DNA of 64,000 nt from Sulfurimonas sp. Its GTDB lineage: Bacteria; Campylobacterota; Campylobacteria; Campylobacterales; Sulfurimonadaceae. A model generated the notes under the pieces. The model saw only the letters and a program-made list of their open reading frames with translations. It was not told the origin of the DNA and ran no database searches. Position numbers and translations under genes: made by a program. This document shows, piece by piece, positions 1 to 64,000 of the stretch (position 1 is its first letter; every line of letters begins with the position of its first letter). The stretch spans positions 3,875-67,874 of the forward strand of contig JAQTZE010000004.1 of NCBI GenBank assembly GCA_028687935.1, given 5' to 3'.

Positions 1-97
1 TGCTCTCAAAGCAGGTGTAAATAACTATATAGTAAAACCGTTCACACCTCAGGTACTCAAAGAGAAGCTTGCTGCTGTTATGGGTGTTTCAGAATAA
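1..97 (+). CDS. cheY: CheY-type response regulator, C-terminal fragment (gene begins upstream of window)
   Basis: The frame from nt 2 reads ALKAGVNNYIVKPFTPQVLKEKLAAVMGVSE-stop (TAA 95-97), with the K-P-F receiver-domain end. The stop overlaps the prmA ATG. The cheY-prmA-ftsH order matches C. jejuni. Confidence 0.7.
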   Translation, partial: ALKAGVNNYIVKPFTPQVLKEKLAAVMGVSE

Positions 98-924
98 TGC
101 AGGAGCATTATTTTGAACTCGTAGTCAAAGTTTCATCACACCTTCCTCTTTACTCAGACTTTCTTGTTGATACACTCCCTATTGGTTTTGAAGAGACAGA
201 TGATGGTTTTGTAATACGAAGCGAAGATGAACTTGATACTATTATTTGGGGATTGGAGCAGTTTACTGAGGCTCTTCAAAAAGCACTTGGTCAAACAATA
301 GAGCTTGAATGCGTGCAGACAAAGCAAAACAATAGCGACTGGGTTGGAATCTATCAGCAAAGTATAGAACCTTTGGCAATTGATGGTTTTTATATCCACC
401 CGACATGGAATGAGCCACATCCAGATTTAATTAATATCGCGATAGATCCGGCACTTGCGTTTGGAACAGGACATCATCCTACGACTGCTTCTTCTCTTCG
501 TGCAATCGGACGTTATGTAAAAGCGGGTGATACTCTTATAGATGTTGGATGCGGCAGCGGGATACTTGGTATTGGAGCGATGAAACTTGGAGCACAAGTG
601 GATGCCTGTGATACAGATATCATCTCTGTAAATAACAGCATTGAAAATGCACAACTCAATGAGTTGGAGTTTTCTAAGATATGGGAAGGTTCATGCAGCC
701 TCAGTGAATCTACTTATAATATAGTAGTGGCAAATATAGTTGCAGACGTTCTCACTTTTATAGCAAAAGATCTCAAAAAAGCACTCAAAGAAGATGGAAT
801 CTTAATTTTATCCGGGATACTAGATAAATATGAAAACAAGGTTTTAGCATTTTATAAAGATTGCGATATAGTTGAGAGAATCGCTCAAGATGAGTGGGTA
901 ACACTCGTTTTAAAAAGAAAATAG
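97..924 (+). CDS. prmA: Ribosomal protein L11 methyltransferase
   Basis: 275 aa. Carries the GTGHHPTT and SAM-binding DVGCGSGILGI motifs typical of PrmA. Confidence 0.9.
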   Translation: MQEHYFELVVKVSSHLPLYSDFLVDTLPIGFEETDDGFVIRSEDELDTIIWGLEQFTEALQKALGQTIELECVQTKQNNSDWVGIYQQSIEPLAIDGFYIHPTWNEPHPDLINIAIDPALAFGTGHHPTTASSLRAIGRYVKAGDTLIDVGCGSGILGIGAMKLGAQVDACDTDIISVNNSIENAQLNELEFSKIWEGSCSLSESTYNIVVANIVADVLTFIAKDLKKALKEDGILILSGILDKYENKVLAFYKDCDIVERIAQDEWVTLVLKRK

Positions 925-936
925 GAAAAATAAAAC

Positions 937-2946
937 ATGTCAAAAAAAGAACAAAATAGTAATGACAATAACAATAATAACTTTTTTAATAAAAATCCAT
1001 TAATAACATTTGCCATTTTTTCTGTTGTTATAATTTTACTTTTTAAAGTTGTTATAGGTGAAGGTGGATCTATGGATGGCTCCGTCGCTGGAGCAAATAC
1101 AAAGACAAAACAGATAAGCTATTCAGAGCTTAAAAGTCTTGTTGAAACTAAAGCAGTGAGTAAAGTAGATATCGGTCAAACATATATCAAAGCACTCTCA
1201 ACTGATGGTAGAACACAATATACGACAAGAATCGTAAAAAATGATACAAAACTCACAGAAGAACTTGATAAACAAGGTATCGACTATGAAGGTTTTAGTG
1301 AATCGAATTGGTTTACAGAGATGTTTGGCTGGTTGTTTCCATTTTTGATCATCATCGCTATCTGGATGTTCTTTGCAGGACGTATGCAAAAGAGTATGGG
1401 TGGCGGTATCCTCGGTATGGGGAACTCAAAAAAAATGGTCAACTCTGAAAAACCTAAAACAAAGTTTGATGATGTAGCTGGTGTAGAAGAGGCCAAAGAA
1501 GAGGTACAAGAGATTGTTGACTTTTTGAAATATCCTGCGCGCTACGTAGAAATCGGGGCAAAAATACCTAAAGGTGTTCTTCTTGTAGGTTCTCCAGGAA
1601 CTGGTAAAACTCTTCTTGCAAAAGCTGTTGCAGGTGAGGCAGATGTACCGTTTTTCTCAGTAAGTGGTTCAAGCTTTATCGAGATGTTTGTTGGTGTCGG
1701 TGCAGCGCGTGTACGTGATTTATTTGAACAAGCAAAAAAAGATGCTCCGAGTATCATCTTCATTGATGAGATTGATGCTATCGGTAAAAGCCGTGCAGCG
1801 GGTGCTATGATGGGTGGAAATGATGAGAGAGAACAAACACTCAATCAGCTTCTCGCAGAGATGGATGGTTTTGGTACAGATATTCCTGTTATCGTTTTAG
1901 CAGCTACAAACAGACCTGAGATACTTGATCAGGCACTTATGAGACCAGGCCGTTTTGATAGACAAGTTCTTGTTGATAAGCCAGACTTTGCAGGACGTGT
2001 GAAAATCCTTAAAGTGCATATGCGCAATGTGAAAATGGATGATGATGTTGAGATCGAAGAGATCGCACGTCTGACAGCGGGACTCGCAGGTGCTGATCTT
2101 GCAAATGTTATCAATGAAGCAGCACTTTTAGCGGGAAGAAAAAGTCAAAAAACTGTGAAACAAAAAGATCTTTTTGAAGCAGTTGAACGTGCTATTGCCG
2201 GACTTGCTAAAAAATCACGCCGTATCAACCCAAAAGAGAAAAAAATAGTAGCCTACCATGAAAGTGGGCATGCGCTTTTAGCAGAGACTACTGTGGGTGC
2301 GAGAAAAGTGTCTAAAGTTTCCATTGTTCCACGTGGACTTGCAGCTTTAGGATATACACTGAACAAACCTGAAGAAGATAAGTTTATGATGCAACGTCAT
2401 GAGATGTGGGCGGAAGTGGATGTACTTCTTGGTGGTCGCGCGGCTGAGCAGGTCTTTATAGGTGAGATATCTACAGGTGCAGGAAATGACCTTGAACGTG
2501 CGACTGATATCATTAAGTCAATGGTGCAAACCTATGGTATGAGTGATGTAGCTGGTTTGATGGTGCTTGAAAAGAGCAGACATTCATTCTTGGCTGGCGG
2601 ACAGCAAGCAAGTAGAGAGTATAGCGATAAGATGGCTGAGAAGATGGATGAGTTTATTAAATCATCGCTTCAAGAGAGATACGAGCTTGTTGTGGCTAGA
2701 CTTGAAGAGTATAGAGATGCTATCGAAGATATGGTGGCACTTTTGTATAAAAAAGAGAATATTGAAGGTTCAGAGGTAAGAGAGATCATCTTAAACTTTG
2801 AAAAAGCAAACAATATCGACTCTAAAGTGACACAAGATACAAGCCATATCGAAGATGAACTCAAGCAAGATGCTACGATGTCTTCTAAAAAAGATGTCAG
2901 CGCAGATGCTGTAGATGAAGATAGAGAGCAAGAAGATGAGAAGTAA
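937..2946 (+). CDS. ftsH: ATP-dependent zinc metalloprotease FtsH
   Basis: 669 aa with an N-terminal TM segment. Walker A GSPGTGKT, Walker B IIFIDEID, and Zn site HESGHA. Confidence 0.97.
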
Positions 2947-3568
2947 TCTTTTACCAGTTTTAAAACAGGGTTGGGGCTATATAGCTTGGGCATTTGGACT
3001 TTTTGTTCTTTTTGCTTTACTCGATTGTAATATTTTGCAGTTCTTATCTTTTGTAGCTTTTGCTGCGTTTATCTATGTATATAGAAATCCTGAGCGAGAG
3101 TTGCCACTGTTTCAAAACTCAAGTGTGACGAGTCCTGTGGATGGTACTGTGATATCTATAGAAGAACTTGATGATCCTGAATATGGATACAAAGTAGAAA
3201 TTGAGAGCGACTTTTCAAATGTAGCAGTTTTACGTGTACCGATGAGTTCTTCGTTACTCTCTGTCGTACATCTAAAAGGGACTCGTCTTGCTAAGAACTC
3301 TCCTTTGTTTACAAAAACAAATGAAAACGCAGTGCTTATTTTTGAAAATAGAGATGCAAATAAGGTCAAAGTCGTCCATAGATGTAAGCAAAGTTTTGAT
3401 GGTATTCATATTGACATCATCATGGCGCAAAATCTTACACAATCATTCAGATATGGTTCTATGATCCATGGTGTAACTTCGATCTATCTGCCGAGAAATT
3501 TTAGACTTAATATTACTGTTTCAAATGAACTTATTGGTTCTGAAACTTTGATAGGGTATTTTTCATAA
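2936..3568 (+). CDS. Phosphatidylserine decarboxylase-related membrane protein
   Basis: The ATG at 2936 overlaps the ftsH stop; the ORF-track start at 2915 is less likely. N-terminal TM, an SPVDGTV motif and a C-terminal IGSE motif. It sits between ftsH and pssA, as Cj1115c does. Confidence 0.6.
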   Translation: MRSNLLPVLKQGWGYIAWAFGLFVLFALLDCNILQFLSFVAFAAFIYVYRNPERELPLFQNSSVTSPVDGTVISIEELDDPEYGYKVEIESDFSNVAVLRVPMSSSLLSVVHLKGTRLAKNSPLFTKTNENAVLIFENRDANKVKVVHRCKQSFDGIHIDIIMAQNLTQSFRYGSMIHGVTSIYLPRNFRLNITVSNELIGSETLIGYFS

Positions 3569-3571
3569 ACC

Positions 3572-4294
3572 ATGAAAAAGCCCCAAGCAAACCTCCTTTA
3601 TATCCTTCCTAACTTTTTTACTGCTGCTTCGATCTTCTCTGGTGTTTTTAGTATGATAAACGCAATCAATGGAGAGTTTACAGAGGCTGCTTGGCTCATT
3701 ATGCTGGCACTTATCTTTGATGGGCTTGATGGTAGAGTTGCTCGTCTTACAAACACATGTTCGAAGTTTGGGATAGAGTTTGACTCTCTTGCAGATATCG
3801 TTGCGTTTGGTGTCGCTCCGGCTCTGCTTATCTATCTTTTTATAGGACATGAATATGGAAGATTTGGTGTAGTCGTCTCTGCTTTATTTGTGATGTTTGG
3901 AGCGATTAGACTGGCAAGGTTTAATGTGATGACTTCGCATAGTGAGCCTTCTGTATTTATTGGGATTCCTATTCCCACCGCAGCGGTATTTATCTCTTTG
4001 CTAGTGTTACTGTTTGAAAAATACAATCTCAAAGTAGAATTTAGTCTATGGATATTGATTTTAACTATTCTAGTATCATTATTGATGGTGAGCAATATTC
4101 GTTATCCAAGTTTCAAGAAGATGGATTTTACTTCAAAACATGTTATGAAACTTTTTGTGCTTCTATTAACACTTTCTCTGATTATCTTTATGTTTCCAGT
4201 TGAAGGCTTTACGCTTGTATTTGTCGTTTATATTTTGTATGGTCCGCTACGAATTGTCGGACTTTTTACAAGATATCTCTTTAAGAAGAAGTAG
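3572..4294 (+). CDS. pssA: CDP-diacylglycerol--serine O-phosphatidyltransferase
   Basis: Carries the CDP-alcohol phosphatidyltransferase motif DGLDGRVAR..G...DSLAD. Multi-TM protein of 240 aa. Confidence 0.9.
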   Translation: MKKPQANLLYILPNFFTAASIFSGVFSMINAINGEFTEAAWLIMLALIFDGLDGRVARLTNTCSKFGIEFDSLADIVAFGVAPALLIYLFIGHEYGRFGVVVSALFVMFGAIRLARFNVMTSHSEPSVFIGIPIPTAAVFISLLVLLFEKYNLKVEFSLWILILTILVSLLMVSNIRYPSFKKMDFTSKHVMKLFVLLLTLSLIIFMFPVEGFTLVFVVYILYGPLRIVGLFTRYLFKKK

Positions 4295-4301
4295 GATTTT
4301 T

Positions 4302-6650
4302 CTACTTCTCTTTACTCTGCTTTTCAAATAAAAGTTTATCCAAGTCTATCTCAAAGTTAAAATACTCTGATACAAATCCATTATCGCCAACTTTTGAGAA
4401 TTGTATCGCAGCCCCTTCGTTGTTTTGTACTTGAAGATAAAGTAGACCAAGCGCATAACGGCTCTCTACAAAGTTTGTATCTTTCATCTTTGAGAGTTCT
4501 AGAAGTACAATTGCGTTTTCATGATGTGCCGCCGCAGTTGAAGCAACAGCACCAAGAAAAAGTGTCAGTGCATCGCGTACTTTTTGCTCATCTATAAGAT
4601 AGTTGTAGAGCGTAAAGGACTCTTCATATGCTCTATCATAGAGTGAAGCCAAAGCAAGTGCATTTGTGATCTCTTGCGTATTTTTATCTGTTGTAGCTAA
4701 GGTTTTTTTGAGCTGCTCACGAAGAAAATAGAGTTTTCCAGTAAAAAGATTTTGCTGAATATAAAGATAACGAGTGATATAGGGCCCAAAATACAAATCA
4801 TCGAAGTCGAAATGTTGCTCTTTGAGATAGTTGAGGACTTTGCTTGCATACTCTTTTGGTTTGAGTTCTCCAAAATAGGCATCGATATAGATCATATGCG
4901 GCAAGATATCTTCAGGAAGAAGAAGAGAGAGTTTTGCAGCGGAACTTTGAGCTCTGTCTGTTTTGTTGATGCCCAGTCCGATGATAACATCCATAGCAAG
5001 ATATAAGGGTTGTTCTTCATAAGTACGGTCGAGCCATTCGATAGCTGAGATCATGTCGTTATCGGAGATATGCAAAAGGTTTTTATAGAGATCTATCTCT
5101 TCGCTTTGCATTTCGTTCATGATAGAATCTTTTACTATAGATGTGAGTTTTGTACTCTCTTTGCCAATGAGCTGGCTCGTCATGATGGCGAAGATTCCTG
5201 AGAGATAGTTCTTTGCATCAAGATGATAGGAACGTAAAAAATGTTCATTTGCTTTGATCATGTCACCGAGTTGTGCATAGGTGAGTGCCAAGTTATAGTG
5301 AAGAATAGAGTGCTTTGGCTGAATAATAACGAGCTTTTGAAGATCCTCATTAGCTTCACGGATTTTAAACGCGAGTGCTTTTTTTATCGCTTTAGTAATC
5401 CCATAGTTGACGCTGGAGGAAGAAGCCCCTTTTTGCAAATATTCTTTTGCCGCATCCATATTGTCTATAAAAATATTTGCAGTTCCTTTACGGATATAAC
5501 TGATTGTTTGATTCGCATTAAAGACTTTATAGGGAGAAAAATAGAAGATTTTTTGGTATATCATCGATTTTGAGTTTTCTACCTTTTCTCTATAGTGCAC
5601 TTGTGCTTTTTCAGGTTCAAATATACTCTCCTTGAGCGTTACTTTTATAGGATAGTGCAGATAAATTTCTTCTGGAAACATGTCCGTTGCGTTTTTTATA
5701 TCTTTACCGCCGCTAGCAATCTTGCCGGATTTTAGTTTTACAAGCCCTTGTGCTAGTTGTGATTTTACTGGTTCAATGTTTTTGATGATAGACTCTTCAA
5801 AATGGCTAATTGCAAGGGGATAATCCCCGATTCTTGCATATAAGAGAGCTATACTAAAGTCATCGATATAGTTAAAATCCTGTTCCATAGCCTCGATTGC
5901 TTCATAGTCATTTCCAAAAAGGGCATTGATTTTAGCGCGAAGATGTTTTTGCGTACTTGGGTATTCATCTGACGTTGTGTTATTGAGCGCAGCCAGTGCT
6001 TCAAGGTAGTTTTGGTTGTAGTAGTTTATAAGTGCATAATAGTAGGAATATAGAGGAGACTCTTGCTCAAAGGGAAGATATGCATAGGCAAGATCGATGT
6101 AATATCTGAACTTCTCAGGATTCTCAAGATGCAGAGAACATACAGCTGCGTTTATGGCACTTACACATCTTTTTTCATCATTTTGTATCGCTTTGGAAAA
6201 TGTATCAAGAGCCTGTTCATATTGTTTATCTTTGAGCTGTGCTACACCAAGATTGTATTGGGAGATTGCTTCACTGTAGAGTGCTATTTTTTCATATAAA
6301 AAGAGGGCCTCATCTTTGGAGCCATTTGAATAGAGATAGTTCGCTTTGGCGATCATATTTTCTAGTTGGCTTGGTTCTATCGGGATGGTGCTGTTTTGTT
6401 CAAGTTTCTCTTCTATAGACTCCATTGAAAGTGGACTTTCATCAGGAGATTTTTGAGACAAAACTAAAAGTATTAATGCGATTATTAGAAGTAATACAAA
6501 AGCAGAAGCACCAAAGATGATGACTTTTTTCTTTTTTGCATCTGAAGATGAAGAGGTGTTTGTCTCTTCTGATGCATCAGGGGAGACTGCATCAAACGCA
6601 GCCGCGTCATTCTCTTCAATGATAATGATATCTTCTGTCAGTTCCGCCAT
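4302..6650 (-). CDS. Membrane-anchored TPR-repeat protein
   Basis: 782 aa. Acidic N-terminus, one TM helix (VIIFGASAFVLLLIIALILLVL), then many TPR-like helical repeats. Confidence 0.7.
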   Translation of the reverse strand: MAELTEDIIIIEENDAAAFDAVSPDASEETNTSSSSDAKKKKVIIFGASAFVLLLIIALILLVLSQKSPDESPLSMESIEEKLEQNSTIPIEPSQLENMIAKANYLYSNGSKDEALFLYEKIALYSEAISQYNLGVAQLKDKQYEQALDTFSKAIQNDEKRCVSAINAAVCSLHLENPEKFRYYIDLAYAYLPFEQESPLYSYYYALINYYNQNYLEALAALNNTTSDEYPSTQKHLRAKINALFGNDYEAIEAMEQDFNYIDDFSIALLYARIGDYPLAISHFEESIIKNIEPVKSQLAQGLVKLKSGKIASGGKDIKNATDMFPEEIYLHYPIKVTLKESIFEPEKAQVHYREKVENSKSMIYQKIFYFSPYKVFNANQTISYIRKGTANIFIDNMDAAKEYLQKGASSSSVNYGITKAIKKALAFKIREANEDLQKLVIIQPKHSILHYNLALTYAQLGDMIKANEHFLRSYHLDAKNYLSGIFAIMTSQLIGKESTKLTSIVKDSIMNEMQSEEIDLYKNLLHISDNDMISAIEWLDRTYEEQPLYLAMDVIIGLGINKTDRAQSSAAKLSLLLPEDILPHMIYIDAYFGELKPKEYASKVLNYLKEQHFDFDDLYFGPYITRYLYIQQNLFTGKLYFLREQLKKTLATTDKNTQEITNALALASLYDRAYEESFTLYNYLIDEQKVRDALTLFLGAVASTAAAHHENAIVLLELSKMKDTNFVESRYALGLLYLQVQNNEGAAIQFSKVGDNGFVSEYFNFEIDLDKLLFEKQSKEK

Positions 6651-6855
6651 ACTCTACCTTGATGCAAATATATATAGTTTAAAAGCAAGAACGATACCAT
6701 TGTTTGGATTATAGCAAGGTATATTTTTATGACGTAGACATATGTGACAAATTTAACGTAAACTGTGTGAATTATGATGAAGTGACATTTTTTGCGTATG
6801 AATAGCTTTTTATTATGATAAACTATTTCAAACAACAAAAAAGGAAATTCTACGA

Positions 6856-7239
6856 ATGCAAGAATACATACTCAAGAGTGACGATTTTTTAGTCTCTCAG
6901 ACTGATGACAGAGGGATAATTCAGTTTGCCAATGATGATTTTTGTAAAATAGCAGGATATACGCTAGAAGAACTTGTTGGTAAGCCTCACAATGTAGTTC
7001 GTCACAGTGATATGCCAAAGGCTGCGTTTAAAGATCTATGGGAGACAGTTTCAGCTGGTAAGATCTGGACAGGTTATGTGAAGAACAGAACAAAAGATGG
7101 TGGCTATTATTGGGTATTCGCAACAGTATTTCCAAAATATGACACACAAACAAAAGAAAAGTCTTATATATCTTGTAGAAGAAAACCTTCTACAGAAGAG
7201 ATAGAAGATATTCAAAAACTCTACAAGACGATGAGATAG
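6856..7239 (+). CDS. Aer-type PAS domain protein (CetB-like energy-taxis sensor)
   Basis: 127 aa. The Aer PAS signature is present: [16 protein letters not shown]......[16 protein letters not shown]. Confidence 0.9.
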
Positions 7240-7247
7240 GGAAACAG

Positions 7248-8357
7248 ATGAACACAATGCAAAAAAACATAATACTGGTACTGATCTTTATAGGTCTTAT
7301 AGCTGCTCTTTTCTTGACAAGTTCAACAATAATACATGTTGCTTTGGCTGTTATAGCTCTAGTTGCAAGTGTTGTTCTTCAAATGTTGAAGGAAACTTCA
7401 ATCCAAAACATCAAAGTCTTAGATGAACTTTTGGAACTACTAGAGTTTAGAAGAAACAAAGTAGCTATCAATGAAGCAACAGAAGATAGTGTAGAAAAAG
7501 GGCTCAACCGACTTGTAACTCAGTATCAAAATAGTGTTCTTGAAGATACTCAAGTAGCTGGAGAGATGGTGCTATTGGCTGATAGAGTTTCAAAAGGGCA
7601 CTATACATGTAGAGTTATAGCTGATACGAAAACTCCTTATGTGCACGTTTTACGAAAGAGCATGAACAATATGATTGATAATTCAGAAAAGAATATTGAC
7701 AATGCTATCGTTACTCTGCGCAGTTTCTCAAAAGGGACTTTTGATGCAAGAAGTGCCGTGAATGTAGAAGCTAAAATGGCTGATTTGTTGAATAATATCA
7801 ACTCTCTTGGTAAATCTCTTCAGGATATGGAAAAGAATAATAAAGATTCTCAAGAACAGATAGTAGAGTCTTCTTCAAAACTCAATAAAACAATAGCTAC
7901 AATAACAAATACAACGATCATCGAACTCAAAGATATGATCAGTACAGCGGTAAATAGAATTCATGAAGTCTCTGCAAAAGAGAATGAAATGGTCGGTAAT
8001 CTACAAAGACTTGTCTTAAACGCAAATGAGACTAAAGCGATACTCTCAACAATCGGTGATATAGCAAATCAAACAAATCTTCTTGCACTAAACGCAGCGA
8101 TAGAAGCAGCGCGCGCTGGAGAACATGGACGTGGATTTGCTGTTGTTGCTGATGAAGTTCGTAAGCTAGCTGAGATAACACAAAAAAGTTTGGCTGAGAT
8201 ATCTGCTACGACAAACGTGCTGATCCAATCTATCTCTGAGAGCTCAGATACCTTAAACACAAACGCAGATGAAGTAAATAGTATCTCTTCAGAAATCAAT
8301 CATATAAGTGATAAAATAGACGACATCATCCATACACTAAAAACGCTAGTAGAATAA
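7248..8357 (+). CDS. Methyl-accepting chemotaxis protein without a periplasmic domain (CetA-like)
   Basis: 369 aa. N-terminal TM hairpin and the signalling hairpin [31 protein letters not shown]. Starts 9 nt after the PAS gene. Confidence 0.9.
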
Positions 8358-8371
8358 AACGCAATCAATTT

Positions 8372-8392
8372 AGAGGGTTTTTACAACCCTCT
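8372..8392. terminator. Hairpin between convergent genes
   Basis: Perfect 8-bp stem agagggtt / aaccctct with the loop tttac. It lies between the MCP (+) and the diguanylate cyclase (-). Confidence 0.55.
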
Positions 8393-8408
8393 CGTTCCCC
8401 CGTCTTTT

Positions 8409-10070
8409 TTACCCTATAACTCTATTTTTTCCTTCACTTTTCGCACGATAAAGCGCGCTGTCTGCTCGTTCAATGAGAGAGTCTTGATTCTCAGCGGTAC
8501 CAAGTTTAGCAACTCCAAATGAAGATGTTTGGCTTCCTGCAATTGCAAAAGAGTGGCTCTCTATTGCAAAACGGATCTTTTCAGCTAATATTTTTGCTCC
8601 ATCGAGATCTGTTTTTGGTAGTATGATGAGAAACTCCTCGCCACCCCATCTTCCAATCGTATCAGAAGTACGCCCAATCGAACGCAGTATATTGGCGATA
8701 TCTTGTAAGACCTGATCCCCAATCTGGTGGCCATAGGTGTCATTAACCTTTTTAAAATCATCGACATCGAGTAAAAGAATCGATAAAGGTGCTGGATAGC
8801 GTTTTATCTGTGCCAATTCATAAAGAAATACGTCATCAAGTTTTAGACGGTTACTTAGCCCTGTCAGTGGATCAGTAATAGAGAGGAATTCAGCGTGTTT
8901 TTTATCTGTAATATCATGATGTACAGCGGTGTAGCCGATTTTCTCTCCCATATCATTCCAAATGGGTGAGATAACTACATAGACCCAAAACGTAGAACCG
9001 TCTTTTGCCATATTTTTGATTTCACCTTCCCATGATTTGTTGCGTATGAGAGAAGCCCATAATTGACTATAGAGCTCTTTTGGCATATCAGGATGTCGAA
9101 TAGTACGATGATTTATTCCCAAAAGCTCAGACTCACTATATTTGCTAATACGGCAAAAGGCTTCAGATACGGAGGTAAAGTTACCTTCTAGGTCTGTAGA
9201 TGAAGTAACAACGGATTCATCAATAAGTGCTACATAATCTTTAAGCTTTTTATCTATTCTCACAGACTCTGTGACGTCTTGGACAGTTCCTTGCGAGAAG
9301 AGTGGGGCATCATTTTTGTCATACTTCGTTTTTCCATTTTCTTCGACATATTTGACTCTGCCATCGGACATTATGAGACGATGGGTGATGCTGTAAGGGG
9401 TTTTCTCTTCTAAAGATTTTAAAAAAGCATTTTGAACAGCTTTTACGTCATCAGGGTGAATCGTATTTAAAAAACCTTCATAGCTTGCTTCAAATTTATT
9501 TGGGTCAATCTCAAATATTCGAAAAATCTCATCACTCCACTGCAAATGATTTTTTACCAAATCTAAATTCCAGCTTCCGATTTTTGCTATTTGCTGAGCT
9601 TCATTGAGTAACTGTTGCGAGTGTAATAATTGTCTGTGCGTTTCTTTTTCTTTGCTGATATCCTTTGCAACACCAACATAACCGATAAGAGTTCCGTGTC
9701 TGTCACGTAAAGCACTGACTGAAAGTAAAACAGCAATACGTTGCCCATCTTTAGCGATATATGTCGCTTCAAATTCGTTGGCAAGATCGTATTTTGTTTT
9801 GATGATAAAGGTCTCAAAACCAGGTTTGATATCAATACCAAGTTCTTCTGAGAGCTTTTCAGCTTGTTGTGTTACCTCGAAAAGATCATGCAAAATTTCG
9901 GGAGTATGAAGGCCCACAAGTTCAGATGCTGCATAACCTAGCATCTTTTCAGCTTCTTTGTTGAAGCTTGTGATTGTCCCGTCTATCGTAGTTGTGATAA
10001 CAGCAAACGGGATATTGTTTAAGGTAATAAATAATAGTTCAGCTGCTTCGTCAATTTTGTTTTTTGTCAT
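8409..10070 (-). CDS. Multi-PAS sensor diguanylate cyclase (GGDEF)
   Basis: 553 aa. Three PAS/PAC-like modules and a C-terminal GGDEF domain (RWGGEEF, DDFKKVNDTYGH). Confidence 0.9.
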   Translation of the reverse strand: MTKNKIDEAAELLFITLNNIPFAVITTTIDGTITSFNKEAEKMLGYAASELVGLHTPEILHDLFEVTQQAEKLSEELGIDIKPGFETFIIKTKYDLANEFEATYIAKDGQRIAVLLSVSALRDRHGTLIGYVGVAKDISKEKETHRQLLHSQQLLNEAQQIAKIGSWNLDLVKNHLQWSDEIFRIFEIDPNKFEASYEGFLNTIHPDDVKAVQNAFLKSLEEKTPYSITHRLIMSDGRVKYVEENGKTKYDKNDAPLFSQGTVQDVTESVRIDKKLKDYVALIDESVVTSSTDLEGNFTSVSEAFCRISKYSESELLGINHRTIRHPDMPKELYSQLWASLIRNKSWEGEIKNMAKDGSTFWVYVVISPIWNDMGEKIGYTAVHHDITDKKHAEFLSITDPLTGLSNRLKLDDVFLYELAQIKRYPAPLSILLLDVDDFKKVNDTYGHQIGDQVLQDIANILRSIGRTSDTIGRWGGEEFLIILPKTDLDGAKILAEKIRFAIESHSFAIAGSQTSSFGVAKLGTAENQDSLIERADSALYRAKSEGKNRVIG

Positions 10071-10080
10071 TAATGTAAAA

Positions 10081-11331
10081 TTACATCCCCAAATAAGGCT
10101 TTAAAACCTCAGGTATAGTGATACTTCCATCTTCTTGCTGGTTGTTTTCCATAATAGCAACTAAAGTTCTTCCAACTGCTAGTGAACTTCCATTGAGCGT
10201 ATGTACAAGGGTATTTTCTTTGCCATCTTTAAAGCGAATTTTTGCGCGTCTTGCTTGGAAATCTCTTGTGTTACTTACAGAAGAGATCTCGCGGTACGTC
10301 GCTTGTCCTGGTAACCACACTTCGAGGTCGATAGTCTTTGCTGCTCCAAAACCTAAATCCCCTGTACAAAGAGTAACAAGGCGGTGCGGAAGCTCAAGTG
10401 CAGTTAAAAGATCAGATGCACATGCGACCATCTCTTCAAATATCTTGTCACTCTCATCTGGTTTGGAAAGTGCGACAAGTTCTACTTTGTGAAATTGGTG
10501 CTGACGAATCATCCCTCTTGTATCACGACCTGCCGCACCTGCTTCTTTTCTAAAACATGAAGTATAGGCTGTCATTTTTTTAGGAAGCGCGTCTGCTGAG
10601 AGTATCTCATCTTGATAGAGATTTGTCACAGGGACTTCTGCGGTTGGGATGAGGAAAAGTTCTTGACCGTCAATTTTATACAGATCATCTTCAAACTTTG
10701 GAAGCTGACCAGTTCCCTCGAGTGCCGTACGGTTGACTAGGGCAGGGACACTGACCTCTTCAAAGCCGCGTTTTGCGTTGAAATTCAGCATAAAGTTGAT
10801 AAGCGCACGTTCGAGCTTCGCACCCATTCCAAAACTTACAGAGAATCTTGAAGTTGCAAGCTTCACACCGCGTTCAAAGTCTATCCAGCCATTTTGTTCT
10901 GCAAGTTCCCAGTGCTCTTTTGGGGCAAAGCTAAACTCTCTTGGTGTGAGTACTTTTTTGATCTCTATATTGTCATTTTCATCTGCTCCATCTGGAACGT
11001 CATCATCAGGTGTATTTGGGATAGACATAGCGATAGACTCAAGTGCTTCTTGTGCTACTCTTTGGAGTTCTAGTGCTTCTGTGATGTTGATTTTATTTAC
11101 ATCGACTTTTGCTTTGAGCTCTGTGACATCTTTTTTCTCACGCATAAGCTGACCAAACTCTTTACTCATTGCGTTTTGGTCTGCTTGAAGTGTTTCGTAG
11201 GCTGCTTTTGCGGCTTTTAGCTCTTCGCTTTTTGTTTTGAGATTTTTTATCAGGGTACTATCGACACCTTTTCTCATGAGCTTCGCGCTCATCACGTCAA
11301 AATCTTTTTGTAGTAGTTTTAAATCAATCAT
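10081..11331 (-). CDS. serS: Seryl-tRNA synthetase
   Basis: 416 aa. N-terminal coiled-coil arm and a class II aaRS core typical of SerS. Confidence 0.97.
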
Positions 11332-11403
11332 AAGTATCCTAAATCATAAGTATCGCGATTATAGCAAAATATATGTTTGAAATATTTGAGAGCTACGAGA
11401 TTC

Positions 11404-12315
11404 TTAGAGGAGAATCTCTTTTGCGATTTGGAATTGATTGGCAGTCATAAGATGGATTTTTGGATGATATGCTTTGATGGAGTCAAATAGATTTTTACTC
11501 AGTTCAAAACCGACTTTATACTCCTCTTCAGGGCTGATGTCATGAGCGCTTCTCAGTGCTTCTATCCAATACTCTGGCACATTGATGCCTGGTACATGAG
11601 CAGAGAGAAACTGTGCTGTGCGAAGTTTTGTGATAGGAAAAATACCCAAAATAAGCTCTGCACTTTTGTTATCATAGCGTACTTCTTTGTTCGCGAGTTC
11701 TTTAAGCTCAAGAAGTTGTTTTGCATTTTCTAAATCATAAACAGGTTGTGTAATGATTCCAACTGCTCCGTGTGTTATCTTTCTTTGCATCTTCTTTTGG
11801 AGCGTTTTTGGATTTTTTGCATAAGAGTTGACTACTGCAAAGGGATAGATATGTTGCGGTGCAGGAGTAAAAGGCTTCCCAACATAGTTCATACCTGAGT
11901 TAAACGCAGAGATGATATCTAGCAGTAGAGAACTATCTCCTTCAAACACGCCTTTGACATGTGGTTGGTCAGAAAGCGTTGCTGGATCGCCTGTGAGCGC
12001 CAATATCGTACGTATATCGACTTCATTTGCTCCAAGCAGATCTGATTGCAAAGCAATTTTATTTCTATCACGCATACTCATTGTGGCAATGACAGGCTTG
12101 TGAAATCTATCTTGAAGCATTTTCGCTGCGAAAAGGGCGTTGTATTTGAGTTTTGCCAATGGATTGTCTGTTGTAGAGAAGCCATCGACAAGTTTATCAA
12201 GACCAAGCTCTTCTATCTTCTCTATTATCGGAGAAAACTGAGGAGAGTGCCCCGGCGTCGTCTCCAAAGTAATATATGTACCATTTTGTAGTTTATTTAT
12301 GAGTGTATCAAACAA
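11404..12315 (-). CDS. Methylenetetrahydrofolate reductase family protein
   Basis: 303 aa. MTHFR-like pattern: TLETTPG..., ILALTGDPA. Confidence 0.7.
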   Translation of the reverse strand: MFDTLINKLQNGTYITLETTPGHSPQFSPIIEKIEELGLDKLVDGFSTTDNPLAKLKYNALFAAKMLQDRFHKPVIATMSMRDRNKIALQSDLLGANEVDIRTILALTGDPATLSDQPHVKGVFEGDSSLLLDIISAFNSGMNYVGKPFTPAPQHIYPFAVVNSYAKNPKTLQKKMQRKITHGAVGIITQPVYDLENAKQLLELKELANKEVRYDNKSAELILGIFPITKLRTAQFLSAHVPGINVPEYWIEALRSAHDISPEEEYKVGFELSKNLFDSIKAYHPKIHLMTANQFQIAKEILL

Positions 12316-12369
12316 AAAAAATCCTAATTCGCTATAATTGCGACATTATAACTAAGAGAGAAAAAAACT

Positions 12370-12999
12370 ATGCTAAAACTTGCCGTTTTTGATTTTGATT
12401 CAACACTTATGGATGGGGAAACAATCGATTTTTTTGCTGAAGAACTTGGGCTTGGCAAAGAAGTCGCGTACATTACTGAAGAAGCGATGAGCGGAAGACT
12501 TGATTTCTTTGAGTCACTCCAAAGAAGAGTAGGGTTGCTTAAGGGTCTAGACTATTCTATTGTAGAAAAGATCAGTCAAAATCTTCCGTATATGCCAGGC
12601 GCTAAAGAGACAATAAGCGAACTGAAAAAACGCGGTATAAAAGTTGTATGTTTTAGCGGCGGCTTTAGAAGTGCTACGGGATACGCAAAAAATATCCTTG
12701 GGTATGACGCCGACTTTTCAAACGTGCTCCATCAAAAAGATGGAAAACTTACGGGTCTTGTGGGCGGAGATATGATGTTTAACTTCTCCAAAGGGGATAT
12801 GTTAGTACGTTTGCAAAATATTCTTGGTATAAGTGAAGAAGAGACTTTGGTCTGCGGAGATGGAGCAAATGACTTGTCAATGTTCGCTCATGCAGGAACA
12901 CGTGTTGCGTTTTGCGCAAGAGAGATACTAAGAAAAGAAGCAAATATCGTGATAGAGACGAAAGATTTGACACAGATTTTAGAAAAAATAGAAGGATAG
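12370..12999 (+). CDS. serB: Phosphoserine phosphatase (HAD family)
   Basis: 209 aa. HAD motif I FDFDSTL and motif IV GDGANDL. Confidence 0.85.
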   Translation: MLKLAVFDFDSTLMDGETIDFFAEELGLGKEVAYITEEAMSGRLDFFESLQRRVGLLKGLDYSIVEKISQNLPYMPGAKETISELKKRGIKVVCFSGGFRSATGYAKNILGYDADFSNVLHQKDGKLTGLVGGDMMFNFSKGDMLVRLQNILGISEEETLVCGDGANDLSMFAHAGTRVAFCAREILRKEANIVIETKDLTQILEKIEG

Positions 13000-13001
13000 A
13001 A

Positions 13002-13322
13002 ATGTTAGAGAGCACAGTTTGGAGACAATATCACAGCGAAAATAACTTTAGAGAAAAGTTGGCACAGTTTTGTAATATAGAAATAGGTGAGATCGTTGCA
13101 AACGATAAAGATCTTTACGGTATTCTCAAAGCAAAACTTACAAAAAAAGAGCTCAAACTCTTTGCTATGGATAGTGCTAAGATAAGCGATACAGAAATAA
13201 TGGCTGCGTTTTCATATGATGAAGAAGCCCTCAAAGAGGCAAAATATAAAGTATATAAAAAACTCAAGCAAGATAAGATGCGGGCAAGTCTCAAAGCTTT
13301 GAAGTTTGATGAAATAGAATAG
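13002..13322 (+). CDS. Small protein with a LuxR / sigma-70 region-4-like HTH
   Basis: The ATG at 13002 follows aagga and the serB stop. The ORF-track start at 12912 would overlap serB by about 90 nt. The pattern LTKKELKLF...SDTEIM....S..ALKEAKYKVYKKLK resembles a region-4 HTH. Confidence 0.45.
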   Translation: MLESTVWRQYHSENNFREKLAQFCNIEIGEIVANDKDLYGILKAKLTKKELKLFAMDSAKISDTEIMAAFSYDEEALKEAKYKVYKKLKQDKMRASLKALKFDEIE

Positions 13323-13443
13323 ATAGAGAAATCGAGCAATATTCTCCAAAAAGATTAATTTTTTTTTACAGAATATAAGATTAATCTATAATTTATCAAA
13401 TAGCTTGTACACTATCACAGATTTATAACACAAAGGAAGATAT

Positions 13444-13782
13444 ATGACAAAAACAACTTCGTTATTATTAGCTGCAATGGTTGCTGGTTCTCTATTTGCA
13501 ACAAATGCAATGGCAGATGCAAAAGCAGGACAAAAGTATTACCTTAAAAAATTAAAAGCATGTAAAAAAGACGGTGTAACAAATGGTGGCAATTTTGCTG
13601 CTAAACATGACCGTGATACATGGGCTGAGAAAAAAGAGAGCGGTGAACTTTTAGGCGCTTGGAAAGAAATCTGTCCTTCAGGTGAAAGTAAAATTGATAA
13701 AATGAAACCAGAAGATATTACTGATCTTTATGATTTCTGCTGGCAGTATGCTTCAGATGGTGACGTTCCATCTTGTGGTTAA
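13444..13782 (+). CDS. Secreted small cysteine-containing protein
   Basis: 112 aa. Signal peptide ending in ...ATNAMA-DA and four Cys residues, but no CxxCH motif. Confidence 0.55.
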   Translation: MTKTTSLLLAAMVAGSLFATNAMADAKAGQKYYLKKLKACKKDGVTNGGNFAAKHDRDTWAEKKESGELLGAWKEICPSGESKIDKMKPEDITDLYDFCWQYASDGDVPSCG

Positions 13783-13794
13783 TTCCCAACAACT

Positions 13795-13821
13795 AAGACT
13801 TCAAGCCTAGCCTGAAGTCTT
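13795..13821. terminator. Hairpin between convergent genes
   Basis: 9-bp stem aagacttca / tgaagtctt with a 9-nt loop. Confidence 0.55.
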
Positions 13822-15542
13822 TACTTCTTCGCAACGATCTTAAACGCAACTCTTCTTGACTTTTCAAAATCTTCACTACTTTCAAATACTACTTTTTTAG
13901 AAAAACTAAAACCACTTCCTATAAGTATTTTGCTGAGCCATTTTTGTGTCGCTGCGTTTTGCTTTGTAAAAAGATATGATAGTACGGAATACGAACGCTC
14001 TAACGAGAGCTTTTCATTATTAAGATATTGCTGCGTAAAATCAACGCCGCCCCATTCGCTTGATGTATGCCCATTTACCTCTAATGCTTCTATAGACTTT
14101 TTATGATCATCAAGAAATTTTATAAGTTTTACTCCAAAGCTATTTAAAAAAGTTTTTTGTGCGTTTGTGAGTTTATACTCTCCAACTTTGAAGTACAAAG
14201 AGGGATCAATCAGTTCTATTGTGAGATCACTTCTGATTGTAAGGAACTTTTTGTTTATCTCGTCTGCAAAAGCTTTTTTCAAAGCCGCGAAGAGGGAATC
14301 ACTGCTAGAAGAAATCTGCGCCATGCTTGCATCTTTATTGAGTTTTGCTATCCACATATTTGATTCTTGTGAATTTTCATAAGTATAAACGCCAGCAACT
14401 GCCACTTGAGAATTGTGGAGTATCTTAAGTGCGTTAAAGCTCTCATAGTTTTTTGAGCCGTAGTGTTCCTGCGTTTTCATATTGAGGTTTGCATCCAAAA
14501 GCATCACGAGGGCATCTGTATTTTGTTTGTCCCGTACATATCCAACACCTATGATGTTAGAATCCGAGAACTCTGCAATATCTTTGAGTGCACTGGCATA
14601 AGTCGTAATTATTTTTTTGTCTAAAAGAATATTTTTTTCAAGATCAAATTTTATAAGGCGAATCTGCTCTTTTTGCGGTGTGTCATGTTGAGTGAGCGAG
14701 AGTAAAAAGTTTTCATCTTTGAGTTGGATAAGTTTATATGGCTTGAGCAAAAGGGCTGCGTTATATTCTTTGAGCCATATTTTCTCTCCATTTTCAGTCA
14801 AACGCATCAATAGAAGTGCGTTTTTTGGGCCATTGGCACTTGCTCCAGCGATGATGAGTGAACCATCATTCGCTTCGACTGCAGTGACTCCTTTGTCATC
14901 ATTTTTTGTGCCGTATTTTTTACTCCAGCGTATTTCACCCTCTTTTGAAATTCGTGTTATAGATATATCACCAAGACCAAGTCCGCTTGCAAAGAGTGGA
15001 TCATTCGCATCTCTAGAAGTCACGGAAGAACCGATTGCGAGTGCTCCACCATCTTTGAGAGCTATGAGTTTACTCATCTTGTCATTGAATTTTGTGCCAA
15101 AAGTTTTACTATAGATGATGTTTGCGTTTGTATCGAGTTTTAAAAATAAAAAAGAACCCTCAAGTGTATGACCACCTACAAAATAGCCATTATCAGGTCT
15201 CTTAACAACAGAAACAGCTTCATTGCAAAGAGAGAGTGCAGCAGCTTTTGAAAGAAGTATCTCACCACCTTCGTCTACTTTTACCAGATGCATTTGTGTC
15301 CCTTGTCCGCCTGAGAGACTGGCTAAATACTCAAATGGATCTGTGTATGTTTCAGCTTCTTGAGATTTTGAGGATTCGAAGTTTTGAGAAAAACCTACGG
15401 CAGTGATACTTCTGTCATAATCTTCCGTAATGTCATAGAGTACATCATTGAATGGTTTGTCGATTATTACAGAAAAGCCCATATTTTTTGCAAATAGCTC
15501 AGAGAGAAGGAGTAAAGAGAAAAATAGTGTTTTCATTGGCAT
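13821..15542 (-). CDS. OmpA-family protein with a large repeat-rich N-terminal domain
   Basis: Start chosen at MPMKTLFFSLLLLSELFA (signal peptide). C-terminal OmpA-like domain: NGHTSSEWGG ... LSLERSYSV ... RRVAFKI. Confidence 0.7.
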   Translation of the reverse strand: MPMKTLFFSLLLLSELFAKNMGFSVIIDKPFNDVLYDITEDYDRSITAVGFSQNFESSKSQEAETYTDPFEYLASLSGGQGTQMHLVKVDEGGEILLSKAAALSLCNEAVSVVKRPDNGYFVGGHTLEGSFLFLKLDTNANIIYSKTFGTKFNDKMSKLIALKDGGALAIGSSVTSRDANDPLFASGLGLGDISITRISKEGEIRWSKKYGTKNDDKGVTAVEANDGSLIIAGASANGPKNALLLMRLTENGEKIWLKEYNAALLLKPYKLIQLKDENFLLSLTQHDTPQKEQIRLIKFDLEKNILLDKKIITTYASALKDIAEFSDSNIIGVGYVRDKQNTDALVMLLDANLNMKTQEHYGSKNYESFNALKILHNSQVAVAGVYTYENSQESNMWIAKLNKDASMAQISSSSDSLFAALKKAFADEINKKFLTIRSDLTIELIDPSLYFKVGEYKLTNAQKTFLNSFGVKLIKFLDDHKKSIEALEVNGHTSSEWGGVDFTQQYLNNEKLSLERSYSVLSYLFTKQNAATQKWLSKILIGSGFSFSKKVVFESSEDFEKSRRVAFKIVAKK

Positions 15543-15694
15543 ACTTTTTATTTTTATAGTAGCAAAAAATATTCCTAAAATACTCACTAAAAAAGAAGAA
15601 GTCGTTGCCCCTTAAAAACCCTCTGTAATTTAATAGTTACTATGCTAAAGTATGTTTTCATATGAGAAAAAATTTATATTGTGAGTGAGATTAT

Positions 15695-17155
15695 TTGATA
15701 TTTCGGGCATTGATTGATAAGTTTACTTTCTACTTCTGGCTCATTTTCTTAGTTATAAACGTTCCTATATATATTTTTGGCAGCATCTATTTTCAAGAAA
15801 TACTCAAAAAATCAGAACAAGAAAAGATAGTTCTTATGATGACTACTCTTGAGCCAGCTATCGCGTTTAACATCTCTTTTGATCAAGAAGATCAACTCAA
15901 TGAACTTCTCGCAAGCATGCTCAAATATGAAGATATCCAGAAAATAGATCTCGATTCTTTAGATTATAAAAAGAATCTATCAAAACAAATAGATCCAACC
16001 CTCAAACTTTTTAAGTATGAGTACTCAATTATCGATCCTTTTGAAAAAACTGAGATAGCCAAAATTACTCTTCACTACTCCAATACAAACTTAAAGAATA
16101 TAACGCAGCAGATTCTCACTACCATCTTTTTTATTTTTATTTTTGCCTTGATTGTTTTTGCCATCATATTTTACTCGATTCGTACAGACTTAAATGCTCT
16201 CAAAGCCATCGCACATGCTATGAGAGAATACTCTATTACAAAGAAAATGAACGCAATTTCACTTGTGTGTAAAAGCGAAGAGATTAGTACTATTGCCAAG
16301 GTTACAAACGAGATGATGCAGAATATTTCAGACTATTTTCTCCAGCTACAATCTTTCAATAACGAGCTAAAAGAACAGGTAGAACTTGAAGTTCTTAAGC
16401 AACAAAAACAAGAACGTCTTATGATACATCAATCCCGTCAGGCAGCTATGGGTGAGATGCTTGAGTCTATTGCACATCAATGGAGACAACCATTGAATAT
16501 TATTGGTTTGGCAACAGCGAACATAGAAACCGAGTACAAATTAGGAGTTTTGAATGAAAAGAAATTTGATGCAAAAATGGAGATTGTATCGCTAAACTTG
16601 CAATATATGTCTAATACGATCGATGACTTTCGTAACTTTCTTAATCCTGAACGTAAGTTGGAGTATTTCAATCCTCGTAAAAGTATTGCAGAAATTTTAG
16701 GTGTTCTTGATGCACAATATGCAAATAGTAATATTCATTTTGAAATTTTGCAAGAGTCTAAGATTGCTTTTTATGCAGTTGAAAATGAGCTCAAACAGGT
16801 GATATTTATTTTGCTCAGCAATGCTAAAGATGCCATTGTGCTGCAAAAACAAAAACAGAAAATTTCTCAAGGCTTCATTACTATTAGCATCAAAGAAAAA
16901 AGCGGTGAGGGAATTATCGAAGTGTGTGATAATGGAGGTGGAGTGGATGAGAGTATTGTAAATACAATTTTTGATCCCTATTTTACCACTAAGTCAAATG
17001 CAAATGGAACAGGTATCGGACTCTATATCGCAAAAAATATTATTGAATCAAGAATGAGAGGGAGCTTGTCTGTTAAAAACACTCAAACAGGCAGCTGTTT
17101 TATAATCAAGGTCGCATTAGAAAATTTAGAAATAAAAGAGAATGAAGCAGAATGA
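15695..17155 (+). CDS. Sensor histidine kinase (no adjacent response regulator)
   Basis: TTG start. Two TM helices flank a periplasmic segment of about 110 aa. H-box HQWRQPLN, and ATPase boxes LSNAKDA, DNGGG and GTGIGLY. Confidence 0.85.
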   Translation: MIFRALIDKFTFYFWLIFLVINVPIYIFGSIYFQEILKKSEQEKIVLMMTTLEPAIAFNISFDQEDQLNELLASMLKYEDIQKIDLDSLDYKKNLSKQIDPTLKLFKYEYSIIDPFEKTEIAKITLHYSNTNLKNITQQILTTIFFIFIFALIVFAIIFYSIRTDLNALKAIAHAMREYSITKKMNAISLVCKSEEISTIAKVTNEMMQNISDYFLQLQSFNNELKEQVELEVLKQQKQERLMIHQSRQAAMGEMLESIAHQWRQPLNIIGLATANIETEYKLGVLNEKKFDAKMEIVSLNLQYMSNTIDDFRNFLNPERKLEYFNPRKSIAEILGVLDAQYANSNIHFEILQESKIAFYAVENELKQVIFILLSNAKDAIVLQKQKQKISQGFITISIKEKSGEGIIEVCDNGGGVDESIVNTIFDPYFTTKSNANGTGIGLYIAKNIIESRMRGSLSVKNTQTGSCFIIKVALENLEIKENEAE

Positions 17156-19125
17156 AAAAAATAGTATTACTACTCATAGCAGCTACTCTCCTTTTTGCCA
17201 ATGATGATACGCTGGATTTACTTGATGATTTACAAGATGCATCTGAAATAGCTTCACGTACGAAGCTAAATATGAATAAAACGCCATCCGTGGTTTCTGT
17301 ACTGCATACAGATGAGTTGAAAAAACTCGGGATGAATAATCTGTACGAGGCGCTTGAGAGTGTCCCTGGGATAGAAATTTCTATGGGTGCTGCCGGAGCC
17401 AAGCAGATCAATATGCGAGGCAACAAATCAATTTTTAGAGATAAAATAAAGCTCATGATCGATGGGGTAAGTGTCAATAGTGAGCTTGCTGGTACAAGTT
17501 ATTTTTATTTGGATATGCCTTTGGAAATTATTGAGCGCATAGAGATCATACGCGGTCCTGCGTCAACACTCTATGGCTCTTTTGCACATATTGGGGTTAT
17601 CAATGTTATCACCAAAAGTGCGGGCAATGAAGAGGGTCTCATCTTTACTAATATGAGTTCAAAAAACTTCAAAGATGTGGGTTTTACACAAAATTTCCAT
17701 ACTGAAAATATGAAAATTGCGCTTGATGGTTTCTTCGCGGATAATAAGTCTAGCAGAACTTATAACACTTATAGTGCAATTCCTGGAGAGGAGTTTAACT
17801 CCTATGAAGATTTTACAAACAACTCTCTAGGTCTTAATGTCTCGTATGGAGAAGATATCTTCTTTCAGACAAGATGGCTCATGACGGATACACAAAACTA
17901 TTTTGGTTATGCTAACTGGCCTATTTATAAAGATCCCAAATCCCTTCAAACAACATCATTTATCAGTGAGTTTCGCTATACACCAAAACTCTCAAATGAT
18001 GTCTCGCTAGATCTTAAAGTAGGCTATAAGCAGTATGGATATGAGGGAGATGCAAGATATGTGCCGTACTCTTTGATGCCTACACCACCAACGCCACCGT
18101 ATGATCTTATTGGAGGCGGTTGCTATAAAGAAGATGTGCTCTATACAGATCTTGCGTTTAAATACTCTGTTGCAAATCATAACATTCTTTTTGGAACTTC
18201 ACTCTCGTATGCCAAGGTTGTGAACACAAACTATTTTGAAAATAATGCAACGCTAGGAGAGAGCCTCGACATCCCTGTGGAAAACATCAAACGTGATATC
18301 TCAAGAGAACAGTATGCTCTTTATCTTAATGATATCTACACTTTTTCTGATGAGTGGAGTCTCAATCTTGGAGGCCGCTACGACTATTACAGTGATGCTG
18401 ATTCAAGTCTTGTCCCCAAATTAGCACTGCTCTACAACTATGATGAGCTGCAGAGTTATAAACTCATCTATCAGCGCTCTTTTCGGGCTCCTGCCTGGGT
18501 TGAGCTTTATGGGATAGAGAGACCTTATTTTGGTGACGAGTCTTTAAAGTCAGAGACAATTGATACTATAGAACTTGCTTATCGTTATCAGCCAAAGCTT
18601 GATAATTGGCTGACATTGAATCTTTTTTACTCAAAGATGCAGAATTTTATCAACCGTGACGCTGCGTTTCATTTCTATAATGATGAGGATATGTATTCTT
18701 ATGGAGCTGAGCTTGAAGCAAAAGCTACATTCAATACGATCACACTGCAAGGAAATTATAGTTATATCCATATCGAAGATGCGGCGGGAAGAGCACTTCC
18801 TTTTGTCGCTACCCATCTTGCAAATTTGATGCTCTCTAAAAAAATCGATCGAAATTGGAATACGGGCGGCAGGCTGAGATATGTAGGAGAGAAAAAACGC
18901 GAGTTCTTAGATCCAAGAGAAGCTTTAGATGCTTCTCTTACTTATGATCACTCTTTGACATATAGTTATGAATCTTTTACCTTTGGAGCATCTGTTAAAA
19001 ATTTATTTGATAAAGAGATAGCGTTTTCTTCGCCGTATGGAGGCTCTTCATGTGGAACGTATATGGAAGATTATCCTCGTGATGGGCGAATATTCTGGCT
19101 CTCTATAGGGTGGAAAATTCCTTGA
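17152..19125 (+). CDS. TonB-dependent receptor
   Basis: 657 aa. Signal peptide, plug domain (IEIIRGPASTLYG) and a long beta-barrel. The ATGA start/stop overlap with the kinase gene implies translational coupling. Confidence 0.85.
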   Translation: MKKIVLLLIAATLLFANDDTLDLLDDLQDASEIASRTKLNMNKTPSVVSVLHTDELKKLGMNNLYEALESVPGIEISMGAAGAKQINMRGNKSIFRDKIKLMIDGVSVNSELAGTSYFYLDMPLEIIERIEIIRGPASTLYGSFAHIGVINVITKSAGNEEGLIFTNMSSKNFKDVGFTQNFHTENMKIALDGFFADNKSSRTYNTYSAIPGEEFNSYEDFTNNSLGLNVSYGEDIFFQTRWLMTDTQNYFGYANWPIYKDPKSLQTTSFISEFRYTPKLSNDVSLDLKVGYKQYGYEGDARYVPYSLMPTPPTPPYDLIGGGCYKEDVLYTDLAFKYSVANHNILFGTSLSYAKVVNTNYFENNATLGESLDIPVENIKRDISREQYALYLNDIYTFSDEWSLNLGGRYDYYSDADSSLVPKLALLYNYDELQSYKLIYQRSFRAPAWVELYGIERPYFGDESLKSETIDTIELAYRYQPKLDNWLTLNLFYSKMQNFINRDAAFHFYNDEDMYSYGAELEAKATFNTITLQGNYSYIHIEDAAGRALPFVATHLANLMLSKKIDRNWNTGGRLRYVGEKKREFLDPREALDASLTYDHSLTYSYESFTFGASVKNLFDKEIAFSSPYGGSSCGTYMEDYPRDGRIFWLSIGWKIP

Positions 19126-19655
19126 TACAGAGACTCCTCTTTGCTTTTTTGATCCTCTCTGCACTCTTACATGCAAAAGAGTATGATGAGACTGTTATGG
19201 ATATTGAGGCAAAACTCTTTCCGAAAATAGCAATTCTTGAAGAGAAAATCGCGCAAAATCCCTCTCCATATTTGAGCATCACTATTCTCTATAAGGAGGC
19301 AGATTACGCTGTGGCAGAAAGATTTAAGCAAAAGATAGAATCTACATATCCAAAAAAAATACGTGATAAAAATGTACGAGTGAACTTGGCTCAATTCGGA
19401 CTTTCACATATAACAGATACAGATGCACTCCTAGTTCTCGCTCATGAAGCAGAAGAACTGGAGACCATTGCTCTTTGGGCAAATAAAAATAAGATACTTA
19501 CTTTTGCCTATGAACCTGCATCTTTAGAATATGGCTTAGTTTCTTCTATCTACATCGGTAGAACTACGAAGCCTTACCTCAATGCTAAGGCAATTAAAAA
19601 ATATGATTTTGTTTTTGATTCCTATCTTCTTCAGCTCTCAAAATTTAAAGAGTAA
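19110..19655 (+). CDS. Periplasmic YfiR-like (DUF4154-like) protein
   Basis: About 180 aa with a signal peptide (LLFAFLILSALLHA). The C-terminal pattern resembles YfiR-family proteins. An alternative TTG start at 19122 would give a TTGA overlap with the receptor stop. Confidence 0.5.
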   Translation: MENSLIQRLLFAFLILSALLHAKEYDETVMDIEAKLFPKIAILEEKIAQNPSPYLSITILYKEADYAVAERFKQKIESTYPKKIRDKNVRVNLAQFGLSHITDTDALLVLAHEAEELETIALWANKNKILTFAYEPASLEYGLVSSIYIGRTTKPYLNAKAIKKYDFVFDSYLLQLSKFKE

Positions 19656-19805
19656 ATATAGATATTCTGACAAAATATGTTGTCTACTTAAAAGGGATAG
19701 GCCGTACATATATAAAGTGGTAATAAACTAGTTGTATTGTAAGTGAGTAATTTGTGGAGTAGAAAGGTTGGATGAAGAAAGCGCTCCATAAAGGGAACTT
19801 TAGAA

Positions 19806-19892
19806 CTATTTTAAGTTCTCGAATGGTGCAGTTACAACTGCTTTACGAGTTACTGTATAAGGAATGGGTGCTGCTGCGCGAGCTCTTTTAAT
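19806..19892 (-). pseudogene. Relic copy of the last 28 codons plus stop of rpsR
   Basis: 85/87 nt identical to 22087..22173, with one synonymous change and one Leu-to-Pro change. An adjacent ATG (19893-19895) makes a 29-codon ORF plus stop: [29 protein letters not shown]. Confidence 0.8.
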
Positions 19893-19988
19893 CATTCTTT
19901 CATATGCTAAATTTTAGAGTTCGTTTGACAGTTATATGCAATATATCATAATAATTAGTTATAATAAATCAAATTTTTTATCAGGGGG

Positions 19989-21863
19989 ATGACAGTGGTT
20001 TTTTTGCAAACTTTTAAAGTAATGCTTATTGCAATGGCTGGAACATCTGTATTGCTATTTTTACTCCTAGGGTTCTTTTTTTATAACTCTTCACAAAGTA
20101 TAAACGAACTCTCACAATTAAAGTACGAGATTAAAAGTCTTGAAACATCTATACTTCTTTTACGTCGTAATGAAAAAGATTTTTTGGCTAGAAACGATCT
20201 AAAATATGAAGCTGAGTTTCAAAAGAATCATCAAGAACTTATGTTAAGACTGGATAGAGTATCTGTTGGTACTCAAAAATATGGTTTTGAGCAAGATACA
20301 ATTGAAAACTTAAAAAGTATTCTAAACGTATATTCTGAAGATTTTCATAATATTGTTGCTATTGGGCAGACTGTAGGCCTTAACCCTAAAGATGGTTTAT
20401 ACGGTTCACTGAGAAATAGCGTTCATAATTTGGAAACTTTGCTTAAAAAAGATGCCAGTTACAAACTTCAAGTAGACATGCTTATGTTACGTCGCGCTGA
20501 AAAAGATTTTATGTTACGCAGTGATCTTAAGTATATTGAAAAATTTAATAACTCTTTTAAAGTTTTTTTAGCTGATGCCGAAGAAGCAAAATTGTCAGAT
20601 TACAATCAGGCAATACAGCTTTTAAATGATTATAAAAAAGATTTTTATAATTTAGTTGAGGGTTATAAAAAAATAGGTTTAACCCCAAAAGATGGTGCGT
20701 TAGGAGAAATGAGAAACACTATACACAAAGCAGATGAAGCACTTCAAGCACTTCATGAGCATATGAATGTTGTTCTAAAAGAAAAGGAAGCATCTCTTTC
20801 TAGCTTAATAATTATTATATTTATTGTTTTGCTTTTTACTATGTCTCTGTATGCCTTTTTAGTTATTAGAAGAATAAATTCAAAAATTCAAAACATAGTT
20901 GACAATGTACGTAATATTACAAAAACTAAAGATTTATCATCTTCTATTTTAATTAATGGAAAAGATGAGATTAGTGATCTTACTAAAGATCTCAATATTA
21001 TGTTTACAGAGCTTAAAAACGTAATAAGTGATGCCAAACAAAGTTCCCATGAAAATGCTTCTATTGCACATGAACTCTCAACAACCGCTCTGAACGTTGG
21101 AAACAATGTTGAAAAATCAGTAACTGTAATTAACCAAGCAACACTCAAAGCCGATGAGGTAAAAAATGAGATAATTGCAGCAGTCATAGATGCTCAAAAC
21201 AGTAAAGAAGATATTGTAAGAGCAAATGAAAATCTCACCACAGCTTGCAGCGACATAATTGCTCTAACTTCAAGAGTACAACAGAGTGCTGGGTTAGAGA
21301 TAGAATTAGCACAGAGAATGGACATGCTCTCCAATGAAGCAAGTGCAGTAAAAAGTGTACTTGAAGTTATTTCAGATATTGCAGATCAGACAAATCTTTT
21401 AGCACTAAACGCAGCAATTGAAGCAGCAAGAGCAGGAGAACATGGCAGAGGATTTGCAGTCGTAGCTGATGAAGTTCGTAAACTAGCAGAGAGAACACAA
21501 AAATCACTCACAGAAATTAATGCAACTATCAATATAATAGTTCAGTCCATAAGCGATGTAAGTGGGCACATGAACTCTAACTCAGCCGAAGTTCAAGAGC
21601 TTGCGAATATTTCTACAAATGTAGAGAAACAAATTAACATAAGCGTAAGTATTGTGCAAGATGCTGTAAAAGCAAGTGACAAAACTGTAGCCAACTTTGA
21701 AACAACAGGAAAAAATGTTGAATACATTGTTTCCCAGGTTTCAGCTATAAATGAACTCTCGTCAACAAATGCTAGAAATGTTGAAGAGATTGTAGCAGCA
21801 GCAGATCATCTCAACTCTATGACCGACGACCTACACGCTAAGCTTGAAGCATTCCGCACCTAA
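19989..21863 (+). CDS. Methyl-accepting chemotaxis protein with a periplasmic sensor domain
   Basis: 624 aa. TM1, a periplasmic helical domain of about 250 aa, TM2, a HAMP-like region, and the conserved signalling hairpin [31 protein letters not shown]. The exact start is uncertain (ATG 19989, GTG 19995 or ATG 20022). Confidence 0.9.
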
Positions 21864-22059
21864 TTACCAGCGTCTTTGCGTGAGGCGCAGGCAAGAAGAA
21901 CCACAAGTCTTATTATATATTTTAGTAATTACCTGCTCATCTCAAAGGCTTATTTCTATCCAAGTTATAGAGAAAAAAGTTATATGATTACAGCGGCGAC
22001 AAATTGGGTGTTTTGTTAAAATATATGATTGAGTAAATTGGAAGAATATTACTAGAGAT

Positions 22060-22079
22060 AGTCCCCAATACAGGGGACT
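22060..22079 (-). terminator. Hairpin just downstream of the rpsR stop
   Basis: Stem agtcccc / ggggact with a 6-nt loop. No clear U-run follows. Confidence 0.4.
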
Positions 22080-22086
22080 GAGAAAA

Positions 22087-22350
22087 CTATTTTAAGTTCT
22101 CGAATGGTGCAGTTACAACTGCTTTACGAGTTACTGTATAAGGAATGAGTGCTGCTGCACGAGCTCTTTTAATTACGATAGTAATCATGTCTTGGTGACG
22201 TTTACAGTTACCTGTTAAACGACGTGGCATAATTTTATATCTTTCTGAAAGAGAGAAACGTAAAGCTCCTACATCTTTATAATCCATGAATTCAACTTTT
22301 GATTCACAGTACTTACAAAATCTTTTTTTGTATTTTCTTTTTTCTGACAT
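22087..22350 (-). CDS. rpsR: 30S ribosomal protein S18
   Basis: 87 aa. Last gene of the rpsF-ssb-rpsR operon. Confidence 0.95.
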
Positions 22351-22374
22351 GGTATTTCCTTTTGTTATCTATTT

Positions 22375-22917
22375 CTAAAATGGAATTTCATCTTCGTCTA
22401 TGTCAATAGTAGGAATATCATTGCTACTCGGCATTTGACGACTCTGCTCTCTAGCGTTATTGTAGCTAGGCTGCTGTGGTTGCTGATAACTTTGCGCTCT
22501 TCCTTGTTGTGGTGGAGCATAAGAGTCTTGGCCATAATCCTGTGAAGGAGCAGGTATACTTCCCATACCACCTTGGCTTGCGCCTTGGTTGTCACCTTTA
22601 GAGTCGAGCATTTGCATTGTTTCAACTACAACTGAATGCTTTGAACGCTTTTGTCCATTTTGGTCTACCCATTGGTCGAAACTGAGTCTCCCTTCTACGA
22701 GGATTTTACTCCCTTTTCGAAGGTATTGGTTGGCTATCTCTGCACTTCTTGCAAAAAATGTAATGTCAACGAAACAGATTTCTTCTTTCTTTTCACCATT
22801 ACTAGTGAACTTACGGCTTGTTGCGATAGCAGTGCTTGCTATACCCATTCCGCCTTGAGAGTATCTGAGTTCGATGTCGCGAGTTAAGTTTCCAACTAAT
22901 ATGACTTTATTAAACAT
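22375..22917 (-). CDS. ssb: Single-stranded DNA-binding protein
   Basis: 180 aa. OB fold, Gln/Pro-rich linker and the acidic tip DIDEDEIPF. Confidence 0.95.
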   Translation of the reverse strand: MFNKVILVGNLTRDIELRYSQGGMGIASTAIATSRKFTSNGEKKEEICFVDITFFARSAEIANQYLRKGSKILVEGRLSFDQWVDQNGQKRSKHSVVVETMQMLDSKGDNQGASQGGMGSIPAPSQDYGQDSYAPPQQGRAQSYQQPQQPSYNNAREQSRQMPSSNDIPTIDIDEDEIPF

Positions 22918-22947
22918 GGGTTTTCCTTAATGTTAAGCGTTTTGCTA

Positions 22948-23358
22948 TTACTCTGCTGCTGCTTCTGCTTCTACAGCTGTTTCTTCTACAGCTACTTCAG
23001 TTTCTGCTTTTGGAGCAGTTGTACCTTTTTTAGCTTTTTCAACAAGTTTGTTCCAAGCTGCAATTTCGCGATTTGTATCATATTTGATAGTCACGAAACG
23101 AAGGAGTTCCTCGTTAATACGGAAACGTCTTTCGATTTCAGAGATTGCTGATGGAGCAATTGTATAATAAATAACATGGAAATATCCACGCTCATTTTTA
23201 TTGATTGGGTATGCTAATTTCCTCATGCCCATTGCATCTGTAGTTGCGATTTCGCCACCGTTAGAAGTAATAACTTCTTCGATAGCAGCAATGCTACTGT
23301 GAATTTCTTCTGCTGTAAGTGTAGGTTTTACGATTACTAAGTTTTCGTAGTGTCTCAT
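22948..23358 (-). CDS. rpsF: 30S ribosomal protein S6
   Basis: Start chosen at MRHYENLVIV (ATG 23358), which follows a perfect aaggag SD. The ORF-track TTG start at 23388 is unlikely. The C-terminal tail is Glu/Ala-rich. Confidence 0.93.
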   Translation of the reverse strand: MRHYENLVIVKPTLTAEEIHSSIAAIEEVITSNGGEIATTDAMGMRKLAYPINKNERGYFHVIYYTIAPSAISEIERRFRINEELLRFVTIKYDTNREIAAWNKLVEKAKKGTTAPKAETEVAVEETAVEAEAAAE

Positions 23359-23464
23359 AGAGTATGATCTCCTTTTGGTATTTGCCAAAGTGGCGCTTGT
23401 TTCCCTTTCGGATTTAAATATATCTTTATCAAAAGATACAAAGAGAAAGGAACGCGGAATTATA
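23359..23464 (-). promoter_or_regulatory. Structured 5' leader and -10 box of the rpsF operon (candidate S6:S18 autoregulatory leader)
   Basis: On the minus strand there is a tataat at 23459-23464. It is followed by a nested stem: GUUCCUUUC...GAAAGGGAAC enclosing AUCUUU-UGAU-AAAGAU. A UUUGG-caaaua-CCAAA hairpin then abuts the SD. Confidence 0.3.
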
Positions 23465-23601
23465 TATGATTTAAGCTTAAAATAAGCAAATAAGGGAGGA
23501 GTTATCAGCTAATAGCTTGATTTTTAGATGACAAAATGCCAAGAAATATAAAGCTTTTTGCTTTAGTAGGGTATAGTTTGAAAAATTAAATTAAAGCGTA
23601 T

Positions 23602-24681
23602 ATGATGGCAAAAAGAAAAAAAAGTAAAGTGAGTTCACAATCAACATTTCTCACTACTGTAGCATGGATTTTGGCGATTATTGCCTTGATTCTGAGTGCA
23701 CTTGTTGGAGGATATTATTTTGGTTATGAAAACGCAAAAGAAGATTTTGCCAAACAAGAGAAGCTAGAGAGACAAAAAAAAGTAGCTTATCTGAAAAAAC
23801 TTGAAGATGAGAGTAAAAAACAAGAAGAGAAAAGTGTCAATGAAAAGCTCAAAGATGTACTCAAAAAAGAGGAAACGCATAAAGAAGCTGTAGTAAAAGA
23901 AGAAACACGAAAGCTAGAAGCACTCAAGCCAGAAGTGAAAAAAGAGAGTGTAAATTATACTTCGGCTGCACATGAGATTGATGATGAGAAGCTTGACACT
24001 ATGGCTACAGTAGAGAGAGAAATTAAAAGCACAAGCACAAAACCAAGAGTTGCTATCATAATAGATGATGTGAGTACCCGCGCACAAGTCCAAGCAATCA
24101 AAAATCTTTCTTTTCCTGTGACAATGTCCTTTTTACCTCCAAGTTCAGGGCATCCACAGTCTGCAAAACTTGCGGCTAAAGAGAGTTTTTATATGGTTCA
24201 CCTTCCTATGGAAGCTCAAAATTTTAACGCAGAAGAGCCTTCTACGCTGAGAATTAGTGACTCTCAAGAGAAAATATCTGCACGTGTTGCGCAGATTAAA
24301 GAGCTATTTCCCAAGGTGCATTATATAAATAACCACACAGGTAGTAAGTTTACTTCTGATGAAGCGGCTATGAGTAAGTTGGTCTCTGCTCTGAAATCAA
24401 ACGGCATCAACTTTGTCGATAGTAGAACAACGGGAAGTACAAAAGCACCAAAAGTGATGAAGCAACTGGGTTTGACTTATGTTGCTAGAGATGTTTTTTT
24501 GGATCATCAAATGGATAAAGCCTTTATCAAAAAACAGATCAAAAAAGTTATAGAGATTGCTAAAAAACATGGCAGCGCAATAGCAATCGGCCATCCACAT
24601 ACCAATACACTTTTGACTTTAAGAGAGTCAAAAGATCTTTTCAAAGATGTTGAGTTGGTCTATATAAATAAAATGTACTAA
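23602..24681 (+). CDS. Divergent polysaccharide deacetylase family protein (YibQ-like)
   Basis: 359 aa. TM anchor, a Lys/Glu-rich linker and a YibQ-like core (VAIIIDDV, NNHTGSKFTSD). Confidence 0.7.
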   Translation: MMAKRKKSKVSSQSTFLTTVAWILAIIALILSALVGGYYFGYENAKEDFAKQEKLERQKKVAYLKKLEDESKKQEEKSVNEKLKDVLKKEETHKEAVVKEETRKLEALKPEVKKESVNYTSAAHEIDDEKLDTMATVEREIKSTSTKPRVAIIIDDVSTRAQVQAIKNLSFPVTMSFLPPSSGHPQSAKLAAKESFYMVHLPMEAQNFNAEEPSTLRISDSQEKISARVAQIKELFPKVHYINNHTGSKFTSDEAAMSKLVSALKSNGINFVDSRTTGSTKAPKVMKQLGLTYVARDVFLDHQMDKAFIKKQIKKVIEIAKKHGSAIAIGHPHTNTLLTLRESKDLFKDVELVYINKMY

Positions 24682-25454
24682 TGCAAAAATTCACCCATTT
24701 TCCCCAAGAACTTTCAGTGATGAAACAACAACTCAAAGAGTTGTATTTTCTTGGAAACGCAGCGCTTTTAGAGCGCAAAAAAATCTCTATAGTTGGCAGT
24801 CGTAAGCCAACACAATACTCCCGTCAAATGACACGTGAACTCTCTCAAAAACTCTCAAAAGCAGGTCTTTGTATTGTCAGTGGAGGAGCGATGGGAATCG
24901 ATGCAATGGCACATAGTGGAGCAGGGAGTGCAAATACTATCGCAGTGTTGCCTTGTGGACTTGAACATAAATATCCTAGTGTAAACGCAGCACTTCTTGG
25001 AGAGATAGAAAAACAAGGGCTTTTGCTCAGTCAGTTTGCTCCTGCGTTTAAGGCGACTGCGTGGAGCTTTGTACTTAGGAATGAAATAGTCGTAGCTCTT
25101 GGAGATGTTTTGGTTGTGAGTGAAGCCGAACTTGGAAGCGGAAGTATGCGAAGCGTAGAATTTGCACTTGCAATGGGGAAAGAGATCTACGTTTTACCTC
25201 AGAGAATTGGTGAGAGTTCTGCGACGCAAAAACTTCTTCAAGAGGGCAAAGCGCAGGCCATCTATGATATCGATGCTTTTGTCGCAAAGTTTGGAGTTGT
25301 TGAAGTGGCTCAAGTGATAGAAGATGACTTTAGACTTTTTTGTAAAACAAATCCAAGCTATGAAGAGCTTCTAAAAAAGTATCCCCAAAGAGCTTTTGAA
25401 GCGGAGTTAAACGCAGAGATAGAGATACGCAATGCGAAGGTTTTTTTGCTTTAG
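24681..25454 (+). CDS. dprA: DNA processing protein DprA
   Basis: 257 aa. Motifs GSRKPT.Y and SGGAMGIDAMAH. Confidence 0.9.
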   Translation: MQKFTHFPQELSVMKQQLKELYFLGNAALLERKKISIVGSRKPTQYSRQMTRELSQKLSKAGLCIVSGGAMGIDAMAHSGAGSANTIAVLPCGLEHKYPSVNAALLGEIEKQGLLLSQFAPAFKATAWSFVLRNEIVVALGDVLVVSEAELGSGSMRSVEFALAMGKEIYVLPQRIGESSATQKLLQEGKAQAIYDIDAFVAKFGVVEVAQVIEDDFRLFCKTNPSYEELLKKYPQRAFEAELNAEIEIRNAKVFLL

Positions 25455-25464
25455 GTGGATTATT

Positions 25465-26493
25465 TTAGAGTATCAACATCGCATCGCCATACGAGTAAAA
25501 ACGATACTGCTCTTTTATAGCTTCAGCATAAAGTTCCTGCGTTTTCTCTAGACCTACAAACGCAGCTACCAACATAAGTAGCGTTGATTTTGGAAGGTGA
25601 AAGTTTGTTAGTAGATGATTGACTCTGAGTGGTTTATTATTTGGGTGCAAAAATAGATTTGCTTCACCGCTGAGCTGCGTTTTATGTCGTGCATAGAACT
25701 CTACAGTTCGTGTTGAAGTTGTTCCGATGCTGAGTATCTTTGTATCTGACTCTAGTAAAGTTTTTGCTTCAGCAGATATATCATAATATTCAGAGTGCAT
25801 TGGATGATCTGTGATGATCTCCGCTTCAACAGGCTTAAATGTTCCGCTTCCTACATGGAGTGTCACATAGGCGTGTTTGTAGTTCTCGCAGATACGGGCA
25901 TGCTGTTCTTCTGTGAAATGCAAAGAAGCCGTAGGCGCGGCAACGGCACCTTCTTCTTTAGCAAAGACACTTTGGTACTCCTGCGCATCTTCTTGGTTGT
26001 CTTCTCTTTGGATGTAAGGTGGCAGAGGAATATGACCGATAGTATCTATAATAGGAAGCAACTCTTCAAAACGCAAGGAAGAACCATTCTTTTCAAACGC
26101 AACTGTACGACTTCCATCATCATGCAGCTCTTTGACAATCGCAACAAGCTCTGCATCAAAAAATATCTGCATATCTGGCTTGACTTTACCACGGATATAG
26201 ACATTGATATCTGTTGCGTTTAGCGCTTTATTGATAAGCAGCTCGATTTTTCCACCACTTTTTTTATGGCCAAAGAGTCTTGCTTTTATCACTTTTGTGT
26301 TGTTAAAAAGAAGTGCCACATTTTGGGGTAAGAACTTTTCCAAGTCATAAAAGTGCGCATGTGTGATGCAATTTGTTGCTCTGTCGTAGACTAAAAGTTT
26401 TGCATGGTCTCTGGGGTGTGCGGGATAAGTCGCTATGAGCTCTGAGGGAAGCTCAAAGTCATAGCTTGAAGTGAAGTACTCTTTTGTGTGCAC
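25465..26493 (-). CDS. queA: S-adenosylmethionine:tRNA ribosyltransferase-isomerase
   Basis: 342 aa with the YDFELPSELIA N-terminus typical of QueA. Confidence 0.93.
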   Translation of the reverse strand: MHTKEYFTSSYDFELPSELIATYPAHPRDHAKLLVYDRATNCITHAHFYDLEKFLPQNVALLFNNTKVIKARLFGHKKSGGKIELLINKALNATDINVYIRGKVKPDMQIFFDAELVAIVKELHDDGSRTVAFEKNGSSLRFEELLPIIDTIGHIPLPPYIQREDNQEDAQEYQSVFAKEEGAVAAPTASLHFTEEQHARICENYKHAYVTLHVGSGTFKPVEAEIITDHPMHSEYYDISAEAKTLLESDTKILSIGTTSTRTVEFYARHKTQLSGEANLFLHPNNKPLRVNHLLTNFHLPKSTLLMLVAAFVGLEKTQELYAEAIKEQYRFYSYGDAMLIL

Positions 26494-26494
26494 T

Positions 26495-27301
26495 CTATTT
26501 CTCTAAACGTGCAGTCTCATCTGCTTCATCTTCTTCCTCAGTGACTTCGCTCTCTTCTTCTAGCGGAGGAGCAGGGTTGACCGCGCGAACTATGAGGATA
26601 GAGATACCATAGAGGATAACAAGAGGCACAGCCATAAGTAGTTGTGTCAAAACATCTGGAGGTGTCAAAAGTGCTGCAACGATAAAGATAAGGACAACAG
26701 CATACTTAAAAAAGTCACGCATCTGTCTGTCATCTACAAGTCCCAAAAGTGCCAAAAAGTAAGCAAATATTGGTAGCTCAAACGCAAGACCAAAACCAAA
26801 CATGATTTTTGTAAAGAAGCCGACATAATCTTCAATATTGATAAGTGGAGTAAATTTGAAACTACCAAAGGTGATGAGAAAGTCAAATCCAAAAGGAGTC
26901 ACGACATAATAAGCAAAGGCAACGCCGATAAAAAACATACCACTTCCACCGATGATAAAAGGAATGATCATTTTTTTCTCATTTGCATATAAACCAGGAG
27001 CTACAAACATCCATAATTGGCCGAGTATGATTGGTAAAGAAGCTAGTAGTGATGCAAAAAATGCAACTTTGAGTGCTACGAAAAATGCACCTCCAACTTG
27101 ACTTGTTGTAACCATACCATCAGCCGCATGAAGAGATTTTTTTCCTACTTCTATAAGTGCGACATTGAGAGGTTCAACGATCCAGTTTAAAAGAGGCTCA
27201 TGGAAGTAAAACATTACAAAAAACATAACAACAAGGGTAGCAACCGAGATGCCAAGTCGTTTTCTCAGTTCAATTAGGTGTGGTCTTAAATCATCAAACA
27301 T
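26495..27301 (-). CDS. tatC: Twin-arginine translocase subunit TatC
   Basis: 268 aa polytopic membrane protein. Follows tatB with an 8-nt overlap. Confidence 0.93.
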   Translation of the reverse strand: MFDDLRPHLIELRKRLGISVATLVVMFFVMFYFHEPLLNWIVEPLNVALIEVGKKSLHAADGMVTTSQVGGAFFVALKVAFFASLLASLPIILGQLWMFVAPGLYANEKKMIIPFIIGGSGMFFIGVAFAYYVVTPFGFDFLITFGSFKFTPLINIEDYVGFFTKIMFGFGLAFELPIFAYFLALLGLVDDRQMRDFFKYAVVLIFIVAALLTPPDVLTQLLMAVPLVILYGISILIVRAVNPAPPLEEESEVTEEEDEADETARLEK

Positions 27302-27695
27302 CAGTTTTCTCTTCTTTACTTATAGGTTTTGGTTTTTTTTCAAAAGTGATTTTTTCTTGTATAGGCGCTGCTTTTGGTGTAGGAGATTTTTCTGCCTCTG
27401 AGAGGATGTCATCGCCGATCTTAGACATCGCTTCGCCTACTTTTGTCATATCAGTTACACGATTAAGCTCTTCGCTAGCACCAAGAAGCTCTTTTTTATA
27501 AGAGAGTGCTTCTTTTTTTATCTCAGAAACATTCATCTCTTCTTCGATGGAATCTTTGAGTGTTCCTATAGTTTTTTTCATACTACGGAAAAATTTTGCG
27601 ATATCAACCATCGCACTCGGAAGTTTATCCGGTCCAAGAAAGAGGATAGCGATGACGAGAATAATAAGCATTTCAGAAAAACCCATACCAAACAT
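27294..27695 (-). CDS. tatB: Twin-arginine translocase subunit TatB
   Basis: 133 aa. N-terminus MFGMGFSEMLIILVIAILFLGPDKLP. Confidence 0.85.
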   Translation of the reverse strand: MFGMGFSEMLIILVIAILFLGPDKLPSAMVDIAKFFRSMKKTIGTLKDSIEEEMNVSEIKKEALSYKKELLGASEELNRVTDMTKVGEAMSKIGDDILSEAEKSPTPKAAPIQEKITFEKKPKPISKEEKTDV

Positions 27696-27756
27696 GTAAC
27701 ACCTTTGTAATTTTTAAGTTGAGTGTGATTCTAGCCAAACAATAATTAATCTATCT

Positions 27757-28812
27757 TCAAGAGGATAAAAAAAGTGCTATCTCATCGGAAAGCAAGAAAT
27801 CCTTATTGTAAAAAGTCTCTCCATCAAAAGTGAGCTTCGCTTCATCGACTAGAAGCAGTGCTCGCTTGAGCTCTTGGGGACTCAGGATATCCTGTGCAAT
27901 CCCGACACATGAACGAAGCCCAAGAAAAAACTCTTCTAACTTTTTATCTTCAGCTGTGAGTGATTCGCTTTGGATATCGAGAGGATTTTTGATGTAGGCT
28001 TCGATATCTGATGTAGGATAAAATCGTTCCATACCAAGTTTGCCAACCGCTCCACTCCCTGCACCGATATAATCCTCATACATCCAGTAGCCTAAGTTGT
28101 GTCTACTGCGATAATCTCCGAAGTTACTTATCTCGTACTGTTTGAAGCCGCGTTTTTCTATCTCAGAAAATAGCCATGAAGTGAGAGAGAGTTTTTCTTT
28201 GGACATATGCGGTTTTTTCTCAAATGGTGTTCCCTCTTCGATAGTCAGCGCATACGCACTTATATGGTTGATTGGAAGGCTAAACGCAGTCTCTATATCA
28301 TGAAGCAGAAGCTCTTTTGTATCGCCAAGTGTCGCATAGATAAGATCCAGAGAGAGATTTTTAAATCCAACTTTAGCTGCGTTTTGCACAGCTTCTATGG
28401 CCTGTTTTGAAGAGTGGGCACGATTGAGAAGTTTGAGTTTTTCTTCATTGAAACTTTGAGTGCCAAAGCTGATACGGTTGATTCCAAGTGCGTGCATTCC
28501 TTCGAGCCACTCATAGGTCGCAGAGTTTGGATTTGCTTCGCTAGTCATCTCGATATCATCTGCAAAATAGGGCCCCAAAAGCTCAAAAATCGGCGCGTAA
28601 AGTTTGGGCGCAACTGTCGAGGGCGTACCGCCACCGATAAAAAGCGTTTGGATACTTTTCTCTTGTGTATCAAAGCGTTTAAGTTCATATATGAGCTGCG
28701 TTTGCAGAGCAAGCATATAGTGCTCTTTGAGATGAAATTTATCGACATAAGAGTTAAATGCACAGTAAGAACATTTAGAATCGCAAAATGGGATGTGTAT
28801 ATAGAGTAGCAT
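27757..28812 (-). CDS. hemW: Radical SAM heme chaperone HemW (HemN-like)
   Basis: 351 aa. Motif YIHIPFCDSKCSYCAFN (CxxxCxxC). Confidence 0.88.
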   Translation of the reverse strand: MLLYIHIPFCDSKCSYCAFNSYVDKFHLKEHYMLALQTQLIYELKRFDTQEKSIQTLFIGGGTPSTVAPKLYAPIFELLGPYFADDIEMTSEANPNSATYEWLEGMHALGINRISFGTQSFNEEKLKLLNRAHSSKQAIEAVQNAAKVGFKNLSLDLIYATLGDTKELLLHDIETAFSLPINHISAYALTIEEGTPFEKKPHMSKEKLSLTSWLFSEIEKRGFKQYEISNFGDYRSRHNLGYWMYEDYIGAGSGAVGKLGMERFYPTSDIEAYIKNPLDIQSESLTAEDKKLEEFFLGLRSCVGIAQDILSPQELKRALLLVDEAKLTFDGETFYNKDFLLSDEIALFLSS

Positions 28813-29114
28813 TATACTTTAGACTCACGTTGCGTATACGTGTCAAGCAAAGAGAGATTGTACTTTGTAACCCATTTATGCAGGAAAAATGCATCCACAA
28901 ACCACCAAATCCATAAAGGTATGAAAAGTATGACACCTATGCCAATAAAGAGTGTCAAGAAAGTGATTATCCCAACTATAAGCATTAAGAGAGCTTTTGG
29001 CTGATTCATATAAAATCTATGGACTCCAAAAAGACCCAAAAACCACCATAAAAGATATGCAATAAGCATATTTTTCTTTTGGACTTCATATCTTGCAAGA
29101 TCAATATTTGTCAT
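28812..29114 (-). CDS. TM2 domain-containing membrane protein
   Basis: 100 aa. Motif LWWFLGLFGVHRFYMNQ. Confidence 0.75.
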   Translation of the reverse strand: MTNIDLARYEVQKKNMLIAYLLWWFLGLFGVHRFYMNQPKALLMLIVGIITFLTLFIGIGVILFIPLWIWWFVDAFFLHKWVTKYNLSLLDTYTQRESKV

Positions 29115-29250
29115 AATTTATACCTTGGGTTATATTTATCTTGAAGTATATCTAAAAATAAATGATGACAAAGGTGCACAATAAAGTTAAAATTATTTTA
29201 TTTTAATAGCGTTTTTTGTATAATCGCGTTACTAAAATATAGGTGCTTTT

Positions 29251-29721
29251 ATGAACAATAAAGATATATATCGTCCCAATGTTGCGATGATTATTGTCTC
29301 GGATGCCTATCCGGACAAAAAAGAGTTATTTATAGCACAAAGAAATGATCTCACAGATATCTGGCAGTTTCCACAGGGTGGTATTGATGCTGGAGAAGAG
29401 GTACATGAGGCTCTTTTTCGTGAACTCGAAGAGGAGATCGGGACAGCTGAAGCGGAGATAGTCGGTGAGTATCCTGAATGGATCTCTTATGATTTTCCTC
29501 CAATGATTGCTAAAACTATGAAGCCATATAAGGGACAAACGCAGCGTTATTTTTTACTGCGTTTAAAAGAAAACGCAGTGATAAACTTAGCGACTGAACA
29601 TCCTGAATTTATGTCACATAAATTTGTGAGTGTAGATGAAGTGCTGAATCTTACGGCGCATTTCAAAAAAAGTGTGTACGAAATTGTGATAAACCATTTT
29701 AAAAAAGAGGGGCTTTTATAG
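29251..29721 (+). CDS. rppH: RNA pyrophosphohydrolase (Nudix)
   Basis: 156 aa. Nudix box GGIDAGEEVHEALFRELEEEIG. Confidence 0.88.
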   Translation: MNNKDIYRPNVAMIIVSDAYPDKKELFIAQRNDLTDIWQFPQGGIDAGEEVHEALFRELEEEIGTAEAEIVGEYPEWISYDFPPMIAKTMKPYKGQTQRYFLLRLKENAVINLATEHPEFMSHKFVSVDEVLNLTAHFKKSVYEIVINHFKKEGLL

Positions 29722-30933
29722 ATGTTGATAGTTCAAAAGTTCGGCGGAACAAGTGTTGGTGATTTGGAGCGCATACAAAATGTAGCTAATCGTGTAAGCG
29801 AAACAAGAAAAGCTGGCAATGACGTGGTAGTCGTCGTCTCTGCAATGAGTGGAGAGACAAACAAGCTTGTAGCCTATGCAGAACACTTCTCTGCAACACC
29901 TGAACGCGGTGAAGTAGATATGCTTTTAAGCTCAGGAGAGAGAGTGACTGCTGCATTGTTGGCAATTGCACTTAATGAAATGGGTCACGCAGCTGTCTCC
30001 ATGAGCGGAAGACGTGCGGGAATTGTCACAGACAACTTGCACACAAAGGCTCGTATCGAAGAGATAGACCCGAGTGCGATGCATAAAGCTATCAAAGAAG
30101 GAAAAATCATTGTAGTTGCTGGTTTTCAGGGTGTCTCACTCGATGGAAATGTGACAACACTCGGACGTGGAGGCAGTGACCTTTCAGCTGTAGCTATCGC
30201 TGGAGCAATAGGTGCTGATCTGTGCGAAATCTATACGGATGTCAGTGGTATCTACACAACAGACCCACGTATCGAGCCAAAAGCGAAAAAACTTGATCGT
30301 ATTTCCTACGATGAGATGCTTGAACTTGCTAGTCTTGGTGCAAAAGTACTTCAAAACCGCTCAGTAGAACTCGCTAAAAAATTAAATGTCAATCTAGTCA
30401 CACGAACAAGCTTTTCTAACGAAGAGGGAACATTAATCACAAAGGAAGAAAATATTATGGAAAAACCATTAGTAAGCGGAATCGCATTAGACAAAAATCA
30501 GGCACGTGTCTCTCTTTTTGCTGTCAAAGACAGAACAGGTATCGCTTCTGAGATTTTTAATAAACTTGCACAAAGTAGTGTAAATATAGACATGATTATC
30601 CAAAATGTTGCGCATGATGGTTCTGCAAATATCGACTTTACAGTTCCTGTAAGTGATCTTACTGACGCAAAAGCTGTAGTAGATGGATTTATACAAAGCG
30701 GTGATATCAAAGGCGCTTCATATGATGAGAAGATCTGTAAAGTTTCTATCGTAGGTGTGGGTATGAAATCACACACAGGCGTTGCAGCAAAAGCATTTAC
30801 AACGATGGCAACTGAAAATATCAATATTACTATGATCTCAACATCTGAGATAAAAGTATCGATGGTAATCGCTGAGAAGTATGCTGAACTTGCTGTAAGA
30901 AGCTTGCACGACGCATACGAACTCGACAAGTAG
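29722..30933 (+). CDS. lysC: Aspartate kinase
   Basis: 403 aa. N-terminus VQKFGGTSV and two C-terminal ACT domains. Confidence 0.95.
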   Translation: MLIVQKFGGTSVGDLERIQNVANRVSETRKAGNDVVVVVSAMSGETNKLVAYAEHFSATPERGEVDMLLSSGERVTAALLAIALNEMGHAAVSMSGRRAGIVTDNLHTKARIEEIDPSAMHKAIKEGKIIVVAGFQGVSLDGNVTTLGRGGSDLSAVAIAGAIGADLCEIYTDVSGIYTTDPRIEPKAKKLDRISYDEMLELASLGAKVLQNRSVELAKKLNVNLVTRTSFSNEEGTLITKEENIMEKPLVSGIALDKNQARVSLFAVKDRTGIASEIFNKLAQSSVNIDMIIQNVAHDGSANIDFTVPVSDLTDAKAVVDGFIQSGDIKGASYDEKICKVSIVGVGMKSHTGVAAKAFTTMATENINITMISTSEIKVSMVIAEKYAELAVRSLHDAYELDK

Positions 30934-30943
30934 TCAAGTATTT

Positions 30944-31507
30944 ATGTCAGACTCTAGTCAAGACTTTGCGCAGTGGAGCTTAGATGCCATCAGAGAAGAG
31001 GGTGGGAGTCTTAGCTGGCTCGAAGAACACCGCTTTGACTGGACGACTACCACGGCACACGCGCTTGAGCAGATCCTCAGCGGAAAAACAATCATCCTTA
31101 TAACAGATGAGAAGAGAAGATGGCTTGAGCGTTATATCTTAGGCTCTATTAACAGTCTCAACATGCAAGAGAGACCACTTCTTCCGATTCTTAGCATTGA
31201 CAGTATCTATATGCATTACAACAGTGTGAGTAATGGAGAGATGATTGATGTGGTCGATGATATGATCTCACTTTCTTATAAAGATGATTACTTTTTTTGG
31301 TACATAGGCAAGGGTGATGATAAACGCTCTGATATTGCCAAAAGACGAGATAACAGTTATTTTTGGATATTTGATGAGAGTTTTAATAACTCTTTTATGC
31401 TCAAATCTTATGACTCGCATCTGGATATAAAACTGCTACAACTCTTTAGACTTTTCAATCTCTCTCTCAATGCGGCTCTTTTTGGAGAAGTCGATGTTAG
31501 CGCATAA
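30944..31507 (+). CDS. hobA: DnaA-binding protein HobA homologue
   Basis: 187 aa. The segments ERPLLPILSI and DSHLDIKLLQLFRLF resemble my recollection of H. pylori HobA (HP1230). It has the same lysC-hobA-holB-folP context. Confidence 0.6.
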   Translation: MSDSSQDFAQWSLDAIREEGGSLSWLEEHRFDWTTTTAHALEQILSGKTIILITDEKRRWLERYILGSINSLNMQERPLLPILSIDSIYMHYNSVSNGEMIDVVDDMISLSYKDDYFFWYIGKGDDKRSDIAKRRDNSYFWIFDESFNNSFMLKSYDSHLDIKLLQLFRLFNLSLNAALFGEVDVSA

Positions 31508-32111
31508 CTCGACCTCTTCACATATTCTTATCACTTCAGAGATAGAGAGTGAAGTAGAGCGTCTCAAACGCGAGCTGCATGGTTATCGGGTTGTGACATT
31601 TGTAGAAGATGAGTTTAAAATAGAACATGCAAAAGCTGTCGTGGCTGAAGCATATATCAGTGAATCTCAGACAAAATATATCATCCTCGCCTCAAAAAAT
31701 TTTAATGCAGTCTCTCAAAACTCTCTTTTAAAAGCACTAGAAGAACCTCCAAGAAATATAGAATTTATCATCATCTCTCCAACAAAATCAAATCTTCTGC
31801 CAACAGTGCGTTCGCGTTTACCTATCTTACATGGTCAAAAAGTACGAAGAGAGATATCTATCGAGATAAATCTTGCGAAGATGGATTATAAAGAGGTCTT
31901 TGCGTTTTTAAAAGAAAATGCAAGAGTGACGAAAAGTAGGGCGCAAGAACTTGTTGAAGAGCTTTATTATAGAGCAACAGTAGTCGATACTTTGATACTC
32001 TCACAAACGCAACTTGAAAATTTTGAGAAGGCTTATAGACTTTTAGAGCTTAACTCTCGTCCTACGAGTGTTCTCGCAATGCTTTTGATGAGTTTTGCAA
32101 GGGAGAAATAA
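31494..32111 (+). CDS. holB: DNA polymerase III subunit delta-prime (short form)
   Basis: Start taken at MLAHNS (31494). Contains LLKALEEPP and lies between hobA and folP, as HP1231 does. Confidence 0.65.
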   Translation: MLAHNSTSSHILITSEIESEVERLKRELHGYRVVTFVEDEFKIEHAKAVVAEAYISESQTKYIILASKNFNAVSQNSLLKALEEPPRNIEFIIISPTKSNLLPTVRSRLPILHGQKVRREISIEINLAKMDYKEVFAFLKENARVTKSRAQELVEELYYRATVVDTLILSQTQLENFEKAYRLLELNSRPTSVLAMLLMSFAREK

Positions 32112-33253
32112 TGCGTGTAGAACAGCTCTCTGCCTCAAGTGATATTAAAAAACTTCTCAATGCTTTGGGTGTGGATGGTGGTGGCGTCAATATCTTAGCT
32201 TCTAAAACGCAGAGTCATCTCATCTCTATCCAAGAGCTTCATGTAGGCGCTGCAAATATTCTCAAGCAAGATGCACTCTCTATCGGGGCTGATTTGGCCG
32301 TACCTCGCGGGACTGTTATCGCCAAAACGCAGTACGTGGATGTGCTTCTTATCGCGACACAAAAGCAGCTTGAGATACTCAGTAAAAAAGAGCTAGCGCA
32401 ACCTTTTGGACTCAAAGAAGTTGCGACAAAACTCAAAGAGATACTCAAAGCAACAAAACCTCAAAAAACGCAGATAATGGGAATCATAAACGCAAATGAT
32501 GACAGCTTTTTTGCGCAGAGCAGATTTCACGCCTCCGATGCAATTGGGGCAATAGAGAAGATGATAGAAAACGGTGCTGAGATTATAGATGTCGGTGCGG
32601 TCTCCTCACGTCCAAACGCAGCTCTTGTAAGCGTTGCAGAAGAACTTTTGCGTTTAGAGCCGATACTCGATGCTATCAAGAGTGAAAAACTTTACGAAAA
32701 AGCAAAGTTCAGTATTGATAGTTATGAGCCAAAAGCTATCTCTTATGCATTGGAGCGAGGATTTAGTATAGTTAATGATATTACGGGTCTAGTAAATGAG
32801 GCAGTATGTAAGCTGTGCGCTTCGTATGATGCAAGTGCCGTTATCATGCATATGCAAGGAACGCCACAAACGATGCAGAAAAATCCACACTATGAGAGTC
32901 TCTTGAGCGATGTTTATTCTTTTTTTGAGCAGAGGATAGAAAAAGCAGAATCTTTTGGTGTGAAGAATATCATTCTTGATGTCGGCATCGGTTTTGGTAA
33001 AACACTCGAAGATAATCTACGTCTAATCAAACACTTAGAACATTTTTTGACTTTAAATAGACCATTGCTTGTCGGTGCTTCAAGAAAATCGATGATAGAT
33101 GCTATCACTCCTGCTGCGGTCTCTCAAAGACTTGGCGGAACTTTAGCTTTGCACCTTGAAGCCAAAAAAAATGGAGCTGCAATTCTTCGTGTACATGACG
33201 TAGAAGAGCATGCCCAAGCGCTAAGAGTAGATGATGCTCTGAGAGGAGTCTAA
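32111..33253 (+). CDS. folP: Dihydropteroate synthase with an N-terminal extension
   Basis: 380 aa. Pterin-binding domain with MGIINANDDSFF, DVGAVSSRP and GASRKS. Confidence 0.92.
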   Translation: MRVEQLSASSDIKKLLNALGVDGGGVNILASKTQSHLISIQELHVGAANILKQDALSIGADLAVPRGTVIAKTQYVDVLLIATQKQLEILSKKELAQPFGLKEVATKLKEILKATKPQKTQIMGIINANDDSFFAQSRFHASDAIGAIEKMIENGAEIIDVGAVSSRPNAALVSVAEELLRLEPILDAIKSEKLYEKAKFSIDSYEPKAISYALERGFSIVNDITGLVNEAVCKLCASYDASAVIMHMQGTPQTMQKNPHYESLLSDVYSFFEQRIEKAESFGVKNIILDVGIGFGKTLEDNLRLIKHLEHFLTLNRPLLVGASRKSMIDAITPAAVSQRLGGTLALHLEAKKNGAAILRVHDVEEHAQALRVDDALRGV

Positions 33254-33254
33254 T

Positions 33255-34601
33255 ATGAAGTTTCCGATTATGGGAGATATTGCCACTGTTGCAGTGATAT
33301 CTTTAGATATTGACAATACGCTCTCAAGCGCCTTAGAACTCATGATAGAATATGAGCATCGACATATTGTTGTACTGGATGATAAAGAGTTTCGGCTTTT
33401 GAGTGTGATGGATATAATCAAAAAACAAGATGAGCAAATCTCACTTCAAAGCAGTCTGAAAGATATGGATTTGGTAAAAATCCCTGTGATAGAAAAGTAC
33501 AAAAATGTGCTGGATGCTTTGGAGTTGATCAATGATCGAAATGAGCATATCTGTGTTCTCAATCGGGATAAATCACTCTATGGCTTTGTTACACAAAGTG
33601 ATATTGTTGCAAATATAGATCCAGAAACGCTGATGGAAAGCTACAAGCTTCAAGATTTTTTGAAGCTCGGTAGAAAAGTGAAGATGGTCGATAAAGATGC
33701 TATCACTACAAATGTTCTCAAAGAGATGGTGAGTAACTCTATTGATAATGTTGTGGTTGTAGATAGACTTAAAGCAATAGGAATTCTCACTACAAAAGAT
33801 GTGATGCATCTGATTAAAGAACAAGTAAATATGTCGCTTCCGGTATCTACATATATGTCATCTCCTGTTGAGACGCTAACAAGTAGTTCATCAATAAAAA
33901 TAGCACTTGAACATATCAAAAGAAAACATTTTAACAGAGTCGTAGTTGTAGATGAAGATGGGAATTTTGAAGGAGTTGTAAGTCAAAAAGAGCTTATCAC
34001 TTTGACATATTCAAAGTGGGCATCGCTTATGAAAGCGCATCAAAATGAGCTGAGTGAAATGAACTTATTTCTTGAACATAAAAATAAAGAGTATGAAGTT
34101 ATGGCGACGACAGACTCTTTAACGGGGCTTTATAATAGACATAAATTTATAGAATTATATCGCTCCTCCTATAATACCATGATCCAAAGAGAAAATAAAC
34201 TCTCTTTAATTCTTTTGGATATTGACTATTTTAAAAAAGTGAATGATAGCTATGGACACAATATAGGAGATAATGTTCTTGTACATATTGCACAGATGCT
34301 CTTAAAAACACTTCGAAATATTGATATAGTTTGTAGATGGGGAGGTGAAGAGTTTATTCTACTCCTTCCAGCTACAGATTTAGCGCAGGCACTTAAAATC
34401 GCAGAGAACATCCGTATAAATATTCAAAATACAGTTATCGATAGAGTAGGGAGTGTTACGGTAAGTCTTGGCGTGAGCGAAGTGCTTGAAGGTGATACAA
34501 TGAATGATGTGGTACAAAGAGCAGATGAAGCTCTTTATTTGGCAAAAGATTCTGGGCGTAATTGTATAAAATCTGAGTTGGATATTGCACCAACTCTTTA
34601 G
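33255..34601 (+). CDS. CBS-domain diguanylate cyclase
   Basis: 448 aa. Two CBS pairs followed by a GGDEF domain (DSLTGLYNR, DIDYFKKVNDSYGH, RWGGEEF). Confidence 0.88.
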   Translation: MKFPIMGDIATVAVISLDIDNTLSSALELMIEYEHRHIVVLDDKEFRLLSVMDIIKKQDEQISLQSSLKDMDLVKIPVIEKYKNVLDALELINDRNEHICVLNRDKSLYGFVTQSDIVANIDPETLMESYKLQDFLKLGRKVKMVDKDAITTNVLKEMVSNSIDNVVVVDRLKAIGILTTKDVMHLIKEQVNMSLPVSTYMSSPVETLTSSSSIKIALEHIKRKHFNRVVVVDEDGNFEGVVSQKELITLTYSKWASLMKAHQNELSEMNLFLEHKNKEYEVMATTDSLTGLYNRHKFIELYRSSYNTMIQRENKLSLILLDIDYFKKVNDSYGHNIGDNVLVHIAQMLLKTLRNIDIVCRWGGEEFILLLPATDLAQALKIAENIRINIQNTVIDRVGSVTVSLGVSEVLEGDTMNDVVQRADEALYLAKDSGRNCIKSELDIAPTL

Positions 34602-34607
34602 GAAAGA

Positions 34608-36254
34608 TTAGATCATGATCCCTTTGATCATGAAGAAGAGTACAGCTGAGAGTATTGCAGCAGCTGGGACTGTAATAAGCCATGCAGCGATGATTTTTTT
34701 GATTGCATCTCTTTTGACATACTCAACTTTTTTTGTTTTCTTCATATGTTTTTTTGTAGATTTGATAAGATCTTCTTCATCTGCAATGAGTTTGTAAAGT
34801 TCTACAATTCTCTCATAATCTTCTTTCCCTTTACTCTCTTTTGCTTCAGCAGCTTTAAGTGCAGCGTTGTATGCATTGAGATTTTTCTTTTCATCTACGA
34901 TGGAGAGTTTGTCATCTGCGACAGTTGTGTCTGCATCACGTAGATCAAGCCACTCTCTTAAAAATCCAACACCAAAAACCCCACCAATAGCGATGTGCGT
35001 TGAGCTGACCGGAAGTCCAAGCCCAGAAGCTACAATAACAGTTAAAGAAGCTGCCATAGCGATAGAGAAGGCACGTATCTGATCAAGTTTTGTTATCTCA
35101 CTCCCAACTGTTTTGATAAGTTTTGGTCCATAGAGCGCGAGTCCCACGGCAATACCAAATCCACCCACAGCCATAACCCAAAAAGGTATAGAAGCTTTTG
35201 TAGAAACGCCACCGTTTACGATAGCGTCATTGATTGCGGCGAGTGGCCCAATTGCGTTTGCAACGTCGTTTGCACCGTGTGCAAAACTTAAAAGTGCAGC
35301 AGAGAAGATTAGAGGAATAGTGAACAGTCTGTTGACAGATTTTTTATTGTTCTCTAGAGTAGAACTATTTGCGTTGAGTTTATTTCTAACAAGGAAATAA
35401 ACAGCTATTGCAATGAATAAACCCATCATAGAAGCAGTCATTAAAGAGGGCTTTTTTTGCATTTCCATAGAAACTAAAGGAAGCATATTGACTATTTCTA
35501 GGATGTTTGGCCAGATTTGTTTCAGGCCTTTGAGTGTGATATAGGTCACAAATGCCCATGCCATAATTGCCACAAAGATAGGTACATATTTTTTTGCGGC
35601 TTTGACTTTATCTTCTTGAAATACAATACTTTTTTTGATGGCATACAAAAACGCAGCAGCAATGATACCGCCAAGAACTGGAGAAATTACCCATGAAGCG
35701 GCGATAGTTCCCATAGTGCCCCATGATACAACACTAAAACCAGCAGCGGCGATACCTGCACCCATAACACCACCCACTATAGAGTGTGTTGTAGAGACTG
35801 GAGCGCGCATCATTGTAGCGAAGTTGAGCCAAAGAGCTGCAGCAAGTAGAGCCGCCATCATTGCCCAGATAAAGTGGTCGGTTTGTCCATCAAAAGTAGA
35901 GATATCAATAATACCATTTTTGATAGTTTGAACAACCTCCCCACCCGCGATAATCGCACCACCTGCTTCAAATACAGCTGCGATAATAATCGCTGTAGTC
36001 ATAGTGAGTGCTCTTGATCCAACAGCAGGTCCTACATTGTTTGCAACATCGTTTGCACCGATGTTCATAGCCATATATGCACCAATAAGCGCAGCGACAG
36101 CTAAAAACATATTATTAGGAATTCCGCCATTGTTTAAAAAACTAAATGTTAAAACAGCGATCATAAAAAAGAGGGCAAAGCCAAGTCTGCTTAGGTCTGT
36201 ACTACTCTTTTTTATAGCAGTTTTTTCAAGTTTTTTCATAGTTTGTATCTCCAC
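34608..36254 (-). CDS. Inorganic phosphate transporter, PiT family
   Basis: 548 aa. The signature is duplicated: GANDVANNVGP and GANDVANAIGP. Confidence 0.9.
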   Translation of the reverse strand: MEIQTMKKLEKTAIKKSSTDLSRLGFALFFMIAVLTFSFLNNGGIPNNMFLAVAALIGAYMAMNIGANDVANNVGPAVGSRALTMTTAIIIAAVFEAGGAIIAGGEVVQTIKNGIIDISTFDGQTDHFIWAMMAALLAAALWLNFATMMRAPVSTTHSIVGGVMGAGIAAAGFSVVSWGTMGTIAASWVISPVLGGIIAAAFLYAIKKSIVFQEDKVKAAKKYVPIFVAIMAWAFVTYITLKGLKQIWPNILEIVNMLPLVSMEMQKKPSLMTASMMGLFIAIAVYFLVRNKLNANSSTLENNKKSVNRLFTIPLIFSAALLSFAHGANDVANAIGPLAAINDAIVNGGVSTKASIPFWVMAVGGFGIAVGLALYGPKLIKTVGSEITKLDQIRAFSIAMAASLTVIVASGLGLPVSSTHIAIGGVFGVGFLREWLDLRDADTTVADDKLSIVDEKKNLNAYNAALKAAEAKESKGKEDYERIVELYKLIADEEDLIKSTKKHMKKTKKVEYVKRDAIKKIIAAWLITVPAAAILSAVLFFMIKGIMI

Positions 36255-36322
36255 TCAAAACCCCTTTAAAAAAATTTGTAAATTATATCTTTTTAAATGT
36301 TATGGGAGTGTTAATGTTGGGA

Positions 36323-36787
36323 TTAAACTTTGTTGAGTTCGTATTTTGTATAGACGTCCATAGCTTCTTCTGAGTTAGAGTAGGCTAGAACTTCGCGGAT
36401 AAGTTTTGCAGCTTCTTTTCTGTCACCACCGGCTTCACCCATGGCATATATTTCAGCTAAAGTAACTTTAGCACTCGCTTCTCCCGCTTCACATGCAGGT
36501 TTGAGATAATACGCTGCTTTTACAAAGTCTTGAGGAACGCCCATTGCGTTTGCATAGGCAAAACCTGCACTTACTTGCGCTGGAACTATGCCAGCTTCAG
36601 CCGCAATAGAGTAGTAATGTGTGGATTGTTTAAAACTACGCTCACACCCTTGTCCATTGTAAAACATCACACCTAAAGCAAAAGCACATTTAGGATTTGT
36701 ATCATCTTGGATGAGGTGCTTATAGGCTTCGTTGTATTTTCCAGTTTCATAAAAATTCATACCTGCATTGTAGAAGTCTATCGCCAT
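36323..36787 (-). CDS. Sel1-like repeat protein
   Basis: 154 aa with SLR/TPR-like repeats (A..LG..Y..G.G....). Confidence 0.75.
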   Translation of the reverse strand: MAIDFYNAGMNFYETGKYNEAYKHLIQDDTNPKCAFALGVMFYNGQGCERSFKQSTHYYSIAAEAGIVPAQVSAGFAYANAMGVPQDFVKAAYYLKPACEAGEASAKVTLAEIYAMGEAGGDRKEAAKLIREVLAYSNSEEAMDVYTKYELNKV

Positions 36788-37335
36788 TATTTCTCTCCTT
36801 TGATGTATGCTTTTATGATCTCTTGTCGCGTTTGTGGTCTATCAGCTCCACTTCTACCTAATGTCGGAACATTATTAAGTTTTTGTATTGTTAGCATGGA
36901 TGCTGCAGTCGCTTGCCCAAAAATAGTGTGGTGCCCATTGAGCCATGGTGTTTTGTTTGTAGTGATGAAAAATTGGCTTCCATTGGTACCAGGACCTGCG
37001 TTTGCCATAGCTAAAACACCTACTTTATCAAATGTTTTATTTTTAAATTCATCTTTGAACTCTTTTTTCCAGATACTCTCTCCGCCTCTTCCGCTCTCAG
37101 TCGGATCTCCGCCTTGAATCATAAAATTTTGTATGATACGGTGAAACGCAATACCATTGTAGTAACCGTTTTTTACATGTGTTGTAAAGTTCTCTACAGC
37201 AAGAGGTGCAATATCAGGGTAAAGCTCAAGCTCTATATTACCTTGTGTTGTCTCTAAAACAACGATAGGATTGTTTTGTGCAAAGAGATTTATTGAAATA
37301 ACTAAAAATAAAGAGAGGAAGTATCGTAGTATCAT
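36787..37335 (-). CDS. Periplasmic cyclophilin-type peptidyl-prolyl isomerase
   Basis: 182 aa. Signal peptide and the motif [15 protein letters not shown]. Confidence 0.92.
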
Positions 37336-37722
37336 TTATTTCTCCTCAAAATCTAAACAGACTGAATTTATACAATAACGAAGTCCTGTAGGCTCTGGTC
37401 CATCAGGAAAAACATGTCCAAGATGCGCATCACAACTTGCACATCTTACCTCTACACGAATCATCCCTAAAGAAGCGTCTTTTATCTCTGTAACAGCGTC
37501 TTCTACGCTCTCAAAGTAACTTGGCCATCCCGTTCCCGAATCAAATTTAGTTTCTGATTCAAAGAGTGGTGCGCCACAACAGACACATTTGTAGATACCC
37601 TCATCTTTGTTATCGTAAAACTCTCCAGAGAAAGGTGCTTCTGTTCCGTGCTGTCTGCATACATAAAATGCTTCAGGAGTTAGTTGGCTCTTCCACTCTT
37701 GTTCGCTCTTTTCTACTCTCAT
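37336..37722 (-). CDS. msrB: Peptide-methionine (R)-S-oxide reductase
   Basis: 128 aa. Two CxxC Zn motifs and the catalytic RYCINS. Confidence 0.93.
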
Positions 37723-39208
37723 ATTCTTTCCTTAGATTTTCAATTATTTCACAATCTTCTTCATATAAAACATAGACAGAGTCACTAGCAAGATCAAACG
37801 CATAGCTGCGTTTGCTTGCACTCACTTCTGCAATATCCAGAAGAATAACAAATTTAGCATGGAGTGCATCTATATCTTCATAACTTGCTAATGTTAGATT
37901 GTTGAGATCAATGTCTATTAAATTTTTAGAACTATCTAATAAAACTGCTTTATCTCTTATAAAATATTTTAGGTCATCATTTAATTTTTCTTTGCTTAAG
38001 CTATTGCTTATGACGATGATATCACGGGCTGCGTTTTGCTCAAGAAGTTTGGAGATGATTTGGAGAGCTTTTGCATGTGGATTGGTTTCATAAAAGTAGG
38101 CTTTGTGATCTGTATGTCTAAAGTTTTCACTAAAGTTATAATTTTTATGAGGCTCTTTTGAAGTGACTAAAAGAAGCGCTGCGTTTTTTTGTATATGTTT
38201 AAGATAAGTAATAAAATCATCTTCATACAAATCAGCATTGTCACACAAAATGAGATCTGCAACATCAAAAGATTTTTTCAAAAGAGTCTCTTCGATATAA
38301 AGTGTGTTGACACGTTGCGTTTGACGAAGCTTAAGAAGATGTTTATTCACAAGTTCAATAGGCGTGATCACTTCAATCGAGGTAATATCAGCTTCTACAA
38401 TAGCATGTTCTACAATCTCTAGAAGCTTGCGTTTTAATATTTCACAGGCAAGGTTTGTTTTTTGGATGATAATGATTTTTTTGTTTTTATCTTTGAGTTT
38501 TTCTAGAATTGCTTTGAGTGCGAGAACATTTGTTTTTCCACTGCTACTCTTGGTGTCTAACACTGATACGCCATGAAGTTCTGCATCGATAAAGTTCATC
38601 TGTTCTTGTGTACATAAATGCAGTTTGTTTTGCTCTAGTATGCAATACTGCACAAGAATACTTCCGATAACTGTTGCAGCATTTGGTAGATTCTCTGACT
38701 CTGCAACACCTTCTTGAAGCTTTTGAACAATATCAAAAGTAGAAGAGTCTGCAAAAATAACTCTAGATTTGGGCATAAATTCTTGAAATGAAACATCTAA
38801 GTGCTCATATTCTTTAGCACTTAGATTTTCCATTAATAGATAGTTGTAGATTGGCAGTTCATCACTATGCGTCACTTCTTTGAGTCTTTGTCTGATGATC
38901 TTATGTGAGTTTTGAAATGCTAAAGAATCATCTGAAATCTCTTGATTGGTAGCTTTTTGCACTTTTATATTTTTTAATTCTTCATAACTCCATGCTTTAT
39001 GCTCAAAAAGATAGAGACCTCGTTTTGGATCAACCATAAGTAAGGGAATAAAAAAGTTTTTTGTATGATGATATACAGTGACGTTTTGATATAAAAAGAG
39101 TTGATTTTCTTGTGCGACTGATTTTAGTTTTTGTAGAAGGATGGACTCTGTAACATAAAGAGCCTTACTCTTTTTTTTAAATAGTGAAGTGAAGTAAGAC
39201 AAATTCAT
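37673..39208 (-). CDS. NERD-type nuclease / P-loop (SF1 helicase-like) fusion protein
   Basis: 511 aa. PD-(D/E)xK-like core LLMVD...YLFEHK, Walker A-like SSSGKT and Walker B-like LILCDNAD. The 3' end overlaps the msrB start by 50 nt. Confidence 0.55.
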
Positions 39209-39217
39209 GTACGCAAT

Positions 39218-39249
39218 AAAATATTGCCACTAAGCAATGGCAATATTTT
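39218..39249 (-). terminator. Rho-independent terminator of hup
   Basis: Perfect 12-bp stem aaaatattgcca / tggcaatatttt with an 8-nt loop. The U-run lies within and after the stem on the minus strand. Confidence 0.7.
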
Positions 39250-39254
39250 GATAA

Positions 39255-39539
39255 TTATTTACCAGCTGCAACGCGGTCTTTAAGACCTTTACCAGCTTTA
39301 AATTTTGGAACCATTTTATCGTCAGTAGTATAAGTTTTATCAGTACCAGGAACTTTACCACTTTTTCCTTTTTGAAGACCAGCAGAAAAACTACCAAAAC
39401 CAACTAAAGAAACTTCTTCTTTTGTTACTAGAGCTGTTGTTACAGCTTCTGTGAATGCTTTAATTGCAGCTTCTGCTTCAACTTTAGTTTTGTAGTTACC
39501 GCTTGCTTGTACTAATTCAACGAATTGTGCTTTATTCAT
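39255..39539 (-). CDS. hup: DNA-binding protein HU
   Basis: 94 aa. MNKAQFVELV..., GFGSF and PKFKAGK. Confidence 0.92.
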   Translation of the reverse strand: MNKAQFVELVQASGNYKTKVEAEAAIKAFTEAVTTALVTKEEVSLVGFGSFSAGLQKGKSGKVPGTDKTYTTDDKMVPKFKAGKGLKDRVAAGK

Positions 39540-39633
39540 AAATTTACCCTTGGATTAAATATTTCCGAACTTTTTAGCAACTAACCCCTAAAAGCCTTAG
39601 TTTCAAATAATTCAGCTAAAGGTACTTTATAAT

Positions 39634-39888
39634 TTATTTGCTTAAATTTTTCTTCTTTTTACCTAAATATGCTAAATAATGTGATATTTTTGTCTGTTTC
39701 AAGCTCTTTTTAGCGTGCACAAGGAGTCTGAGCATGTTAAAGCTGCTGGTCTGGGAGAGAATCAATGCTGAAATTTCTTTCATTTTCTCATATCTTTTTT
39801 CATTTGTGTGTATAGATAAAAATACATCCTCAAGTCCATCTCTCTCATTTTTTGTCAGCGTGCTCATTGAGTGACTCCCTTTAGTCAT
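39634..39888 (-). CDS. Small basic hypothetical protein co-transcribed with the HTH gene
   Basis: 84 aa (or 77 aa from MSTLT at 39867). Overlaps the upstream HTH gene by 8 nt. I recognise no domain. Confidence 0.45.
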   Translation of the reverse strand: MTKGSHSMSTLTKNERDGLEDVFLSIHTNEKRYEKMKEISALILSQTSSFNMLRLLVHAKKSLKQTKISHYLAYLGKKKKNLSK

Positions 39889-40120
39889 TTAGTTTATTTA
39901 TTTTTCTCACTGCCCGAATAATCTCATCATCTTCAAGTTCCCCTAGCATTTTCATCACGACAACTGCAGCCTGTGGTTTCGCACGGCCGAGTTTCCAGTC
40001 CTGATATGTACGCATAGCAATCCCAAGGCTTAACGCCATCTCTTTTAGGGATATTTTTTTCCCATTATTACGGGCTTCTATGGCGTTATGAAGAATATTG
40101 AATAAATCATCGATTTGCAT
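39881..40120 (-). CDS. XRE-family helix-turn-helix protein (antitoxin-like)
   Basis: 79 aa. The pattern ISLKEMALSLGIAMRTYQDWKLGRAKPQ is typical of Cro/C1-type HTH proteins. Confidence 0.65.
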   Translation of the reverse strand: MQIDDLFNILHNAIEARNNGKKISLKEMALSLGIAMRTYQDWKLGRAKPQAAVVVMKMLGELEDDEIIRAVRKINKLND

Positions 40121-40199
40121 TTTAAAATTATACGAATAATATACTTAAATATACATTTTAATCAGTATATATAAGTATATATTGTATAAATTAAACTGT

Positions 40200-40233
40200 A
40201 AATACAATTTTTAATATTATTAAAATTGTATTT
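40200..40233. promoter_or_regulatory. 12-bp inverted repeat in the AT-rich region upstream of the HTH gene (candidate operator)
   Basis: aaatacaatttt (40200-40211) and aaaattgtattt (40222-40233) are perfect reverse complements separated by 10 nt. Confidence 0.35.
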
Positions 40234-40385
40234 GATAATTTAAATAATATATAATACACGATAAACCGTGTTAATATTTTATGGAAATGTTATTTTTTAG
40301 TTGATGAAAACTATGTCGAAATAGATTAAAAAGAAGTAATAAGACTTTGGTAATGAGAAAAAAGAGGAAAAAGTTTTAAGAGAAG

Positions 40386-40415
40386 AAGATAAGCGCTAAA
40401 GTAGCTGCTTATCTT
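40386..40415 (-). terminator. Hairpin overlapping the stop codon of the GH17 gene
   Basis: aagataagc / gcttatctt 9-bp stem, plus inner gct/agc pairing. Confidence 0.5.
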
Positions 40416-42313
40416 TGCGGATTGCGTTTTTTATAAATGAAAAGCATGAGTGCAAAAACAAAGGTGATGACCCCGAGGCTTGCATTGAAAAACAAGATAG
40501 CTATCATACTTGAGGCAAGTGTGAGGTAGCCAAAGATATCTTTTCTCAAGAGTCCAAAGATCAGAGCAAACGCTAGAGCGATATAGCCGAGAATCTTGTG
40601 AAATAATAGAAAACCGACAACTTTACGTAAAACGCAGTGAATATTGCCTGGAGTGTTTTCGCAGATAAGAACATACTCTGCGTTTGTGAAGTAGGCATCT
40701 CTCCATAACAAAACTCCAGCAGCAATAAGCAGGGTAAAGAGAAGGTATTTGTAGGTAAAGCCGATTGTCTGCGTTTTAGAGTAGGTGTATAAAAGTGCTC
40801 CAAAGGCAAGAGAGATAAGGGCATAGGCAATTGCCTGTGTATTTTGAAATCCCTCTACAAATATAAGTCCAAACGCAAGCCCGAAAATAGAGACAGAAGC
40901 AAATTTCACAAAAGGATCTTCTAATAAGTTTTTGCTTGAATAGTGAGCCATAAGAGAAAATGAGAGGAGAGTAAACGCAGCTGCGTAAAATTCAAATCCT
41001 CTATACCTTCCATCAAAGGTGAGATAAATCGACTCGACTAAAAAGAGAAATACTAAAATATAGAGTGAAAATTTCGCTATGTTTTCATGGAGACTTGCGT
41101 TTAGGAGTAGTCGTGCTATTTGAAAATAGAGCATCAAAGAAGCTCCAAATAGAAGCGTGATTCTAAGCATATCGACAATATCTTTTGGAGCGATCTGGTA
41201 CTGGTTATATTGCAATGTAAGCAAAATAGACGCAGCGAGTGTATAGAGTGGGAGTTTGAGCGATTTTACTTGATGCTTAATTTGAAGCACAAACGCAAGG
41301 AGCAAAAGAGTAGCACTGAGCGCAAAGAGAAGGTCTTTGTTTTGAAAGTCTGATACAGCACCAAAGAGCACATTTTTATCTTGAGAATCTTTATCATAGA
41401 TGCCCCAATAGCCGCCGACTGCACCTTCGCTTACTCTTTTCCAAGGCTGATCAAAGGCTTCGATGAGGTTATATTTCCAGTTGTTTTGCAGTGCGAGTGC
41501 TAAGAAACCACGTAGATACTCAGCTTGTGCGTATGGAGTGGCAGTGGACGCACCTCTCATTTTTCCCTCAGAAGGCCAGCCTGTCTCACCGATGAGAATA
41601 TCTTTGCCCTCTAAAATCCCTGCAACTTCTCCACGTGTTTGGCCGACATGTATGAGTGCTTCATTTACAGAAACTGGGATATCTTCCCAATATGGCAGAA
41701 TGTGTATTGTCACAAAATCGACAAGTGAAGAGAGCTCAGGATTTTTAAGCCAAAATTCCCAGACATCTGCATAGGTAACAGCTGTGTTTGGCAGAGCCTC
41801 TTTGACACGTATGATATAAGAAGCAAGTTTTGTGCTACTAAGCTCACGACGCAAGAGCACTTCATTGCCCACGATAACGCAAGAGATGACATCACTATAC
41901 TCTTTTGCAAGTTTGATAGCTGTTTTTATCTCTTTTTCATTACGTTCATCTTCAGCACCTATCCAGATACCAAGCATAACCTTAAGACCATATTTTCTTG
42001 CATAAAAAGGTATCTCTTCTAAGCCGTTTACAGAATAGATACGAATACTTTCAAAATTTTGTGCCAATAGTGCAAGATCTTTGTCGAGTCGCTCACTTGG
42101 TATCTTTAAGCCGCTTGTGAGTTGATCGGGAGACTCGTCATATTTAAAAGGAGCATAGGAGACACTTTGAAGTTTAAGACCTTTGCTTAGAGGCTCTGGC
42201 AGTATCTCTGGCTTGTTTAAAAAAGTCCAAAACCCAAAGAGCAGGGCAAACGCAAGGGCGTAGATGAAGAGTATAGTCGCATTGTTTTTTATAGATGTGT
42301 TCATAGGAGCCAT
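40409..42313 (-). CDS. Glycoside hydrolase family 17-like domain fused to a polytopic membrane domain (NdvC-like)
   Basis: 634 aa. N-terminal TM, then GH17 catalytic motifs VGNEVL and GETGWPS, then about 10 predicted TM helices. Confidence 0.65.
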   Translation of the reverse strand: MAPMNTSIKNNATILFIYALAFALLFGFWTFLNKPEILPEPLSKGLKLQSVSYAPFKYDESPDQLTSGLKIPSERLDKDLALLAQNFESIRIYSVNGLEEIPFYARKYGLKVMLGIWIGAEDERNEKEIKTAIKLAKEYSDVISCVIVGNEVLLRRELSSTKLASYIIRVKEALPNTAVTYADVWEFWLKNPELSSLVDFVTIHILPYWEDIPVSVNEALIHVGQTRGEVAGILEGKDILIGETGWPSEGKMRGASTATPYAQAEYLRGFLALALQNNWKYNLIEAFDQPWKRVSEGAVGGYWGIYDKDSQDKNVLFGAVSDFQNKDLLFALSATLLLLAFVLQIKHQVKSLKLPLYTLAASILLTLQYNQYQIAPKDIVDMLRITLLFGASLMLYFQIARLLLNASLHENIAKFSLYILVFLFLVESIYLTFDGRYRGFEFYAAAFTLLSFSLMAHYSSKNLLEDPFVKFASVSIFGLAFGLIFVEGFQNTQAIAYALISLAFGALLYTYSKTQTIGFTYKYLLFTLLIAAGVLLWRDAYFTNAEYVLICENTPGNIHCVLRKVVGFLLFHKILGYIALAFALIFGLLRKDIFGYLTLASSMIAILFFNASLGVITFVFALMLFIYKKRNPQR

Positions 42314-42397
42314 TTGTGTATAAATTTGTGTGATTATACAGCAAAGATCCCCTGAATTTTGTATTTTACAGGGATATTTGTGAGGAGAAAAAAGTGT

Positions 42398-43117
42398 TTA
42401 GTGTTTGAGAAGATCCGTGTAGTCGTAGCGTGCGAGATCAAGGAAAAGTTTTCCATTTCTTTGGATGATACGGATATCACTGTGATATGCATCTAAAAAT
42501 CTTTTTTTGATGTTTTTTTTCTGATACGATTTAATGTCAAGAGCTTTGAGATACTCTTTGAGCTCTACAAAAGTTTTTTCAGGTTCATTTTCTGATTTTT
42601 CACTCTCAGTTGGACTCTCTTCTTCATCTGCATCGATACTCTCAACATCATGAATCATCTGAAATGAATTATGCTCAAGCAACATTTTTTTGTTGATAAG
42701 TTCCAAAATATTTTTAAGCTGCTCATCTTTTGTATTGTAGAGTTGTTCAATCTTATCGCGTTCATCACGGAGCATTTTTTCTTTATCAGCGATGAGTTGG
42801 TCTATTTTGTCTTCAAGCTTTAAGATCTTCTCTTTGAGATGTTTGTTTTCTCTTTGATAGAGAGCAAGGACTGCTGCGACAGTCGCTTTTGGCTTTGCCG
42901 GTGCGTTTTTAAGTGGCTGCGTTTGTGCCGACGTTTCAACTGCTTGTACTTTTTCTTCTTGTTGTGCACGTGCTTGTTCAATTGCTTCTTGGCTGACAAT
43001 GATATAGGTTTGAGAATCTTCTATTATATAGTTAAGTTTTCTTGCTCGAAGCTTTGATTGAATCATCTCTTTTGACATTTTAAAATGTTTGGAGTATTGA
43101 TCTACTGTGAGTCGCAT
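42398..43117 (-). CDS. Hypothetical protein with an N-terminal HTH-like segment, central coiled coil and acidic linker
   Basis: 239 aa. Starts 20 nt after the cyclase-like gene, with an aggaa SD. Heptad-rich region KHLKEKILKLEDKIDQLIADKEKMLRDERDKIEQL. Confidence 0.5.
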   Translation of the reverse strand: MRLTVDQYSKHFKMSKEMIQSKLRARKLNYIIEDSQTYIIVSQEAIEQARAQQEEKVQAVETSAQTQPLKNAPAKPKATVAAVLALYQRENKHLKEKILKLEDKIDQLIADKEKMLRDERDKIEQLYNTKDEQLKNILELINKKMLLEHNSFQMIHDVESIDADEEESPTESEKSENEPEKTFVELKEYLKALDIKSYQKKNIKKRFLDAYHSDIRIIQRNGKLFLDLARYDYTDLLKH

Positions 43118-43137
43118 TTTCTTTCCTTCGCTGTTTA

Positions 43138-43794
43138 TTATTGTATTAATGAATTAAAATTTATATTTGGAGGGCTAATTATACCAGCCTTTCTTAACCA
43201 AATGAGATATCCGATTTTTTCTATCCCGTGTTTATCATGAAATGTGTATGCACTGGAACGTTTAAACTCACGCTCTGCCAATAAAACACTAAAATCTGGA
43301 TGCATATTTAAAAAAATCTTTAAATATCGCATCGCAATATCTGAGATAATGACGGTTGAAATCGTATAGTCTTTCATCTCTAAATATCTGGCACAATCAT
43401 TGAGACCTTTCCCGATATAGTTCGTGTTGTCCAATATATCATTGAACTCAGTGATCGTTCCTGTATGTACAGAGATTCTGATGCCTTCAAAATAGGGGTA
43501 TTTTTTAGAAATATGGTCGGAAAAGTGGTTAAAGCTCATGCCCAAAATAGCTCCAAAACCTTTGAGCCTTGGATTTAAAATAGTATAGAAGCCATCACCC
43601 GTAGAGATAAATCCCAGAACCAAACGCTTCATAGGTAGATTTGATTTTGCAATAATCTTCTCTATCATTTTTTTATAGCTTCTTGTTAAAAAAGTTATGA
43701 TCTCTAACTGCTGTGAAGATTCGAGTTTTGAGAAGTTAATAATGTCTATGAGGACTATATCTGTGAATACATCTGCTTTTATTTTTGGATTCAT
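43138..43794 (-). CDS. Stand-alone class III nucleotidyl cyclase-like protein
   Basis: 218 aa. VLIDIINFS (first metal Asp), STGDGFY (second metal Asp), IRISVHTGTI and GKGLNDCARYLE match the cyclase homology domain layout. Confidence 0.55.
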   Translation of the reverse strand: MNPKIKADVFTDIVLIDIINFSKLESSQQLEIITFLTRSYKKMIEKIIAKSNLPMKRLVLGFISTGDGFYTILNPRLKGFGAILGMSFNHFSDHISKKYPYFEGIRISVHTGTITEFNDILDNTNYIGKGLNDCARYLEMKDYTISTVIISDIAMRYLKIFLNMHPDFSVLLAEREFKRSSAYTFHDKHGIEKIGYLIWLRKAGIISPPNINFNSLIQ

Positions 43795-43936
43795 GTAATC
43801 TCTACGCTTTCGTTGTTTCTTCCCTATTTTAACATAAAAAACGAGCGCTGTATGTTTGAAAAATATTTTTTAGCAAAAAGTTCTTTTAAATGTAGCCTAT
43901 ATTATAATTACGCAATAAAATTATTGAGGAATTATT

Positions 43937-45016
43937 ATGAGTAAAGGCATATTAGATATAGTAAAACCTGGTGTTCTCTTTGGCGACGATGTGCAGAAAG
44001 TTTATGATCATGCAAAGGCAAATGGCTTTGCAATCCCAGCCGTAAATGTTGTAGGTACAGATTCCATAAACGCAGTGATAGAAGCAGCAGCAAAAGTAAA
44101 ATCTCCGGTAATCATCCAGTTTAGTAATGGCGGCGCTTCGTATTATGCAGGAAAAGGTCTTAGCAACGAAGATGAAAAAGCAGCTATCGTTGGGGCTATC
44201 TCTGGTGCAAAACATGTTGCACTTATGGCAGAAGCGTACGGCGTAGCTGTTATCTTGCATACAGACCACGCTGCAAAAAAATTGCTTCCATGGATTGATG
44301 CTCTCATAGAAGCGGGTGAAAAGCAATTTGCAGCTACTCAAAAACCACTTTTTTCTTCACACATGCTAGACCTCTCAGAAGAGCCTTTGGAAGAAAATAT
44401 CGCTACGTGTAAAGCATACTTGAAGCGTATGAGCAAAATCGGTATGAGTATCGAAATAGAGCTTGGTGTAACAGGTGGCGAAGAGGATGGTGTGGATAAT
44501 ACAGATATCGACAACTCACTTTTATATACACAGCCTGAAGATGTAGCACTTGCATACAAAGAGCTCAGTGAAGTCTCTCCTCACTTTACAATAGCAGCTT
44601 CTTTTGGAAATGTTCACGGCGTTTACAAGCCAGGAAATGTAAAACTTACTCCAAAGATTTTAAATAATTCTCAAACATATATCCAAGAAAAATTTGCTAC
44701 AGCTGCAAAACCTGTAAACTTCGTATTTCATGGCGGTTCAGGTTCTGAGCCTTCTGAGATTTCTGAAGCTATCGGTTATGGCGTTATCAAGATGAATATT
44801 GATACGGATACACAATGGGCTGCTTGGGAAGGTACAAAAGATTATTATGAAAAGCACCGTGCGTATATGCAAGGACAAATCGGAAACCCAGAGGGCGACG
44901 ATAAACCAAACAAAAAATACTATGATCCTAGAAAATGGTTACGTGCAGGACAAGAGACTTTAGTGGCTCGTGTTGTACAAGCTTTTAAAGACCTAAACGC
45001 AATAGACAGAAACTAA
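43937..45016 (+). CDS. fba: Class II fructose-bisphosphate aldolase
   Basis: 359 aa, full-length FbaA-type sequence. Confidence 0.95.
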   Translation: MSKGILDIVKPGVLFGDDVQKVYDHAKANGFAIPAVNVVGTDSINAVIEAAAKVKSPVIIQFSNGGASYYAGKGLSNEDEKAAIVGAISGAKHVALMAEAYGVAVILHTDHAAKKLLPWIDALIEAGEKQFAATQKPLFSSHMLDLSEEPLEENIATCKAYLKRMSKIGMSIEIELGVTGGEEDGVDNTDIDNSLLYTQPEDVALAYKELSEVSPHFTIAASFGNVHGVYKPGNVKLTPKILNNSQTYIQEKFATAAKPVNFVFHGGSGSEPSEISEAIGYGVIKMNIDTDTQWAAWEGTKDYYEKHRAYMQGQIGNPEGDDKPNKKYYDPRKWLRAGQETLVARVVQAFKDLNAIDRN

Positions 45017-45024
45017 AAAACAAT

Positions 45025-45044
45025 CAAGGGCAGTTATGCCTTTG
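45025..45044. terminator. Hairpin between convergent genes
   Basis: Stem caagggca / tgcctttg (one G-U pair) with the loop gtta. The loop contains the stop codon of the minus-strand gene. Confidence 0.5.
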
Positions 45045-45381
45045 ATGCCTTATATATATCTTCAATAGAGTTTATCCCTGCGTTTTGCAGATAATAAGAT
45101 TGCAAGAGCTGATTGACTCTGTTTTGGTTAAATCTCCAAAAGCGCTTACTATCAAAATCTTCATCTTCTTGGATCTGTTTGAAAAGTTCCAGACTATCCA
45201 TTTTTCCATTATTTTGAGCGATAACTTTTAGTATGAGATGCAAAAGCTCTTCGTTTGATTCTTTGGAACTATCATCATCAGCTAATGGTTTATTTGGTAA
45301 AAACGCAGAAATTTTCCAGATACTCACAGCAAGTAAAAGCAGGAAAAACAAGAGCATCAAAGTTTGCGTGTCGAATTGCAT
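45034..45381 (-). CDS. Membrane-anchored hypothetical protein
   Basis: 115 aa with an N-terminal TM helix (LMLLFFLLLLAVSIW). Confidence 0.5.
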   Translation of the reverse strand: MQFDTQTLMLLFFLLLLAVSIWKISAFLPNKPLADDDSSKESNEELLHLILKVIAQNNGKMDSLELFKQIQEDEDFDSKRFWRFNQNRVNQLLQSYYLQNAGINSIEDIYKASKA

Positions 45382-45449
45382 TGTTTCACTTATATTGGAT
45401 TTATGAAGCCATATTACAACAATTTTGTTAAAATTCTATATTAGGAAAA

Positions 45450-46160
45450 ATGATGAATGATAAAGTATTTACAAAACCAATAAAAAAACAGTTTGAATTT
45501 GATGAAGAAGTGGCAGCTGTCTTTGATGATATGCTCGCACGCAGTGTCCCATTTTATAAAGAATCGCAAAAGATTACAGAGTTTTTTGCTCTAAAACATT
45601 TAGAAGAGGGTAGCGTTTTATATGACCTCGGATGCTCAACAGCGTCTATGCTTCTGAGTATTCACAGAAAACTTCAAGTAAACGCAGAGCTTGTAGGATT
45701 GGATAATTCAGAAGCGATGCTCGCGCAAGCAAGAAGAAAATGTGAAGCCTATGGAGCTGATATAAAAGTCTTAAACGCAGATATCCTCAGTTATGATTAT
45801 AAGCCAGCAGATGTGATGATAAGCAACTATACTCTACAGTTTATCCGTCCACTTGTACGTGAAGAGCTTGTCAAAAAAATCGCTTCACTTCTAAAAAAAG
45901 AGGGTGTTTTTCTCTTTAGCGAAAAAGTGATTTCGCATCATTCTAAACTCAACAAAGATCTGATCGAATGCTATTATGACTTTAAAAAAGAGCAGGGATA
46001 TTCAGAGTATGAGATCATGCAAAAACGCGAGGCTTTGGAAAATGTACTCGTACCATACAGTGAAGATGAAAATATCAAGATGGCTTTAAAAGCCGGTTTC
46101 TCACACTGCGAAGTTGTCCTCCGCTGGGCAAATTTTGCCACTTTTATCGCGATAAAGTAG
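45450..46160 (+). CDS. cmoA: Carboxy-S-adenosyl-L-methionine synthase
   Basis: 236 aa. CmoA-type SAM-dependent fold ([20 protein letters not shown]). Confidence 0.85.
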
Positions 46161-46165
46161 CCATT

Positions 46166-46387
46166 TTACCAGACACTTTGTTCTGGTTCTGGCTCTTTTT
46201 TCTTTTTCAAAACTTCTTTCATCTGCTCATACGAGACGATATCATCTTTGCCACAATCTTTATGATAGTAGCCTTGAAGATCGTAATACTCTTCGCATTC
46301 GCTGTAATATTTCATAGAAACACCGTTTTTATTGAAACAACCGGAGAAAAGGAGTAGAGTTATAGCTAAGAGTGTTATTTTTATCAT
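46166..46387 (-). CDS. Small lipoprotein
   Basis: 73 aa. Lipobox LLLFSGC. Confidence 0.6.
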   Translation of the reverse strand: MIKITLLAITLLLFSGCFNKNGVSMKYYSECEEYYDLQGYYHKDCGKDDIVSYEQMKEVLKKKKEPEPEQSVW

Positions 46388-46394
46388 GCCAAAA

Positions 46395-47036
46395 TTATAC
46401 CTTAAAACTCTCTTTTGTTTTACAATACTGTGTTAAAAAGCACTCTTCACAACTTGGATTTTTAGCCTTACAAATATAGCGACCAAAGAGTACCATCCCT
46501 TGATGTAGGGCGTGAAGATTGTTTTTAAACTTCTTGACGAGCGTGGCTTCTGTTTTGATTGCTGTGTTGTCATCACTCAGACCAAGCCTGTGAGAAACGC
46601 GAAAAACATGTGTGTCCACTGCCATAAGATTTGCACCTGTGTACTCTATCATGACGACATTTGCAGTTTTTTGTCCGACGCCTGCAAGGGTTTGGAGTTC
46701 TTTTTCATCCAGAGGCACTTCTCCACCATAGACATCCGTGACTCTTCTTGCCATTTCGATGATATTTTTTGCTTTATTGTTGAAAAAAGAGCAGCTGTTG
46801 ATGATTTTTTTGACATCATCGAGCTCTGCTTCTGCCAACTCTTTTGGGGAAGGATATTTAGCAAAGAGTTCAGGTGTCAGTAAATTGACGCGTTTGTCTG
46901 TGCACTGTGCTGAGAGAGCCACGGCTACGACAAGTTCATAGGCGTTTGTATAGCTGAGTTCTGTTACAGCATCACTGTATCTTTCTATAAAAAGTTGATG
47001 GATCTCTTGTATCTCTTTTTTTGTCGCTTTTTTCAT
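46395..47036 (-). CDS. nth: Endonuclease III
   Basis: 213 aa. HhH motif LAGVGQKTANVV and the 4Fe-4S ligand pattern C-x6-C-x2-C-x5-C (CKAKNPSCEECFLTQYC). Confidence 0.95.
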   Translation of the reverse strand: MKKATKKEIQEIHQLFIERYSDAVTELSYTNAYELVVAVALSAQCTDKRVNLLTPELFAKYPSPKELAEAELDDVKKIINSCSFFNNKAKNIIEMARRVTDVYGGEVPLDEKELQTLAGVGQKTANVVMIEYTGANLMAVDTHVFRVSHRLGLSDDNTAIKTEATLVKKFKNNLHALHQGMVLFGRYICKAKNPSCEECFLTQYCKTKESFKV

Positions 47037-47122
47037 TTTTCATCCATACCTTTTAAACTCCTGCAATTTTATCCTCTTCTGTGTTATAATCAAAATCAAA
47101 ATTTTGTAACAAGGTGTTTTGT

Positions 47123-49057
47123 ATGGGCTTTTTTTCATTTTTTTCCAAACCAAAAGTAGCACTAGAGACTAAAGAAGATTTTAGCCACTATCTCTCAAAA
47201 GAACTTTTTTTCGAAGTAGCCAATCATAGTCCTTCAATGATATTGTATTTTACAAAACGTGATGGATTTATAAGTGCAAACAGAAGATTTTTGCAAGCAT
47301 ATGATTATAAGGATATAGAAGAGTTCCGTACCAAACATGAAAGTGTTAGAGATCTCTTTTTGCGTGAAAGCGAAGAGATTTTTACTCAAGATGACAAAAG
47401 TTGGCTTGATTATCTTAAAAAGTACAAAAAAGAGGGACATCTTGTCACTATGGCGGATGCGCAGGGGCATATTCTAAATATAAACGCAAAATGTTATAGC
47501 TTTACTCAGCTTCATGAGATCTATATTCTCGAACTTGAAGATGTCACAAAACTAGCCCAAGCAGAACTAAAAACACAAGAGATAGAACGACTCAAATCAA
47601 AATTTTTGGCAAATATCGGGCATGAGTTTCGTACACCAATGAATGGAGTCATCGGTTTTGTTGAACTTATGGAAAACACATCTTTGGATACAAAACAACG
47701 TGAGTATCTTGAGATGATAAACAGATCCTCGAAAAACCTTATGACAAATATCGAGACACTTTTAGATCTCGCACAGATTCAAGGAGGAAGACTCAAACTC
47801 GAAAATTTGATGTTTAATCCACTTCCTTTGATGGAGACGATGGTGTATAACTTTTATGTCAGCGGGAAGGAAAAAGGTGTCAAAGTTCTCTCATTTATAG
47901 ATCCAAAACTCCCTGAAGAACTTGATGGAGACGGTATTAAGATCAAGCAGATTGTAAATTCACTCTTACAAAACGCAGTGAAGTTTACGCCAAGAGGCGG
48001 GCGTGTTATTTTTGAAGTTAAACTTCTAAAACGAGAGATAAATGGTGACTGTAGTATTGGTTTTAGTGTCAAAGACAATGGAAAAGGTATTTCAAGCCAA
48101 TATCTTCCACTTATCACAGAGCCATTTAGTGCAGGCGATCATCCAGATGAGCGCCTTGGCGTAGGACTTAGTCTTGCGCATGGTTTAGTCGGATTGATGG
48201 ATTCGGAACTTCGTATTCAAAGTGAAGAGGGACATGGAAGTTATTTTAACTTTGTACTTGATTTCAAAGCATCACGCGGACAGTCTTATAAAATGATGCC
48301 AAAGAAAAAAGTTAAAGTTCTCCTTTTAGATCAAGAAAAGATAGATGAAGCCAACTTTTTGACGACATATCTTCGTGCATTTGCCATTGATGTGATCAAA
48401 TCGAGTGTACTGGATGAAAATGTTTATGATAACATTGACACTCTCTATCTTATTGCAAACCAGAGTGACTCTTCTTGGCTGCTCAAGCTTGGGACATATA
48501 CAAAAAAAGCTCCAATTGTACTTTTGCTCGATGAAGATCAAAAACTCCAAACAAAACTTACAACGCTTGTGGATAAAGTGCTGAAAAGACCGCTGTTGCC
48601 AAGTAAAATGGCTAAACATCTTGAATCTATGTACAGTATAGAAGCAAATCAAAGTGCGCAAAATAAACTTAAAATTGGTGATAATATTACAGCGCTCGTC
48701 GTAGAAGATAATCTTATAAATCAAAGACTCATACAAATTCTACTTCAAGAGTATAGAGTGATAGTTTCAACAGCTTCAAATGGTGTTGAAGCTGTTGAAA
48801 AGTGTAAAAGAAATCGCTATGACATTATATTTATGGATATAGATATGCCTGAAAAAGATGGGATAGCTGCGACCAAAGAGATAAAAGAGGCACTCAGTCC
48901 AAATGGTGAAACTCCCTTTGTCGCACTCACTGCAATGGCAATGCAAGGTGATAGAGAAAGACTTCTCAGTGAAGGGCTTGATGACTATCTGTCTAAGCCT
49001 CTTACACGGGAAAAGTTGGAAAATATTTTAAATAAATATTTGAAAGTTAATTCATAA
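47123..49057 (+). CDS. Hybrid sensor histidine kinase / response regulator
   Basis: ATG at 47123, after aagg. H-box ANIGHEFRTPMNG, an HATPase domain, and a C-terminal receiver (VVEDNLINQ, DIIFMDIDMPEKDG). Confidence 0.88.
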   Translation: MGFFSFFSKPKVALETKEDFSHYLSKELFFEVANHSPSMILYFTKRDGFISANRRFLQAYDYKDIEEFRTKHESVRDLFLRESEEIFTQDDKSWLDYLKKYKKEGHLVTMADAQGHILNINAKCYSFTQLHEIYILELEDVTKLAQAELKTQEIERLKSKFLANIGHEFRTPMNGVIGFVELMENTSLDTKQREYLEMINRSSKNLMTNIETLLDLAQIQGGRLKLENLMFNPLPLMETMVYNFYVSGKEKGVKVLSFIDPKLPEELDGDGIKIKQIVNSLLQNAVKFTPRGGRVIFEVKLLKREINGDCSIGFSVKDNGKGISSQYLPLITEPFSAGDHPDERLGVGLSLAHGLVGLMDSELRIQSEEGHGSYFNFVLDFKASRGQSYKMMPKKKVKVLLLDQEKIDEANFLTTYLRAFAIDVIKSSVLDENVYDNIDTLYLIANQSDSSWLLKLGTYTKKAPIVLLLDEDQKLQTKLTTLVDKVLKRPLLPSKMAKHLESMYSIEANQSAQNKLKIGDNITALVVEDNLINQRLIQILLQEYRVIVSTASNGVEAVEKCKRNRYDIIFMDIDMPEKDGIAATKEIKEALSPNGETPFVALTAMAMQGDRERLLSEGLDDYLSKPLTREKLENILNKYLKVNS

Positions 49058-49128
49058 TTCTTGTTTATTTACTATTAACATAAGAGTTATATTATTTCAA
49101 TAATAAAGATGAATTCTAAGGAAAATGA

Positions 49129-49959
49129 ATGAAAAAAGCAAAAATAATCCTCTCGACTATCCTACTTGCAAGTACGTTTTTGAGCGCACAAACTTTGGTA
49201 ACCGTAAATGGTTCAGAAATTACACAAAATGATGTTGATTCAGCACTTATGAACGCTACTCAAGGTAGATTCAATGAAGTTCCTGCTGAAAAGCAAGCAC
49301 AGTTCAGACAACAAGTTCTTGAGCAACTTATCGGTAAAGAACTTGCATACGATGATGCTAAAAAAACTGGCGTTTTAACTTCAAAAGAGTTTAACGACGA
49401 GTATGCAAAAGTACAAGAGAGAGTCAAAAAAGAGTTAGCTATCCAAGTATGGCAAAAAAAGATTATTGACGGCATTTCAGTTTCCGAAAAAGATTTAAAA
49501 GATTACTACAGCAAAAACAAAGAAGAGTTTAATGAAAAAGAGAGTGTTCATGCTCGTCATATCCTTCTTAAAACGCAAGCAGAAGCTGACACTGTAATCT
49601 CAGAGCTTAAAGCTTTGTCAGGTGACAAACTCAAAGAAAAATTCATCGAACTTGCACAAAGCAAATCAACAGGACCAAGTGGACCAAAAGGTGGGGATTT
49701 AGGTTATTTCGCACAAGGGCAAATGGTTCCTGCGTTTAATGATGCTGTATTTAGTATGAAAGTTGGTACTATCACTCCTGCTGCAGTTCAAACGCAGTTT
49801 GGTTACCATGTAATCTACCTTGAAGACAAAAAAGCACCAGCAGTGAAATCTTATGATGAAGTAAAACAATTCATCGAACAAAGATTAAAAATGGAAAAAT
49901 TCAAAACTGTAATGAACACAAAAATGGACGAGTTACAGAAAAAAGCAACAATTAAATAG
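49129..49959 (+). CDS. Periplasmic parvulin-type PPIase chaperone (PEB4 / HP0175-like)
   Basis: 276 aa. Signal peptide and a parvulin domain (HARHILL, GGDLGYF, GYHVIY). Confidence 0.88.
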   Translation: MKKAKIILSTILLASTFLSAQTLVTVNGSEITQNDVDSALMNATQGRFNEVPAEKQAQFRQQVLEQLIGKELAYDDAKKTGVLTSKEFNDEYAKVQERVKKELAIQVWQKKIIDGISVSEKDLKDYYSKNKEEFNEKESVHARHILLKTQAEADTVISELKALSGDKLKEKFIELAQSKSTGPSGPKGGDLGYFAQGQMVPAFNDAVFSMKVGTITPAAVQTQFGYHVIYLEDKKAPAVKSYDEVKQFIEQRLKMEKFKTVMNTKMDELQKKATIK

Positions 49960-50822
49960 TGTTAAGTTCTCCTCTGTCTAAACTTGTTTTAGATGGGAGA
50001 GAGTTCTTCGTCAAAAGAGACGATTTTATTGATCCTTTTTTGGCAGGAAACAAATATAGAAAACTCTACACACTTCTCCAAACCCCCAAAGAAAACTACA
50101 AAACAATCATCTCCTACGGTGGAACGCAGTCAAACGCAATGCTTGCAATAGCTGCTATGTGCAAACAAAAAGGGTGGCATTTTTACTACTATACAAAAGC
50201 GCTCAGTCAGAGACAAAAAACGCAAGCTGAGGGAAATTATTTCCATGCACTCTCTCTTGGGATGCAACATAAAGAGCTTGATACTATACATTATAGAGAT
50301 TTTGTTGCTTCACTGCGTTTGAATCTTGATGAGAAGAGTTATATTATAGATCAAGGTGGCGCTGATAAATCTGTGCGTGAAGGGATGGAAGTTTTAGCGA
50401 GCGAGATACGAGCAGCAAAGCTCGAGATAGATGCGATAGCAACACCTTCTGGAACGGGTACTTCTGCTTTGTATCTTGCTCTGGCTCTGCCTGAATATAG
50501 AGTCTATACGACACCTTGCGTGGGTGATAGTGATTATCTCAAAGAACAGATGTCGGCACTCGAACTTATTCCCAATAATCTCATTATTTTAGAACCGAAG
50601 AAGAAATTTCATTTCGCGAAACCCTACCCAGAGTTTTTAGAAATATATAAAAGGCTCTTAAACGCAGGTGTTGCGTTTGATCTTTTATATGCGCCATCAT
50701 TGTGGCTAGCTTTACTTGACCAAACGCAGGAGAAGATTTTGTATGTTCACAGCGGTGGCGTGAGCGGCAATGAAAGTATGCTCAAGCGCTATGAGAAAAA
50801 AGGATTACTTTTTAACGAGTAA
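49959..50822 (+). CDS. ACC deaminase / D-cysteine desulfhydrase family PLP enzyme
   Basis: 287 aa with a GTG start. PLP-lysine motif GNKYRKL. Confidence 0.65.
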   Translation: MLSSPLSKLVLDGREFFVKRDDFIDPFLAGNKYRKLYTLLQTPKENYKTIISYGGTQSNAMLAIAAMCKQKGWHFYYYTKALSQRQKTQAEGNYFHALSLGMQHKELDTIHYRDFVASLRLNLDEKSYIIDQGGADKSVREGMEVLASEIRAAKLEIDAIATPSGTGTSALYLALALPEYRVYTTPCVGDSDYLKEQMSALELIPNNLIILEPKKKFHFAKPYPEFLEIYKRLLNAGVAFDLLYAPSLWLALLDQTQEKILYVHSGGVSGNESMLKRYEKKGLLFNE

Positions 50823-50862
50823 TAAGCGCAGCAAGAAGGATGTATTCTTTTCACGGATTAAT
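50823..50862 (+). repeat. 40-nt direct repeat, copy 1
   Basis: taagcgcagcaagaaggatgtattcttttcacggattaat. It is 34/40 identical to copy 2, which lies 80 nt downstream. Confidence 0.8.
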
Positions 50863-50902
50863 CGAACAAGACAGAGTCTTCTCTTTAGTGGCCACAGCGG
50901 CC

Positions 50903-50942
50903 TAAGCGCAGTAAGAGGGACGTGTTCCTTTCACGGACTAAT
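50903..50942 (+). repeat. 40-nt direct repeat, copy 2
   Basis: taagcgcagtaagagggacgtgttcctttcacggactaat. It overlaps the stop codon of the nitroreductase gene. Confidence 0.8.
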
Positions 50943-51618
50943 TAATGAATACAACCGACTCTTCAAGTGCTACGCGTTTTGGCTGGTAGCTGTTTATTTT
51001 GGCATCTGTATCGGCATATCCAAGAACAACACTATAGAGTAGTGCGAGATTTTCGGGAAGATCTAAAACTTCCGCAACAACTCTTCCAAACTCTGTAGTT
51101 GAACCTTGCGGACAGCTATCTACTCCAAATTCTTGCGCAGCTAACATAAGTGTTTGCATATAAGCACCACAATCTATAAGTGCTCCAGCAGCGCCGTCGA
51201 TATTGTTTTTATCTGTACAGACGAAGACAACATTTTGTGCGCCAAACCAGCGAAAGTTGTCATGCCACATCTTTGTTCGTGTCTGGGTGTCTTTTCTATC
51301 AACTTCCATAAGATTATAAAGGCCGACTCCTGTTTCTATTCTTCTTTTTTTATACGGATTGCTCCATTTTACAGGATAATACTGGATAAATTGATCATGT
51401 TCCACGCCGCTGCTCATTTTTTCTATAATGGCATCTCCGATGTTTTGAAGCAGTGTTTGATTACTTATTGCATAGACAACCCAAGGCTGCATATTTGCAC
51501 CACTTGGTGTCTGTGCTGCCGCTTGGAGGATACTTTCTAAGACATCCTGAGGGAGAGTTTTTGGTAAAAAAGCTCTCTTTGATGAGCGGTTGTTGATAGC
51601 TTCTAGTATTGTTGGCAT
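50938..51618 (-). CDS. Nitroreductase family protein
   Basis: 226 aa. Motif NRSSKRAF......L..IL.AA..TPSGANMQPW. Confidence 0.85.
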   Translation of the reverse strand: MPTILEAINNRSSKRAFLPKTLPQDVLESILQAAAQTPSGANMQPWVVYAISNQTLLQNIGDAIIEKMSSGVEHDQFIQYYPVKWSNPYKKRRIETGVGLYNLMEVDRKDTQTRTKMWHDNFRWFGAQNVVFVCTDKNNIDGAAGALIDCGAYMQTLMLAAQEFGVDSCPQGSTTEFGRVVAEVLDLPENLALLYSVVLGYADTDAKINSYQPKRVALEESVVFIN

Positions 51619-51714
51619 ACAAATCCTTCATAAATTATCAAATAGAGTTGTATTATAGGCAAAGTTTCATAAAAAGCACATCTGCGTTTAACCTTAGTCA
51701 TTTTAGTAAACTAA

Positions 51715-51745
51715 CTTGACATCAAGTCACTCAAAGTGCTATAAT
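51715..51745 (+). promoter_or_regulatory. Consensus sigma-70-type promoter of clpB overlapped by a HAIR-like (HspR) inverted repeat
   Basis: TTGACA (51716-51721), an 18-nt spacer, then TATAAT (51740-51745). CTTGACA-N7-ACTCAAA (51715-51735) compares with the HAIR consensus CTTGAGT-N7-ACTCAAG. Confidence 0.5.
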
Positions 51746-51772
51746 TTTTTTATACTAAAAAAGGAATAAATA

Positions 51773-54349
51773 ATGAAAAATATTTTTGAAAAACTCACAC
51801 ATAATATGAATGAAGCGATTGAATCATCAATCTCTCTCGCCCTACACAATAAAAATCAAGAAGTAGAGCCTTTACACTTTTTGTGGGCACTTTTGGCAAA
51901 TTCTAACTCAGTACTCAACCAGATGTTTAACAAAATGAGCATCGATAAAGTGGCTATGGAGTTAGATGTAAAAAGTATGGCTGAAAAGTTAGTCAAATCA
52001 TCCACTGTTTCCAAAGAGAATATTAAACTCTCTCGTAATTTTGCAACATCACTTGAGGGTGCGGCAGGGCTCATGACGAATAATGGAGATGCATATCTTG
52101 CAGTCGATACCTATATCTTGGCAAACCTCAAAACAGAGCCATTTAGCACAATACTCTCAAAATATATAGATGTCTCAGAGCTGAAGAAAAATCTTGAAGC
52201 TGCTCGCGGAGGCTCAAAGATAGATTCACAAAGTTCTGATGAGACTTTGGAGAGCCTTAAAAAATATGGGATAGATCTTACAGCTCAAGCAGCAGAAGGG
52301 AAGCTTTCTCCTGTGATAGGACGTGATGAAGAGATAACGCGAACGATGCAGATACTTATACGCAAAACAAAAAACAATCCTATGCTTTTAGGTGAACCTG
52401 GTGTTGGTAAAACAGCTCTTGTTGAAGGCCTCGCACAACGCATTCAAAGCGGAGATGTCCCAACTTCATTGAAAAATAAAAAAGTTATCGCACTTGATAT
52501 GAGTGCACTTATCGCGGGTGCAAAATATAGAGGAGAGTTTGAGGATAGACTCAAAGCTGTAATTGATGAGGTCAAAGCAAGTGGTAATATCATCCTCTTT
52601 ATTGATGAGATACATACAATTGTCGGAGCGGGTGCGAGTGAAGGAAGTATGGATGCGGCAAATATCCTCAAGCCAGCCCTTGCACGTGGAGAACTTCATA
52701 CGATTGGAGCTACGACACTCAAAGAGTATAGAAAGTATTTTGAAAAAGATGCGGCGCTTCAGAGAAGATTTTTGCCGATAAACCTTGATGAACCGACGGT
52801 CAATCAATCTCTGCAGATATTGCGTGGGATAAAAGAGCGCCTTGAGACGCACCATAATGTGACTATCACAGATAGTGCACTTGTGGCGGCTGCAAAGCTC
52901 TCAGATCGCTATATAGCCGATAGATTTTTGCCTGATAAAGCGATCGATCTTATTGATGAGGCGGCGGCTGAACTAAAAATGCAGATAGAATCCGAGCCGA
53001 AAATACTGAGCGTGGCAAAGAGAAAAAGTTCTGAGCTGCAAGTAGAACGTGAAGCACTTAAGATGGAAAAAACGCCTGCAAATGACAAACGACTTCCTGA
53101 AATAGATAAAGAACTCGCAGATGTCGAAGAAGAAGTGAGAAGCCTCAGTGCGCAGTTTAGCAATGAAAAAGAGGTGTTTGGACGTATTGCAAGTATCAAA
53201 AATGAGATAGAACAAAAACGCCGTGAAGCCAATACGGCAAAAAGTACATCAGACTTTAACCGTGCAGCTGAGATAGAGTATGGTGAGATTCCGGCACTGC
53301 TTCAAGAAGAGAAAAAGATAAATGAAAACTGGGAACAACTACAAAAAGAGGGCACGCTACTTAAAAATTCTGTAGATGAGGATGCGATAGCGAGTATTGT
53401 TTCTCGTTGGACGCAGATACCAGTTTCAAAAATGTTGCAGTCTGAACAGACGAAAATACTGCACGTTGAAGAGGAACTCAATAAAGATGTTATCGGACAG
53501 CAAAAAGCGACACATGCGGTCGCGCGTGCTATAAAACGCAACAAAGCAGGGCTTTCAAATACAAATGCACCGATAGGAAGTTTTCTTTTCCTTGGACCAA
53601 CAGGTGTAGGAAAAACGCAGACAGCGAAAACACTTGCGAAGTTTCTCTTTGACAGTGAAGATGCGATGATTCGTATCGACATGAGCGAGTATATGGAAAA
53701 ACACGCAGTCTCGCGTTTAGTCGGTGCAGCTCCTGGGTATGTGGGTTATGAAGAGGGTGGACAGTTGACAGAGGCTGTGAGAAGAAAACCATATAGCGTT
53801 ATACTTTTTGATGAGGTAGAAAAAGCACACCCAGATGTTTTTAATATGCTCTTGCAGGTGCTTGATGATGGACGCTTGACGGATAATAAGGGGGTGACTG
53901 TTGATTTTACAAACACAATTATCATCCTCACATCCAATATTGCGAGCGATAAAATCATCAATAATCCTAAAACTGCTGAGCTTGATGCGATGGTCATGGC
54001 AGAGCTAAAGCTTGCGTTTAAGCCGGAATTTTTGAACCGTCTGGATGATATCGTTATCTTCAACGCTCTTGGTCAAGAGCAGATAACAGGTATCGTAGAT
54101 ATCTTCTTCGCAGATATCGCCAAAAAAGTCCAACAGCGTGACATAGAGCTTACACTAAGCCCTGAAGCAAAGGCATATGTAGCAGAAGCTGGTTTTGATC
54201 CTGTATACGGGGCAAGACCACTCAAACGTGCACTCTATGAAATCGTTGAAGACCGCCTTGCGGATTTAATCTTAGAAGGTATTGTTACTGAAGGAAGTAA
54301 GGTTGCGTTTATACTTAAAAATGGAGAGATAGAAGCAGTTGTATCGTAA
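51773..54349 (+). CDS. clpB: ATP-dependent chaperone ClpB
   Basis: 858 aa. Two AAA modules ([16 protein letters not shown]) and a coiled-coil M-domain. Confidence 0.97.
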
Positions 54350-54374
54350 ATAAAAGAGAAGCTATAATTTCATC

Positions 54375-54728
54375 ATGAAATACTTATTGATACTTTTATT
54401 TTTTACCTATAAACTCTTCGCTTGCAGTGGCGACTGCATGAGTTGCCATCCAAAACTCATGGAAAAGATAGATACAGATGAGCGTCACAAACCGATGCTC
54501 ACTTGTGTCAAATGCCACTCACCCAACCCTGAGAAGATGGCACAATGCGGGAATGACTGCTTTGCTTGCCATTCAATGGTCAAGATTTATGAAGCTGATG
54601 TGGAGGAGCATGATGTCATCCAAGGGTGTAGAGATTGTCACGTCGGACAAGTAGAGAAGATGTTTGATGCAACAAAATCCTTCAACCAGTCTAGTCCTGA
54701 TTCACTCAAAGATTTTCTGATACATTAA
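54375..54728 (+). CDS. Small tetraheme c-type cytochrome, probable lipoprotein
   Basis: 117 aa. Four CxxCH motifs (CMSCH, CVKCH, CFACH, CRDCH) and a signal peptide with an LFAC lipobox. Confidence 0.8.
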   Translation: MKYLLILLFFTYKLFACSGDCMSCHPKLMEKIDTDERHKPMLTCVKCHSPNPEKMAQCGNDCFACHSMVKIYEADVEEHDVIQGCRDCHVGQVEKMFDATKSFNQSSPDSLKDFLIH

Positions 54729-54816
54729 AGTCGCTTACTCTTATTTATAACCTTAATCACAGTTTAAGTAACTTTTTTGTACCATTGCGCTCTTAAAAAC
54801 TATATAAGGATATGTC

Positions 54817-54951
54817 ATGAAAAGAACATACCAGCCTCATAATACACCGAGAAAAAGAACTCACGGTTTCAGATCTCGTATGGCTACAAAAAATGGTCGT
54901 CGTGTGTTAAATCGTCGTCGTGCCAAAGGTCGTAAAAGATTGGCAGTTTAG
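54817..54951 (+). CDS. rpmH: 50S ribosomal protein L34
   Basis: Not in the ORF track because it is under 60 aa. Translates to [44 protein letters not shown]. Confidence 0.95.
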
Positions 54952-55289
54952 GCGGATTTTATACGCTGAAGCTTCATAAAGAGTTTCAGTCTGTATATAA
55001 AAAGGGAAAAAACCAGCACTCATCCAATGTTGTTCTCTTTTTTCTTCCTCAAAACGGAATACGCAAAGTTGGATTTACAGCTACCAAGAAGATTGGCAAT
55101 GCTGTAAAACGTAACCGAGCGAAAAGAAGGCTCCGCGCTCTCTTTTGTCAATATTCCGACACACTCATAGATGGAACATATATATTTGTTGCAAAACAAT
55201 CTATTGTTGAATCATCTTTTGAGCACATACATCTTGACTTCAAAAAAATCCTATCCAAAGCAAATGCATTCAAGGATACCCTTCTATGA
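54939..55289 (+). CDS. rnpA: RNase P protein component; start codon uncertain and non-canonical
   Basis: The frame is open over 54936-55289 and encodes ...[15 protein letters not shown]...[20 protein letters not shown]..., including the RNR motif. There is no in-frame ATG, GTG or TTG. Candidate starts are ATT at 54939 or CTG at 54966. The stop overlaps the yidD ATG. Confidence 0.75.
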
Positions 55290-55612
55290 TCAAAACATTT
55301 TTGCTTAAGCTCTTATGGCTTTATCAGAAATTTTTCACGCTTATAGGTTTTGGAAGTTGCAGATACTATCCCTCGTGTAGCGAATATGCACGTCTTCATT
55401 TCGAAAATAATTCAATTTCAAGTGCTTTTTACCACTCTTTAACTAGAATACTCCGTTGTAATCAATTATTCGACGGCGGTATAGAATATCCACTCTTGGA
55501 TAAACTCACTCCAAAGCCCAAAAAACTTGTTGTTGATTCTATAAAATATTGGTTGGTCCCAAATAAAAAAGGCCGTTTTTACATTATAAAAAATTTTTCA
55601 TATAAAGGGTAA
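55286..55612 (+). CDS. yidD: Membrane protein insertion efficiency factor YidD
   Basis: Contains the CRYYPSCSEYA motif. 108 aa, longer than typical YidD. Confidence 0.85.
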   Translation: MIKTFLLKLLWLYQKFFTLIGFGSCRYYPSCSEYARLHFENNSISSAFYHSLTRILRCNQLFDGGIEYPLLDKLTPKPKKLVVDSIKYWLVPNKKGRFYIIKNFSYKG

Positions 55613-55615
55613 TTT

Positions 55616-57229
55616 GTGCTAGACAAAATGACACCAAATCAGAGATTAATAGTTGCAGTACTATTGTCAGTAATTTTTTTCGTGGCCTATACGGCAATTT
55701 TTCCACCAAAACAAGAAGAAGTACTTGATGCAAACAAAAGCAAAAGTATAACACTCAAAGATACTTCAGAGCAAAACGCAGCTGCAGTAGTGCAGGCGCA
55801 AGCAGGTCATGAAATTTCTGCACAAGATAAAATGGCACAAAGTGCTTCAAGTAATATCGTAACAGTGACAAATGAGAAGTTTATTCTCAAAATAGATACA
55901 CTTGGACGTATCTCTTCAAAAGAGTTACGTCAGGCAAAATTTAGAGATAAAGACAATAAGCATGCAGAGCTTATTCCGACGCTTGGAACAAAACCTCTTT
56001 ATGTAAGATTTTTGGACGAAGAACTGAACAAAGAAGCGGCTACAGTCGCATATACGGCAAATGTACAAGCTATCAACCTTGCAGGAGAGGCTCAGAAAGT
56101 AACACTGACGCAAACACTCTCTTCTCTAACAGTAACAAAAGAGCTGACATTTTATGCTGATGGCCACTATGATGCAACGATTAAGCTCTCTAAAGATGCA
56201 AGATATTTCGTCTATCTAGGACAGCGTCCAGAGATAACTGAACAGATGATGACAGTTACGGGTGCTATGGTCTATACGGATGATGAGTTAGTAAATATCA
56301 TAGAAGATGGAGATGCAGAAGGACGTAAAACTTTCAGCGGCGTAGCACTTATATCTGCGTTTGATCAGTATTTTGCTTCTATCATGTATGGCTTTGCAAA
56401 AGAGACAAATGTCATGGTTGAAAAAGATAAAAATGACAATCCAGTTGTCTATTTTGAAGGGCTTTCAACAATGAGCTTTAATGGTTATGTTGGAGATAAA
56501 GATTTTAAAACGCTTCAAGCTATTAACCCAGTACTCACAAACGCAATAGAGTATGGCTGGTTTACTTTTGCTGCGAAACCTCTTTTTGCACTTCTTTTAT
56601 GGTTACATGGGATTTTTGGAAACTGGGGTTGGGCGATTATCGGACTTACTCTGATTATCAGAATGGTTCTTTACCCTTTGACATACAAAGGTATGGTCTC
56701 TATGCAAAAGATCAAAGAGATTGCACCGAGAATCAAAGAGGTTCAGGCAAAATATAAAGGCGATCCGCAACGTATGAACGCAGCGGTTATGGATATGTAC
56801 AAAAAACACGGCGCAAACCCACTTGGTGGTTGTCTGCCGATGCTTCTACAGATTCCTGTTTTCTTTGCAATTTATCGTGTTTTATTAAACGCAGTAGAAC
56901 TTCAAGGTGCACCATGGGCTCTATGGATCACAGACCTTTCTCGTATGGATACATACTATATCTTGCCAATTTTAATGGGTGCTTCTATGTACTACCAACA
57001 AAAATTGACGCCAAACAATTTTACAGATCCTATGCAGGAAAAAGTATTTAAATTTTTACCAATTATCTTTACATTTTTCTTTATAACATTCCCATCAGGT
57101 CTAGTCCTTTACTGGATAGTGAATAACCTCTTCTCTATCGCGCAACAGTTTGTAGTAAACCAACAGTTTAAAAACGCTAAAGACGCAAGGGAAGCTATCG
57201 CAAAAGGTGCGGAGAAACACAATGATTAA
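55616..57229 (+). CDS. yidC: Membrane protein insertase YidC
   Basis: 537 aa with a GTG start. Periplasmic P1 domain followed by a conserved 5-TM core. Confidence 0.95.
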   Translation: MLDKMTPNQRLIVAVLLSVIFFVAYTAIFPPKQEEVLDANKSKSITLKDTSEQNAAAVVQAQAGHEISAQDKMAQSASSNIVTVTNEKFILKIDTLGRISSKELRQAKFRDKDNKHAELIPTLGTKPLYVRFLDEELNKEAATVAYTANVQAINLAGEAQKVTLTQTLSSLTVTKELTFYADGHYDATIKLSKDARYFVYLGQRPEITEQMMTVTGAMVYTDDELVNIIEDGDAEGRKTFSGVALISAFDQYFASIMYGFAKETNVMVEKDKNDNPVVYFEGLSTMSFNGYVGDKDFKTLQAINPVLTNAIEYGWFTFAAKPLFALLLWLHGIFGNWGWAIIGLTLIIRMVLYPLTYKGMVSMQKIKEIAPRIKEVQAKYKGDPQRMNAAVMDMYKKHGANPLGGCLPMLLQIPVFFAIYRVLLNAVELQGAPWALWITDLSRMDTYYILPILMGASMYYQQKLTPNNFTDPMQEKVFKFLPIIFTFFFITFPSGLVLYWIVNNLFSIAQQFVVNQQFKNAKDAREAIAKGAEKHND

Positions 57230-58199
57230 GATTGAAGCATCAACACTCGAAGAGGCATTTAAAAACGCAGCCTCTACGCTCGAGTGTTCTGTTACTGAAC
57301 TCAAAGTAGAAGTTGTTCAGTATCCTAGTAAGGGAATGTTTGGACTTTTCAAAAAAAACGCAGTTATTGTTGCGACAACTACAAGTAAGCAACCAAGAGA
57401 AGAAGAGGTAAAGCCTCAGATCATTAAAAAAGAAATCAAACGAGAAGAAAAACAAGAAGATAAAAAAGAAAAACCACAACAAACGCAAGCTTTAGTAGAA
57501 AAAAAAGTAGAAGTTAAAAAAGAAAAGATACAAAATACTCCAAAACCTTCCCCAGAAAAAATAGTTAAACCGGCAAGAACAAATATTTCTAAATCACATA
57601 ACATTATTAATGATACGATCATGCCAGCTTCATTTGTAAGTGATCAAGATGATTATGAAGATGATTTTGAAGGTATCCATTATACTGCTGATTATGATGA
57701 TGTTTATGATAATAATGATGATGAGATCCATGTCGATATGCATGAGATAGCAAAGAATGTTGCTAAAGATATCAATAAACTTTTTGATCTTGCATGTTTT
57801 AATATTGATAAAATCGATGTAAGTGCATATGATGAAAATACGCTTTTAGTCGAATTTAGAGGCGAAGATGCAGCACTTTTAATTGGCAAAGAGGGATATA
57901 GATATAAAGCACTCTCTTATATGATTTTTAACTGGATAAACGCCAAGTATCAAGTACAGTTGCGTTTGGAAATAGCAGAATTTTTGAAAAATCAAGAAGA
58001 GTCTATTACTCGTTATCTTGTCAATGTTTGTGAGATCATCGACAAAGATGGACGCGCACAGACAAAGATCCTCGATGGCGTTTTGATCCAGATCGCACTT
58101 CGAGAACTTAGAGAGCGATACCCTGAGAAGTATGTCGTTATCCGCTCAACACGCGATGGCCTTAAATATATTATCGTCAATGACTACCATACAAACTGA
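57222..58199 (+). CDS. Jag/KhpB-like RNA-binding protein
   Basis: Start at MIKIEASTLEEAF (57222). Jag_N-like N-terminus, a long Lys/Glu-rich linker and a KH-like region LLIGKEGYRYKAL. Sits in the yidC-jag-mnmE order. Confidence 0.8.
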   Translation: MIKIEASTLEEAFKNAASTLECSVTELKVEVVQYPSKGMFGLFKKNAVIVATTTSKQPREEEVKPQIIKKEIKREEKQEDKKEKPQQTQALVEKKVEVKKEKIQNTPKPSPEKIVKPARTNISKSHNIINDTIMPASFVSDQDDYEDDFEGIHYTADYDDVYDNNDDEIHVDMHEIAKNVAKDINKLFDLACFNIDKIDVSAYDENTLLVEFRGEDAALLIGKEGYRYKALSYMIFNWINAKYQVQLRLEIAEFLKNQEESITRYLVNVCEIIDKDGRAQTKILDGVLIQIALRELRERYPEKYVVIRSTRDGLKYIIVNDYHTN

Positions 58200-59529
58200 T
58201 ACAATAGCCGCCATTGCAACTGCCAATGGCATCGGCTCTATCGCCATTATCCGACTAAGTGGTTCTCAAGCACTGCAAATCGCAAAAAAACTCACTAAAA
58301 AAGATACGCTCACACCTCGCTATGCAACACTCAGCACAATTTACAATAAAGACGAAGAACTTTTAGATGAGGCTATCGTTATCTATTTTGAAGGACCGCA
58401 CTCTTTTAGCGGCGAAGATATCGTAGAGATACAGTGTCATGGTGGTTTTATCGTGGCGCAAAGTATTCTCAAAGCAACTCTTCAAGCAGGAGCAAGACTT
58501 GCAACTCCTGGAGAATTTAGTAAACGGGCATTCTTTAACGGTCGTATAGACTTGAGTGAAGCAGAAGCTATCGCACAGCTCATCGAAGCCAAAAGTGAAG
58601 ATGCGGCAAAGATACTCGCAACTCAAATGAAAGGTGCACTCAAAGGCTATATCGAAGATATCCGTGATGAGATTATTCATATTCTTGCTTACTCTGAAGT
58701 GAGCATTGACTATGCAGAAGAGGATCTTCCTGAAGATTTGGTGATGCAGATAGAAGCAAAACTTCAAGAGCTCTCTAAAAGTCTTGAAAAAACACTGCTG
58801 GCTTCACAAACAAGAGCAGGGCTCATGCAAGGTTTTCGTGTAGCTATTGTCGGTAAGCCAAATGTGGGAAAAAGTTCACTTTTAAACTCACTATTAAGTT
58901 ACAACCGTGCAATAGTGAGTGATATTGCAGGAACGACGCGCGATACGATTGAAGAACAGGTCAAAATCGGCACACACCTTATCCGTATTGTCGATACAGC
59001 AGGTATCCGTGAAGCAAGTGATGAGATAGAGCGTATCGGCATAGAACGCTCCCTTGAAGCGATCGATCAGGCAGATATCGTCATCGCACTTTTTGACGCT
59101 TCGAGAGAAAGAGACGCTGAGGACGAAAAAATCCTCTCACTCATAGGAGAACACGCAAGAGGCAAAAAGATTATTTTCATCAAAAACAAGATCGATCTTG
59201 AAGAAAAATTTGATGCCAAAGCGCTGCGTTTTGACCTAGAACTCAATACAAAAGAGAGTGTTTCATTACTCATCAAAACACTTGAAGGCATTATGGATCA
59301 GACAAATAGTTCTGATGAGATGATGCTTATTTCACAGCGTCAAATATCAGCCGTGCAAAATACCCTAAACGCGATAGAAGATGCCTACGAGCCTCTGCAT
59401 ATGCAAGAGTTGGAGATATTCTCTTTTCATCTTAATGAAGCGATAAAAGAGATGGCGAGTATAACACGTCCTTTTGAAAATGATGAGATGCTTGACAAGA
59501 TGTTTGGCTCTTTTTGTTTGGGTAAATAG
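58180..59529 (+). CDS. mnmE: tRNA modification GTPase MnmE
   Basis: Start at MTTIQTDTIAAIAT (58180). G domain with GKPNVGKSSLLN and DTAGIR, and the C-terminal FCLGK. Confidence 0.95.
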   Translation: MTTIQTDTIAAIATANGIGSIAIIRLSGSQALQIAKKLTKKDTLTPRYATLSTIYNKDEELLDEAIVIYFEGPHSFSGEDIVEIQCHGGFIVAQSILKATLQAGARLATPGEFSKRAFFNGRIDLSEAEAIAQLIEAKSEDAAKILATQMKGALKGYIEDIRDEIIHILAYSEVSIDYAEEDLPEDLVMQIEAKLQELSKSLEKTLLASQTRAGLMQGFRVAIVGKPNVGKSSLLNSLLSYNRAIVSDIAGTTRDTIEEQVKIGTHLIRIVDTAGIREASDEIERIGIERSLEAIDQADIVIALFDASRERDAEDEKILSLIGEHARGKKIIFIKNKIDLEEKFDAKALRFDLELNTKESVSLLIKTLEGIMDQTNSSDEMMLISQRQISAVQNTLNAIEDAYEPLHMQELEIFSFHLNEAIKEMASITRPFENDEMLDKMFGSFCLGK

Positions 59530-59531
59530 CG

Positions 59532-59924
59532 ATGAAATATCTTGCTATCGATCTAGGTCTCAAACGCATAGGTCTTGCCTATAGCGCGCATAAAGATATC
59601 GTTACACCACTCACAGCAATTATTCGTAAAAACAGAAATCAAGCAGCCGATGAAGTCAAAAAAGCACTCAAAGAGTGGGAAATTGAAGCTATTGTCGTTG
59701 GAATTCCACTTGGAGGAAGTTCTGAAGATGAGATGCGAAGACGCATAGAACATTTTATGAGTCTTGTAGATTTTAGCGGTGATGTTTTGTTTCAGGATGA
59801 AGCAGGAAGCTCACTTGAAGCTGAAGCGATGATGCGAGGCGAGATGAAACAGATACGCGATGGCAGAGTCGACTCTATCGCTGCTATGGTTATCTTGCAA
59901 AGATACTTAAGAACACTTAGGTAA
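59532..59924 (+). CDS. ruvX: Putative pre-16S rRNA nuclease / Holliday junction resolvase-like YqgF
   Basis: 130 aa. N-terminus LAIDLGLKRIGLA. Confidence 0.88.
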   Translation: MKYLAIDLGLKRIGLAYSAHKDIVTPLTAIIRKNRNQAADEVKKALKEWEIEAIVVGIPLGGSSEDEMRRRIEHFMSLVDFSGDVLFQDEAGSSLEAEAMMRGEMKQIRDGRVDSIAAMVILQRYLRTLR

Positions 59925-60089
59925 CTTTAGCTCTAATAGAGATTATTTCTAGTCGATAAAATAGCTGCGTTTTCACTTTAAACTTCCTCCGCTTTAAAAA
60001 TAAGAAAAAAATTTTTACAACCGAGATAAATTGTGCTAATATTTCACAACGATTAATCAGAGTGATTTGTTGAAATAAAAAGGTGTAGT

Positions 60090-60470
60090 ATGAAGTTTTC
60101 TAATGTATTGAGTAGTGTTTTAGTAGTAGTTGCGTTTAGTGCATGTTGGAGTACAGAGTCTCCTGAAAAAGTTGCTGTTGCAATGTGTGAGTTTGCTAAA
60201 CAAGCAGATATTAAAGGGATGAAAGAACTCTCAACTCCAGAATTTGCAAAACAATTTGCACAGATAGAGGAGCTTTTCAATGCAGCAACTGCAACAGAAG
60301 AAGGAAAAGCAGAATTAGCAAAGCAAGTAGCTTCTATGAGCGCTATAGACTGTAAAACAAGTTCAAAAATTACAGATATCAATGAAACAATGAAACAAGT
60401 AAGCAATAGCGAAACTGCACAAGAGTTTAAACTTACTCTTGTTGATGGTAAATGGAAAGTTACAAACTAA
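60090..60470 (+). CDS. Lipoprotein (DUF4878-like)
   Basis: 126 aa. Lipobox AFSAC. Confidence 0.6.
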   Translation: MKFSNVLSSVLVVVAFSACWSTESPEKVAVAMCEFAKQADIKGMKELSTPEFAKQFAQIEELFNAATATEEGKAELAKQVASMSAIDCKTSSKITDINETMKQVSNSETAQEFKLTLVDGKWKVTN

Positions 60471-60481
60471 AACTTTCTCTC

Positions 60482-60502
60482 AAGCTTGCCTTAGGCAAGT
60501 TT
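60482..60502. terminator. Hairpin between convergent genes
   Basis: aagcttgcc-tta-ggcaagttt. The loop is the stop codon of the minus-strand gene. Confidence 0.55.
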
Positions 60503-61141
60503 GAAAAATTCTGCGGCTTCTAGCTCGTCATCTGTGAGTGTTTCTAATGCGTAGGCATCATCATTTAGCATGATTTCTTTGACTCTTTTTTGGCAGTGTG
60601 CATAGAGAATCTGTGCAGTTTTTTCTTCATCTTTGATAAATCCAAGACCGCTAAACTGATAGGGACTCTCTTGTTCAATACAAAGTAAAGTACCTTCACA
60701 ATTCGCTTCAATCACTTCAACCAATTCTCTGTATTTGATAGCAAATTCCGTAGCATTCCAGCCGATATCTTCTATCTTTGAAGATGAAAATTCACTTACC
60801 CCATCACCAGTTGTGTCATCATAAGATGCTCTTGGAAGATTGACACCAATGAGTGCTTGCCAATTTGAAAATGCTTTGATAAGAACTCTCTCCTCATCTT
60901 CAACAATTTGATAGTTTTTTCCGAAAATCTCTGCGATAGAAGGAGCTGGTTTTGGCATAAGTACACTTGATTTTTGTGTTGTATATTTACCTTGAAAAAT
61001 AAAAATATCATGTTCAGCATAAGGTTCATGTTTTACCTCGCCTGAGATAGTTATAGAAAACTCTTTAGATGTGTTGATAGCTTTAAGCAGATCTGTTTTT
61101 TGTACGACAATGATCTCTTTAAAGAGGTTGAATTTTTTCAT
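60491..61141 (-). CDS. Hypothetical cytoplasmic protein
   Basis: 216 aa ORF flanked by a terminator hairpin. I recognise no domain. Confidence 0.5.
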   Translation of the reverse strand: MKKFNLFKEIIVVQKTDLLKAINTSKEFSITISGEVKHEPYAEHDIFIFQGKYTTQKSSVLMPKPAPSIAEIFGKNYQIVEDEERVLIKAFSNWQALIGVNLPRASYDDTTGDGVSEFSSSKIEDIGWNATEFAIKYRELVEVIEANCEGTLLCIEQESPYQFSGLGFIKDEEKTAQILYAHCQKRVKEIMLNDDAYALETLTDDELEAAEFFKLA

Positions 61142-61181
61142 TTTACATCCTCGGATTTTGGTTAATTTGCCCGTATTATAA

Positions 61182-62279
<1,098 letters not shown>

Positions 62280-62284
62280 AATAG

Positions 62285-62303
62285 CGACGCAACTTCTGCG
62301 TCG
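62285..62303 (+). terminator. Hairpin downstream of ilvC
   Basis: cgacgca-acttc-tgcgtcg. No U-run follows. Confidence 0.4.
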
Positions 62304-62464
62304 TTACACTCGTCACGTACGATAGTACGCTTCCTCGTTAGACTCCTTGAATTTTCATCACTCTTTTAGTTTTTAGTCTCTTGCATATTTTTATTATTGC
62401 ACTTTTTACTGCGTTTGTTAATAACTTTTTGCTATAGTTGCGCCATTTACAATAAGGATTTTTC

Positions 62465-62869
62465 ATGTTTTTAGAGTCGTTTCTCTTTTTTCTACTTTTC
62501 TTCTTTTCTGCTGTTGGAGTTTTAGTTCTGTTTTTATTTTTGTATGCAAAAGTTACTCCTTATGACGATTATAGTCTAATATTTAAGGAAAATAATTTAG
62601 CAGCAGCTGTTGCGTTTGGTGGAGCAGTTCTTGGACTTTGTATCCCTCTTTATAGTGCGCTTGTGAGTTCTGTCTCTTATGTAGATTTTATTCTTTGGGC
62701 TATTGTGGCGATGGGCGTTCAGTTAGTGTTGGCGTTTATGATGATTCGTATCAATATGAAGTTTTCATTTGAAAAACTTATAGAGAACGGTGTTGTTCCT
62801 GTAGGCGTATTCATGGCGTTTTTATCTATCTCTGTAGGACTCTTAAACGCAGGCTCAATGAGTTACTAA
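62465..62869 (+). CDS. DUF350 family membrane protein
   Basis: 134 aa with 4 TM helices. The KVTPYDDYSLIFKENNLAAAV motif is typical of DUF350. Confidence 0.7.
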   Translation: MFLESFLFFLLFFFSAVGVLVLFLFLYAKVTPYDDYSLIFKENNLAAAVAFGGAVLGLCIPLYSALVSSVSYVDFILWAIVAMGVQLVLAFMMIRINMKFSFEKLIENGVVPVGVFMAFLSISVGLLNAGSMSY

Positions 62870-62899
62870 AACTAAAATAGCCAAGTAATATATTCTATT

Positions 62900-64000
62900 T
62901 TATACTTCTTCGGCTTGTTGTTTTAGTAGTTCTATAAACGCAGCTTCTGGGATTGCTTTTGATTTCAGATAGCCTTGGTAGAAGTCACATTTTTTCTTCT
63001 GCAGATACTCAAGTTGATACTCTTCTTCCACGCCTTCAGCAATAGTTTTTAGGCCTAAAGACTCTCCCATGAGAAGAATTGTATTGAGTAAAATAAGATT
63101 CTTCTCATTTCCTTTTATGATCTCATCGACAAAACTCTTATCAATCTTAATCGCATCAATTGGAAACTTTTGAAGATACTGCAAAGATGAATAGCCCGTT
63201 CCAAAATCATCAAGATAGATACTAATACCAAGTTCGCGGACTTTATGCAACAGATCTGAAGCAAAAAGACTATTTTCTACCATAACACTCTCTGTTACTT
63301 CAATAGAGAGATTTTTTGCTTGAATATCGTTTATTTGCAGAGCATGTTTTAAGTGATAGTAGAGTTCTGTATCTTTGGCTTGTAATGTGGATATATTGAC
63401 AGATATATTAATTGCATCAAAGCCAAGTAGTTCTAATTTTTTAATAAAGCGCGCCCCTTCGCAGAGCACAAATTTTCCAATATTTAAAATAAAAGTAGAA
63501 CGCTCGGCAAGTGGAATAAAGGTGTTTGGAAAAATTAAACCTTTTATTTTGTGTTCCCACCTAATGAGGGCTTCGGCGCCTACAATCTTTTGTGTGCTCA
63601 CATCTACTTTTGCTTGATAGTAGAGTTTAAACTCGCCTTCATCTAGGGCTCTGTGCATATCTTCTAGAAGATTTACTTCGTTATGTAGAGCATCATCGAG
63701 TGATTTTGTGAAAAATTTGAAGTTGTTGGTTTCGTGTGCTTTTGCGCTGTACATAGCCATATCTGCGTATTTCATAAGCTCGTGAATATCTTTGGAGTCA
63801 TCAGGATATAGGGCGCAGCCAATACTTGTAGATGATTTGAGTATTTTGCTTTTGACAATAATCTCTTTTTTAAAGATATCTAAAATCTTTTCTATGCCTT
63901 CGAGGATACTTTGTTCATTTTGTATATCACTTAAGATGATGATAAACTCATCGCCGCCGATTCGTGCAACCAAATCATTTTCTCTAAGAGTACTTTTAAG
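62900..64000 (-). CDS. GGDEF-EAL protein, C-terminal part (gene continues beyond the window end)
   Basis: The reading frame is open to nt 64000. The GGDEF motif is RIGGDEF. The EAL domain has EALIRW and DDFGTGYSSL. Confidence 0.88.
   Translation of the reverse strand, partial: LKSTLRENDLVARIGGDEFIIILSDIQNEQSILEGIEKILDIFKKEIIVKSKILKSSTSIGCALYPDDSKDIHELMKYADMAMYSAKAHETNNFKFFTKSLDDALHNEVNLLEDMHRALDEGEFKLYYQAKVDVSTQKIVGAEALIRWEHKIKGLIFPNTFIPLAERSTFILNIGKFVLCEGARFIKKLELLGFDAINISVNISTLQAKDTELYYHLKHALQINDIQAKNLSIEVTESVMVENSLFASDLLHKVRELGISIYLDDFGTGYSSLQYLQKFPIDAIKIDKSFVDEIIKGNEKNLILLNTILLMGESLGLKTIAEGVEEEYQLEYLQKKKCDFYQGYLKSKAIPEAAFIELLKQQAEEV

Follow-up and report, generated by a model that had tools for sequence, protein, structure and literature searches.

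Results

Motif definition and abundance

A dispersed motif, H-AAACGCA-R, occurs in great excess in a 64-kb stretch of DNA from a MAG of the sulfur-oxidising bacterium Sulfurimonas (hereafter, the window), and we put at about even chances that it is a self-DNA tag for natural transformation, one that biased uptake has accumulated and that may be linked to methylation. The octamer AAACGCAG with its complement CTGCGTTT was found 63 times, 35 on the plus strand and 28 on the minus strand, and was the top-ranked 8-mer by count in the window, with poly-A words behind it. In 100 dinucleotide-preserving shuffles, AAACGCAG appeared 2.21 ± 1.54 times (maximum 8). An order-2 Markov model gave an expectation of 2.9 within the window (Poisson p = 4e-60); the hyperabundance claimed in a preliminary description of this DNA is thus confirmed.

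The octamer as first given is real, but the true motif is wider. AAACGCAA adds 46 copies, so that the total rises to 109 AAACGCAR (1.70/kb, ~ 1 per 600 bases; Table 1). The base 5′ of the motif is rarely G (5/117), C is mildly preferred at the base 3′ of it, and the remaining flank positions carry ~ 0 bits each, which rejects a repeat element. TAACGCAG, earlier given as a frequent variant, shows no enrichment, with just 3 copies in the window. The example coordinates first given with the octamer were correct except for 24765-24772, which should read 24755-24762.

The copies are distributed symmetrically between the strands (58 plus, 51 minus), as had been proposed, even though the GC skew is positive across the entire window. 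The motif is therefore not polar and shows no leading-strand skew, and a Chi- or KOPS-like element was rejected. Another non-polar binding site is to be weighed as an alternative to the uptake tag at this point. The spacing of AAACGCAR is Poisson-like across the window, and motif-free gaps are not longer than those from a Poisson process. The gene at 43138-43794 indeed has no copy, but 1.1 are expected and the absence is not significant; its earlier "cyclase-like" label is unsupported, with no Pfam hit. The window represents an ordinary housekeeping chromosome.

Table 1. Position and context of the H-AAACGCA-R copies and related features in the window.
Feature	Position	Strand	Context
H-AAACGCA-R field, 109 dispersed copies	1..64000	.	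58 + / 51 -
dprA (DNA processing protein A), 4 motif copies	24681..25454	+	PF02481, E = 1e-53
NUDIX-gene triple cluster, AAACGCAG-N12-CTGCGTTT-N6-AAACGCAG	29537..29578	.	
AAACGCAA	455..462	-	prmA antisense
AAACGCAG	3063..3070	-	psd-like antisense
AAACGCAG	3325..3332	+	psd-like sense
AAACGCAA	3658..3665	+	CDP-alcohol PT sense
AAACGCAA	3801..3808	-	CDP-alcohol PT antisense
AAACGCAA	4511..4518	-	TPR protein sense
AAACGCAA	5687..5694	-	TPR protein sense
AAACGCAG	6146..6153	-	TPR protein sense
AAACGCAG	6594..6601	+	TPR protein antisense
AAACGCAG	7022..7029	-	PAS antisense
AAACGCAA	8018..8025	+	MCP sense
AAACGCAG	8090..8097	+	MCP sense
AAACGCAG	8261..8268	+	MCP sense
AAACGCAA	8357..8364	+	intergenic
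AAACGCAA	11169..11176	-	serS sense
AAACGCAG	11902..11909	+	MTHFR antisense
AAACGCAA	12905..12912	-	HAD antisense
AAACGCAG	13204..13211	-	orf136 antisense
AAACGCAA	13842..13849	+	orf588 antisense
AAACGCAG	13952..13959	-	orf588 sense
AAACGCAG	14469..14476	-	orf588 sense
AAACGCAA	15122..15129	-	orf588 sense
AAACGCAA	18152..18159	-	TonB receptor antisense
AAACGCAG	18662..18669	-	TonB receptor antisense
AAACGCAG	21407..21414	+	MCP sense
AAACGCAA	23730..23737	+	deacetylase sense
AAACGCAG	24755..24762	+	dprA sense
AAACGCAG	24983..24990	+	dprA sense
AAACGCAG	25042..25049	-	dprA antisense
AAACGCAG	25409..25416	+	dprA sense
AAACGCAG	25537..25544	-	queA sense
AAACGCAG	25558..25565	+	queA antisense
AAACGCAG	25675..25682	-	queA sense
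AAACGCAA	26069..26076	+	queA antisense
AAACGCAA	26095..26102	+	queA antisense
AAACGCAA	26214..26221	-	queA sense
AAACGCAA	26780..26787	+	tatC antisense
AAACGCAG	28282..28289	+	radical SAM antisense
AAACGCAG	28377..28384	-	radical SAM sense
AAACGCAG	28696..28703	-	radical SAM sense
AAACGCAG	29537..29544	+	NUDIX sense
AAACGCAG	29557..29564	-	NUDIX antisense
AAACGCAG	29571..29578	+	NUDIX sense
AAACGCAA	31900..31907	-	holB antisense
AAACGCAA	32005..32012	+	holB sense
AAACGCAG	32205..32212	+	folP sense
AAACGCAG	32325..32332	+	folP sense
AAACGCAG	32466..32473	+	folP sense
AAACGCAA	32488..32495	+	folP sense
AAACGCAG	32614..32621	+	folP sense
AAACGCAA	32648..32655	-	folP antisense
AAACGCAA	35252..35259	-	PiT sense
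AAACGCAG	35649..35656	+	PiT antisense
AAACGCAA	36544..36551	-	Sel1 sense
AAACGCAG	36996..37003	-	PPIase sense
AAACGCAA	37144..37151	+	PPIase antisense
AAACGCAG	37806..37813	-	orf511 sense
AAACGCAG	38029..38036	-	orf511 sense
AAACGCAG	38179..38186	-	orf511 sense
AAACGCAA	38315..38322	-	orf511 sense
AAACGCAA	38427..38434	-	orf511 sense
AAACGCAA	40422..40429	-	orf634 sense
AAACGCAG	40630..40637	+	orf634 antisense
AAACGCAG	40678..40685	-	orf634 sense
AAACGCAG	40769..40776	-	orf634 sense
AAACGCAA	40871..40878	+	orf634 antisense
AAACGCAG	40973..40980	+	orf634 antisense
AAACGCAA	41095..41102	-	orf634 sense
AAACGCAA	41291..41298	+	orf634 antisense
AAACGCAA	42248..42255	+	orf634 antisense
AAACGCAG	42917..42924	-	orf239 sense
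AAACGCAG	44068..44075	+	fba sense
AAACGCAA	44995..45002	+	fba sense
AAACGCAG	45078..45085	-	orf115 sense
AAACGCAG	45301..45308	+	orf115 antisense
AAACGCAG	45680..45687	+	class I MTase sense
AAACGCAG	45773..45780	+	class I MTase sense
AAACGCAA	47482..47489	+	hybrid HK sense
AAACGCAG	47971..47978	+	hybrid HK sense
AAACGCAA	49571..49578	+	SurA-like sense
AAACGCAG	49730..49737	-	SurA-like antisense
AAACGCAG	49790..49797	+	SurA-like sense
AAACGCAA	50132..50139	+	PLP enzyme sense
AAACGCAA	50218..50225	+	PLP enzyme sense
AAACGCAG	50313..50320	-	PLP enzyme antisense
AAACGCAG	50660..50667	+	PLP enzyme sense
AAACGCAA	50671..50678	-	PLP enzyme antisense
AAACGCAG	50722..50729	+	PLP enzyme sense
AAACGCAG	51682..51689	-	intergenic, upstream of clpB; outside terminator-like hairpins
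AAACGCAA	53534..53541	+	clpB sense
AAACGCAG	53613..53620	+	clpB sense
AAACGCAA	54012..54019	-	clpB antisense
AAACGCAA	54303..54310	-	clpB antisense
AAACGCAG	55774..55781	+	yidC sense
AAACGCAG	56355..56362	-	yidC antisense
AAACGCAA	56539..56546	+	yidC sense
AAACGCAG	56887..56894	+	yidC sense
AAACGCAG	57263..57270	+	jag-like sense
AAACGCAG	57356..57363	+	jag-like sense
AAACGCAA	57481..57488	+	jag-like sense
AAACGCAA	57960..57967	-	jag-like antisense
AAACGCAG	59224..59231	-	mnmE antisense
AAACGCAG	59965..59972	-	intergenic, after ruvX; outside terminator-like hairpins
AAACGCAA	60130..60137	-	orf126 antisense
AAACGCAA	62180..62187	+	ilvC sense
AAACGCAG	62409..62416	-	intergenic, after ilvC; outside terminator-like hairpins
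AAACGCAA	62610..62617	-	DUF350 antisense
AAACGCAG	62845..62852	+	DUF350 sense
AAACGCAG	62936..62943	+	GGDEF-EAL antisense

Placement in genes and codon choice

Genes hold 105 of the 109 AAACGCAR copies. The four AAACGCAG copies reported in folP were found, together with two of the AAACGCAA type. All six frames are occupied, in line with the frame independence proposed earlier, though unequally (N-A 44, antisense A-F 32, T-Q 18, others 11). Per-gene synonymous-codon shuffles yielded 9.9 sense and 3.1 antisense copies vs. 66 and 39 observed, i.e. 13 vs. 105. This 8-fold excess arises because rare codon pairs are chosen: N-A is written AAC-GCA in 54/95 pairs, though AAT is commoner than AAC overall, and A-F is written GCG-TTT in 39/75 pairs, though GCG makes up 15% of Ala codons. 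Codon bias and peptide usage were rejected as the cause, as the preliminary description had argued; the excess sits at the DNA level, beyond what codon and peptide usage would give.

The three intergenic AAACGCAG copies previously noted (51682, 59965 and 62409) are present, and none of them lies within a terminator-like hairpin. AAACGCAR is not enriched between genes (4 copies vs. about 7 expected), and the copies do not pair beyond chance (10 spacings < 60 bp vs. 10.5 expected), so the suggested inverted pairs at terminators were not borne out.

Conservation, turnover and loss in related genomes

Relatives were sampled at about 20 kb each. The same motif recurs at 1.4-2.4/kb in the sister species L082-L086, L089 and L094; elsewhere in Sulfurimonas and in the rest of the Campylobacterota sampled, as well as in 40+ unrelated genomes, its density is 0-0.3/kb. 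In codon alignments, 15/46 window sites were matched by position in L084 and 19/44 in L089, the unmatched sites being lineage-specific. Identity to these two species at 4-fold sites is 0.44-0.46, as low as to distant outgroups (0.42-0.43); since synonymous sites are saturated, the motif sites are actively kept or re-created. All three copies of the NUDIX-gene cluster are kept in both species and missing in outgroups. The AAAYGCAR pool amounts to 1.9-2.2/kb vs. 0.40/kb in outgroups, and the motif outnumbers each one-mismatch class ~ 4- to 10-fold or more. These two comparisons indicate a force on the entire word.

L090 falls within the motif-bearing clade, yet its density is 0.25/kb. It retains three copies, all ancestral; elsewhere, ancestral sites have turned into AAATGCAG and CTGCATTT, remnants of CpG decay. 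L102 looks much like L090. Such a pattern is expected where an active drive has been lost. Taken across genomes, the sequences show a lineage-specific motif with positional maintenance plus turnover, and with loss in one nested lineage.

Many other Sulfurimonas lineages have no hyperabundant word, and others have a different one, either unrelated or a variant: CCACATGCCA, CTACATGTAG, TTACATGTAA, ACACGCAA, CTCACGCAR or ACATGCCA. Each exceeds synonymous shuffles 5-15-fold, with p = 1e-14 to 2e-24 at the strongest locus per word type and 5e-8 to 1e-9 at weaker loci. The words cluster by clade, with switches and losses, resembling the "dialects" of the Neisseriaceae DUS. A methyltransferase- or repair-driven motif like cyanobacterial HIP1 is a rival here, as a good part of this phylogenetic pattern would be expected from it too (PMC4390886). 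Moreover, two of the alternative words are 10-bp palindromes centred on CATG. This feature and the frequency with which words are replaced and lost equally recall methyltransferase-linked HIP motifs (PMC4390886).

Proposed mechanism

Under the uptake-tag reading, a component of the uptake machinery would bind the motif in double-stranded DNA, perhaps only in its methylated state, as is the case in Campylobacter jejuni. The cell would preferentially import fragments of relatives' DNA that contain the motif; DprA would protect them, and they would then be recombined. Because of this preference, alleles that create the motif would be over-transmitted (molecular drive). Copies would accumulate where coding constraints permit, chiefly via synonymous switches such as AAT-GCN to AAC-GCA, GCA-TTT to GCG-TTT and ACA-CAR to ACG-CAR. 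We infer both biased uptake as the driving force and a receptor of changeable specificity. The dprA gene noted earlier is indeed in the window and is the sole competence gene among its 64 kb, where no receptor was found; dprA is nearly universal.

Comparison with known systems

We found no publication that deals with uptake sequences in Sulfurimonas. Neisseria and Haemophilus identify their own DNA by DUS and USS, whose density is in the range of about one per kb. The Sulfurimonas motif is similar in density and in its presence on both strands, but differs in lacking intergenic enrichment and inverted terminator pairs; predicted terminators contain about half of the DUS/USS copies (10.1101/2025.10.24.684340). 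The uptake-signal interpretation thus keeps most of its sequence hallmarks (density, symmetry, DNA-level excess), but not the intergenic and terminator enrichment. In C. jejuni, uptake is gated by recognition of the cell's own methylated DNA (PMC8468864), and we found its motif, RAATTY, in 8-fold excess in the Campylobacter MAG L002. If the motif is a tag, a proposition for which we see the balance as roughly equal, it would be an analogue of the Neisseriaceae DUS and the Pasteurellaceae USS, with homology to neither.

Abundance, orientation and spacing of the motif

The octamer AAACGCAG was present, together with its complement, 63 times in the 64-kb window, with 35 copies on the plus strand and 28 on the minus strand. 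Dinucleotide-preserving shuffles of the window gave 2.21 ± 1.54 copies and at most 8, and an order-2 Markov model of the window predicted 2.9 (p = 4e-60). The octamer was the top 8-mer by count in the window, with poly-A words ranking below it. These values confirm the hyperabundance from which the preliminary description had proposed a DNA uptake signal. The example coordinates listed there were also correct, except for the copy placed at 24765, which is located ten nucleotides away, at 24755. The octamer itself stood, and the word turned out to be broader: AAACGCAA added 46 copies, giving AAACGCAR with a total of 109 copies, or 1.70 per kb of the window.

A purine followed the heptamer AAACGCA in 109 of its 117 occurrences in the window. 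G was avoided at position -1 (5 of 117) and C was mildly favoured 3' of the word, while the other flanking positions carried ~0 bits each. Among the one-mismatch variants outside the R position, each had few copies in the window. Because the flanks carried ~0 bits, the copies are dispersed 8-mers and not parts of a longer repeat. A REP- or MITE-type dispersed repeat was therefore rejected on the basis of the flanks and of the genic position of 105 of the 109 copies.

The plus strand is probably the leading strand, since the GC skew was positive across nearly the entire window. AAACGCAR, which is not palindromic, was oriented 58 times on the plus and 51 times on the minus strand (53% on the presumed leading strand, binomial p = 0.57, with only 64 kb covered), in line with the earlier claim that both orientations are used about equally. 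Replication-strand polarity was absent. An over-represented 8-mer could likewise be a polar recombination or segregation signal, i.e. a Chi sequence for AddAB or a KOPS-like sequence orienting FtsK, and we know of no Chi sequence described for Campylobacterota. However, the orientation of Chi and KOPS strongly follows that of replication, and the Chi of E. coli is several-fold sparser than the window motif. The split between the two orientations on a window of positive GC skew rules out polarity of this kind, which renders a Chi- or KOPS-like function very improbable.

The spacing of the motif over the window was close to Poisson, with a variance-to-mean ratio of 1.42 in 2-kb bins. The largest motif-free gap in the window was 3030 bp, compared with a simulated mean of 3073 bp, so that no motif-free island that could mark foreign DNA went beyond simulation. 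Neighbour distances below 60 bp were as frequent as expected (10 observed, 10.5 expected), and inverted pairs of the motif in the window were not above chance. Four copies in the window were intergenic, against an expectation of ~7. The three of them that are AAACGCAG were examined for terminator-like hairpins, and no such hairpin was found at any of them.

Coding context

ORFs make up 93% of the window and contained the remaining 105 copies. All six frames were used, although unequally: 44 copies were read in the sense direction as xxA-AAC-GCA-R (N-A), 32 in the antisense direction as GCG-TTT (A-F), 18 as ACG-CAR (T-Q), and 11 fell into other contexts. Within-gene synonymous-codon shuffles yielded 13 genic copies in place of 105, and the excess was seen for both sense copies (66 vs 9.9 ± 2.8) and antisense copies (39 vs 3.1 ± 1.6). 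In the window, AAC-GCA encoded 54 of the 95 N-A pairs at an overall AAT:AAC ratio of 591:368, and GCG-TTT encoded 39 of the 75 A-F pairs, with GCG accounting for only 254 of the 1669 Ala codons. The orthologues of motif-free relatives had similar numbers of these dipeptides, but spelled them AAT-GCN and GCA-TTT. As the outgroup orthologues keep the dipeptides with other codons, the driving force works on DNA, largely via synonymous choice.

The concentration of copies in N-A, antisense A-F and T-Q contexts is the one feature that speaks for a by-product of codon, dipeptide or base composition. Nevertheless, such an origin was refuted by the shuffles, by the Markov counts and by the codon choice of the outgroups, in agreement with the preliminary description, which had dismissed codon and peptide bias. 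Taken together with a dispersed repeat element, for which the flanks leave no room, this explanation is barely credible.

Motif load was not correlated with protein conservation among the window genes (Spearman -0.17, p = 0.37), and the density of 1.7 per kb in conserved genes did not differ significantly from that of 2.3 per kb in less conserved ones. N-A, T-Q and A-F dipeptides were only slightly commoner than in the outgroup orthologues; the comparison covered 18 genes, too few for a test of amino-acid changes driven by the motif.

Gene content of the window

The window carries the core genes prmA, ftsH, serS, rpsF-ssb-rpsR, dprA, queA, tatBC, aspartokinase, hobA, holB, folP, HU, fba, clpB, yidC, mnmE, ruvX and ilvC, as well as numerous PAS, GGDEF, MCP and histidine-kinase genes. 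The dprA gene reported earlier was verified by its Pfam match and is the sole competence-associated gene in the window; dprA is widespread, non-transformable bacteria included. No pilin, comEA or comEC gene was found in the window, nor any DNA methyltransferase or Vsr-like gene. Individual features are listed in the table below.

Features of the window with their coordinates
Position	Strand	Feature	Observation
13821-15587	-	588-aa protein	C-terminal OmpA/MotB-like region; 77 bits against the Zorya ZorB2 model (cutoff 400); probably an ordinary peptidoglycan-binding protein, not a defence gene
24681-25454		dprA	PF02481, E = 1e-53
29537-29578		Three motif copies in 42 bp of a NUDIX hydrolase gene	Direct/inverted/direct; 3/3 copies kept in sister-species loci L084 and L089, none in outgroups
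37673-39208	-	Gene in conserved synteny downstream of HU	No family match; fast-evolving product, 45-69% identity to orthologues
40409-42313	-	634-aa protein	No Pfam/NCBIfam match; 9 motif copies, the highest load of the window; orthologues (63-65% identity) found in the motif clade and L090 alone
42398-43117	-	Gene in conserved synteny downstream of HU	No family match
43138-43794	-	Gene in conserved synteny downstream of HU	Earlier called cyclase-like; no cyclase domain found, no family match
51716-51745	+	Perfect sigma-70-type promoter match	TTGACA-18-TATAAT, extended TG; ~30 bp upstream of clpB; adjoins the intergenic motif copy at 51682

Maintenance, turnover and loss among close relatives

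Syntenic loci of relatives were gathered via FolP homologues and are designated by L-numbers. AAACGCAR occurred at 1.4-2.4 per kb in the sister species (L082-L086, L089 and L094, ~81% protein identity), which together with the window form the motif clade, and at 0-0.3 per kb in the remaining Sulfurimonas, in three further members of Campylobacterota and in unrelated genomes, of which there were dozens. A scan of the genome collection with ClpB, a protein too conserved for this purpose, provided three Campylobacterota loci among the matches listed; the 77 unrelated loci were used as negative controls.

In codon alignments, the motif was found at the same position for 15 of 46 window sites in L084 and for 19 of 44 in L089, while L084 and L089 shared 26 of 31 sites. 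None of the window sites was common to the outgroups L091 and L087 in these alignments. The identity at four-fold sites was 0.44-0.46 between the window and L084/L089, compared with 0.42-0.43 for distant outgroups; neutral divergence is thus saturated, and the shared sites must therefore have been kept or re-created. Sites that were not shared were lineage-specific, and the orthologous sequence often differed at several positions, with amino-acid changes among them. The AAAYGCAR pool amounted to 1.9-2.2 per kb in the clade and 0.40 per kb in the outgroups. Relative to the outgroups, one-mismatch variants were 6-8-fold more frequent at positions 7-8 and 1.4-2-fold more frequent at positions 1-3, and were depleted at positions 4-6. 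Sites were gained and lost most often through the CpG transition between AAATGCAR and AAACGCAR.

In a tree of 9 proteins, (window,(L090,(L084,L089))), locus L090 (JGI Ga0455842_0000333) was nested within the clade. It had just 3 copies in 12 kb, each of them at an ancestral position. Its other ancestral positions held decayed forms such as AAATGCAG, AAATGCCA and CTGCATTT, and its AAATGCNR classes were elevated. Another locus, L102, appears to be a further case of decay, though a partial one. Both lie within or are related to the AAACGCAR carriers, with the motif almost gone and AAATGCNR and CTGCATTT remnants at ancestral positions, and they are natural loss-of-function controls. Between L082 and L084, which belong to one species (99.0% identity), 3 of 33 sites were polymorphic, with one gain, which took two substitutions, and two losses; three events are too few to test biased transmission. 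Taken together, maintenance, turnover, the decay in L090 and L102, and the polymorphism within a species describe a motif that an active process keeps at equilibrium, and this process can be lost.

Positions maintained across saturated synonymous divergence would also suit a non-polar site for an abundant chromosomal protein that organises or condenses the nucleoid, or a 'self' mark for a nuclease or defence system, kept by chromosomal selection and not by uptake bias. The even distribution over the window and the lineage-specific occurrence of a motif that can be lost or replaced point the same way. We consider such a site quite improbable, as gains and losses within the species proceeded at about the background rate (the three differing sites at 1% divergence), and near-background polymorphism argues against strong selection per site. 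Moreover, we know of no such system that uses ~1.7 sites per kb, with a strict 8-mer varying from one sister lineage to the next.

Other words in Sulfurimonas

A metagenome scan with FolP provided 80 further loci (FolP identity 61-79%). In a blind 8-mer survey of the loci, based on an order-2 Markov expectation and a Poisson test, six hyperabundant words besides AAACGCAR were detected in other Sulfurimonas lineages, and about half of the loci had no hyperabundant word. The preliminary description had advised repeating the count in related genomes; doing so yielded the same motif in the sister species and these six words elsewhere in the genus. We refer to them as dialects, a term borrowed from DUS. 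Their best p values of 1e-14 to 2e-24 survive correction for ~2e6 tests, and each word was 5-15-fold over synonymous-codon shuffles and present on both strands. The dialect words form two core families, xxACGCAR and xACATGxx.

Hyperabundant words from the blind 8-mer survey, with the loci that carry them
Word	Loci	Observations
AAACGCAG	L110, L115, several short contigs	
CACATGCC, extended a-w-w-T-C-CACATGCC-A	L087 (2.43-Mb genome ERZ28669879), L095, L098, L105, L109	(T)CCACATGCCA at ~0.5-1.1/kb; 10 copies in 21 kb of L087 vs 0.2 expected; AT-rich 5' flank; quarter of copies outside genes; 20/29 genic copies in one frame
ACATGCCA	L131	
ACATGTAG, consensus CTACATGTAG	L088 (Ca. S. baltica, CP054492.1), L099, L113, L124, L140, L151, L160	CTACATGTAG, a 10-bp palindrome centred on CATG, in L088, L113, L140 and L151; density as high as 1.5/kb (L113), and 2.6/kb on contig L124 (3.5 kb)
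ACATGTAA, consensus TTACATGTAA	L166, L156	TTACATGTAA, a 10-bp palindrome centred on CATG; 0.9/kb in L166
ACACGCAA	L123	ACGCAR-type; 15 copies in 10 kb
CTCACGCA(R)	L165, L130, L174 (RefSeq 'MULTISPECIES Sulfurimonas' GCA_009192995.1)	CTCACGCAR, ACGCAR-type; 0.5-0.7/kb; CTCACGCAG carried by GCA_009192995.1

Single-gene and 23-gene NJ trees were built, the deep nodes of which are unreliable. With this limitation, the lineages with ACACGCAA, AAACGCAR (L110/L115) and CTCACGCAR clustered in the multi-gene tree. Sister lineages in that tree may differ in their word, as L088 and L098 do, or lack one (L145, L155, L107, L121 and L146). L110/L115 and the window clade had 5-7 AAACGCAR positions in common, many of which fall on AAATGCAR sites that were predisposed, and the word may have been inherited, have arisen by convergence or have been transferred. 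At least two dialect carriers, L088 and L174, have a cultured or complete genome; L174 is probably a cultured strain, because its source is a RefSeq 'MULTISPECIES Sulfurimonas' assembly.

The pattern of presence, replacement and loss in Sulfurimonas is the same as that of HIP1 (GCGATCGC) and alternate HIPs in cyanobacteria, where a hyperabundant genic 8-mer of comparable abundance is missing or replaced by lineage, has its sites maintained, and correlates with cognate methyltransferases (PMC4390886). Accordingly, a lineage-specific methyltransferase could read the word or part of it, and methylation-dependent mismatch or very-short-patch (VSP)-type repair could turn near-matches into perfect sites and protect these from decay, with no role in uptake. 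The perfect CATG-centred palindromes CTACATGTAG and TTACATGTAA, the CpG transition as the main route of gain and loss, and the enrichment of one-mismatch variants chiefly at the outer positions 7-8 would fit such a process. However, HIPs are GC-rich palindromes, whereas neither the window motif nor three of the other dialects are palindromic, the window lacks a DNA methyltransferase or Vsr-like gene, and the m5C motifs of S. denitrificans, CGCG, CCNGG, GATC and CCGG, are unrelated (PMC8112702). A single T-to-C repair bias also fails to account for an AAAYGCAR pool that is 5-fold larger as a whole and for the at least 8-fold deficit of position 1-3 variants relative to the motif. Pure VSP-type T-to-C repair was rejected as the sole cause: every position is constrained, and a single-step bias is insufficient because the pool is expanded and variants are strongly enriched only at positions 7-8. 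The HIP mechanism is itself only a model, in which methylation-dependent mismatch repair was proposed (PMC4390886). On balance, we regard a HIP-like origin as the main rival of an uptake tag, but as unlikely.

Proposed interpretation as an uptake tag

The footprint in Sulfurimonas is a strict short word at ~1 per kb, symmetric on both strands. It lies in genes, in the codon contexts where it costs least, is restricted to a clade, and shows dialects, turnover and, in lineages that have lost it, decay. We prefer to read the motif as an uptake tag because biased uptake is the only experimentally established cause of such a footprint. With moderate confidence, we suggest that this reading would best explain the data. 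To our knowledge, sequence-specific DNA uptake is experimentally established only in Neisseriaceae and Pasteurellaceae, both of which are host-associated. Campylobacterota are widely transformable. Aliarcobacter butzleri has been tested for natural transformation, as one report indicates (PMC8308473). We found no paper linking Sulfurimonas to uptake sequences or competence, and a full-text search for the raw 8-mers returned primer lists only.

It is also possible that the tag is read together with methylation. ACRCAG-type and CATG sites are typical targets of m6A methyltransferases, and the dialect cores resemble such sites, so that recognition may combine sequence and methylation. More tentatively, and with more doubt than confidence, we propose that Sulfurimonas, which are free-living chemolithoautotrophs, may use genus-wide, mutually exclusive self-DNA tags that gate transformation. 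There would be at least seven dialects in the two core families (xxACGCAR, and xACATGxx including the 10-bp palindromes), with repeated switches or losses between close lineages, each switch acting as a recombination barrier.

If this proposal is true, AAACGCAR and its dialects would add a third family of uptake sequences, of independent origin and the first from outside the host-associated Proteobacteria. Recognition of both sequence and methylation would bridge the sequence-tag mechanism of Neisseria and Haemophilus and the methylation mechanism of C. jejuni. Self-recognition in transformation would then evolve repeatedly, with unrelated tags in an abundant environmental genus. Natural switches and losses of dialects would aid the identification of the receptor by comparative genomics, and the dialects would make it possible to ask whether diverging tags drive speciation in nature. 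In practical terms, Sulfurimonas strains could become genetically tractable if transforming DNA were supplied with the word of the recipient strain, and the tags could help to assign metagenomic contigs to lineages and to flag recently acquired DNA. Should methylation-linked repair be the cause instead, the motif would correspond to cyanobacterial HIP1 in non-palindromic form and would offer a new approach to that unsolved problem.

Comparison with known systems

The preliminary description likened the motif to the uptake sequences of Neisseriaceae (DUS) and Pasteurellaceae (USS). The density, strand symmetry, frame independence and clade restriction of those sequences were all recovered, but their enrichment between genes and at terminators was not. 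AAACGCAR has no core in common with GCCGTCTGAA (DUS) or AAGTGCGGT (USS). It belongs to neither family and would be an analogue of DUS and USS at most: its sequence is unrelated to theirs, it comes from a different phylum and it shows no terminator association.

DUS (GCCGTCTGAA and its dialects), bound by the minor pilin ComP, resembles the Sulfurimonas words in being a strict word at ~1 per kb in both orientations, in genic and non-genic DNA. Like them, it is described as restricted to a clade, its dialects varying from one related lineage to another (PMC3630211; 10.1101/2025.10.24.684340). It differs in its length of 10-12 nt, compared with 8 nt for AAACGCAR, and about half of DUS and USS copies lie in predicted terminators (10.1101/2025.10.24.684340), whereas the Sulfurimonas motif is enriched neither between genes nor as terminator inverted pairs. 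The Sulfurimonas dialects also diverge from one another (ACGCAR-type vs ACATG-type) far more than DUS dialects do.

USS (core AAGTGCGGT) shares with the motif its non-palindromic form, its abundance in coding DNA and its preferred frames. The accumulation of USS is explicable by molecular drive from uptake bias. Its receptor is predicted to be the minor pilin ComN, and subtypes occur in different genera (10.1101/2025.10.24.684340). The Sulfurimonas motif is shorter and has no AT-rich flanking segments or terminator association.

In the same phylum as Sulfurimonas, C. jejuni is reported to distinguish self-DNA at uptake through methylation, with CtsM methylating RAATTY (PMC8468864). RAATTY is a degenerate 6-mer read via methylation, whereas the Sulfurimonas motifs are specific 8-10-mers, and it was not enriched in the window (0.8x expectation). 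In other Campylobacterota loci it occurred at 0.6-1.5x. An uncultured Campylobacter sp. MAG (L002, NZ_CALIJF010000042.1) had 101 RAATTY copies in 10 kb, 7.9x the expectation at 46% GC, with AAATTTTA/AAAATTT as its top k-mers, which suggests that selective uptake can mark the genome in Campylobacterota too.
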